This document shows positions 1 to 37,703 of a stretch of 37,703 nt of DNA, piece after piece (positions within the stretch are counted from its first letter, which is position 1; the number at the start of each line of letters is the position of its first letter). The stretch is taken from IMG/VR virus record IMGVR_UViG_2061766007_001450. One strand, 5' to 3'. The DNA comes from an uncultured virus (IMG/VR IMGVR_UViG_2061766007_001450). Taxonomy: Duplodnaviria; Heunggongvirae; Uroviricota; Caudoviricetes. A program made the translations under genes and the position numbers. The notes under the pieces were generated by a model. The model ran no database searches. It saw nothing but the letters and a program-made list of their open reading frames with translations, and was not told the DNA's origin.

Positions 1-1
1 T

Positions 2-342
2 ATGGCGAAGATGCAGATGGCGGCATCAATGGCGGGCAAGGCGGCAATCGAAGCCGAGGATGAGGCGGCAAAGGAGCGGCGCAGACAGCAAGCAAACGCC
101 AACCGAAATCCCGAAAGGTGCTTTAAAAAGGGGAAATGGTCTTTGGCAAAATGCCCGCCCGAAAAACTCTCTATCATCAACGCCAAACGAGCGGCATCGT
201 GGTTAAAAACAAGGCAAGCGGACGAGGTACGTCTTAATTGGGGACTCCCCACCCAAACGAAATTCCATTTTCGCCGACACCTCGACCCTGATAAAAACAA
301 AAAACTTTGCAGCCTTAGAAATTACCTAAAACGCAAAGGGTA
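2..342 (+). CDS. Hypothetical basic phage protein (partial; runs into N gap)
   Basis: Open frame from the window start to the gap at 343; Lys/Arg rich; no recognisable family. Confidence 0.55.
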
Positions 343-367
343 NNNNNNNNNNTAAAATTGCGGCATA

Positions 368-673
368 ATGAATATATTTGTAAAGTTGTGCAAGACATAT
401 TGCGGCGTTGACGTAGAGCAAGAGTACCAATTCCACCCACGGCGCAAATGGCGTTTTGACTATGCCATCCCCGCGCACAAAATCGCCATCGAAGTCGAGG
501 GCGGCGCGTGGATTGACGGTCGGCACAATAGGGCGTCGGGATTTATCAAGGATATGGAAAAATATAACAATGCCGCCATTATGGGGTGGCGTTTGCTAAG
601 GGTGACACCGCAACAACTGTTGACTTCGCAGACGCTCCAAATGGTGGCTGCTGCAACAAAATATGAAGATTAA
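368..673 (+). CDS. PD-(D/E)XK endonuclease, Vsr/DUF559-like phage family
   Basis: Motifs EYQFHPRRKWRFDYA, IAIEVEGG, GRH, KDMEKYN..GWRLLR typical of this small phage nuclease family. Confidence 0.8.
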   Translation: MNIFVKLCKTYCGVDVEQEYQFHPRRKWRFDYAIPAHKIAIEVEGGAWIDGRHNRASGFIKDMEKYNNAAIMGWRLLRVTPQQLLTSQTLQMVAAATKYED

Positions 674-824
674 CGGCAAAGGCTTAAAGTGTAAGTTTAG
701 GTTTTGGCGCAAGGGCTGGAACGTTTTGCGCATTTTTGTTTTGTGTTTATTGTATGTTGTAATGTTCTTTTTGCTTTTGCCGTTTTTGATTGTTGGAAAA
801 CTAACATTAAGGATATTAAAATAA

Positions 825-856
825 TTTGCAGATGTTAATTTTCTTTGCTACTTTTG
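825..856 (+). promoter_or_regulatory. Bacteroidota sigma-A promoter (-33 TTTG / -7 TAnnTTTG)
   Basis: TTTG 825-828, 20-nt spacer, TACTTTTG 849-856. Confidence 0.65.
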
Positions 857-982
857 TAAAGTGTTATTTTTCATTTTTGATAGATGTAGTTTGATTTTTT
901 TTCTGATTATTTACCGCCCGTCACCACACGGCGGGCGGATNNNNNNNNNNNCCCTTTTAGTTTTTTAATTACTTTGTTGATT

Positions 983-1008
983 AATGCCGTCCGAAGGGCG
1001 GCATTTTT
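983..1008 (+). terminator. Rho-independent terminator
   Basis: AATGCCGTCC-gaa-GGGCGGCATT hairpin followed by T run. Confidence 0.7.
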
Positions 1009-1020
1009 ATTGGATAAAAA

Positions 1021-1052
1021 TTTGCAGATGTAGAAATTTTGCATTATCTTTG
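1021..1052 (+). promoter_or_regulatory. Bacteroidota sigma-A promoter
   Basis: TTTG 1021-1024, 20-nt spacer, TATCTTTG 1045-1052; shares TTTGCAGATGT with the promoter at 825. Confidence 0.65.
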
Positions 1053-1162
1053 CCGTACACTTTCAACATTTTTGTTTTTTGATGCAATACTCTTTTCATT
1101 GTCCCCGCCTTGCCCAACGGCGGGGNNNNNNNNNNNNNNNNNNNNNNNNNNNNNNNNNNNNN

Positions 1163-1194
1163 TTTGTTTTTCACGTGAAACATTATTATTTTTG
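1163..1194 (+). promoter_or_regulatory. Bacteroidota sigma-A promoter of the structural operon, with a parS-like site in the spacer
   Basis: TTTG 1163-1166, 20-nt spacer containing TTTTTCACGTGAAACA, TATTTTTG 1187-1194. Confidence 0.7.
1167..1182. promoter_or_regulatory. parS: parS-like palindrome
   Basis: TTTTTCACGTGAAACA, 15/16 to TGTTTCACGTGAAACA. Confidence 0.75.
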
Positions 1195-1257
1195 CCGCCA
1201 ACGACGGCAAAGGGTGAGCCGCTGCAAATCAAATGTTTAACTAATACACGGTAAATC

Positions 1258-1912
1258 ATGTTAACTTGTCCTTGTCCAGCAGCTCCATCTTTACCCGAAA
1301 TCCCGTGCGTAAAGTGTGCAGAAAGGCTGGGTCAGATACAAAAAGTTGCGTTTCAGCGGTTGACAGCCGACAACGGTCAGCGCAACAAATTCAGCACCAC
1401 GTCGGGCTTTGACACAATCGAATCCTTGGCGAACTGGCAGGCAGCAATGGCATCCGCCAACAGCACAAAAATTGTTTTGTCGCCCTACATTTACAGCCCC
1501 ACCCAGGAATCGGGCGCACCGCGCACATTTGGCGGCGGCAACGACGGCTTGGGCGGCATCGAGGAAATTATCGGGCGTGAGCCATCCGCATTTACGGGCA
1601 GCTTGCGAAACATTCCGCAATCCGTGGCAAAAATTTTGAAAACTTTGCAGTGCGAGAGCGAGGCGGGCAATTTGGGTGTGTACCTTATTGACGAGAACGG
1701 CAATGTTGAGGCGTTAGGCATCACCGACGCTGACGACAACGACTACATCTACCCCATTCCGATAAGGTCGTTTTTTGTCGGCGACAAAGTACACGGCGGG
1801 CTTGACAACCCCNNNNNNNNNNNNNNNNNNNNNNNNNNNNGACCTCAAAATTTTCACGATTACGGACTTTAACCCGTTGACCGACCTTTGCAATGTCGGC
1901 AGCAGCAGCTAA
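1258..1912 (+). CDS. Major structural protein, probable tail tube protein (frame shifted only by the N gap at 1813-1840)
   Basis: Cys-rich N-terminus, GQIQKVAFQR, SPYIYSPTQESGA.RTFGGGN. After the gap it reads DLKIFTITDFNPLTDLCNVGSSS*, colinear with the paralog at 26630-28081. Resembles a major virion protein of B40-8-like phages (recall, unverified). Confidence 0.65.
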
Positions 1913-1924
1913 ACAACAAACATC

Positions 1925-2149
1925 ATGGCAATGGCAAAAAAAACCACGGTAACGTTACAGACAAAGGACGGCAAGATGTGCCGCGAGTTTGAAATCGCCC
2001 ACGCCGAAAATTTGTTGCAGTTCACGAACTCGCAATGGACGCTACCTCCAAACTCTCAATTTGTTTACAAAGATGGCAGTATCAGTAGAAAAAGCACAAA
2101 AGGCGGTAAAAGAGGCTTGGAACAAAACGACGGTAAGCAGAGCAATTGA
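1925..2149 (+). CDS. Small hypothetical protein overlapping the portal start
   Basis: 74-aa ORF with an A-rich leader right after the tube gene stop. Confidence 0.55.
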   Translation: MAMAKKTTVTLQTKDGKMCREFEIAHAENLLQFTNSQWTLPPNSQFVYKDGSISRKSTKGGKRGLEQNDGKQSN

Positions 2150-3764
2150 GCATCAAAACCGTTTGAAGTTCCACGTTGAAAAGACTATGGCGGCGCGTTA
2201 CGGCAAACCGCTGACGGACTTTTTGTCTTTTGTCTCCAACTTGATACCCCACGACAAATACAAAATGTTTGAAACAATTTTCCGTTACCCCGTCAAAACA
2301 AACGAGGTAACGGGAATTTGTTTTAACAAATTGAGCCGTATTTTTGACGGGCGAAACGCTGCATTTAACTATCAATTTCAATCAACGGAACTTCGCGAGG
2401 ATTGGGAGAGATACAGAAAAGAAGTGTTGCACGAACCCGAAGTGTGGAAAGATAAAGGCTGGGAGTATTTTAAGACCGAGCCAAACGCCGTTTTAATCGT
2501 GGACGTGCCGAGGGTGCAGGAGACCGAACGTCCCGCGCCTTACTTTTATTGGCTGTCAGTGTGCAACGTCCTGGCATACGAAAACAAGGCGGACGGCAAC
2601 TTTGATTTTATTGCATTTCGCAGCGGGGAGGATACAATCACCGTAATAGACGACGAGTCGTACCGAGTTTTTCAGAATGACAAAGACACACTCGGCGCGT
2701 TGATTGTGGAAAGCCCTCACACACTCGGGTATTGCCCCGCGAAGTTCTTTGTCTCGGCTCCAATCAGCATCGACGACCCCGATGTTAAAGCGTCGCCACT
2801 CTCAACAGAGTTGGAAAGCCTTGATTGGTATTTGTTTTTTCACCTTAGCAAACGCCATTTGGATTTATACGCTGCATATCCGATTTACAGCGGTTACGAG
2901 CAGTCGTGTAATTTCTCAAATGCCGAAAACGGTGATTATTGCGACGGCGGGTTCTTGCGAGACCGCCAAGGATATTACAAGTTGGACAACAACGGCTTGA
3001 TAATGCGCTGCCCTAAGTGTGGGGACAAACGCATTGCGGGCGTTGGTTCTTTTGTCGAGGTGCCAATCCCCACAGAGGGACAACCCGACCTAAGAAACCC
3101 CGTCCAGATGTTGACCGTGGATCGTGACAGTCTCGACTACAATGTAGGAGAGGAAAAGCGACTCCGCGAGGATATAATAACCGCCGTTTGCGGCACGTCC
3201 GAGGACGTACAGAGGAAAACGGCAATCAACGAGCAGCAGGTTGCGGCGAACTTTGAAAGCCAAACAACCGCCTTGAAAGAGGTAAAAAAACAGTTTGAAA
3301 TTGCGCAAACGTTTGTTGACGCGACAATATGCCGCCTACGTTACGGCGACGATTTTATTTCTGCATCCATCAATTACGGCACGGAGTTTTTTATATACGA
3401 CGTTGCCGAGTTGCGCGAGCGTTACAAAACCGCCAAGGAGAGCGGCGCAAGCGTCGCAGAGTTGGACGCATTGCAGCAACAAATAATTGAGACTGAATAC
3501 AGACACGACCCGACGCAATTACAAAGAATGTTGCTTTTGTCGGAGTTGGAGCCGTTCAGACACTTGACCACAACAGAGGTTGCAGAACTACACCGAGAGG
3601 GCGCAATTTCGGACGAGGATTTTGCACTAAAATTGAACTTTACGTCGTTAATAAGACGTTTTGAGCGCGAAAACATCAATATCCTTGATTTTGGCGAGCA
3701 AATGAAATACCCCGCCAAAATTCAAAAGATACACGATACTATTGTTAACTACTTAAAAAATTAA
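2073..3764 (+). CDS. Portal protein
   Basis: About 563 aa from ATG 2073, helical, upstream of scaffold and capsid; internal Cys cluster (CDGG...RCPKCG). Confidence 0.7.
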   Translation: MAVSVEKAQKAVKEAWNKTTVSRAIEHQNRLKFHVEKTMAARYGKPLTDFLSFVSNLIPHDKYKMFETIFRYPVKTNEVTGICFNKLSRIFDGRNAAFNYQFQSTELREDWERYRKEVLHEPEVWKDKGWEYFKTEPNAVLIVDVPRVQETERPAPYFYWLSVCNVLAYENKADGNFDFIAFRSGEDTITVIDDESYRVFQNDKDTLGALIVESPHTLGYCPAKFFVSAPISIDDPDVKASPLSTELESLDWYLFFHLSKRHLDLYAAYPIYSGYEQSCNFSNAENGDYCDGGFLRDRQGYYKLDNNGLIMRCPKCGDKRIAGVGSFVEVPIPTEGQPDLRNPVQMLTVDRDSLDYNVGEEKRLREDIITAVCGTSEDVQRKTAINEQQVAANFESQTTALKEVKKQFEIAQTFVDATICRLRYGDDFISASINYGTEFFIYDVAELRERYKTAKESGASVAELDALQQQIIETEYRHDPTQLQRMLLLSELEPFRHLTTTEVAELHREGAISDEDFALKLNFTSLIRRFERENINILDFGEQMKYPAKIQKIHDTIVNYLKN

Positions 3765-3768
3765 TGCT

Positions 3769-4221
3769 ATGTTTGTAAGGACAGACGACGGCAAGATGAA
3801 AGATGTTGAGCTGGACAAAGTCACCAAAGACAACTACATCGTGCCAGAGGGTGAAAAAATGTGTTTCCACGTCATAATGGAAATAAAGCAGTACCACCCC
3901 AAGACGGGCGACAAAATAAGCCGCCCGAGGTTGCAGAAGTTCAAGGCGGGAACATTCAAACAGTTGCGCCCGAACTTTGAAAGGCAGGGTTACGACATCA
4001 ATGTGTTGTACGACCCCACCGACTACATCAAGGAAGTTGGCGAGAATGCCAAGTTAGCAAAGGAAAAAGCCGCACAAACCCGCATCGAAACCGCCGTCAA
4101 ATCGGCACTTGCGAAACAAGAGGCGGATTTTCAAAAGCGCATTGACGAGGCGGTCGCCGCAGCCCTGGCAAAGAACCAGCAGCCAAAGGAAAAAACAGAA
4201 AAACAACATTCAAAGGGTTAG
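3769..4221 (+). CDS. Hypothetical head-module protein
   Basis: 150-aa ORF tightly coupled between portal and scaffold. Confidence 0.7.
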   Translation: MFVRTDDGKMKDVELDKVTKDNYIVPEGEKMCFHVIMEIKQYHPKTGDKISRPRLQKFKAGTFKQLRPNFERQGYDINVLYDPTDYIKEVGENAKLAKEKAAQTRIETAVKSALAKQEADFQKRIDEAVAAALAKNQQPKEKTEKQHSKG

Positions 4222-4224
4222 AAT

Positions 4225-5151
4225 ATGTTAACAACTGACTTCATAAAAAACAACATTCCCGACCTCAACGACGAGGTGGTGGGCAAAATTGCGGCACTCT
4301 CGCAGGCCGACGAGGACAAGGTTATTGGCGCGAAATTTTCCGACTTGTACCAGCGTCTCGACAGCACAATCGAGAAATCAACGGGCATCAAGCGGGACGG
4401 AGACGAAAAAACATACAATTACCTCGAAAGAGCCGCAAAAGCAATCAAGGAGACAGCCGACAATTCCGCAAAGGAAATTGAGAGGCTGACGGCGGAAAAT
4501 GCGAAGTTGCAAAAAGCCATTGCAGACGGCGCGAACGACGTAGAGACAAAGAACAAATTGCAGCAAGCGGAAAAAGACCTCGCAGCAATTCGCGACCAAT
4601 ACACCGCGTTGAAAACGGAGTACGACGGAGCGCAAGACAAGTTCAAGAAAGACTTGTTTAACGTGCAGATTGAAAACGGCGTACAATCGGCGTTTAGCGG
4701 TGTTAAGTTCAAAGAAACATTGTCAACGGCGGTTGTCGATTTGGCAAAGAAAACCGTTCTTGAAAAAATCAAGGCGGCGAACCCCGACACCGTGGACGAC
4801 GGCAACGGCGGCAAGGCGATTGTCTTTAAAGACAAAGACGGCGCAATTATGCGCAACCCCGACAACAGCCTCGCCCCCTACACGGTCGGCGAACTTGTAG
4901 CAAAGGAATTGTCAGCCCTCGGCGTTTTGGCGCAAAAGCGCACCCAGACGGGCAGCGGCGGCAATGGCGGCAATGGCGGCGGCAATCCAACAGTTATCGA
5001 CGTGTCAAGCGCAAAGACCCAGACAGAGGCTTACGACATTATAGCAAATGCGCTATTTGCCAAGGGTCTGACCAACGGCAGCCGAGAATTTGACGAGGAG
5101 ATGCAAAAGGCGTGGAAGACAAACAATGTTGCAAAGTTGCCGCAGCGTTAA
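4225..5151 (+). CDS. Capsid scaffolding protein
   Basis: Coiled-coil core, Gly-rich linker (GSGGNGGNGGG), short C-terminal domain, immediately before the capsid gene. Confidence 0.7.
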   Translation: MLTTDFIKNNIPDLNDEVVGKIAALSQADEDKVIGAKFSDLYQRLDSTIEKSTGIKRDGDEKTYNYLERAAKAIKETADNSAKEIERLTAENAKLQKAIADGANDVETKNKLQQAEKDLAAIRDQYTALKTEYDGAQDKFKKDLFNVQIENGVQSAFSGVKFKETLSTAVVDLAKKTVLEKIKAANPDTVDDGNGGKAIVFKDKDGAIMRNPDNSLAPYTVGELVAKELSALGVLAQKRTQTGSGGNGGNGGGNPTVIDVSSAKTQTEAYDIIANALFAKGLTNGSREFDEEMQKAWKTNNVAKLPQR

Positions 5152-5167
5152 TGTTTCACGCGAAACA
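5152..5167. promoter_or_regulatory. parS: parS-like palindrome
   Basis: TGTTTCACGCGAAACA, 15/16, abutting the scaffold stop codon. Confidence 0.7.
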
Positions 5168-5221
5168 ACGACAATAAACGGGCAAAGGGTGAGCCACAAT
5201 TAACTTCATAAAAATAAAGAT

Positions 5222-6316
5222 ATGAGCCTTTTACCAACAAGATTACAAAATTGGAGAGTCGAAAACGAGCGACTCGACAGAAACATGGTGAGAATGGGCG
5301 AGTATGGTGCACTTGACTTTTTCGTGCAGCAGACCGAAGCCCCCGACGGTATCCTCAACGACCGTTTGAAAAGAGCCGCATTTGCAAGCATGGGAAACAC
5401 CGTGCAAGTGCCCGTGATTGAGTACGACGCCAACGTCACCATCGCCAACACCCGTTCTTGTGTCATTGCAGACGCAGAGAACACCTCCAACTTGTACACC
5501 GTAGTCTTCGAGACATACGCGGGCGGTTTTACAATGGTACCCGCAATGTACTCTAACAACGAGATTGACTACAACCGAGACTTCAACCGCAAAATGGACA
5601 AGACCGTCCGCGCATTTGGCGAGGCACTCGACACCGCAGCCGTCGCAGCGTTGGAAGCACAGAAGACGCAGGTGTACACCGACCAGTTGCAATACACGGT
5701 TACGGGCAACGAACTTGTTATCCCGCAACAAATGGCAACAGAAATCCTTGGAGACCTTAACCCCATGATGAGGGCCAACGGTTTCCGCAGAGCAATCCAC
5801 ATTGTCGGCAATGCTGGCATCGAGTCGCTTGTCTCCAAACTTGCGCAACATGGTTTGTACAACGATGTAAACAAGCAGCTCGAATACCAGGGAAAAATTT
5901 TCCACTTCACCAACAACGTGGCAAATGCCGCAGGTGACATTGGAACATTTTTTGCCGTTGAGGACGGCAATGTCGGCATCCTCACAAGGGTTGACCGCGA
6001 GGCGTACAGACGTGCAGCGGCGGCAGGTCACGAATTTGACCAAGCGTACATCCCCGAACTTGGCATCACCGTTGGCACTCACTACTACACCGCCGTTGGC
6101 GACCAATCCGCAATCGCGGGCGCGGCAACAGCCGACCTCACGTGTGCCGTCAAGGAATTTTTCGGATTTTCGGTTGACGTGGCTTTTGTCATTGCATACA
6201 ACACTGACTCGACGACAATCCCCGACCCGATTATGAAGGGCGGCATCACAGCACCCGCAACAGACACGCCAATCTCAATGCCCGTTTACGTTGTTAACGC
6301 GGCGGACTTTGCGTAA
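5222..6316 (+). CDS. Major capsid protein
   Basis: 364 aa after the scaffold and followed by a terminator; HGLYNDVNKQ and SAIAGAATAD motifs recalled from B40-8-like capsid proteins (unverified). Confidence 0.8.
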   Translation: MSLLPTRLQNWRVENERLDRNMVRMGEYGALDFFVQQTEAPDGILNDRLKRAAFASMGNTVQVPVIEYDANVTIANTRSCVIADAENTSNLYTVVFETYAGGFTMVPAMYSNNEIDYNRDFNRKMDKTVRAFGEALDTAAVAALEAQKTQVYTDQLQYTVTGNELVIPQQMATEILGDLNPMMRANGFRRAIHIVGNAGIESLVSKLAQHGLYNDVNKQLEYQGKIFHFTNNVANAAGDIGTFFAVEDGNVGILTRVDREAYRRAAAAGHEFDQAYIPELGITVGTHYYTAVGDQSAIAGAATADLTCAVKEFFGFSVDVAFVIAYNTDSTTIPDPIMKGGITAPATDTPISMPVYVVNAADFA

Positions 6317-6348
6317 TCGGCAAAAAAACAATCCGTCCTTATGAAAGC

Positions 6349-6389
6349 GGGGGGGTGGGACAAGCGGTAACGCCCCCACCCCTTTTTTT
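6349..6389 (+). terminator. Rho-independent terminator after the capsid gene
   Basis: GGGGTGGG...CCCACCCC stem followed by T7. Confidence 0.75.
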
Positions 6390-6404
6390 ATTTCACGTGA
6401 AACA
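6389..6404. promoter_or_regulatory. parS: parS-like palindrome
   Basis: TATTTCACGTGAAACA, between the terminator and the next ATG (6413). Confidence 0.75.
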
Positions 6405-6412
6405 AAAAAACA

Positions 6413-7747
6413 ATGCTAAGACTTGAAGACATAAAAACGGCACTTTTGCACCTTGTTGGGTGGCGGCAGCCTTACAACCCGACCGAGCGCATAAACGCGG
6501 ATTTGGACACGTCCGAAAGCGGGCTGTATTTCCAGGACGCGCACCCGCTTATGACGTTGGAAAACATCGCCGCAATCATTCCCGATAATTTCAAACTCCA
6601 ATACCCAGATTGGAGCGGGACGGTGATTTACGACAAGGGCGCGAAAGTCAAAGACGGCGGCATCGTATGGATAGCCACCGAGCAAAACAGCGGCGAAGAG
6701 CCACCCGTGGACGAATGGACGGGCGACTACTCGCAAATATTTGTTGGCAAATGGCAGTCGTACAACTTTATGACAGACTATTTGCAGACATTGACAGAAA
6801 ACGGCATTAGCCAGGCGGTGCAGCGTTTTATCGACGCAAAGAAGATACAGAGGGAAACACAGTCCCTTATGGAGCGGCGCACGTTCTTTGATGGCGCGGG
6901 CAGGATTGCCGCCCGAGAGCGCAACAGAGGCAGGATTGTCGGTTTTGAAATCGTCCCCGTCCGAGCTATGGGCGTGACTACCAAAATAAACAAAATAGGT
7001 CTGCAAATGGCGGGCGCGGTCGGCACGGTTAGGGTGTATTTGTTCCACTCGTCGCAGCCCGAACCGTTGAAAACATACGATTTGAACTTCACAAAGACAA
7101 ACGGCGGTTTTCAATGGTTTGACATCAAAGATTGTTACCTCCCTTATATCAGCGACGGAAACAATGCGGGCGGCGCGTGGTATCTTTGTTACAATCAAAA
7201 CGACTTGCCCGAGGGTATGCAGGCAATCAATGTTTCAAAAGATTGGTCGCGAGAGCCTTGCGGGACGTGCAACATTGGCAGCGTGGAGACGTGGCGACAG
7301 ATAACAAAATATATGCAGGTTTCCCCGTTTGCCGTCGGCGCATTGCAGACTTTCGCGGAGTTTCCCGAGCTTTGGGACGTGTCGCGCAACTTGTATACAA
7401 ACACGTGCAATTATGGCATAAATTGCGAGGTTTCCGTCGGTTGCGACTTAACCGATTTTATTATCTCTCAACGTGACATTTTCGCAACCGTGGTACTGAA
7501 ACAGACGGCATACATTGCACTCCGTACCATTGCAATGAACCCCGACGTCCGTGTAAACCGCAATCAATCGAACGTGTCACGGCTTGACATTTTGTATGAG
7601 CTTGACGGCAACACCGACGCGAAACACCCGCAAGGACTGGGTGTCGAACTGCAAAACGCTTACAAAGCGTTGGAGATAGACACAAACGGTCTCGACCGTA
7701 TATGTCTAATGTGTAACAATGGCGGCGTAAAATACCGCACGGTGTAA
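6413..7747 (+). CDS. Virion structural protein (head-tail connector region) with a small carbohydrate-binding-like insert
   Basis: 444 aa after the capsid gene; WSGTVIYDKGAKVKDGGIVWIATEQNSGEEP resembles a CBM5/12-type module. Confidence 0.6.
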   Translation: MLRLEDIKTALLHLVGWRQPYNPTERINADLDTSESGLYFQDAHPLMTLENIAAIIPDNFKLQYPDWSGTVIYDKGAKVKDGGIVWIATEQNSGEEPPVDEWTGDYSQIFVGKWQSYNFMTDYLQTLTENGISQAVQRFIDAKKIQRETQSLMERRTFFDGAGRIAARERNRGRIVGFEIVPVRAMGVTTKINKIGLQMAGAVGTVRVYLFHSSQPEPLKTYDLNFTKTNGGFQWFDIKDCYLPYISDGNNAGGAWYLCYNQNDLPEGMQAINVSKDWSREPCGTCNIGSVETWRQITKYMQVSPFAVGALQTFAEFPELWDVSRNLYTNTCNYGINCEVSVGCDLTDFIISQRDIFATVVLKQTAYIALRTIAMNPDVRVNRNQSNVSRLDILYELDGNTDAKHPQGLGVELQNAYKALEIDTNGLDRICLMCNNGGVKYRTV

Positions 7748-7750
7748 TTT

Positions 7751-7766
7751 AATTTCACGTGAAACA
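7751..7766. promoter_or_regulatory. parS: parS-like palindrome
   Basis: AATTTCACGTGAAACA fills the gap between stop 7747 and ATG 7767. Confidence 0.75.
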
Positions 7767-8147
7767 ATGGCGACTATCGACGGGCTTTTGAACGGTGCAA
7801 AAAAGTTTCTTGCAGACTTGGAGAGCGGGAGACATCCTCAAAGTGTTTTCCAACTTTTTGAAAAGGATATTGTGGCAATGAATACCGACGACCAACTTTT
7901 CAAAGAGGGCGAAAACGCGCTGGGTGTCACCATACGCTCCTATCAGCCATACTCCCCCGTTACCATCAGCATAAAACAGAAAAAAGGACAGCCGACCAAC
8001 CGTGTAACGCTAAGGGACACGCAAGCCTTCCACAATTCCTTTTTCATTTATGCAGATAATCGGGCGGCGTGGTTTAAAGCCACGGACAAGAAGTCGCAAA
8101 AGTTGTACGACCGTTATGGCGAGATTTTCGGCTTGACGGTCGCGAAC
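7767..8147 (+). CDS. Putative neck/tail completion protein (C-terminus in gap)
   Basis: PYSPVTISIKQKKGQPTNRVTLRDT motif typical of phage morphogenesis proteins; synteny. Confidence 0.55.
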
Positions 8148-8191
8148 NNNNNNNNNNNNNNNNNNNNNNNNNNAATTAAAAACTTGTTTGT

Positions 8192-8755
8192 ATGGATAGG
8201 ACACCGAAACAGACAAACCCGCAATTATTGGACCGCGTAATCGGCGTAATTCAGACTGCCCTCGCGGACAATTTGCCGTGGCTCAACTTTGCATTTGGCA
8301 GGGCGGAGCGCACAAAAAAAGAGATTGACGGGCGCATCTACTTTATACCGACCGTTTATGTCGGTAAAAATGATTATGCAGACATTACCCCCGACGACAA
8401 CCATTTTGGCTGCTATTCCTTTTGCACGGTCGAAGAGCCGCAATTTGTCGAATGGATAAACGGGCAACAAAACAAAATCCGCGCAAATATCAACGTCATT
8501 GTTTGGGTGGATATGCGCGAGATTGAGCCTACCGACGAGCGCAACAAGGAGCTTGTCAAAAGGGACATTTTGCGCGTACTGAATGGCAAAGTCGCGTTAA
8601 AGGCTGGCACATTCCGCATCAACCAAGTTTGGGAACACGCGGAGCACGTGTTCGACGGCTTTACGCTTGACGAAAACGACAACCAGTTTATGATGCACCC
8701 GTATTGTGGCTGGCGTTTTCGCGGTGAAATGACAATAACAGATTATTGTGAGTAA
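8192..8755 (+). CDS. Putative tail terminator-like structural protein
   Basis: 187-aa alpha/beta ORF in the head-tail joining region; call from synteny only. Confidence 0.5.
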   Translation: MDRTPKQTNPQLLDRVIGVIQTALADNLPWLNFAFGRAERTKKEIDGRIYFIPTVYVGKNDYADITPDDNHFGCYSFCTVEEPQFVEWINGQQNKIRANINVIVWVDMREIEPTDERNKELVKRDILRVLNGKVALKAGTFRINQVWEHAEHVFDGFTLDENDNQFMMHPYCGWRFRGEMTITDYCE

Positions 8756-8771
8756 ATTAGTTTTTTGATAT

Positions 8772-9037
8772 ATGCTTGTTTATTTGTTTGTAACAGCCGC
8801 CGTCGCGCTTGCGGCGGCGNNNNNNNNNNNNNNNNNNNNNNNNNNNNNNAGTGGGGCATAATTGAGTGGTTGCAGGTACACGGCAACGACTTAATAAGCA
8901 AAATGGCGAATTGTGATTTTTGCCTTTCGTGGTGGACGTGCCTTGTTGTCGCTACCGTGGCGGCAATCCTGGCACAAGACCCGCTTTGCATCTTGACGGC
9001 GGTAATGGCAACACCATTAACGCGCAAATTGCAATAA
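8772..9037 (+). CDS. Small membrane protein, DUF1360-like (spans gap)
   Basis: Hydrophobic start MLVYLFVTAAVALAAA; CDFCLSWW (CxxCxxxW) followed by TM segments. Confidence 0.55.
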
Positions 9038-9051
9038 TTTCACGTGAAACA
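9036..9051. promoter_or_regulatory. parS: parS-like palindrome
   Basis: AATTTCACGTGAAACA overlapping the stop at 9037. Confidence 0.75.
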
Positions 9052-9067
9052 ATCATAAGGACGGAAG

Positions 9068-9401
9068 ATGGAAACAATAAAAATTGGTGCGCACGTTGTG
9101 AAGATATACAACAGCATCGAAGATTTGCCGATAATGCGCTATCATAAGTTTACAAAATGCCTATTGGTGGACGCGGGCATCGGCGCGGATATTGCGGCGG
9201 TGGATCGGCACTTGTACAAGGCGAGGGCATACGTGACGGCGCAAAAAACGGAGCTTGCACGGGCAGAACTGGACAACTTGCGGCAATGTATTATGTTGGT
9301 TGCAAACAATGTCACACCGAGGCTTACAGCGTTTGCGGCATTGGTGGCCGAGATAGACGGCGAGCAACAGACAGACCTCTCCGACGACGGGCTGCGGCGG
9401 G
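9068..9401 (+). CDS. Putative tail assembly chaperone, N-terminal part
   Basis: METIKIGAHVVKIYNSIEDLP...; upstream of the tape measure; truncated by gap; the ORF-track fusion to TMP sequence is a gap artefact. Confidence 0.55.
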
Positions 9402-9411
9402 NNNNNNNNNN

Positions 9412-10362
9412 ACAGCATCAACTCAACGTCGGAAACTATAAGAGCGCATTGGACGGCTTAGGAAAAGCGATGCAAGGATTGATGGGTAACGCGGGACAGT
9501 TGGCAAGTGGTTTGGGTGTCGGCGGTCTTGGTGGCTCGTTTTCGTCTTTGGCGGCGGGCGCGGGTCCCGTTGGTTTGGCGGTTGCCGCCGTGGGTGGATT
9601 TACCGCTGCAATGGTTAGCGGTGTAGATACGGCGCGAGAATATCAAAAAGCCGTGTCGGTGTTGCAATCTATCACCGGCAGCACGAAAGAAGGACTTAAA
9701 GAACTGACAGAGCAAGCGCGGCAACTTGGCGCGACTACTACATACACCGCCACCGAGGTAATCCAATTGCAGACGGAATTGGCAAAACTCGGTTATTCGC
9801 AGAGCGACATCTTGAATATGACCGATAGCGTTTTGTATTTCGCACAAGCAACCGGAGCGAGCCTTGCCGACGCATCAAGTATGACCGGCGCGGCATTGCG
9901 TATGTTCCAAAAGGACACCACCGACACGCAGGAGTTTGTGGATAAATTGGCGGCATCAACTACGAAATCGGCATTGTCGTTTTCGTACCTTGATACGGCA
10001 CTCTCTATCGTATCCCCCGTTGCAAATGCCTTTGGTTTTCAGATTGAGGACGTTTTGGCATTGTTGGGGCAACTTGCAAACGCAGGCTTTGACGCCTCAT
10101 CAGCAGCAACGGCAACGCGAAACATTCTTTTAAATTTGGCAGACGCTAACGGCGATTTGGCAAAGTCAATCGGACACCCCGTCAAGAATTTGGACGAGTT
10201 GGTTGCAGGTCTGCAACAACTTGATGCAGAGGGCATAGACCTTGCACAATCGTTGGAATTATCCGACAAACGCTCCGTTGCGGCGTTCAATACATTTTTG
10301 AAAGGTGCGGGTGACGTTTTGGAACTAAGGGACGCTTTGAACGATACCAACGGCACGGCACA
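9412..10362 (+). CDS. Tape measure protein fragment (second-strain allele, misplaced contig)
   Basis: Near-identical protein to about 11560-12506 with many synonymous changes; bounded by 10-N gaps. Confidence 0.8.
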
Positions 10363-10372
10363 NNNNNNNNNN

Positions 10373-10725
10373 AGGAGTTAAGGGTGTATTTTGCTGATTT
10401 GTTCGACGATGAGGCGGACAAAGAGTTTTATGACATATTGAAGTCCCGGACGTTGGAAGTATTGCGCGGAATTGCAGAGGGAAACCCCGACGAGGATAAA
10501 ATTGACCGGCTAACACGGGAATTAATGCAGCATATAAAGCCAAAAGTATTTCACGGCAAGGATAACGCCGAGGTGAGATATGACAAGAATTTCGAGAAGG
10601 TTTGCATCACCTTATCGGAGTACACAAACGCGAATGTAAAGTCGTTGACGGTCTCGGAGTTTTTCTCTCTCTATGAGTACGCAAAAGATGTTGCGAAACA
10701 ACAAAATAAATTGAAAAAACGTTGA
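10373..10725 (+). CDS. Putative tail assembly chaperone, C-terminal part or second chaperone
   Basis: ELRVYFADLFDD...KSLTVSEFFSLYEYAK; helical; upstream of TMP. Confidence 0.5.
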
Positions 10726-10769
10726 CATTTTCAAAAATAATTGTTATTATTGCGCAAAATTTCAAAGAT

Positions 10770-11042
10770 ATGGAAGTCGTGGATACAGTGGCAGTGTTTC
10801 AAAATCTCGCCTACCCCATAGCGGTGAGCGTGGTGTTGTTTATGTGCCTTGCTTGGTTCGGGCGGCGTATGCTTGACGAGGTGAGAGAGGAGAAAAAACG
10901 ACACACGGATTTACAGCAAAAAATTTTCGACTATCTGCAAAAGGCTAACGCCGAGCTGTCGAAAGCGATTGCAGACAATGCCGACGCACTTGTCAGATTT
11001 TCCAAGGTTCTTGAATTTATGGAGCATAACAAAACGGCGTAA
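10770..11042 (+). CDS. Holin-like membrane protein (N-terminal TM plus coiled coil)
   Basis: FQNLAYPIAVSVVLFMCLAWFG TM helix then charged coiled coil, like BhlA/YvrJ-type holins. Confidence 0.5.
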   Translation: MEVVDTVAVFQNLAYPIAVSVVLFMCLAWFGRRMLDEVREEKKRHTDLQQKIFDYLQKANAELSKAIADNADALVRFSKVLEFMEHNKTA

Positions 11043-11044
11043 TT

Positions 11045-14000
11045 ATGGAAAGTCCCAACCCTATTAAATATAGCGATTTAATCAAACCCGACAACAGCAT
11101 CTCCGATTTAATTAAGCAATTGGAGACGCTGCAACAAGTGTATGCAGACACCGCAAAAAAATTGAGGGAAGAGGCGTTGCAGGTTTCGGCAAGCATCAAG
11201 AACGTGTCGGGCGCGACCGAGGACGGGCGCAAGGCTATAAACGACGCGGCGGCGGCAACTGAAAGACTGACAGCAGAGGAGAAAAAAGTGACGGCAGCCG
11301 AGGAGAAAAACGCAAAGGAGCTTGCACGGCTGAAACTTGCACAACAAGAGCAAAACAAAATCGAAAAGTTATCCGCAAAATTAGCCAATTCGACTGCGGG
11401 AAGCTATAACGCGCTCTCCGCTCAATATGCGTTAAACAAAATCCGTATTAACGCAATGAGCCAAGCCGAGAGAGATGCAGCCGAGAAATCCGAGCAGCTT
11501 ATCAGCAAGACAAACGCACTTTACGAGGCTATGAAAAAGATGCAAGCCGAAACGGGTATGCACCAACTAAACGTCGGCAACTACAAAAGCGCGTTGGACG
11601 GTCTCGGAAAGGTTATGCAGGGCGTATCGGGCAGCGCGTCACAATTGGCGGGCAGCCTTGGCGTCGGCGGTTTGGGCGGTTCTTTGTCTGGACTGGCGGC
11701 GGGCGCGGGACCAATGGGGCTTGCCGTTGCAGCCGTCGCAGGTTTCACCACCGCAATGGTGAGCGGCATAGACACGGCGCGAGAATACAACAAGGCGGTG
11801 TCTGTATTGCAGTCAATCACGGGCAGCACCGCAGACGGCTTAAAGGAGCTTACAGAGCAAGCGAGGAGTTTGGGCGCAACTACCACCTACACCGCCACCG
11901 AGGTAATACAATTGCAGACAGAGCTGGCAAAACTCGGTTACACACAAGGCGACATTAAGAACATGACCGACAGCGTGCTTTATTTTGCGCAAGCCACGGG
12001 CGCAAGTTTGGCGGAGGCGTCGTCAATGACGGGCGCGGCGTTGCGTATGTTCCAGAGAGACACGACCGATACACAAGAATTTGTTGACAAGTTGGCAGCA
12101 TCCACGACGAAGTCCGCCTTGTCGTTTTCGTACCTTGACACGGCGTTAAGCATCGTCTCCCCCGTTGCAAATGCCTTTGGTTTCCAGATAGAAGATGTTT
12201 TGGCACTTTTGGGACAATTAGCCAATGCAGGTTTTGACGCATCGTCGGCGGCGACGGCAACAAGAAACATTCTTTTAAATTTGGCAGATGCCAACGGCGA
12301 CCTTGCAAAGAGCATAGGACACCCCGTCAAGAATTTGGACGAGCTGGTCGCAGGGTTGCAACAACTTGATGCCGAGGGAATAGACCTTGCAAAATCTTTG
12401 GAATTATCTGACAAACGCTCCGTTGCAGCGTTCAATACATTTTTGAAAGGTGCGGGCGACGTTTTGGAACTAAGGGACGCTTTGAACGATACCAACGGCA
12501 CGGCACAAGAAATGTCCCAAATTATGGGGGACAATCTCGAAGGCGACATCAAGAGCCTTGGCAGTGCCTGGGACGACTTTATGTTGGAAATTAACGACGG
12601 GCAAGGCATATTGCGAGGTATCGTTCAATGGCTCACGATGGTTATCCGCGAAATCGCATCGACGTACAAAGAACTGAAAGCATACTTTACAGACCTTTGG
12701 AACACATCAGAGGACTTCCGCACTACGATGGCGGCATTGTGGGTAGTGCTTTACAAAGGTGCGAATGACTTTTGGGATATTCTCAAAATGCTCACAAAGA
12801 CGGCGTGGGGATTGGGCGAAATTCTTTACGGCGCGTTTACGCTTGATTGGGGCAAAATCAAAGACGGTTGGAACACTGTCATTGATGGCATTGCAGATGG
12901 TTTTGCAAGTATGCAGGAAACGGCAAAAAAAGCCGCCAAAGATGCAGGCGAAATGATTGAGAATGTACACCCGACAATCACGGCGGATGTAAAAGTCGAG
13001 GGCGTAACAGACAAACAGACAGAAACGACCGGCACGGGACAAGGCGAGGGCAGCGGCAAACAGAAAAACATCGTCAAACTTAACGGCAAGGAGTACGACC
13101 TTGAAATCGAAGAAGAAAAAGAAGATTATGAAAAAGCCCTCAAAAAATATCAAGAGGCGCAAAAGAAACTTGCCGACGAGCGAGAAAAAGCGCAGCGGAA
13201 AGCCGAGCAAGACGCAGAAAAGGCGTATCGTGCCGAACTGTCAGCAAGGCGCAGCGCGGAAGATGCTCAACTTGCCTTGATTGAGGATAGTTGGCAGCAA
13301 AAGACAATCAAAACCAATTTACAATACAGCCGTCAAATTGAGGATTTAAAGCACACGTTGGAAACTCAAAAGGATTTGACGGAAGATGCGCGTGAAAGTA
13401 TCAACGCCACCATTGCGGCATTGGAGCAGCAGCAGACCCGCGAATTAATCAAGATAGAGGAGGAGAGGTATGCAAAGGAGTTGGAGATGCAGAAGGCGGC
13501 AATAGAAATGAAGTTAAAAACGGTTGCAGCAGGCAGCGAGGAAGAAAAACAATTATTGATGCAGCAATTGGATGTTTCACGTGAAATCGCACTTTTGAAA
13601 GCCAAAACAGACGAGGAGCGAGCCGATATAAACAAGTCGTTTGATGTCCAAAAGGGCGGCATCGCGGATAAGTATTTGCAGCAGCAATTGGCGATTTTCG
13701 ACCAACAGCAAGATTTGACGCAATCGGAATTTGATTTATTGCGCAATTCCGAGCAGAAAAAAACATTATTCAAGTTGCAAGCCGAAAAAGCAAGATGGGA
13801 AAAAGTGTTGGCATTAAACGAGCAAGCCAACACAAAAATGTCGGATGCGGAAGTNNNNNNNNNNCTCGGTGAAATTCTCTACGGTGCTTTTACGCTTGAT
13901 TGGGGCAAAATCAAGGACGGTTGGAACACCGTCATTGATGGCATTGCAGACGGTTTCGCAAGTATGCAAGAAACGGCAGAAAAGGCCGCCAAAGATGCAG

Positions 14001-15410
14001 GCGAAATGATTGAGAATGTACACCCGACAATCACGGCGACCGTTGATGTAGAGGGCGCACCGTCGCCGTCGCCTAAGCCAGGGCAAGGTGAGGGCAGCGG
14101 CAAGCAAAAAAACATCGTCAGACTTAACGGCAAGGAGTATGACCTTGAAATCGAAGAAGAAAAAGAAGATTACGAAAAAGCCCTCAAAAAATATCAAGAG
14201 GCACAAAAGAAACTTGCCGACGAGCGCGAAAAGGCACAGCGAAAAGCCGAGCAAGATGCAGAAAAGGCGTACCGTGCCGAACTGTCAGCAAGGCGCAGCG
14301 CGGAAGATGCGCAACTTGCATTGATTGAGGATAGTTGGCAGCAAAAGACAATCAAAACCAATTTACAATATAGCCGTCAAATTGAGGATTTAAAGCATAC
14401 ATTGGAAACTCAAAAGGATTTGACGGAAGATGCACGTGAAAGCATCAACGCCACCATTGCGGCATTGGAGCAGCAGCAAACAAACGCTTTGATCAAGATT
14501 GAGGAAGAGCGTTATGCAAAAGAGTTGGAACTGCAAAAGGCTGCAATCGAAATGAAGTTAAAAACAGTTGCGGCGGGCAGCGAGGAAGAAAAACAATTGT
14601 TGATGCAGCAATTGGATGTTTCACGTGAAATTGCATTGCTTAAAGCCAAGACAGACGAGGAAAAAGCCGACATTAACAAGGCTTTTGACATTCAAAAGGG
14701 CGGCATTGCGGACAAGTATTTGCAGCAGCAATTAGCGATTTTCGACGAGCAACAAAGTTTGGCGCAATCGGAATTTGATTTATTGCGCAGTTCCGAGCAG
14801 CGCAAAACATTATTCAAGTTGCAAGCCGAAAAAGCAAGGTGGGAAAAGGTGTTGGCATTAAACGAGCAAGCCAACACAAAAATGTCGGATGCGGAAGTNN
14901 NNNNNNNNTTGATTTGTTGAGAAATTCCGAGCAGAAAAAAACATTATTCAAATTACAAGCCGAAAAAGCAAGATGGCAAAAAGTGTTGGAACTTAACGAG
15001 CAAGCCAACACCAAAATGTCAGATGCGGAAGTGCAGACAATCAAAAACACCATTGCGAAGATTGAGCAGGAGATGGACGCAGCCGGACGTAGTGGCGATA
15101 TTTACGATTTGGTTGGCTTAAATCTTGACAGCGACCAAAAGGGCGCAATACAATCATCAATGGACTTTGCAACGGAGCAACTTAACGCCTATATGGAAAG
15201 TTATGTGGCAGCGGCAGACGCGAAAGTAAATGCAGCCGCAAAAGAAGTTGACAGCGCACAAAAGGCACTTGACAAAGAAATCGAATTGCGCGACAAAGGC
15301 TATGCGAATGACGTTGCAACGGCGCAAAAGGAACTCGATATGGCGAAAGCCAATCAGGAGAAAGCGCAGCGCGAGCAAGAAAAAGCGCAGAAACGGCAAG
15401 CCGCCATTCA
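11045..15410 (+). CDS. Tape measure protein (TP901-type core), N-terminal and middle parts, with a duplicated allele segment at 13865-14898
   Basis: LTEQARSLGATTTYTATEV..., MGDNLEGDIKSLGSAWDDF motifs and long Ala/Glu/Lys coiled coils; 13865-14898 repeats about 12812-13854. Confidence 0.9.
13573..13588. promoter_or_regulatory. parS: parS-like palindrome inside TMP (DVSREI)
   Basis: TGTTTCACGTGAAATC. Confidence 0.7.
14617..14632. promoter_or_regulatory. parS: parS-like palindrome inside the TMP second allele
   Basis: TGTTTCACGTGAAATT; allele of the site at 13573. Confidence 0.7.
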
Positions 15411-15420
15411 NNNNNNNNNN

Positions 15421-16613
15421 ACCCTATTTATCCGGACGATATATCCCTTGTGTCCGAGAAAGAGAGCGGGCAGGTGTTTTTTCGGGAGAAATTGAGCACG
15501 CAATTGACGTTTGTTGGCGTGGATTATTCATGGATTATGTCTCAATCATTTGATGATGTTGTTTTGATGATATTATTTATAAAAGAAAATGGTGTATTGA
15601 AAAAAAGTTGGTATGGAAAGTTTACGCGGACAGATTGCACCATCAACGAAATAGACACAATCATCAAGGTAACGCCCGAGCCGAAGGACGATTTTAATGA
15701 CATTTTATCCATTATGGATAGGGAAGTCAATATCAAGGAATTGCCTATTGCGAGCAAAAAAATATTGATGCCCGTTTTTGATGTAGTGCAACTTTATCGC
15801 GCGGGCGCGTCATCAATCACCAATTATGTTGGCGGTGAGATGTGGAATGTTGATGTTTCACGTGAAATTTCAAATTATAGCGAATTAATGGATTTGAAAT
15901 TTTACAATACTTTCGGTATTATCACACCAAGACTTTTTGGTGGCATCACGGCGGATTTCGACACGCAAAGTTATTTGAGGACGTACCAATCATCGGTTAC
16001 GCTGTCAATGACCGACATCACGTCAACATACACCCTTGATATTTCGATTTCGGAAGGTGGAGCATACGACGTGGTGCTATCTTACGGCGGTGTTATGTTG
16101 GGACGCTACAGCGGCAGGGACGAAACGGGGTGGATTAAAGACAGCAACGACAATATAAAATGCCAAATCATAATGCAGCACTCGCCTATATTTTCACGCT
16201 ATTTATCAGTATCGGGCGGGTCTGCAATTTTGGACGAGTTCGGACAAATTGGAAAAAATTTCAAATATGCTTCACCATTGACTTCCGCGAACAATCACGG
16301 ATTTAAAATATCGGTATCAACTTCATTTTCGAGTTCTGAAACCAGGTGGGGCGCGGTCTATGATGGCAACACACCGACGGGACAATATTACACATCACAG
16401 TATTGGGGCGGCTACGATTCGCTGCCAATTTTGCAAAATTATTGGTCTGTCAGAGGCTCTGTGTGGTTTTTAATTCATTTGACAGAAAGCACGGATGTTC
16501 CGTATGGAATGGCATTTGTCCCAGATTGTTACGAAGTTGGCGATTTAATAAATGCCATTTGCGCAAAACAAAATGTCAGCATTTCGCTTCCTAAGAATAC
16601 CAGCGGCTCGGAG
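15421..16613 (+). CDS. Tail tip protein fragment (diverged allele of 17572-19663)
   Basis: PIYPDDIS.VSEKESGQVFFREKLSTQLTFVG shared with the 17572 ORF; bounded by 10-N gaps. Confidence 0.75.
15854..15869. promoter_or_regulatory. parS: parS-like palindrome inside tail gene allele (DVSREI)
   Basis: TGTTTCACGTGAAATT. Confidence 0.7.
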
Positions 16614-16623
16614 NNNNNNNNNN

Positions 16624-17555
16624 TTATGCAAACGATGTTGCAACGGCGCAAAAGGAACTTGATATGGCGAAAGCCAATCAAGAAAAAGCGCAGCGCGAGC
16701 AAGAAAAGGCGCAGAAACGGCAAGCCGCCATTCAGACGTTACAACAGATGGGCGACTTGGTGACGGCATCGGCTAAGATTTGGGGACAACTTGGTTTTCC
16801 GTGGGCAATTCCCGCAATCGCTACAATGTGGGGAAGTTTCGCAGCGGCAAAAATCAAGGCAAAACAAGTCACCAAAACAGAAACATACGGCGAGGGTACG
16901 GTTGAAATGTTGCACGGTGGAAGTCATCAGAGCGGCAACGATATTGACCTTGGCACTAAGCCCGACGGCACGAAAAGACGCGCCGAGGGTGGCGAGTTCT
17001 TTGCCGTTATCAACAAGCAGCGCAGCCGCCAATATGGCAACATCATTCCGTCTTTGATTAACAGCATCAACCACGGCACACTTGANNNNNNNNNNTATCC
17101 CTGCAATCGCTACAATGTGGGGTAGTTTCGCAGCAGCAAAAATCAAGGCAAAACAAGTCACCAAAACAGAAACATACGGCGAGGGTACGGTTGAAATGTT
17201 GCACGGTGGAAGTCATCAGAGCGGCAACGATATTGACCTTGGCACTAAGCCCGACGGCACGAAAAGACGCGCCGAGGGCGGAGAGTTCTTTGCTGTTATC
17301 AATAAGCAAAACAGCCGCAAGTACGGCAACATCATTCCGTCTTTGATTAACAGCATCAACCACGGCACACTTGAAAATCAGTTGACCGCAGACGCGGCAA
17401 ATATTGGCGCAATCATCAACGAGGGTGCGGATATTTCAGACCTTGCCGCAGACGTTCACGCCATCAAGATGCAGGGCGAGAAAAAGACCTACACCGATAA
17501 CGGCGCGATTGTTGAGGTTTACAAGAATTGCACCCGAAGGATAACACGAAATTAA
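16624..17555 (+). CDS. Tape measure protein C-terminus (two overlapping allele fragments)
   Basis: Continues YANDVATAQKELDMAKANQEK; GGSHQSGNDIDLG..RAEGGEFFAVINK; 17096-17373 duplicates about 16808-17085. Confidence 0.8.
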
Positions 17556-17571
17556 TTTTTCACGTGAAACG
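17556..17571. promoter_or_regulatory. parS: parS-like palindrome
   Basis: TTTTTCACGTGAAACG exactly fills the 16-nt gap between the TMP stop (17555) and ATG 17572. Confidence 0.75.
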
Positions 17572-19663
17572 ATGAAACGAGAGTTGAAATTTACATTGCA
17601 GAATTTAACGACTTACGAAGTCTACAACGCCCGCCCTATTTATCCGGACGACATATCCATTGTGTCCGAAAAAGAGAGCGGGCAGGTGTTTTTCCGTGAA
17701 AAATTAAGCACGCAATTAACGTTTGTTGGCGCGGATTATTCGTGGATAATGGCGCAGGCTTTTGACGATGCTATTTTGTTGATACTCTCCATAAAAGAAA
17801 ACGGTGTTTTGGTAAAAACTTGGTACGGAAAGTTTATGCGCACCGATTGCTTAATCAACGAAATAGACACAATCATCAGGGTAACGCCCGAACCGAGGGA
17901 CTATTTCAATGACATTCTATCCATAATGGATAGGGAAATCAATATCAAAGATTTAGATATTGCCAACCGACAAATTTATATGCCGACTTTTGACGTGGTG
18001 CAACTTTACAAACCGAACTCGTCAAGCATCATAAACTATGTTAACGGCGAGATATGGAGCGTTGATGTTTCACGTGAAATTTCACGGCATAGCGATTTGA
18101 CAGACTTACAATTTTATAATACCTTTGGATGGTTACGCCCCCGACTTTACAGCGGCATAACGGCAACATTCGCAATGCAAAGTTATGTTCGCACCTATCA
18201 GTCGGCGGTGACGTTAACGATGACCGATACAACATCAACATACACCCTCAATGTATCTATTTCTGAAAGCAATAGTTGTAGTGTTACATTAAAGCAAGGT
18301 GGCACTGTTTTGGGAGATTATGACGGCATTAATGATAATGGTATAATCAAAGATGCAGATGATAATCCCATTTGCTATTTTTCATTGAGCCATACCCCTA
18401 TATATTCACGTTATTTGTCGGCAAGCAGCGGCAGCGCAGCAATCAACGATTTTGGCGCAATCGGTAAAAATTACAAACACGTCACGCCGTTAACGTCTTT
18501 AAATCGGCACGGCTTACAATTAGGCATTTCGACGGCATTTTCCAACAGCCCGACACAATGGGGCGCGGTTTACACAAATGGCACTCCGACCGGTCAATAT
18601 TACACGCCCCACGCTTGGTTTGGATATGATGCTTTGCCGTTTATGCAGAACTATTGGAGCGGCGATGGCTCAATTTGGTTTATGATATTAAGAGCCGAAA
18701 GCACGAATATTCCTTATTCGCAAATACCAATTGCAGACTGTTACGAAATTGGCGATTTGATAAACGCCATATTGAGCAGTCAGAATGTTGGTATCGTCTT
18801 GCCAAAAAACAGCGTCGGCTCGGAGTTCCTTTATTCGGGGACTTCCCCAATATCGGGGTGGCACAATGGTTATGAAATTTATTTCACAGCCAAAAGCAAT
18901 GTTGCAAACTTCAATGCAGACGAGCCAGCGGCGAGCGTTAAATGTACTTTGGGGACGGTCTTGAACTTCTTAAAAAATGCGCTTAATGTTCGATGGACGT
19001 TGGCAACCGGCAATTTAAAAATTGAGCATATTGCGTACTTTAAGAATGGCGGCAGTTATGGCAGCACTCCGGCAATTGGTTATGATTTAACAACGATGAT
19101 AAACCCCCGAAACAACAAGCCGTGGGCGTTTGGGCAAAATGATTATAGTTTCGAGAAAAACAAAATGCCCGAATTTGTCAAATGGGAATGGATGGACGAA
19201 ACGGATATATTTTTTGATGGCAGCGGTTTTAATTGCATATCAAAGTATGTACAGCAAGGCAACACCGAAAGCATCAACATTGCGAATGTTACTTCCAACG
19301 TTGGCTTTATCGCTACACGTCCCGACCAAATAACACTTGATGGATTGTGCGTATTTTTGACCGTCAACGATAGGATAAATGTTGGCACGTGCAGCCGTCC
19401 GACTTTGAGCGGAGTTTACAACGTTGCCAACCCCGAAATGGCGATGTGGAACTTGCAGCAAGGCGTATTGCTTTACGATGCGCCTTGTGATACGATAGCG
19501 GTATCAGATACGACCTATAACGCGGTTGATGCCGTATTGACGAAAACAAACGAGGTGACATTCCCCGCCTTGATTGTGGACGTTCTGAAATTGATAAAAA
19601 CAAACGTTGGCGGCGGTGTTATTGACAGCATCACCAACAACATCAATAATTACAATGTAAAAA
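17572..19663 (+). CDS. Large tail tip/baseplate protein (C-terminus in gap)
   Basis: About 697 aa, beta-rich, directly after TMP. Confidence 0.7.
18066..18081. promoter_or_regulatory. parS: parS-like palindrome inside tail gene (DVSREI)
   Basis: TGTTTCACGTGAAATT; allele of the site at 15854. Confidence 0.7.
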
Positions 19664-20400
19664 NNNNNNNNNNNNNNNNNNNNNNNNNNNNNNNNNNNNN
19701 NNNNNNNNNNNNNNNNNNNNNNNNNNNNNNNNNNNNNNNNNNNNNNNNNNNNNNNNNNNNNNNNNNNNNNNNNNNNNNNNNNNNNNNNNNNNNNNNNNNN
19801 NNNNNNNNNNNNNNNNNNNNNNNNNNNNNNNNNNNNNNNNNNNNNNNNNNNNNNNNNNNNNNNNNNNNNNNNNNNNNNNNNNNNNNNNNNNNNNNNNNNN
19901 NNNNNNNNNNNNNNNNNNNNNNNNNNNNNNNNNNNNNNNNNNNNNNNNNNNNNNNNNNNNNNNNNNNNNNNNNNNNNNNNNNNNNNNNNNNNNNNNNNNN
20001 NNNNNNNNNNNNNNNNNNNNNNNNNNNNNNNNNNNNNNNNNNNNNNNNNNNNNNNNNNNNNNNNNNNNNNNNNNNNNNNNNNNNNNNNNNNNNNNNNNNN
20101 NNNNNNNNNNNNNNNNNNNNNNNNNNNNNNNNNNNNNNNNNNNNNNNNNNNNNNNNNNNNNNNNNNNNNNNNNNNNNNNNNNNNNNNNNNNNNNNNNNNN
20201 NNNNNNNNNNNNNNNNNNNNNNNNNNNNNNNNNNNNNNNNNNNNNNNNNNNNNNNNNNNNNNNNNNNNNNNNNNNNNNNNNNNNNNNNNNNNNNNNNNNN
20301 NNNNNNNNNNNNNNNNNNNNNNNNNNNNNNNNNNNNNNNNNNNNNNNNNNNNNNNNNNNNNNNNNNNNNNNNNNNNNNNNNNNNNNNNNNNNNNNNNNNN

Positions 20401-20830
20401 TGGCGCAGTATGTTACAAAACGCCGTTGTATCGCGTCAAACATTTTCTTTACCTTGCAACGGAACTTGGCAAGCCCGACTACACTTTTGAGGAGGAGGGC
20501 GAGCAAAGGGATGGCTACTTTTTCCCGACAAAACAATTATCGGAAAAGGTTTATCGCTTTACATTCGTTGCGCCCGAATACCTTTGCGACGTTATGCGCT
20601 TTATCCGCTTGTCCGACATCGTGAACGTGTACGACCCATACGGCAGGGTTTACAAGTGCGACACGTTCCTTCTCACCCCCAAATGGTTGACGCAAGGCGA
20701 TTTGGCGCAAGTTGATTGTGAATTTGAAACAAACACGGTTGCGAAGAAAGTCGGCGCAAGTGTTGATGCAGAGGATATTGGCGGAGATTTTAACAACGAC
20801 TACAACAACGACTACAACAACGAGCAATAA
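20401..20830 (+). CDS. Minor tail protein, C-terminal half, short allele (no LRR)
   Basis: ...LYRVKHFLYLATELGKPDYTFEEEGEQRDG...GGDFNNDYNNDYNNEQ*. Confidence 0.7.
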
Positions 20831-20833
20831 TGA

Positions 20834-20849
20834 TGTTTCACGTGAAAAT
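20834..20849. promoter_or_regulatory. parS: parS-like palindrome
   Basis: TGTTTCACGTGAAAAT just after the stop. Confidence 0.7.
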
Positions 20850-20900
20850 TATCTCAAAATAAATTGATTATACGAAAGCAACTTTAACAAAGATACGATT

Positions 20901-21106
20901 ATGGCAAATTACAGCAACTTAATCAACAGCATAAAAGCCGTCATTAAACAAAACGGCACAAACGACATCACGGGTCAGTTGATGCAAGATGTGTTGGTTG
21001 CGATGACTAACAGCATCGGACGCTTTGCAACGTTCGCGGGAACGGCTATGCCATCGACCAACCCCAACAACCCCGACCAAACGGTGTATTACTTGACATC
21101 AATTCC
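20901..21106 (+). CDS. Tail fibre/baseplate protein N-terminus (allele of 22421-23155)
   Basis: MANYSNLINSIKAVIKQNGTNDITGQLMQDVL identical start. Confidence 0.7.
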
Positions 21107-21116
21107 NNNNNNNNNN

Positions 21117-22356
21117 CGGCGCGGTGTGCTACAAAACGCCGTTGTATCGTGTAAAGCATTTTCTTTACCTTGCAACGGAACTTGGCAAGCCCGACTACAC
21201 TTTTGAGGAAGAGGGCGAGCAAAGAGATGGCTACTTTTTCCCGACGAAACAACTATCCGAAAAGGTGTACAGATTTACATTTGTTGCCCCCGAGTACGTT
21301 TGTGACGTTATGCGATTTATAAGGCTGTCCGACATCGTGAACGTTTACGACCCATACGGCAGGGTGTACAAGTGCGACACGTTCCTAATTACCCCAAAAT
21401 GGCTAACACAAGGCGATTTGGCGCAGGTGGATTGCGAATTTGAAACAAACACGCTTGCAAAGAAAGTCGGCGCGAGTGTCGATGCAGAGGATATTGGCGG
21501 CGACTTCAACAACGACTATAACAATGATTATACCAACGTGCAAGGACACGAGCCTGCATACATTCCATCAGTGGCGAGGGTGCGAGAATATGTCAAGGCA
21601 AATACAACATCGTGCATATTCGGTGTAAAGGGTCAGCATATTACAGAAGGTTATCATCATATCGGCTATCTTGACTATGAAAATAAAATAGAAATATGGC
21701 AGGATGGCACGAAGTTTATGTTTCTTTACGCAGGCAAGATGTACGCGCCTGACAGTTGTGATAATATGTTCCAAAACTGCGCCGCGCTCACTACACTTAA
21801 CCTCTCCAATTTTGACACCGCGAATGTTACATCAATGAACCGTATGTTCGCCACTTGCGCCGCACTCACGTTGCTTGACTTATCCAATTTCAAAACCGAT
21901 AATGTTACATCGATGTTGAATATGTTTAATGGCTGCACCGCGCTTACAACTCTCAACCTTTCCAATTTCAACACCGCGAATGTTACAACGATGTTTGGTA
22001 TGTTCTATCAAGACACCTCGCTACAAACGCTTGACCTCTCCAATTTCAACACCGCGAATGTTACAACGATGTTGGGTATGTTTAATGGCTGCACCGCGCT
22101 GCAAACGCTTGACCTTTCCAGCTTCAACACCGCGAATGTTACCGATATGTCATTTATGTTCCAGAGATGCACCGTACTAACGACTATATATGGCGGAGAT
22201 TGGGTCAAGATGCCGGGGTTAGTGCAAACTAATATGTTCCGTTATTGCACTTCCCTCGTCGGCGGCAACGGTACTACATACAGCAGTGCGCACGATAACG
22301 CCGAGTATGCGCGTATTGACCGACCCGGCACACCGGGCTACTTCACACAAAGATGA
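21117..22356 (+). CDS. Minor tail protein C-terminal half fused to a DUF285/BspA-like LRR domain
   Basis: Same protein as 20401-20830 up to NNDYNNDY, then 266 aa with five 26-aa LxxLDLSNFNTxNVTxMxxMFxxC repeats. Confidence 0.8.
21787..22176 (+). repeat. Five 78-bp coding repeats (DUF285/surface-protein 26-residue repeat)
   Basis: Recurring CTCTCCAATTTCAACACCGCGAATGTTACA at 78-nt period. Confidence 0.85.
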
Positions 22357-22394
22357 TGTTTCACGTGTAACAAAAAAATGTTTCACGTGAAAAA
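22357..22394. promoter_or_regulatory. parS: Tandem pair of parS-like palindromes
   Basis: TGTTTCACGTGTAACA (22357-22372) and TGTTTCACGTGAAAAA (22379-22394) right after the LRR gene stop. Confidence 0.75.
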
Positions 22395-22420
22395 GTAAAT
22401 AACTTAAAAAATAAACGATT

Positions 22421-23155
22421 ATGGCAAATTACAGCAACTTAATCAATAGCATAAAAGCCGTAATAAAGCAAAACGGCACAAATGACATCACCGGTCAGTT
22501 GATGCAAGATGTGTTGGTTGCGATGACAAACACAATCGGACGTTTCGCGGCGTTTGCCGGAACGGCTATGCCATCAACCAACCCCAACAACCCCGACCAA
22601 ACGGTGTATTACTTGACATCAATTCCCGGCACGTATGTTAATTTTGGCGGCATCGTCGTTCCGCCCGACCGCCTTGTCGCCTTGCACAACATCAGCGGCA
22701 GTTGGGAGATGGTTGTTGTCGTGACGTTTTCGGACGGCGGCACAATCAGCATTGATCCAACCCTCGACCCAAACAGCGTGAACCCCGTAGAGAATAGGGC
22801 GTTGTATAACGTAATTGATGCACTTACAACGAGGGTCACGGCATTGGAGACGGCAACAACGGAGTTGCAAATAACGTCCAATTGGCTGTCCGCATCAGAG
22901 GTAAAGGCGATTACCAACACCACATACGCGGGGAAGAACATTATTGACTTTATGGCGGTGGCATCTGGCGTTAATGCGCATCACTATACAGCAGCGAAAC
23001 AGACGGGCAGCGGAATTTACTTGTATGGTGCTAAATTCCAAAACAACACAGTGGATTTTGAAGTGTTACACCCGAGCGGCGCAGACACCTTGCAAGACAC
23101 TTTGGGTGGTGGCGATGCATTCCTTAGTGGCTTTATTTCATATTGCGACAGATGA
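22421..23155 (+). CDS. Putative tail fibre/baseplate protein
   Basis: Conserved N-terminus, LDPNSVNPVENRA motif, short coiled coil, variable C-terminal domain. Confidence 0.6.
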   Translation: MANYSNLINSIKAVIKQNGTNDITGQLMQDVLVAMTNTIGRFAAFAGTAMPSTNPNNPDQTVYYLTSIPGTYVNFGGIVVPPDRLVALHNISGSWEMVVVVTFSDGGTISIDPTLDPNSVNPVENRALYNVIDALTTRVTALETATTELQITSNWLSASEVKAITNTTYAGKNIIDFMAVASGVNAHHYTAAKQTGSGIYLYGAKFQNNTVDFEVLHPSGADTLQDTLGGGDAFLSGFISYCDR

Positions 23156-23948
23156 TTGCGGAATGTTTGTTAATCAGAGACGAGAACCGCTATTTGTTGG
23201 AGCATTTGGCGTACAATGCAGCGGCGGGCATCGACCATTTTTTCATCTATGATAATATGAGTCGCGTCCCCGTTGCCGACTTTTTGCGCGAAAATGCCCG
23301 TGATTTTCTGAATATTTGCACCGTTGCAAGGTATCAAGGGCGCGGAAACTTGCAAATTGATTGCTATGCAGATTATTTGCAAGAACACCGCCACGTCGAT
23401 TGGACTTTGTTTTGCGACACGGACGAAATATTAATGGGCAACATTCGCGACGCGGTGGCGGAGTTTGGCAGCGTTTACAATTGTCTGTCATTTGCGCCAA
23501 TTTTGCACGGCTGCAATGGCAAAATTTATGACGATGGCGGCGGAATGTTTGAACGTTTCGACAGCGACATCATCGACCCCGCGCACCATTGGTACAAGTT
23601 TGTGGCGAGGACGGCGGACATCGCATCAATATCGAATGTGCATTATTGCAAAATGCCGAACAAAAAATTGATTTATTTGAGGGCTAAGAATTATCCTCAA
23701 TGCGTATTGCATCATTTTCGTTTCCGTTCATTCGAGGAATGGCTGCGGAAAATCATCAGAGGCAGGGNNNNNNNNNNNNNNNNNNNNNNNNNNNNNNNNN
23801 NNNNNNNNNNNNNNNNNNNNNNNNNNCGACAGTATCACCGACAGACCCCGAAGTCGTGAAAATAATGCAGAAAAATGGCGTGAATTTGGAAACCGTACAA
23901 AAATATTTTGATGTTTCACGTGAAAATATTTTGCAGTTTGAAAAATAA
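23152..23948 (+). CDS. GT-A fold glycosyltransferase (GT92/GT2-like), allele A (spans gap)
   Basis: RDENRYLLEHL..GIDHFFIYDNMS, DxD-like DTDE, LHHF.FRSFEE; ATGA coupling to the upstream gene. Confidence 0.75.
23912..23927. promoter_or_regulatory. parS: parS-like palindrome in the 3' end of the glycosyltransferase gene (DVSREN)
   Basis: TGTTTCACGTGAAAAT. Confidence 0.7.
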
Positions 23949-24011
23949 ATCATAAANNNNNNNNNNNNNNNNNNNNNNNNNNNNNNNNNNNNNNNNNNNN
24001 NNNNNNNNNNN

Positions 24012-24127
24012 TGCCAATGCCCATCGCTAACGACACTTCCCGACATTCCGTGTGTGAAATGTAACGAAAGGTTTGGGCAAATTCAGAAAATAGCCTTTCA
24101 AAGATTGAGAGCCGATGATGGAACGAA
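24012..24127 (+). CDS. Fragment of a third tail-tube-like gene copy (not in ORF track)
   Basis: Translates CQCPSLTTLPDIPCVKCNERFGQIQKIAFQRLRADDGT, homologous to the N-termini at 1258 and 28081. Confidence 0.75.
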
Positions 24128-24137
24128 NNNNNNNNNN

Positions 24138-24553
24138 GACTAACAACAATAACAATTACAGCGTTTTGCCGTTTTACACGGACATAAAGGAGCAGAACCA
24201 CCGCAAGCCCTACGCATACGGCGAGGTTTACGCCCTTTTTGCGCTTGTCAATCAAATACTTCCATTTCAGATTGACGTGACGGCAGCACCGACCGCGCCA
24301 ATAGCGGTATATTTGGTTGATTTTGACAGCGGCACGGAAACGGATATATCGGCGGAATTGCAAGGATTATCCACGGTGCAGATTGACAGTTACAGCCTCA
24401 TCGTGTACCCCTCAATTATGCCGATGGCAACGGCATTTGAGCAAGGGCGTTATTACTTGCGTTTGGTCTATACATACGCGGGCGGAAGTCAAGAATTTTT
24501 TAGCGAGGTTTTCACGTGGGTGGCATCAGTGCAAAATTATCTCAAAGTCGAAT
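24138..24553 (+). CDS. Minor tail protein fragment, probably the misplaced N-terminal half of the 20401/21117 gene
   Basis: NNNYSVLPFYTDIKEQNHRKPYAYG...GRYYLRL...FFSEVFTWV; assignment inferred from the missing N-terminus at gap 19664-20400. Confidence 0.55.
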
Positions 24554-25379
24554 NNNNNNNNNNNNNNNNNNNNNNNNNNNNNNNNNNNNNNNNNNNNNNN
24601 NNNNNNNNNNNNNNNNNNNNNNNNNNNNNNNNNNNNNNNNNNNNNNNNNNNNNNNNNNNNNNNNNNNNNNNNNNNNNNNNNNNNNNNNNNNNNNNNNNNN
24701 NNNNNNNNNNNNNNNNNNNNNNNNNNNNNNNNNNNNNNNNNNNNNNNNNNNNNNNNNNNNNNNNNNNNNNNNNNNNNNNNNNNNNNNNNNNNNNNNNNNN
24801 NNNNNNNNNNNNNNNNNNNNNNNNNNNNNNNNNNNNNNNNNNNNNNNNNNNNNNNNNNNNNNNNNNNNNNNNNNNNNNNNNNNNNNNNNNNNNNNNNNNN
24901 NNNNNNNNNNNNNNNNNNNNNNNNNNNNNNNNNNNNNNNNNNNNNNNNNNNNNNNNNNNNNNNNNNNNNNNNNNNNNNNNNNNNNNNNNNNNNNNNNNNN
25001 NNNNNNNNNNNNNNNNNNNNNNNNNNNNNNNNNNNNNNNNNNNNNNNNNNNNNNNNNNNNNNNNNNNNNNNNNNNNNNNNNNNNNNNNNNNNNNNNNNNN
25101 NNNNNNNNNNNNNNNNNNNNNNNNNNNNNNNNNNNNNNNNNNNNNNNNNNNNNNNNNNNNNNNNNNNNNNNNNNNNNNNNNNNNNNNNNNNNNNNNNNNN
25201 NNNNNNNNNNNNNNNNNNNNNNNNNNNNNNNNNNNNNNNNNNNNNNNNNNNNNNNNNNNNNNNNNNNNNNNNNNNNNNNNNNNNNNNNNNNNNNNNNNNN
25301 NNNNNNNNNNNNNNNNNNNNNNNNNNNNNNNNNNNNNNNNNNNNNNNNNNNNNNNNNNNNNNNNNNNNNNNNNNNNNNN

Positions 25380-25785
25380 CCCAGCCCTCGACCCCGACAG
25401 CGTGAACCCCGTGGAAAATCGCGCAGTATATGCCGAATGTCAGACAATACGCGCTTTGATTGATGATATTCCGACAGCGCAACCTATCACGAGTACGTAT
25501 CTAAGCACGGCGCAGGCAAACGCCATAACGGGCGAAACCTACGTTGGCAAAACCATTCTCAATTTTTCTGCAACGATAAGTGGTGTTGATGCTATTATAG
25601 TGACAGGCGCAAAACAAGTCGGCACAGCAGGCAGTGGAAAACTTTACGTGTATGGTACTGGCTTAACTGGGCAACATACGGTTGAACGAATAGTGTACGA
25701 GGTGTCGGGCGGTAACACTTTGGGAGATGTTATCGGCGTAAATGTCGGCATTGACAACGGCGCATTAATAGTATATGCAGAATGA
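25380..25785 (+). CDS. Tail fibre/baseplate protein C-terminus (diverged allele of 22421-23155)
   Basis: LDPDSVNPVENRA motif and same ATGA coupling to the glycosyltransferase gene. Confidence 0.65.
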
Positions 25786-26561
25786 TAGCAGAAGTATTGC
25801 TTATCAAGGATGAGAACCGCTATTTGTTGGAGCATTTGGTGTGCAATGCAGCGGCGGGCATCGACCATTTTTTCATCTATGATAATATGAGTCGCGTCCC
25901 CGTTGCCGACTTTTTGCGCGAAAACGCCCGTGATTTTCTGAATATTTGCACCGTGCAAAGGTATCATTCCAACAATAATCTCCAACTTGATTGCTATGCA
26001 GATTATTTGAGGGAACACCGCCACGTCGATTGGACTGTGTTTTACGATACGGACGAGTGTTTCACGGGAAACATTCGTGATGCGGTGGCGGAGTTCGGTG
26101 GCAATTATAATTGTCTGTCATTCTCTCCGATATTGCACGGCTGCAACGGACATTTGCAGCGTCAGAGGGGCGGCACGATGCAAGAACTATATGGCGCCGA
26201 CATTCTAAGTCGTGCGCACCATTGGTATAAGGTATGCGCAAAGACGGCGGACATAACGTCCCAATACATCCACAATAACGCAATGGTTAATAAACGCTTG
26301 ATATATTTGACCGCAGACAAATATCCATCTTGCGTTTTGCATCATTACAGATTTCGGAGTTTTGAAGATTATTTATTGAAATTCCAACGAGGCAGGGCTA
26401 ACATAACTAAAAAAGGCTGTTGGGTTCCGCACATCAGCGATTTTTTTGCACTTCACAAAAACATAAGACCCGACGACCCCGAAGTCGTGGCATTAATGCA
26501 GAAATACGGCGTGAATTTGGGGACGGCGCAAAAACATTTTGATGTATATCCCTCGAACTAA
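25782..26561 (+). CDS. GT-A fold glycosyltransferase (GT92/GT2-like), allele B
   Basis: Complete 259-aa ORF; KDENRYLLEHL, GIDHFFIYDNMS, DTDE, LHHYRFRSFED. Confidence 0.8.
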   Translation: MIAEVLLIKDENRYLLEHLVCNAAAGIDHFFIYDNMSRVPVADFLRENARDFLNICTVQRYHSNNNLQLDCYADYLREHRHVDWTVFYDTDECFTGNIRDAVAEFGGNYNCLSFSPILHGCNGHLQRQRGGTMQELYGADILSRAHHWYKVCAKTADITSQYIHNNAMVNKRLIYLTADKYPSCVLHHYRFRSFEDYLLKFQRGRANITKKGCWVPHISDFFALHKNIRPDDPEVVALMQKYGVNLGTAQKHFDVYPSN

Positions 26562-26578
26562 TACACACCACCGATAAT

Positions 26579-26611
26579 AAAAAAATGCCGCCAAAATAGA
26601 CGGCATTTTTT
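26579..26611. terminator. Bidirectional terminator between convergent genes
   Basis: AAAAAAATGCCG-loop-CGGCATTTTTT. Confidence 0.75.
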
Positions 26612-26613
26612 AT

Positions 26614-26629
26614 TGTTGCACGTGAAACA
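26614..26629. promoter_or_regulatory. parS: parS-like palindrome
   Basis: TGTTGCACGTGAAACA matches TGTTNCACGTGAAACA exactly; abuts the stop of the minus-strand LRR gene. Confidence 0.8.
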
Positions 26630-28081
26630 TTACGCTTGTGTGAAATAACCAGGCGTTCCGGCGCGGTCAATTCGTGCGTAGGTTGCATCAGTGTGGTTGG
26701 AATTATAATGCGTGCCGTTGCCGCCGACAAGAGAGGTGCAGCCGGCGAACATATTTCCGTCATCTTCTGTCAATGACAAATCCCAATCTCCGCCGTAGAT
26801 GGTAGTTAGTTGTGTGCAGCCAGCGAACATTTGCGCTATCGCTGTAACATTTGCGGTGTTGAAGTTGGAGAGGTCAAGCGTTATAAGCGCCTTGCATCCG
26901 CCGAACATTGCATACATTGTCGTAACATTTGCGGTGTTGAAGTTGGAGAGGTCAAGTGTTGTAAGCGCATTGCATCCGCCGAACATACTCTCCATTGATG
27001 TAACATTCGCTGTGTTGAAGTTGGAAAGGTTAATTGTTGTAAGCGCCTTGCATCCGCCGAACATTGCATACATTGTCGTAACATTTGCGGTGTTGAAGTT
27101 GGAGAGGTCAATCGTTTGCAACGCAGCGCAGCCGTTAAACATCGCGACCATTGATGTTACATTAGAAGTGTTGAAGTTGGAGAGGTCAAGCGTTGTAAGC
27201 GCATTGCATCCGACGAACATTGCTTGACAGACATCAGGCGCGTACATATCCGCGTCTGATAAAAATAAAATTTTTGTGCCATCTCGCCATATTTCAATCA
27301 AATTATCGTCATCAAGATAACCTACCATATTGTAGCCTGATGTAGAATGTTGCGACTTGTAGCCAAACACGCACGATGTCGTAGTGGTTAGAACGTAATT
27401 GCGAATGACGGAAACACTTGGGATATAAGCCCTTTGCGTAATGCAAAGGTCTGAAAGTACATTGAACGTATCAATGGTAAATATTTTTATGTAGTCGCTA
27501 TAATTCGGCACAAATGACCATTGAATTACATTCGCGTCCGGTGCATCAATGCCGCCGTGTGTCTTGTCGCCGACAAAAAACGCCTTGATGTGTATCGGCA
27601 TTATCCATTCGTTGTTGTTTTCGTCAACAATGCCAAGTGCCTCTACGTTGCCGTTGCCATCTATCAGATAGACACCAACATTTTCGCACTGCAAAGATTT
27701 TAACACCTTTGCGATTGATTGTGGCACATTGCGCAATGATGCGGAGAATGTGGACGACTCACGCCCTATAATTTCCTCAACGCCGTTTAAACTGTCATTG
27801 CCGCCACCAAAAGTACGCGCCGCTCCGCTCTCCTGCGTGGGGCTGTAAATATAAGGCGATAAAACAATTTTTGTGCTGTCGGCGGCTGTCATTTTAGCCT
27901 GCCAATTTGCCAGACTGTTTATTTCAGAAAATCCCGACGTGGCGGAAAATTTATTTTTCGTGCCGTCATCGTTCATAATTCGCTGAAACGCCACCTTTTG
28001 TATTTGCCCGAAACGTTCAGAGCATCTGACACATTCCAAGTCGGGCAGCGATGCAGGTGGGGGACAATTACAAGTTATCAT
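26630..28081 (-). CDS. Tail-tube-like paralog fused to a DUF285/BspA-like LRR domain
   Basis: Starts MITCNCPPPASLPDLECVRC; first ~215 aa colinear with 1258-1912; last 266 aa homologous to the LRR module at 21556-22356. Confidence 0.8.
   Translation of the reverse strand: MITCNCPPPASLPDLECVRCSERFGQIQKVAFQRIMNDDGTKNKFSATSGFSEINSLANWQAKMTAADSTKIVLSPYIYSPTQESGAARTFGGGNDSLNGVEEIIGRESSTFSASLRNVPQSIAKVLKSLQCENVGVYLIDGNGNVEALGIVDENNNEWIMPIHIKAFFVGDKTHGGIDAPDANVIQWSFVPNYSDYIKIFTIDTFNVLSDLCITQRAYIPSVSVIRNYVLTTTTSCVFGYKSQHSTSGYNMVGYLDDDNLIEIWRDGTKILFLSDADMYAPDVCQAMFVGCNALTTLDLSNFNTSNVTSMVAMFNGCAALQTIDLSNFNTANVTTMYAMFGGCKALTTINLSNFNTANVTSMESMFGGCNALTTLDLSNFNTANVTTMYAMFGGCKALITLDLSNFNTANVTAIAQMFAGCTQLTTIYGGDWDLSLTEDDGNMFAGCTSLVGGNGTHYNSNHTDATYARIDRAGTPGYFTQA
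26810..27199 (-). repeat. Five 78-bp coding LRR repeats
   Basis: GTAACATTTGCGGTGTTGAAGTTGGAGAGGTCAA recurring at 78-nt period. Confidence 0.85.
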
Positions 28082-28137
28082 TTTAAAACGAATTTTATTA
28101 AAAAATGCACTGACCGGCTGACCCTTTGCCGATTGCG

Positions 28138-28169
28138 CAAATGTAACAAAAATTTTCACGTGAAACAAA
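28138..28169 (-). promoter_or_regulatory. Bacteroidota sigma-A promoter with a parS-like site across the spacer
   Basis: Minus strand reads TTTG-TTTCACGTGAAAATTTTTGT(20 nt)-TACATTTG. Confidence 0.7.
28152..28167. promoter_or_regulatory. parS: parS-like palindrome
   Basis: ATTTTCACGTGAAACA. Confidence 0.75.
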
Positions 28170-28336
28170 TGTTTTGCAGTGTTTTTTGTTGTTTTTCAGA
28201 CATTTTGCACCCTACAATCACCCTACAATCGCCCTTTGTAGGATGTTTTTATTTTGCTGATTTTCAGATGTTTAAATTGTCCAATCCTACACGTCCAAAA
28301 AATATTAAATATTTTAACAACTATTAACATAAATAA

Positions 28337-28368
28337 TTTGCACCATACAAAAATTATATGTAATTTTG
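28337..28368 (+). promoter_or_regulatory. Early promoter (Bacteroidota sigma-A type)
   Basis: TTTG-CACCATACAAAAATTATATG-TAATTTTG. Confidence 0.8.
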
Positions 28369-28419
28369 TATCGTAATCAAAAAAACAAAATATGTCAAAC
28401 ACTTAAAAACACAAAGAAA

Positions 28420-29777
28420 ATGGCACATAATCTCGAAATCATCAACGGCGTAGCAAGTTTTGCAGAAAACGGACTCAAAGAAACCGCTTGGCACGGCTTG
28501 GGTCAAGTATTTGACGGCGAAATGGATGTTGCAACCGCACTTGCAGCAAGCCACGCCGACTTCACAGTTGCAAAGACCCCCGTTTACTATCAGAGCAAAA
28601 ACGGCGGATTTGCAGCGAACCCCGAATTTTTCCACATCATCAGAGAGGACAATGGCGCACCACTCGGACTTGTCAAGAAGTCTTACGGCGTAGTACAAAA
28701 TGCTGATGCCTTTGAATTTGTCAACGGTCTTTGCACCGGCGGCAATTCCAAAGAGCCGTTCATCGAATGTGCGGGCGTACTTGGCAAGGGCGAGCGCGTT
28801 TTCATCACCGCAAAGTTTCCCGAGCGTTTCCAAGTTGGCGATGCTTTTGGCGACGATGCAGAAATGTATGCCGTAATTACAACGAGCCACGATGGCTCGG
28901 GTGCGGTAACTGTAATGCTCACCCCGATAAGGGTTGTATGCAACAACACGTTGCAGGCTGCAATGGGACACAATTACAGCAAATTCTGTTTCCGCCACAC
29001 TTCCAACGTCAAGTTGAGAATGAAAGAAAATATGTTGCACGTTGCTAAGACGCTCGGCTGTTTCGATGCAACAAAAAAGGCGGTCATCGAACATACCAAG
29101 CAACTCAATGCAATCAAGGTTGACGAAAAAACGGTCAAGTTTGTTTGCGGTCGCGTTGCTTTTGGTGACAAATACCCGATTTTTGAAAATAACGGTTTCG
29201 ACATTGACGAACTCGGTATGCGCAACATCAATGTTTACTACGACCTCCGCGAGAGCGTAGAAAATGGCATCGGTCAAGACTTGTTTAAAAGCAAGTCGNN
29301 NNNNNNNNTCACACCTCCAACGTCAAGTTGAGAATGAAAGAAAATATGTTGCACGTCGCAAAGACCCTCGGATGTTTCGAGGCGACAAAAAAGGCAGTCA
29401 TCGAACACACCAAACAACTCAATGCAATCAAGGTTGACGAAAAGACCGTGAAATTCGTTTGCGGTAGAGTCGCATTTGGCGACAAATACCCGATTTTTGA
29501 AAACAACGGTTTCGATATTGACGAACTCGGTATGCGCAATATCAATATTTACTACGACCTCCGCGAGAGTGTAGAAAATGGCATCGGTCAAGACTTGTTT
29601 AAGAGCAAGTCGGGCAACTGGCTTTTCAACGGCATCACAAACTACTTCCAAAATGTCAAGACCTACACGACCAAAGGCGAGTATGATGCAGAAAAGAAAT
29701 TCGACAACATCATCAACGGCGGCACAGCCCACGCCAAAATAATGAGGGCTTACACTGACATCTTGATGGCAGCGTAA
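28420..29777 (+). CDS. DUF932 / TIGR03299 phage-plasmid-like protein (two overlapping allele fragments across gap 29299-29308)
   Basis: MAHNLE..ETAWHGLG, Y.VVQNADAFEF, TTSHDGSGA, TPIRVVCNNTL signature motifs. Confidence 0.85.
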
Positions 29778-29800
29778 CGACTGACACAGCGACACACCCC

Positions 29801-29828
29801 GCCCGAGGTGAAAATCGGGCATTTTCTT
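29801..29828 (+). terminator. Rho-independent terminator
   Basis: GCCCGA-loop-TCGGGC then ATTTTCTT. Confidence 0.55.
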
Positions 29829-29873
29829 ATACTACAAAAAATGCAATTTCTTAACGTTTATTAACGTTAAAAA

Positions 29874-29905
29874 TTTGCACGTTACAAAAATTAATTGTAA
29901 TTTTG
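29874..29905 (+). promoter_or_regulatory. Early promoter
   Basis: TTTG-CACGTTACAAAAATTAATTG-TAATTTTG. Confidence 0.8.
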
Positions 29906-29951
29906 TATCATAGAAATAAAGAAAAACACTAACCAATAAAACGCAAAGAAA

Positions 29952-30254
29952 ATGAAAGCGAACACATTCGACCTTGACAATCTCCGCATCTTTGATGTAA
30001 TTCCTTTTTACGAGGAGTACAGCATCAAATGTGTTAAGTATCAGCGCATAGACGCAAGGAGCGGTTATCTTCGTATCTTCACCAACGGCATACTTCCCGA
30101 TAACACACACTATGCAGCAACCAGAGTCTTTGCAATAAAGACCTGTGTAAGGTTGGCGCGTAAAATTCGCGATACTAATCAGCATCTTATTGATTGCGGC
30201 ATTTGTGATGCTCACGAAATTTCTTTTGAGAATTTCGGCAAGTTACTCGATTAA
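29952..30254 (+). CDS. Hypothetical early protein
   Basis: 100-aa ORF after a promoter, with a CAAAGAAAATG start context shared with 28420 and 32449. Confidence 0.7.
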   Translation: MKANTFDLDNLRIFDVIPFYEEYSIKCVKYQRIDARSGYLRIFTNGILPDNTHYAATRVFAIKTCVRLARKIRDTNQHLIDCGICDAHEISFENFGKLLD

Positions 30255-30300
30255 CTAACACGGGCGGCATCACCACCACCGCCCACAAAATCAACGAATT

Positions 30301-30600
30301 ATGGAAAATCTTGTGCAAAATCTTATTCCCGCTCTCCATTCAGGCAAGGCGGAAGACTACGAAAAAATTTTGCTTGACACTACGGCAATAGACGAGGTGG
30401 AGCAAAAGCAATACATCACCCAAGATGGTGAAACGATAGCCGACTACTTCATTGACGACGTGCATATTGTCCTAAGCGCATTTAATTGCGGCATCGTCAT
30501 TAAGATGTGGGAAAATATCGCCCTCGGCAATATCGCCACAATCGCAATCTATACGGCATCGAAAAAAGCCGTTATGGAGATTACCACAATACCTTTTTAA
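30301..30600 (+). CDS. Hypothetical acidic early protein
   Basis: 99-aa ORF in the early operon. Confidence 0.65.
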   Translation: MENLVQNLIPALHSGKAEDYEKILLDTTAIDEVEQKQYITQDGETIADYFIDDVHIVLSAFNCGIVIKMWENIALGNIATIAIYTASKKAVMEITTIPF

Positions 30601-30616
30601 TGTTTCACGTAAAACT
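30601..30616. promoter_or_regulatory. parS: parS-like palindrome (degenerate)
   Basis: TGTTTCACGTAAAACT directly after the stop. Confidence 0.6.
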
Positions 30617-30625
30617 TCAATCAAA

Positions 30626-30808
30626 ATGAAAAACTTACTTGCAATCATTGTTGGCGCAATCATTTTCTTTGTATGCGCCACCCACCTTGTCCCGAGCCAC
30701 GAACCCGCAAGCATCTTGCAGTGGTGGACGTATGGAATGTTCGGCGGCCTTGGCTTAGCCGCCGCCGGAGTCTATGGACTGAAAAAAGACAGCGACAATG
30801 AGAATTAA
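30626..30808 (+). CDS. Small two-TM membrane protein
   Basis: 60 aa with two hydrophobic segments. Confidence 0.6.
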   Translation: MKNLLAIIVGAIIFFVCATHLVPSHEPASILQWWTYGMFGGLGLAAAGVYGLKKDSDNEN

Positions 30809-30827
30809 CAAAAATTAACGCTACAAA

Positions 30828-30859
30828 TTTGCATAATAATAAAATTATATGTAAATTTG
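30828..30859 (+). promoter_or_regulatory. Early promoter
   Basis: TTTG-CATAATAATAAAATTATATG-TAAATTTG. Confidence 0.75.
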
Positions 30860-30894
30860 TGGCGTTAAAATAAAACATCAAAATCAATCAGCAA

Positions 30895-31155
30895 ATGAAA
30901 AAGATAAAAGAAATATTAAAGTCGATGCCGCGTGAAAAGGAGATGGAAGCACGCGAGAAAATCGGTGTTGCTATGTGGCCGAAAGCCACACCCTTGCAAC
31001 GTTGCATCAACTTGCAGAATATTATGACCGGCAGGACAATGCGCATCACCCCCGACGGCATCAAGATAATTGCATCAATCCTCGGTGTAACCCCAAATGA
31101 TATATTGGAGTGGGACGGCGAGAATGTTGCGCGCGAAACAGTTAAAACGGCTTAA
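30895..31155 (+). CDS. XRE/Cro-like HTH protein
   Basis: C-terminal IKIIASILGVTPNDILEW pattern typical of XRE-family HTH proteins. Confidence 0.6.
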   Translation: MKKIKEILKSMPREKEMEAREKIGVAMWPKATPLQRCINLQNIMTGRTMRITPDGIKIIASILGVTPNDILEWDGENVARETVKTA

Positions 31156-31157
31156 TT

Positions 31158-31619
31158 ATGGAAATACTGATTTTGGAATTAGCAAACGCAAAACCGCAGA
31201 GTGAAAGCGAATTAATTTCAACTGTCATTGCGGAGTGTTACGCGAAAATTGCGGCGGGAAAAATTATCCGTGGAGATGCTTTTACAGCGTACACAGATGA
31301 CGGCAACAAATACAAGATTAGCCTTGTATTTTATCGCAAGTCGCTGCAAAAATTGGAAGTATCAAAATCTCCAATGTTAATTCCAAATTTCGTGTTCCCA
31401 TTCCGGCTTACCGCTCCCGACTTCAAAAAGTTTTTCCGTTGTAGGGAAGATATGATAAAATTTTTGATGGAGTACGGCGATGGCATTGAATATGAACTCA
31501 CTACCACGTCAGAAACAATGCTTAACAACAAAGGCGTTTTGACACCCTTTAACATCAAGTACACCGCCGCCGATAACTCACTGATTGTTGACGGCAAAAA
31601 ATATCAGTTGGAAAAATGA
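31158..31619 (+). CDS. Hypothetical protein
   Basis: 153-aa ORF tightly coupled to both neighbours. Confidence 0.65.
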   Translation: MEILILELANAKPQSESELISTVIAECYAKIAAGKIIRGDAFTAYTDDGNKYKISLVFYRKSLQKLEVSKSPMLIPNFVFPFRLTAPDFKKFFRCREDMIKFLMEYGDGIEYELTTTSETMLNNKGVLTPFNIKYTAADNSLIVDGKKYQLEK

Positions 31620-32218
31620 AAGAGGAAAATATAATATTTTTTGACACCGAAACAACCGGCGTCATTCCAAGGGGCAAGGAAGAGCCATTAGTATATACTA
31701 ACGACTTCCCCCACGTGGTACAGTTGTCGTGGAAACTCGGCGACAAAGAGGGCGACTATATCATCAAGCCCGACGGCTTTACAATTCCCGATGCAGCCGC
31801 AGCCGTCCACGGCATCACCACTGACCGCGCAATAGCGGAAGGTGTGCCGTATCACGATGCTTTTATGGCGTTTTTCGCAGATGTGAAAGCATCAACGGCA
31901 CTTTGCGCACATAATGGCGCAGCCTTTGACATTCGCGTAATTGTTGCGGAGTACGTCAGAATGAGCAACGTAGAAAGGGCGAGCAAGTTTTGGGCATTCT
32001 TAAAATCTTTGCCGTTGTATGATACAATGACAGAGCCAACAATCATTAATTTTGTCGGCGCACGTTTCCGCGATGGCAAACCGGGCAAGTTCCCCCGATT
32101 AGAGGAGTTATACGCAAAACTTTTTAATGGCGAAAGTTTCCCCGCTCACAATTCGATGGAAGACGTGCGGGCATTGGCAAAATGTTTTTGGGAATGCAGA
32201 AATAGAGGATTTATTTAA
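31616..32218 (+). CDS. DEDDh 3'-5' exonuclease (DnaQ-like)
   Basis: ExoI FFDTETTG, ExoII AHNGAAFD, ExoIII AHNSMEDV; VHGIT motif. Confidence 0.9.
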   Translation: MKEENIIFFDTETTGVIPRGKEEPLVYTNDFPHVVQLSWKLGDKEGDYIIKPDGFTIPDAAAAVHGITTDRAIAEGVPYHDAFMAFFADVKASTALCAHNGAAFDIRVIVAEYVRMSNVERASKFWAFLKSLPLYDTMTEPTIINFVGARFRDGKPGKFPRLEELYAKLFNGESFPAHNSMEDVRALAKCFWECRNRGFI

Positions 32219-32243
32219 ACATTTAAAAATCAGCAACATACAC

Positions 32244-32285
32244 CGCCTATATACACGCCTATATGCTGTATATAGGCGTTTTTTT
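32244..32285 (+). terminator. Rho-independent terminator
   Basis: CGCCTATATACA...TGTATATAGGCG followed by T7. Confidence 0.75.
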
Positions 32286-32371
32286 ATTTTATATCTAAAC
32301 ATTTAAAAATCAGTACCTTACAAATTTTAACAATAAAAGTGCATTTTATTAACGTTTATTAACGCAAAATA

Positions 32372-32403
32372 TTTGCACCATACAAAAATTAATTGTAATT
32401 TTG
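32372..32403 (+). promoter_or_regulatory. Early promoter
   Basis: TTTG-CACCATACAAAAATTAATTG-TAATTTTG. Confidence 0.8.
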
Positions 32404-32448
32404 TAGTGTAATAAAAAACAAAACACTAACACATAAAACACAAAGAAA

Positions 32449-32718
32449 ATGGAAACTCTCAACTCAATGAAACAAGATTTGCAAGCCCTTGACGCAATGA
32501 GGGACGATTTGCAAAAGAAAATCACCCGCGCCGAACTCGAAATCAAGATGAATGAAATCGAAAGCGCAAAAATGGAAAATTGGCGCACGATGGCACACAT
32601 CAGGGAAACGCTTGGCGACACTCCCGAAGTAAGGGGCGTAATCAAGGGATTTGAAACAGTTAACACCAAACTCGACCGCGAATGGCGCAAAGTTTACGAT
32701 GAATTTTTCTATCTCTAA
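32449..32718 (+). CDS. Hypothetical coiled-coil early protein
   Basis: 89 aa directly after a promoter. Confidence 0.7.
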   Translation: METLNSMKQDLQALDAMRDDLQKKITRAELEIKMNEIESAKMENWRTMAHIRETLGDTPEVRGVIKGFETVNTKLDREWRKVYDEFFYL

Positions 32719-32905
32719 TAATAACCACGGCGGCGCGATAGCATCAAGCCGCCACAAAACACAAAGAANNNNNNNNNNNNNNNNNNNNNNNNNNNNNNNN
32801 NNNNNNNNNNNNNNNNNNNNNNNNNNNNNNNNNNNNNNNNNNNNNNNNNNNNNNNNNNNNNNNNNNNNNNNNNNNNNNNNNNNNNNNNNNNNNNNNNNNN
32901 NNNNN

Positions 32906-33736
32906 CGCAAAAATTTTGGCAGCAAAAGCCAAAATTGGCAAAATATCGAAAGACGGCAGCGCGGTTGTCGAAAAGACAAGCGGAAAAACAATTCAATACG
33001 CCACACTTCCGCAAGTGTTGGGCGCGGTCGTGCCGGTATTGGCAGAGTTGGGGCTTGACTATGTAGTCGCCCCCGTATGGAGCGAGACCGCCGTACAGTT
33101 GATGGCTCAAAATATGCGTATGTTCTCAATTCATTTCATTGACGTTGAGAGCGGCGAGCAGTCCGAGCCGATTGTCTATCCGTTCCGTATGGCTAACAAC
33201 TACGAGGCAATCAAAGGCGATGGCTCGACAATCACCTACGCAACAAGGTATTTGCTTGGATTGGCACTCGGTTTGCAGACCGAGGAAGACCCCGACAATC
33301 GTTTTCCCGAGCGCAAAGGCGGCAACAATCAGCAGCAACGCNNNNNNNNNNATACGCTACAAGGTATTTGCTTGGATTGGCCTTGGGCTTACAGACAGAG
33401 GAAGACCCCGACAATCGTTTCCCCGAGCGCAAAGGCGGCAACAATCAGCAGCAACGCGCCAACAATCAGCAACCGCAGCAACCGCAGCAGCCGAAAAAGC
33501 AAAGGACGTTCCGCGAGTGTGTAAATGGCTTTTACGCCACTTACAACAAAGGCGATTTGGACGGAGCAAGGCGCACCCTTGATTTTGTCCGCAAAAATTG
33601 GGGACGCGCCGAGGAGTGCGCGGCGGAAATCGCCGCAATGGAAAAACTTGATTTGACCGTATGGCAGCCGACCACGCAGTCCGACGCACCGCAGCAATCA
33701 ACACCCACGGACGCTAACAACACCGCGCCATTCTAA
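32906..33736 (+). CDS. erf: ERF-family single-strand annealing protein (start in gap; short duplicated allele across gap 33342-33351)
   Basis: YATLPQVL..V.PVL...GL and GSTITYATRY.L...LGL.TEEDPD ERF motifs; Gln-rich linker; C-terminal APF. Confidence 0.8.
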
Positions 33737-33790
33737 CCAACACTAACTAACAATCAACGGTGGGGCGGTACTCGCAGCCGCTCCGCCATT

Positions 33791-33806
33791 TGTTTCACGT
33801 GAAAAA
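33791..33806. promoter_or_regulatory. parS: parS-like palindrome
   Basis: TGTTTCACGTGAAAAA between a hairpin and ATG 33816. Confidence 0.75.
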
Positions 33807-33815
33807 TATGGAATT

Positions 33816-34289
33816 ATGGGCAAGATGTACGGTAATTTCAAAGACGGCATATTTTATCATTGTGCCGCCATTGACAAAGATTATACAAGCGAGGAATGGT
33901 ACAAGTATTGCGACGATACAAAATATTCCGATGCAATCGTGGCAACGTACTTTGGTTTTCAATGGAACGCCCACGACGTTTGCCGCAATCCTCACGTCCT
34001 TGATGTGCTAAATGTAAGTTACAATGACCATTTACAAATTAAGACAGCACAACGCAAAGACGGTCTTTGGGTTGTTGGTTACGACTATTGCAATATTGAA
34101 GTCGGTTCAGATGCTTGCGGTGGTGGCGGTTCAGGTTGTTGGTACGATGGAGAAACATTTTCGACAGAAGACAAGGCGATTATCGCACAATTGGAGTATT
34201 TCAAGGGTAAAAATTTGAAATCTAAATACAAAGACGCAATCAACAAGGCAATCTTCGACCGCAAATGCAAGCAATTAACATTATTTTAA
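33816..34289 (+). CDS. Hypothetical protein ending in QLTLF (sliding-clamp-binding-like motif)
   Basis: 157-aa ORF; C-terminal QLTLF matches QL[S/D]LF-type motif. Confidence 0.65.
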   Translation: MGKMYGNFKDGIFYHCAAIDKDYTSEEWYKYCDDTKYSDAIVATYFGFQWNAHDVCRNPHVLDVLNVSYNDHLQIKTAQRKDGLWVVGYDYCNIEVGSDACGGGGSGCWYDGETFSTEDKAIIAQLEYFKGKNLKSKYKDAINKAIFDRKCKQLTLF

Positions 34290-34530
34290 TTTTGTTAACT
34301 TGCAATCCTTGCAATATTTGCAAGAAATTGCTTATATTTGCAATGTTTTAGGATGGAATAAGACCGTTAGCCAATGCCAACGAGGTGGAGGTTTGCGGCG
34401 GCGGTCTTTTCACAGAAGATACAACGGCACGACTGCCATCGAGCCGACAAAATATTTTGCATTTGCAAACATTTAACGCCTTATGGTGTGCGTGGCAGCG
34501 CATACTGTAAGGCTTAAATTTTTTATTGTT

Positions 34531-34998
34531 ATGAAATACCATATCAGCATCAACCAAGCGCAAGCCGCAAAGATTTGTCCCGACCTTGACTTCAACGACC
34601 TTGCTATTTACGATTTTATCAAGTCTTTTGCGACTTCGGGAAATTGCACAACAATCTACGATGGCGGCAAGGTGTATTATTGGGTGTCCCACGCCGCAAT
34701 TATGGACGAACTTCCTTTGCTGCATATCAAGTCGAAAACGGGTATCATTGCGCGCATCAACAAACTTGTTTCCGCCGGTATCTTAGAGAAGTACATAAAA
34801 TGCTCCGATTTGGGGAAGTCTTTTTACACCTTTGGCAGCGGTGCGGCGATGTTGGAAACATCAACGCCCCCTACACAAAAAGACACCCCCCTACAAAAAA
34901 ATATAGACCCCCCTACAAAAATTTGTAGAGACCCCCTACAAAAAAATGCAGGGAATTATAATATAAATGATAATATAAATAAAGATAATAATAATGTA
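34531..34998 (+). CDS. Phage replication initiator (N-terminal winged HTH; C-terminus in gap)
   Basis: MKYHISINQ..LDFNDLAIYDFI..YYWVSH..I..ELPLL.IKSK.GI..RI.KLV..G.L pattern, followed by internal iterons and an AT-rich tract. Confidence 0.75.
34867..34998 (+). repeat. Putative replication origin: four CCCCCTACA(C/A)AAAA iterons plus AT-rich tract
   Basis: Repeats at about 34867, 34887, 34909 and 34932 (20-23 nt period), then AATTATAATATAAATGATAATATAAATAAAG. Confidence 0.75.
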
Positions 34999-35531
34999 NN
35001 NNNNNNNNNNNNNNNNNNNNNNNNNNNNNNNNNNNNNNNNNNNNNNNNNNNNNNNNNNNNNNNNNNNNNNNNNNNNNNNNNNNNNNNNNNNNNNNNNNNN
35101 NNNNNNNNNNNNNNNNNNNNNNNNNNNNNNNNNNNNNNNNNNNNNNNNNNNNNNNNNNNNNNNNNNNNNNNNNNNNNNNNNNNNNNNNNNNNNNNNNNNN
35201 NNNNNNNNNNNNNNNNNNNNNNNNNNNNNNNNNNNNNNNNNNNNNNNNNNNNNNNNNNNNNNNNNNNNNNNNNNNNNNNNNNNNNNNNNNNNNNNNNNNN
35301 NNNNNNNNNNNNNNNNNNNNNNNNNNNNNNNNNNNNNNNNNNNNNNNNNNNNNNNNNNNNNNNNNNNNNNNNNNNNNNNNNNNNNNNNNNNNNNNNNNNN
35401 NNNNNNNNNNNNNNNNNNNNNNNNNNNNNNNNNNNNNNNNNNNNNNNNNNNNNNNNNNNNNNNNNNNNNNNNNNNNNNNNNNNNNNNNNNNNNNNNNNNN
35501 NNNNNNNNNNNNNNNNNNNNNNNNNNNNNNN

Positions 35532-35724
35532 CGAGGAGCAAACGGGCATACACAAAGGAGATACCGTTGTCATCGACGGCATAAGGTATTTGTTTTGTGG
35601 GTTTGAGCATCGCGGATATAATCGCCCTTTTAAGGTGCGCAATTTCAATAAGGACGGCAAGCCGAGCAAGGTGGAGTCCTACATTTGTCGCTACAAAGAC
35701 ACAACGATTATAAAGTTTGTTTAA
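35532..35724 (+). CDS. C-terminal fragment of a hypothetical protein
   Basis: EEQTGIHKGDTVVIDG...NKDGKPSK; start lost in gap. Confidence 0.45.
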
Positions 35725-36039
35725 AATGGAAACGGCATTTGCAAATATAAACATCAAGGCACTTACAACGGTNNNNNNNNNNGTAATTTTGTATCGTTAA
35801 CAAAAAGGAACACTTAACACACTTTGCAAAGGGACGTAAACAGTCGTCAAAAAGGTGGAGATGCAATGGGCTTGGCACTTTGAACTTCGGGCTAACCACT
35901 TGAAAAAATAGGGCGGAAGAGAAACCAACGGTCTTTAAAACACGGCGCAACAATCTAAACGGCGCACCATCAGACGCGAAAGCGCACCATCAGACGCACG
36001 AATTTTGACGCGCCGTGTTGGAAAGACTAATAAAACGAA

Positions 36040-36055
36040 TGTTTCACGTAAAACA
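36040..36055. promoter_or_regulatory. parS: parS-like palindrome
   Basis: TGTTTCACGTAAAACA, 15/16, 10 nt before ATG 36066. Confidence 0.7.
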
Positions 36056-36065
36056 TCAATCGAAA

Positions 36066-36946
36066 ATGGAAACGGCATTTGCAAATATAAACATCAAGGC
36101 ACTTACAACGGTGCAGCCCGAGCAACCGCCCCGACAGTCGGCGGTGACAATCGCGCTGCAAAAGTTGGCGGACACCAACACCGCGCCGTTGAGCAATGTT
36201 GATGCCTTGATACTGACGGCTGCAAAAAATGCAACCATCGGAGAGATGCAGCCAACGGAAATCGCCGCATCCGTTAATCAATGTTTCCGATTTATAAGCA
36301 TTGATGTTGGGTACAAGCGANNNNNNNNNNGGTGCGCTTGGCGGACGTTCTTAAACGTCACTTTTACGACCTTACTATTGAGGACGTGAAAACAGCATTT
36401 GAATTACTGACAGTTGGCGACCTCGACAATTATTTGCCGACAAACAGCAGCGGAGAGCCTGACCGCAGTCACTATCAAAATCTCAATGCCGAGTATCTTT
36501 GCAAAGTGTTGAGGGCGTACAAAAAAAGGCGCGATGTTGCATATACCAACATCAAGGCAGCGCAGCCGAAACCGCAAAAGGCATTACCGCCGCAACCGAC
36601 CAAAACACCCGCAGAAAAAACGCGGGAATGTTACGACACTTACAAGGCAACAGGCAAACTTGTTTTTGTCATTCCGCCCGACGATGTAACGATTGCCAAC
36701 TTTTTGACAGAAAAAGGATTGATGGCGGCGGTAGTCGTAACAGATGCAGATAAAGAAAAAGCATTTGGAATTTATAAGGCGGAAAATGAACTCGGATTGC
36801 ATAACGACTATGCCGCCCGTTGGATTATCAGAGCGGGCAAAGATGCGCGAGAAATTCAACCAAAGGCGTATAAGTTAGCGTTAAATCGTTGCATCAAGGC
36901 GGCGTTTGACGGATTTGTTTCACGTGAAAAAACGAAAAATCAATGA
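36066..36946 (+). CDS. Hypothetical replication-region protein (spans gap 36321-36330; start duplicated at 35726-35772)
   Basis: METAFANINIKALTTV... continuing as RLADVLKRHFYDLTIEDVKTAFEL. Confidence 0.6.
36916..36931. promoter_or_regulatory. parS: parS-like palindrome in gene 3' end (FVSREK)
   Basis: TGTTTCACGTGAAAAA. Confidence 0.7.
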
Positions 36947-37647
36947 TACCGAAAACACTTCATTATATGTGGTTTGGCGGCAAACAAATGCCGTCAATAT
37001 GCAAAGAATGTATTGAAAGTTGGCACAAAGTATTGTCGGCTGATTGGTTATTCCAATTTTGGAATGAAGATAATTACGACATCGAAACAAAAAACAACTT
37101 TGTTTTGCAGGCGTATAGCAGCGGAAATTACGCTTTTGTTTCAGATTACGCACGTTGGGACATTTTGCACCGTCAAGGCGGTGTGTATGTAGATACCGAT
37201 GTTTTTATGTTAAAAGACATCACGCCACTTTTGCAGCATAAGGCGTTTGGAGGCCGCAACGGTCTCGGGCTATTCGCGTCGGGATTGATTTTAGGTGCAG
37301 AGCCTAATTTGCCGATATTCGCAGAAATGAAAGCGGAATACAATAAGCGTAATTTTCTGACGAAAGACGGCAAGCCAACATACGTCACAAACATAATGGT
37401 CGAAAATGAATTGTTGACGCGCCACAACTTGAAGCCCGATTTGGAGATTGCGCAAACCGTTGCAGACATCACAATCTACCCGACCGATTATTTTTGCCCA
37501 TTCTCTCCGGCAGATGGTACGCTGAAAACAACGGCAAACACATACGCGATACATCAGTTCACGGGTACGTGGATACCCGAGGGGCGCAAGGCGGCACAAG
37601 CGAAAGCCAATCCGAAATTGGCGGAGCATTACAAAAGAGTCAAATAA
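36943..37647 (+). CDS. GT32 / OCH1-like DXD glycosyltransferase
   Basis: MIPKTLHYMWFGG, WNEDN, YAFVSDYAR..IL...GGVYVDTDV, YFCP, TYAIHQFTGTW signature motifs. Confidence 0.9.
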   Translation: MIPKTLHYMWFGGKQMPSICKECIESWHKVLSADWLFQFWNEDNYDIETKNNFVLQAYSSGNYAFVSDYARWDILHRQGGVYVDTDVFMLKDITPLLQHKAFGGRNGLGLFASGLILGAEPNLPIFAEMKAEYNKRNFLTKDGKPTYVTNIMVENELLTRHNLKPDLEIAQTVADITIYPTDYFCPFSPADGTLKTTANTYAIHQFTGTWIPEGRKAAQAKANPKLAEHYKRVK

Positions 37648-37663
37648 TGTTTCACGTAAAACT
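37648..37663. promoter_or_regulatory. parS: parS-like palindrome (degenerate)
   Basis: TGTTTCACGTAAAACT between stop 37647 and next ATG 37671. Confidence 0.6.
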
Positions 37664-37703
37664 AAACACTATGCAGAAAAAACCCGTTTATAATGCCGAC
37701 GGT

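Follow-up and report, generated by a model that had tools for sequence, protein, structure and literature searches.

Dispersed parS-type sites on a siphovirus of the B40-8/PDS1 family and the possible recruitment of host ParB

The window analysed here is a 37.7-kb stretch of the ~48-kb genome of an uncultured phage from the cattle gut; the remaining ~10 kb of the phage falls outside it. By its portal, capsid and tape-measure proteins, which match those of Bacteroidota siphoviruses, the phage stands apart from the phi29 lineage of protein-primed podoviruses infecting spore formers; it is a siphovirus of the B40-8/PDS1 family, whose member PDS1 is described as lytic (PMC12118408). ORFs cover 85% of the sequence. 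The window sequence is scaffolded, containing 25 runs of N and many direct repeats, 86-95% identical, across its 10-N joins, and all contigs of the clade are partial genomes, none of them complete.

Scanning the window for 16-mers revealed 22 sites at most two mismatches from TGTTTCACGTGAAACA, where about zero are expected, ten of them with one mismatch and twelve with two. All 21 start coordinates listed in the first-pass annotation are real 16-mers, one or two mismatches from this word. Its fifteen exact copies of the 12-mer core TTTCACGTGAAA were recovered, while its six cores differing by one base are in fact seven, the seventh, at 26060, having been missed. The chance expectation for this core with up to one mismatch is 0.28; none of 100 dinucleotide shuffles reached 22 core matches, and 20 mononucleotide shuffles contained no 16-mer with two mismatches or fewer. 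Overall, the parS word is enriched about 100-fold in the phage. The strain-allele duplicates noted in the first pass are also real: the pairs 13573/14617, 15854/18066 and 20834/22357 lie within scaffold repeats across the 10-N joins, so that about 19 distinct loci remain. The sites are dispersed approximately every 1.5 kb over the phage genome, with no clustering near a chromosomal origin, and their spacing is more even than random (CV 0.62 versus 0.96, P=0.009).

The chromosomal parS is TGTTNCACGTGAAACA (Livny et al. 2007, as cited in PMC10197239). The usual working definition of parS, applied also in PMC10197239, allows up to two mismatches from it, and all 22 window sites are 16-bp palindromes within this limit. 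The consensus of the phage sites and chromosomal parS agree throughout (16/16). One perfect 8/8 half is kept in 75 of the 81 sites on eight contigs of the clade; this intact half is GTTTCAC, and the second half keeps 6-7 of its 8 positions. Of the window sites, 15 have the perfect half upstream and 6 have it downstream, the core itself being a palindrome. As the first-pass annotation had stated, no perfect 16-mer of TGTTTCACGTGAAACA occurs in the window. Its suggestion that this reflects a tuned affinity is superfluous, because perfect sites are expected to be few under mutation-selection balance, and the relative L346 does carry one.

Most of the sites (16/22) are found outside ORFs, in short intergenic gaps. 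Seven begin 0-3 nt past a stop codon: TGTTTCACGCGAAACA (5152..5167, one mismatch), immediately 3′ of the stop codon of the ORF at 4225-5151 and 54 nt upstream of a capsid-type gene at 5222; AATTTCACGTGAAACA (7751..7766, two mismatches), 3 nt 3′ of the stop at 7747 and touching the ATG at 7767; TTTTTCACGTGAAACG (17556..17571, two mismatches), which makes up the whole gap from the stop at 17555 to the ATG at 17572; TGTTTCACGTGAAAAT (20834..20849, two mismatches), 3 nt 3′ of the stop at 20830; TGTTTCACGTGTAACA (22357..22372, one mismatch), immediately 3′ of the stop at 22356; and TGTTTCACGTAAAACT, present with two mismatches both at 30601..30616, immediately 3′ of the stop at 30600 with an ATG following after 9 nt, and at 37648..37663, immediately 3′ of the stop at 37647. 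The junction of PDS1 homologous to that at 5152..5167 has no site, and the imperfect form at 30601..30616 is identical in six relatives. Seven sites end 0-16 nt ahead of an ATG, namely those at 7751, 17556 and 30601, together with TATTTCACGTGAAACA (6389..6404, one mismatch; ATG at 6413 after 8 nt), a second copy of AATTTCACGTGAAACA (9036..9051, two mismatches; ATG at 9068 after 16 nt) and TGTTTCACGTGAAAAA, with one mismatch, at 33791..33806 (ATG at 33816 after 9 nt) and 36916..36931 (ATG at 36943 after 11 nt). TGTTTCACGTGAAAAA also occurs at 22379..22394 (one mismatch; ATG at 22421 after 26 nt), as the second member of a tandem pair with the site at 22357. Elsewhere, TGTTTCACGTGAAAAT at 23912..23927 (two mismatches) has an N run on either side, TGTTGCACGTGAAACA at 26614..26629 (one mismatch) touches the stop of the minus-strand gene at 26630-28168, and TGTTTCACGTAAAACA at 36040..36055 (one mismatch) has the same letters in G003, L343 and L347.

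Two sites lie inside the spacers of predicted promoters. TTTTTCACGTGAAACA (1167..1182, one mismatch) is in the spacer of a predicted plus-strand promoter of host type (1163-1194), 75 nt upstream of the ATG at 1258 of a phrog_8193 gene, and ATTTTCACGTGAAACA (28152..28167, two mismatches) is in that of a predicted minus-strand promoter (28138-28169) of a phrog_8193/LRR gene. The intragenic sites comprise TGTTTCACGTGAAATC (13573..13588, two mismatches), which reads D-V-S-R-E-I within the tape-measure ORF at 11045-14920, and TGTTTCACGTGAAATT, found with two mismatches at 14617..14632 (the allelic scaffold duplicate of 13573, repeat spacing 1044 nt), at 15854..15869 (in a phrog_19383-type ORF) and at 18066..18081 (the duplicate of 15854, repeat spacing 2212 nt). 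The site missing from the earlier list, TGTTTCACGGGAAACA (26058..26073, one mismatch, 15/16), belongs to this group; it is located in a glycosyltransferase ORF (25782-26561) and is identical in the relative L341. Outside the 22 sites counted, a decayed site with three mismatches, TGTTGCGCGCGAAACA, is present at 31125..31140; at the homologous place L338, L339, L341 and L343 have TGTTGCACGTGAAACA, with one mismatch, and L346 has the perfect TGTTTCACGTGAAACA.

The many sites immediately upstream of start codons raise the idea of a role in RNA, where the word would form a hairpin or serve as a processing or translation signal at cistron starts. We consider this extremely unlikely, and it is already disfavoured by the folding of six junction sites, at 0 to -6.6 kcal/mol with z-scores of -1.2 to +1.4. 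Furthermore, the 12-bp palindrome has no room for a loop, a search of Rfam returned no family match, and some sites lie within genes or promoter spacers, or next to a gene on the minus strand.

In total, we counted 120 sites on 20 contigs (81 on 8 contigs and 39 on 12 metagenome contigs), all from a narrow clade of Bacteroidota-type siphoviruses. Positions within the sites are 92.2% identical (696/755), against 80.4% at other aligned positions (P=4e-19); judged from these alignments, the sites are under purifying selection. Beyond the clade, 115 loci of more distant relatives (1.9 Mb) yielded a single site, and the cultured phage PDS1 (44.7 kb) has none. The motif is limited to one clade, which differs from its relatives in its non-structural genes.

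Such a distribution would suit operators, or "stoperators", of a phage-encoded DNA-binding protein, either a small HTH protein or the product of a gene in the ~10 kb outside the window, with the match to parS being coincidental or convergent. In cluster A mycobacteriophages such as L5, stoperators are asymmetric, placed in a single orientation and bound by the phage's own repressor. The likeness is real: a single short word recurs about 25 times in intergenic gaps of early and late operons, close to stop codons and ATGs and, in two cases, in promoter spacers, and candidate HTH proteins do exist, a Cro-like one of 86 aa encoded at 30895-31155 and a MerR-like one of 60 aa in G003, both weak candidates with no link to the sites. 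However, the phage word is palindromic and the same as that of host parS, and its perfect half can be on either side. For an operator unrelated to parS, the chance of agreeing at all 8 positions of a half-site is about 4^-8. Early as well as late modules contain sites, and some sites are intragenic. Four early phage promoters carry their own conserved repeat, distinct from the parS word, which is a better candidate for the target of the phage's own regulator. Together with the absence of a ParB-type HTH from all clade contigs searched and with the phi29 precedent, both discussed below, these points make a phage operator fairly unlikely in our view.

The first-pass annotation had seen neither parA nor parB in the window, and this held when the ORFs were searched with Pfam and all six frames with a profile built from five host ParBs. 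The search for a phage-encoded ParB accompanying the motif gave the same answer across the clade, no contig of which has a ParB DNA-binding domain: HTH_ParB was found in none of five clade records (0/5) even at E<=1, and the host-ParB profile, run on 20 clade sequences translated in six frames, matched only genes with an N-domain fusion, with no match in the window or in G003. The fusion genes, which join ParB_N to a methyltransferase and to a phosphoribosyltransferase, are carried by G004, L240, L241 and L242, adjoin the terminase genes and map to the ~10-kb region outside the window.

Each of these fusion genes has a site upstream, and the enzymes might dock at the sites, directly or paired with host ParB. 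This appears very improbable, as the fusions have the N-terminal domain alone (residues ~22-89), without the HTH that reads parS, and their ParB_N scores fall under the Pfam cut-off. Moreover, G003 has 23 sites at up to three mismatches (22 at up to two) and no fusion genes, the flanking genes being adjacent at that locus.

The word is shared with the chromosomes of the likely host order. Indeed, comparison with the predicted Bacteroidota host, as proposed in the first pass, showed 1-8 parS sites in 112 of 121 Bacteroidales genomes, with a perfect site in 83 of 121, and a canonical ParB of ~300 aa with HTH_ParB was present in all five Bacteroidales genomes checked (5/5). One of these chromosomal sites adjoins mnmG/gidA. 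Across 401 Bacteroidales genomes, we found no convincing spacer-like DNA match to the phage. The phage sites are like chromosomal ParABS centromeres in using the same 16-bp word (TGTTNCACGTGAAACA) within two mismatches, but the sites of chromosomes number 1-8 and are often perfect and close to genes of the origin region, whereas the phage window has 22, dispersed in 37.7 kb without parA or parB.

Many dispersed palindromic sites on a mobile genome are also seen in plasmid RK2, where KorB has 12 OB operators, and in phage N15, with its dispersed sop centromeres. These sites serve a ParB-family protein and combine partition with transcription control. Each of these elements, however, has its own ParB homologue and a private site, whereas the word in the phage clade is the chromosomal one and no ParB with a DNA-reading domain is encoded there. 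The reliance on one intact half (GTTTCAC) recalls P. aeruginosa, in which ParB is described as binding half-parS without long-range spreading and as able to repress parS-adjacent promoters (PMC7022226); the phage sites are fuller, with 6-7/8 in the second half, and belong to another organism and context.

To our knowledge, the borrowing of host ParB by a phage has so far been documented for phi29 only. According to the account in PMC2731898, phi29 exploits five parS sites via host Spo0J, a use credited to Meijer et al. 2005 there and in PMC9437464. As in phi29, several dispersed host-type parS copies are found here, within the window and the clade contigs, on a virulent phage without its own ParB. 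The differences are also clear: phi29 is a protein-primed podovirus of 19 kb and this phage an unrelated siphovirus of ~48 kb; there are about 25 sites here against five, and they are almost never perfect; and binding in this phage is predicted from sequence, in a host phylum that forms no spores.

Our preferred reading, held with moderate confidence, is that the sites bind host ParB, most likely retaining or partitioning the unintegrated phage genome and perhaps silencing it to some extent; having no gripping protein of its own, the phage probably borrows that of the host. The recruitment of host ParB, already proposed in the first-pass annotation, fits the shared word and canonical ParB of Bacteroidales, the absence of a ParB HTH from the clade and the purifying selection on the sites; its presentation as unprecedented does not stand, since phi29 with Spo0J precedes it (PMC2731898). 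After entry, host ParB dimers would bind the genome (~48 kb) at its ~25 sites, in each of which one 8-bp half is perfect and the other slightly damaged, and would draw the phage DNA together in a ParB complex. The host ParA/ParB machinery could then position this complex and pass it to both daughter cells, and the unintegrated, integrase-less phage genome would persist in dividing, non-lysing cells, by analogy with the entry of phi29 into spores via Spo0J. More speculatively, ParB at the two promoter-spacer sites and at the junction sites might dampen late-gene transcription during carriage.

Several observations sit less easily with retention by host ParB. The junction and promoter-spacer positions would also suit a phage-encoded repressor, and small HTH proteins are encoded by the phages. 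In some relatives, the region corresponding to the ~10 kb outside the window carries the ParB_N fusion genes. Bacteroidota are non-sporulating, so the selective benefit must differ from that of phi29, whose gain through the spore does not transfer directly. Finally, since partition needs no more than one or a few parS sites, ~25 evenly spread sites suggest an additional or different use. Host ParB could be bound for a payoff other than inheritance, such as titration of ParB during replication so as to derail segregation of the host chromosome or SMC loading, coating or compaction of the phage DNA, or its shielding from nucleases. The number and even spread of the sites go far beyond what a centromere needs, a burst of genomes with ~25 sites each would exceed the 1-8 host sites, and the lytic lifestyle reported for the relative PDS1 (PMC12118408) points the same way. 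We nevertheless regard a payoff of this kind as distinctly unlikely: the sequence offers no direct sign of such uses, the sole documented phage case concerns inheritance, as phi29 is presented in PMC2731898, and ParB is non-essential in many bacteria according to Table 1 of PMC7022226, so that titrating it may bring the phage little.

Retention by host ParB can also be set beside our own scan of phi29, where TGTTTCACGTGGAACA occurs four times in 19.3 kb, in one case immediately 3′ of a stop codon. Gut phi29-like contigs carry 3-5 dispersed sites per ~10 kb, the CGCG variant among them, as in the phage described here.

The set of parS-like sites in the window is real, conserved and striking. 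The 12-mer TTTCACGTGAAA occurs there in 15 exact and 7 one-change copies, against a shuffle expectation of 0.28, and this total of 22 was reached in none of 100 shuffles. Measured against the 16-mer TGTTTCACGTGAAACA, ten sites of the window carry one mismatch, twelve carry two and two carry three, and 20 shuffles of the window produced no 16-mer with two mismatches or fewer. This comparison recovered all 21 sites of the first-pass annotation, which had described the phage as studded with chromosomal-type parS, and added one at 26058 (15 of 16 positions matching, and kept in the relative L341) as well as a decayed one at 31125. As a scaffold, the window contains 25 runs of N (for example 14899-14908, 17086-17095, 29299-29308 and 33342-33351), and strain variants of 86-95% identity were placed in it head to tail across 10-N joins, appearing as direct repeats, and it has four long masked stretches (19664-20400, 24554-25379, 32769-32905 and 34999-35531). 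Any long 'ORF' running across such stretches is an artefact, and three pairs of sites are duplicates, because the scaffold joins overlapping strain variants. Once these are removed about 19 distinct loci are left, as had been guessed from the presence of duplicate alleles.

Sixteen of the 22 sites lie outside plus-strand ORFs, which cover 85% of the window; seven begin 0-3 nt past a stop codon, seven end 0-16 nt upstream of the ATG of the next ORF, and the site at 17556 exactly fills its intergenic gap. The intragenic sites are all in a single reading frame, giving V-S-R-E. In the clean contig of G003, one of the four closest portal relatives in IMG/VR, the spacing of the sites is more even than random (CV 0.62 versus 0.96, P=0.009), and placement at gene boundaries may account for part of this evenness. 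Site positions are conserved at 92.2% (696/755), compared to 80.4% at other aligned positions (P=4e-19), and several homologous junctions keep the site in both the window and G003 but with different types of defect.

None of the 81 sites found on eight contigs of the clade, the narrow group of site-bearing Bacteroidota-type siphoviruses, is perfect: 47 carry one mismatch and 34 carry two. One 8-bp half is perfect in 75 of the 81, and where there are two mismatches both fall within one half in 28 of 34 cases, a 'one good half' architecture that we take as fact. Column shuffles gave an expectation of 3.5-4.2 perfect sites per genome, against none observed (P=0.007 and 0.0015). Selection against perfect sites is not claimed, because one perfect site is found among 39 further sites of metagenome relatives (in locus L346) and because mutation-selection balance suffices: under a saturating binding requirement it predicts the deficit. 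The 16-mer sequence space holds one perfect sequence, 48 with one mismatch and 1080 with two.

Only four of 80 IMG/VR portal relatives (G001-G004, portals 65-67% identical) carry the word, at a density like that of the window; the remaining 76 lack it, save for one single-mismatch core. Among terminase relatives it is present at an identity of at least 93% and absent at 55% or less. Twelve metagenome contigs, 85-98% identical to the early region of the window, have sites at homologous places, and 115 loci of more distant relatives (1.9 Mb) contain one site with up to two mismatches, the C/G variant being allowed. The DUF932 protein of the window has no close relative in IMG/VR (36% identity for the best), and 67 of the 68 loci encoding its relatives have no site, the last one having a single site. 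No site is present in the complete genome of PDS1, a cultured and more distant relative. At the scaffold-capsid junction the adjoining conserved element is kept in PDS1 and the site is absent, and therefore, in the clade, the site looks like an insertion placed right behind the stop codon. A 14-mer scan of IMG/VR was uninformative for the clade, as the matches listed were mostly perfect 16-mers on unrelated contigs. Another palindrome, TTGCGCAA, is present in nine copies in the window (3301, 5841, 10750, 11985, 13739, 16559, 27729, 28133 and 37448) versus 0.3 expected, mostly within long ORFs according to the ORF list; with 5-11 copies per ~20 kb, it also ranks first among 8-bp palindromes in most examined relatives devoid of the parS-like word.

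Which protein reads the sites? The first-pass annotation had proposed a comparison with the parS of a Bacteroidota host. In a sample of Bacteroidales, 112 of 121 genomes carry 1-8 sites matching TGTTYCACGTGRAACA with at most one mismatch (reversed-pattern controls gave about 0), and 83 have a perfect site, located in one genome between mnmG/gidA and the next gene. The T/A form, which the phage uses, and the C/G form both occur in these chromosomes, and a ParB of 288-301 aa (ORF lengths; HTH_ParB E about 1e-35) is encoded by all five of the T/A-form genomes examined for it. The same annotation saw no parB in the window, and this held in our searches: Pfam detects no ParB or KorB domain in the ORFs of the window or G003, and a profile of five host ParB proteins has no match in the six-frame translations of either. 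It had also suggested looking for a ParB that co-occurs with the sites in relatives. A six-frame search of five clade records found no HTH_ParB at E<=1, and the host-ParB profile, run on the six frames of 20 clade sequences, has matches solely in fusion genes, to their N-terminal domain, in the portal relative G004 and in three further loci (L240, L241 and L242).

In G004 these fusions are tandem accessory genes (880-3049 on the contig, 210-2379 in L082), which join a ParB_N domain to an N6/N4 DNA methyltransferase (422 aa) and to a phosphoribosyltransferase-like protein (294 aa); the same tandem is found in the three other loci. A minus-strand DprA/SLOG-like gene comes after the pair, and the block is an insertion with respect to G003, where the flanking genes adjoin. 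Docking of these ParB_N-bearing enzymes at the sites is, in our view, very improbable; the ParB_N scores of both are below the Pfam cut-off and the HTH is absent from both. Binding by a phage-encoded regulator would fit the junction positions of the sites, and candidates with an HTH exist, a Cro-like protein of 86 aa (window 30895-31155) and a MerR-like one of 60 aa in G003. However, this would need a coincidental 16-of-16 match to parS, and we regard it as rather unlikely.

Two predicted promoters have a site within their spacer, one on the plus strand (1163-1194) and one on the minus strand (28138-28169), and each lies upstream of a gene of the phrog_8193 type. The predicted promoters of the window fit the Bacteroidota pattern. 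A general role of the sites as main promoters was rejected, as none of the four strong early promoters overlaps them; these four have a different repeat in common. The early-promoter cassette (~89 nt, at 28300-28388, 29837-29925, 30791-30879 and 32335-32423) consists of two direct repeats that contain TTAAC and, after them, TTTGCA-N-TACAAAAATTA-N-TGTAATTTTG; its promoter is host-type, with a TTACAA/TTGTAA dyad in the spacer, and similar promoters are found in G003. This cassette differs from the parS-like word and is likely a set of operators for a regulator of the phage itself.

The conserved element GGCAAAGGGTGAGCC (window 1206-1220 and 5181-5195; 18135 in G003, reverse-complement coordinates) is found in the leaders of capsid-type and phrog_8193-type genes. 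It is family-wide, including relatives without parS-like sites, and takes the forms GGGTAAAGGGTAAACCC and GGGCAAAGGGACAGCCC at the PDS1 junctions 25054-25178 and 29186-29244. This element may be a late-promoter or leader signal; a sigma factor is among the PDS1 annotations. An action of the parS-like sites in RNA is barely credible, and RNA structure at the sites was rejected: folding of six junction sites is weak, and neither the window nor L084, the G003 contig, matches any Rfam family. The minus strand of L084 has ~1.1 kb without ORF (6900-8020), between the terminase and the MerR-like gene. This stretch carries a pair each of parS-like sites, host-type promoters and terminator-like hairpins, and it may encode an RNA of ~250 nt.

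A direct precedent, absent from the first-pass annotation, is the Bacillus podovirus phi29. Our own scan of its genome gave four copies of TGTTTCACGTGGAACA, at 10445, 15903, 17243 and 18760, and the primary paper on phi29 parS is that of Meijer in 2005. According to two later papers, phi29 'contains five parS sites' and exploits the host Spo0J for spore entrapment (PMC2731898, PMC9437464). When IMG/VR was searched for the 16-mer variant TGTTTCACGCGAAACA, contigs of the clade itself came up together with others bearing 3-5 dispersed sites; of these others, the three annotated (L394, L370 and L418) are all phi29-like podoviruses, with Phi29_MCP, the Gp16 ATPase, a type-B polymerase and the connector as markers. 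Since these contigs carry it, the CGCG variant accompanies perfect parS in the sole lineage with documented use of host ParB. On the gut-metagenome contigs L394, L370/L369, L418, L381, L372 and L363, dispersed parS sites number 3-5 per ~10 kb; they include perfect and one-mismatch forms and frequently lie at gene junctions. These observations suggest that the strategy of phi29 is widely shared by its uncultured relatives. No paper describing parS sites in a Bacteroidota phage came up in full-text literature searches, and among the matches listed for the 12-mer in the literature nearly all were chromosomal or plasmid parS. Our finding is best filed as a proposed independent origin, in a Bacteroidota siphovirus, of a principle (phage use of host parS) already known from phi29. 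Phi29 is a phage of spore formers, whereas the clade phage is a Bacteroidota siphovirus with four to five times the number of sites.

That lytic phages coexist with gut Bacteroidales over long periods is amply documented, but explained only in part. The host-type identity of the sites, their enrichment and conservation, the lack of a phage ParB, the occurrence of both parS and a ParB in the host order, and the documented analogue point, with modest confidence, to host ParB as the binder; we infer both this binding and its use. The particular use is less certain than the binder. We favour retention, in which host ParB on the sites would keep the unintegrated phage genome in dividing, non-lysed cells and partition it, because no integrase was found (PHROG/Pfam annotation of the window; genes of G003), because PDS1 coexists stably with its host, as stated in PMC12118408, and because the only known case serves inheritance. 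ParB can also bind half-sites and repress adjacent promoters, according to PMC7022226. Together with these abilities, the number of sites, their even spread and the two in promoter spacers leave room for silencing, compaction or titration of ParB; that host ParB binds with a payoff other than inheritance is unlikely in our estimate.

A doubtful extension is that host ParB acts as a borrowed repressor and centromere protein at once, giving a heritable silenced carrier state. About 25 sites with 'one perfect half, one damaged half', located in late-promoter spacers and at gene junctions, would then keep ParB along the unintegrated genome, and a phage with neither repressor nor integrase would gain this carrier state in non-sporulating gut Bacteroidota. 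In some strains, the fusion enzymes with a ParB_N domain would also join these ParB complexes.

If host ParB does bind, riding the host chromosome-sorting machinery would not be peculiar to phi29 and spore formers, and would have arisen independently, at a much higher site density, in an abundant cattle-gut phage lineage. The sites would also provide a natural series of near-consensus parS variants, with one perfect half and defined defects, suited to the study of site quality in ParB binding versus clamp loading. The culturable PDS1, having no sites, is a ready negative control.

PHROG and Pfam scans of the window identify a tailed phage, with a portal (1989-3764), scaffold and capsid proteins, a tape measure, tail-fibre/LRR proteins and an early module at 28.3-37.7 kb (DUF932, exonuclease, Erf and replication initiator). 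This portal shares 50-61% identity with its counterparts in cultured siphoviruses of Bacteroidota (B40-8, B124-14, PDS1, Alistipes AS73P1 and Flavobacterium phages). Mapping against the 32-kb G003 places about 10 kb of the genome outside the window; in G003 this part carries lysis and methyltransferase genes as well as those for the terminase and SSB. The DNA of the window is present in bovine gut metagenome runs of several studies. Our searches found no cultured member of the clade, the best terminase match being 55% identical and DNA searches giving weak matches to Alistipes phages. Portal relatives in bacterial assemblies are free phage contigs of ~45 kb, binned into unrelated MAGs. Comparison of 16.5 kb of G003 with 401 Bacteroidales genomes gave weak matches and two of 30 nt at 93% identity, compatible with chance, and no tRNA was found as a clue to the host.

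A possible glycan- or DNA-modification set occupies 23143-23859, 25782-26561 and 36943-37647 in the window and 12360-13145 and 2271-3206 of L084 in G003. Its members are the three glycosyltransferases of the phage, one of which weakly resembles the Gly_transf_sug and TcdA/TcdB catalytic glycosyltransferase domains, and, in G003, also a protein similar to UDP-glucose dehydrogenase and one of the radical SAM class. Finally, two tail-fibre-like genes located on opposite strands contain 78-nt tandem repeats in 4-5 copies (window 21795-22161 and 26737-27220), which encode leucine-rich repeats of the DUF285/BspA type; in the gene on the minus strand, a phrog_8193 domain is fused to these leucine-rich repeats.

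Follow-up and report, generated by a model that had tools for sequence, protein, structure and literature searches.

The parS-like sites that lie within coding sequence of this phage are part of a genome-wide set of 20–28 parS sequences with one mismatch each, which, on balance, would probably load the host's ParB weakly, coat the genome, and delay the late genes. This reading draws on sequence analysis of a 37,703-nucleotide stretch of DNA (the window) and of related phage and bacterial genomes. The original prediction, that selection acts on the DNA motif itself, is upheld, albeit not by the shared reading frame and the paired alleles from which it was argued.

Dispersal of parS-like words in the window

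The window was searched with the word GTTTCACGTGAAAC, allowing up to two mismatches and scoring a 14-mer core as the site. This yielded 22 matches where 0.30 would be expected (no more than 2 in any of 100 shuffles), and all 22 have exactly one mismatch. The six intragenic sites first reported are all real, with 14-mer starts at 13574, 14618, 15855, 18067, 23913, and 36917 (one base above the coordinates given originally), and each is read in frame as GTT TCA CGT GAA, giving DVSREI four times and DVSREN and FVSREK once each. Two lie in the tape-measure protein (TMP) gene (11045–14920, plus strand; PHROG and Pfam matches), which is present as two strain pieces across an N-gap: a one-mismatch parS-like site at 13574–13587 (DVSREI) in strain copy A, and the same site at 14618–14631 in the co-scaffolded strain copy B. 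The tail-tip gene (17572–19663, plus strand) is named by position and matches PHROG 19383, of unknown function; no relatives of its protein were found among viral contigs. Its site is at 15855–15868 in strain copy A (DVSREI) and at 18067–18080 in strain copy B, and is missing from the G005, G006, and L179 homologs. The other two fall within the last 10–12 codons of their genes, at 23913–23926 in GT2 glycosyltransferase copy A (DVSREN), with a minus-strand −7 box at a distance of 7 nt, and at 36917–36930 in a replication-region gene (FVSREK), 12 nt 5′ of the next ATG.

The common frame carries little weight as an argument, since the frames of the 16-mer read CFT*N, VSRET, or FHVK and one of the three is thus closed by a TGA stop. 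A seventh coding site at 26059–26072, missed originally, uses the third frame and is readable as CFTGN, the TGA being lost through its mismatch; in relatives, the scaffold and tail-chaperone genes contain sites read as FHVK and LHVK. Nor are the six sites independent cases, as they represent only four loci: the TMP and tail-tip copies, taken to be allele pairs of one genome, are strain variants joined across N-gaps. In sequencing run X1, the alternative copies fall on contigs of differing depth (11.8 and about 30) and a single contig spans 15421–16613 directly into 18847, and the TMP site is found in one copy in each of seven other clade records aligned. The core is indeed invariant between copies while neighboring codons differ (ATC GCA CTT versus ATT GCA TTG), but this too counts for little; in these window-only pairs, four codons would stay unchanged by chance with a probability of about 0.40 (TMP) or 0.11 (tail tip). 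The claim that sites are kept in both alleles fails for a third pair, the glycosyltransferase copies at 23143 and 25782, which share no site, 23913 being missing from the second and 26059 from the first.

The remaining sites are intergenic or lie in promoter spacers. The structural-operon promoter (1163–1194, plus strand), a Bacteroidota-type TTTG-N20-TAnnTTTG consensus match, holds a site at 1168–1181 in its spacer, and the promoter of the second tail-tube/LRR gene (28138–28169, minus strand), also assigned by consensus, holds one at 28153–28166. Further sites are found 3′ of the scaffold stop codon (5153–5166), between the capsid gene and the next (6390–6403), touching the ATG at 7767 (7752–7765), at a stop codon (9037–9050), and at 17557–17570, where the site makes up the entire 16-nt gap between the TMP stop and the tail-tip ATG. 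Others are at 20835–20848, in tandem at 22358 and 22380 (22358–22393), between convergent genes 53 nt past the GT2 copy that has no C-terminal site (26615–26628), in the early region (30602–30615 and 33792–33805), shortly 5′ of a replication-region gene that likely starts at 36066 (36041–36054), and 3′ of a glycosyltransferase stop (37649–37662).

The sites occur both at promoters, as recognized by consensus, and far from them. A −7 box adjoins only 2–3 of the 20–28 sites per genome, leaving about 90% without one, and the repeated early promoters have no site in the spacer. The suggestion that the sites serve genome coating rather than operator function fits this majority, but not the structural-operon promoter, where a site occupies the −33/−7 spacer in all four genomes scanned.

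Conservation and distribution of the sites

The homolog alignments that had been proposed as a check bear out selection on the DNA motif. Where homologs retain the peptide, every core codon compared across nine intragenic loci is unchanged (38 of 38), whereas 17.6–19.2 would be expected to be so; these are nine of 16 coding loci, seven being omitted for having a single carrier, a two-mismatch site, or no alignment. All four core codons of the TMP locus are invariant among eight sequences (P = 0.003 gene-wide, 0.022 local), each of the eight homologs with VSRE using the same codons. In four sequencing runs, variation affects 23 of the 41 third positions flanking the core but none of the four within it (counted by hand), and no variant among those listed falls within 13571–13587. 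The predicted enrichment of VSRE is also seen: three proteomes together contain 14 occurrences, where about 0.1 would be expected per proteome, and 13 of the 14 are spelled as the site.

The lineage comprises cattle-gut phages and the site set is specific to the clade, the window having 22 sites, two complete circles 28 and 21, G001 20, and outgroups none, a density in the phages of about one per 1.6–2.2 kb. Sites are absent from five cultured relatives and 45 further loci, and a single branch in the phylogeny separates the site-bearing phages from the rest (support 99/100 and 100/99). Regular spacing every few kb, including within genes, had been proposed; tested against a gene-end-aware null it holds for the whole set (P = 0.0004 and 0.027), but the filling of gaps by intragenic sites is weak (P = 0.028, and 0.24 in G006, where gaps between one-mismatch sites extend to 5.3 kb). 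There is also turnover. Some lineages have lost individual intragenic sites, and the codon position of the tail-tip sites differs by lineage. In G006 the TMP site is lost and a two-mismatch site lies 63 codons upstream, possibly as compensation.

Host ParB and alternative binders

No perfect copy exists among the 162 sites in the clade, which divide into 149 with a single mismatch and 13 with two. The T5C form is absent from all 149 one-mismatch sites and is contained in five of 12 two-mismatch states. The sites represent about 55 states, a number that is approximate because clustering over-merged some AT-rich loci. The lack of perfect sites is by itself marginal (P = 0.02–0.09 under a flat-plateau model), and the test becomes stronger only with T5C added, a post hoc step taken after the host data had been viewed.

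The phage consensus matches the canonical 16-bp parS palindrome TGTTTCACGTGAAACA, the published parS consensus being the same word (PMC10197239). In 61 genomes of the order of G008, 46 have a parS match, with 0–5 clustered sites per genome, and 52 of the 75 matches listed are perfect or T5C (counted by hand). At three of five loci inspected in Bacteroidales chromosomes, one parS falls within the closing codons of a gene (FHVK or FHVE), and parS within coding sequence is thus not new. For a canonical ParB, that of Burkholderia rather than of any Bacteroidota, T5C is described as the sole inner change tolerated on both arms, and binding is reported to be abolished by both-arm G2T, G2A, T5A, T5G, C6T, and A7G (PMC5450999). 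Single-arm T5A, the only one of the phage's single-arm variants tested as such, was still bound, with no incompatibility in vivo (PMC5450999). R173 and R204 (numbering after PMC7383237) are present in four of four Bacteroidales ParB sequences read and G201 in three of four, and TIGR00180 is present in all five checked from the likely host group.

No ParA, HTH_ParB, tyrosine integrase, or resolvase was detected on the phage records, including the complete circles. A phage ParB_N protein was rejected as the binder, having no HTH_ParB match and being absent from G001; stand-alone phage ParB-like proteins that lack a DNA-binding domain are known (PMC13229309). We also dropped the idea that ParB control replaces a late sigma factor, because the "sigma" gene of PDS1, a cultured relative described as lytic (PMC10773633), has no Pfam sigma match and sits before the large terminase. 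We note that small HTH proteins of the phage could bind the sites instead of ParB.

In the explanation that we favor, host ParB is the predicted binder, and a single mismatch would have been selected such that the strong sites of the host chromosome win the competition for it. Loaded at reduced strength, the ParB clamp would coat the whole 44-kb genome, and its occupancy would repress the structural-gene promoter and the late genes, much as promoters adjoining parS are repressed by chromosomal ParB in P. aeruginosa (PMC7022226). Phage replication would then outnumber and dilute host ParB and release the late genes, and the same coat could link the non-integrated genome to host ParA. Sites presumably enter genes where intergenic room is lacking, by amino acid changes at tolerant positions that give VSRE, FHVK, or close variants. 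More tentatively, host ParB may act as both a genome-wide titratable chromatin and a late-gene timer, with weakened sites silencing and possibly segregating a low-copy genome at no harm to the chromosome, replication freeing late transcription, and structural proteins rewritten to fit. Counting against the favored explanation are the scarcity of sites that adjoin a −7 box, the small HTH proteins as possible binders, and the description of PDS1 as lytic.

An unlikely alternative is that host ParB serves mainly in inheritance, the coated, non-integrated genome riding the host ParA gradient in a putative carrier or plasmid-like state and the overlap with promoters being secondary. The complete circles without an integrase or their own ParA/ParB are consistent with this, as is the large majority of sites with no adjoining −7 box; weakened sites would spare the host chromosome, and there are precedents in phi29 (PMC2731898) and SGI1 (PMC10954446). 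However, partition would need just one or two strong sites, host genomes themselves carrying 0–5, and the site in the structural-promoter spacer is retained in all four genomes scanned.

We also regard it as unlikely that a dimeric repressor encoded by the phage uses the sites as its operators, with the sites acting in repression or as a transcription roadblock and resembling parS only in looks. Operators are usually imperfectly symmetric. The sites share this imperfect symmetry and are placed in promoter spacers and at gene ends, avoidance of perfect parS would keep host ParB off, and the clade encodes candidates in a Cro-like HTH protein and a 59-aa HTH_17 protein, the latter not found in outgroups by tblastn and so fitting the distribution. 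Against this, the consensus is exactly parS, and a T5C change acts neutrally, as it does for ParB; the candidate proteins diverge (about 51–60% identity) while the word is fixed; neither the ParB_N-only gene nor the 205-aa HTH gene is found in contiguous stretches of G001, a genome with 20 sites; and the early promoters lack a site.

Replicating phage DNA could instead titrate host ParB as a decoy, stalling segregation and division, or the coat could hide the DNA from nucleases. The 20–28 evenly spread sites per copy, multiplied by replication, would suit a decoy, and extra parS delays growth of Burkholderia (PMC5450999), but perfect sites would then be expected and there are none, and our literature searches gave no report of ParB shielding; we consider both versions improbable.

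Promoters and start contexts indicate a likely Bacteroidota host, even though four of five genome-collection matches are binned in Bacillota MAGs (Acutalibacteraceae or Eubacteriales). These bins are what would favor a spore-forming Bacillota host in which the sites serve phi29-type spore entrapment, a very improbable reading given the Bacteroidota-type promoters, SD-like motifs 5′ of only 2/45 and 3/46 genes, and capsid relatives that, among those listed with a named bacterial host, all (50/50) infect Bacteroidota. Moreover, a site-free outgroup is binned in the same kind of MAG, and where a phi29-like gene set does occur, in small phages, the sites are perfect. A host search with 13,954 bases of G005:C116, about a third of one phage genome, gave weak matches in 30 of 301 genomes of the family of G008; a crude repeated-20-mer check of seven short matches showed no CRISPR-like array.

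That VSRE is kept for protein function, or that its invariance is chance, is hardly credible: the window-only pairs are compatible with chance and one G006 VSRE uses non-motif codons, but the 38 invariant codons contradict it, the residues at these positions differ in outgroups and in some clade members, and HVK and FHV are spelled by other codons where the site is absent.

Relationship to known systems

If the favored explanation is true, phages that infect non-sporulating gut bacteria can draw on host ParB as both regulator and carrier, and there is a testable route to late-gene timing or persistence in integrase-free Bacteroidales phages. The one-mismatch rule predicts that repair to perfect parS harms host or phage, and that synonymous recoding abolishes ParB loading with the proteins unchanged.

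The 16-bp word is that of Bacteroidales chromosomal parS, which likewise lies at times in gene-end codons. The chromosomal sites are few, clustered, and mostly perfect or T5C, whereas the phage sites are dispersed rather than grouped near an origin, never take either form, and are not accompanied by a cognate parA-parB. Operators at early or immunity promoters, as expected of a repressor system, were not found. The IR1–4 sites of the phage-plasmid N15 are dispersed and overlap genes or promoters. Like the present set, they are centromere sites at several separate places in one phage genome, but N15 encodes SopA and SopB and its four sites differ in sequence (PMC7205306). Plasmid RK2 offers a functional parallel in KorB-OB, where a ParB-family clamp acting from scattered sites, some close to promoters and others over 1 kb from them, serves both partition and repression (PMC11790492). 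KorB and its operator are plasmid-encoded, however, and distinct from chromosomal parS, whereas the phage uses the chromosomal word and has no KorA-like lock that we could identify. An HTH-bearing ParB and a ParA of its own, as in RK2 or N15, are lacking, there being only the ParB_N-domain gene that is absent from G001. SGI1 is similar in that an element lacking a system of its own bears sites for the ParB of another replicon (IncC parABS), although it has two copies that mimic the plasmid parS and cause incompatibility (PMC10954446), as opposed to many weakened copies of a chromosomal type.

A further parallel is with phi29, a non-integrating Bacillus phage with host-type parS that uses a host DNA-binding protein, Spo0J/ParB (PMC2731898). 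As in phi29, host-type parS occurs here with no partition genes or integrase of the phage's own, and the likely host group has both the word and a matching ParB. The systems differ in that phi29 has five sites rather than 20–28, and the sites here are never perfect; repression in phi29 is attributed to Spo0A, not ParB; and its sites act in spore entrapment in a sporulating host, whereas the host here is likely a non-sporulating member of the Bacteroidota.

Selection on sites within coding DNA

The window contains 22 parS-like sites with at most two mismatches to GTTTCACGTGAAAC, against 0.30 expected by chance, and each of the 22 carries exactly one mismatch. They include six intragenic sites (starting at 13574, 14618, 15855, 18067, 23913 and 36917), all read as GTT TCA CGT GAA, as in the original prediction. 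The single frame does not extend to the whole set, however, as a seventh coding site at 26059 (third frame) and the FHVK and LHVK sites found in relatives use other frames. The palindrome translates as CFT*N, VSRET or FHVK, and because one of these frames holds a stop, two open frames are left.

The duplicated genes of the window are two strains scaffolded together, and the six intragenic sites therefore represent four loci. In sequencing run X1, contigs at depths of 11.8 and about 30 cover the alternative copies and a single contig crosses from 16613 to 18847; 9401 is joined to 10373 in all four runs. The two diverged alleles said to keep the core are thus two strains; the core is indeed shared, although the chance of this is about 0.40 and 0.11 for the two pairs cited, and the glycosyltransferase pair has sites that are not common to both copies. 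One strain copy of a tail gene (21124–22356) is fused to a DUF285 repeat domain, which the other (20426–20830) lacks.

Relatives were drawn from viral, metagenome and genome collections, and codons were compared at nine of the 16 displayed coding loci, each with at least two homologs retaining the peptide. Core codons were unchanged in 38 of 38 cases. Taking the same genes and sequences as background predicts 17.6 (log10 P −14.8), and taking the 30 codons on either side predicts 19.2 (log10 P −12.6); these P values are optimistic because the codons were assumed to be independent and were pooled by degeneracy. With codon-specific backgrounds, the distant pair of relatives G005 and G006 still gives about 0.02 per shared locus. 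The site in the tape-measure protein (TMP) gene is unchanged across eight sequences (P = 0.003; local 0.022) and the tail-tip site across four (P = 0.02). Contigs from four other runs, which drop rare variants, show 40 listed differences at 34 positions between 13516 and 13648 and none within 13571–13587; by hand count, third positions around the TMP site vary at 23 of 41 flanking codons versus 0 of 4 in the core. VSRE counts are 5, 4 and 5 in the proteomes of three clade members, against about 0.1 expected in each, and zero in an outgroup proteome; 13 of the 14 occurrences are encoded as the site. Both checks proposed with the original prediction, synonymous suppression and VSRE enrichment, thus came out in its favor, codons being kept at the nine tested loci by the homologs that keep the peptide, and we regard selection on the DNA motif itself as close to certain.

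Distribution, turnover and promoters

In each of two protein trees a well-supported branch separates the phages with sites from the others, and no site was found in five cultured relatives, in a complete outgroup from an uncultured phage or at 45 capsid loci. Two complete circles (141-nt terminal overlap) have 28 and 21 one-mismatch sites, on average 1.6 and 2.2 kb apart. The predicted spacing every few kb is borne out for the whole set, which is more even than random gene ends and random coding positions (CV 0.50 and 0.61; P = 0.0004 and 0.027), but the gain from coding sites, with the real intergenic sites fixed, is weak (P = 0.028 and 0.24). Coding sites number 9 of 28 and 6 of 21, though 88% of the DNA is coding.

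Site losses speak against strict conservation: G006 lacks the TMP site, G005, G006 and locus L179 lack the tip site, and the window itself lacks the scaffold and chaperone sites. Some genes that have lost a site carry a weaker one at another position, with two-mismatch sites lying 63 codons upstream in the G006 TMP gene and further on in the tip genes of G005, G001 and L179. Tail-tip alleles are mosaic across L179, L181, L185, G005, G006 and G001; L181 and L185 are 92–95% like the window in the tip gene and only about 75–83% in a head-region gene, and for L179 the figures are 99% (head) and 45% (tip).

The promoters described here are predictions by consensus match. In the window, and likewise in G005, G006 and G001, the structural operon has a promoter whose −33/−7 spacer is occupied by a site, and the three relatives have a second site 31 bp upstream; at this promoter five cultured outgroups have a −7 box and no full-consensus match. 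A second tail-tube gene (window 26630–28081, minus strand), fused to a leucine-rich repeat domain of the DUF285 type, also has a site in its promoter in the window and G005; the gene is not present in G006. The early promoters, each a consensus Bacteroidota promoter within an 89-nt repeat (window 28300, 29837, 30791 and 32335), have no site. A −7 box lies within 8 nt of 10 of 91 sites (about 1 expected), representing four orthologous loci. The preference in the original prediction for coating or segregation over a purely promoter-operator role is borne out in part: most sites are away from promoters, but the structural-operon spacer site, in four genomes, is not.

Mismatched sites and the candidate binder

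Among 162 clade sites with at most two mismatches (16 records), 149 have one, 13 have two and none is perfect. The single changes seen are G2T, G2A, C6T, A7G, T5G and T5A, with A7C once (16-mer numbering), and in eight site clusters the change differs from genome to genome. The 61 genomes of the order holding the Bacteroidales genome G008 gave 80 parS matches; a hand count of the 75 matches listed found 25 perfect, 27 T5C and 23 other, the last approximating background (27 with a reversed control pattern). At five host loci inspected the sites flank what we take, from its sequence, to be a gidA-like gene, and in three one site is within the last codons of a gene; host sites of this kind, reading FHVK or FHVE next to gidA-like genes, are at L206:3985–4422, L210:3918–4358 and L208:2860–3525.

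On a flat plateau, with about 55 independent phage states, the absence of perfect sites has P = 0.02–0.09, and that of perfect and T5C sites together P = 0.018 to 9e-5, T5C having been added after the host data were seen; T5C within two-mismatch states (5/12, P = 0.0035) was also tested at that later point. In PMC5450999, binding scores for a canonical ParB are 55 for wild type, 9 for random sequence, 43 for double T5C and 10–11 for double G2T, G2A, T5A, T5G, C6T and A7G, and single-arm T5A scores 43 yet confers no incompatibility in vivo. The phage pattern fits these data; a typical phage site thus has one arm intact and one damaged. In contrast to the weakened clade sites, perfect parS occurs in 3–6 copies each in viral contigs L083, L096 and L079 (also L092 and L100); the three scanned are 12–16 kb, have in common hits to phrog_1907 (DNA polymerase) and phrog_2150 (terminase) and, by our reading, carry a phi29-like gene set.

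In the complete phages and in three viral records nothing matched HTH_ParB, even at E = 1, and neither ParA nor a tyrosine integrase or resolvase was found. A ParB_N-only gene adjoins methylase genes in G005 and G006 and has two copies in G002; it is not in the contiguous syntenic stretch of G001, a genome with 20 sites. Chromosomal ParB was found in all five Bacteroidales genomes searched, and four sequences all have R173 and R204, and three G201 (residues as in PMC7383237). We predict with good confidence that host ParB is the binder; small phage HTH proteins are possible alternatives. A G005 gene (L196, minus strand, query positions 701–733) contains a different short palindrome, which is not in the window and has 27–33 nt matches in about 11 genomes of the G008 family; no CRISPR-like array was seen at six of seven loci checked around these matches, and L231 has three copies of one 20-mer.

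Phage identity, proposed mechanism and known systems

The 37.7 kb scaffold, from a tailed phage, has 25 N-gaps totalling 2,619 N. Its kin are Bacteroides phage B40-8 and Parabacteroides phage PDS1 (capsid 54–65% identical), and genes for portal, capsid, tape measure, exonuclease, Erf and glycosyltransferases were identified by PHROG and Pfam hits. Its promoters match TTTG-N19-21-TAnnTTTG, the Bacteroidota consensus, and in two complete relatives SD-like motifs are found ahead of just 2 of 45 and 3 of 46 genes. The public runs containing the window (20 runs, 13 studies) are mostly bovine gut by their records, and contigs from five of them were compared with it. Bacteroidota-type phage contigs G004:C64, G005:C116, G006:C125 and G007 were placed in Bacillota MAG bins, probably by misbinning. 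In PDS1, the gene at L001:22604–23287 carries an RNA polymerase sigma factor annotation yet has no Pfam sigma hit; it precedes the large terminase and is likely the small terminase. Glycosyltransferases of two kinds, together with a UDP-sugar dehydrogenase found in relatives (window 23143–23948, 25782–26561 and 36943–37647; L194:11444–12232), have no counterpart in the outgroups and possibly glycosylate the virion or DNA.

Beyond the existence of the sites and selection on them, we infer a mechanism that we favor by a modest degree. Host ParB would load at the many weakened sites and slide between them, coating the low-copy phage genome and occluding the structural promoter, with the strong chromosomal parS sites retaining priority for ParB; replication would then multiply the sites past the ParB pool and release the late genes. 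Inheritance in a carrier state is the leading alternative, though an unlikely one. A phage operator set is slightly less probable again. We doubt that the sites act as a decoy or shield, and spore entrapment in a Bacillota host is very improbable for a phage with Bacteroidota-type promoters. Protein-level selection or chance is scarcely credible given the invariant codons.

The literature consulted, mostly open-access, held no account of host-type parS tiled along a Bacteroidota phage genome. This set is neither of the self-encoded KorB or N15 type nor a true centromere. Its arrangement resembles that of the RK2 KorB operators (PMC11790492), and it would work in the manner of phi29, which borrows host parS at five sites (PMC2731898).
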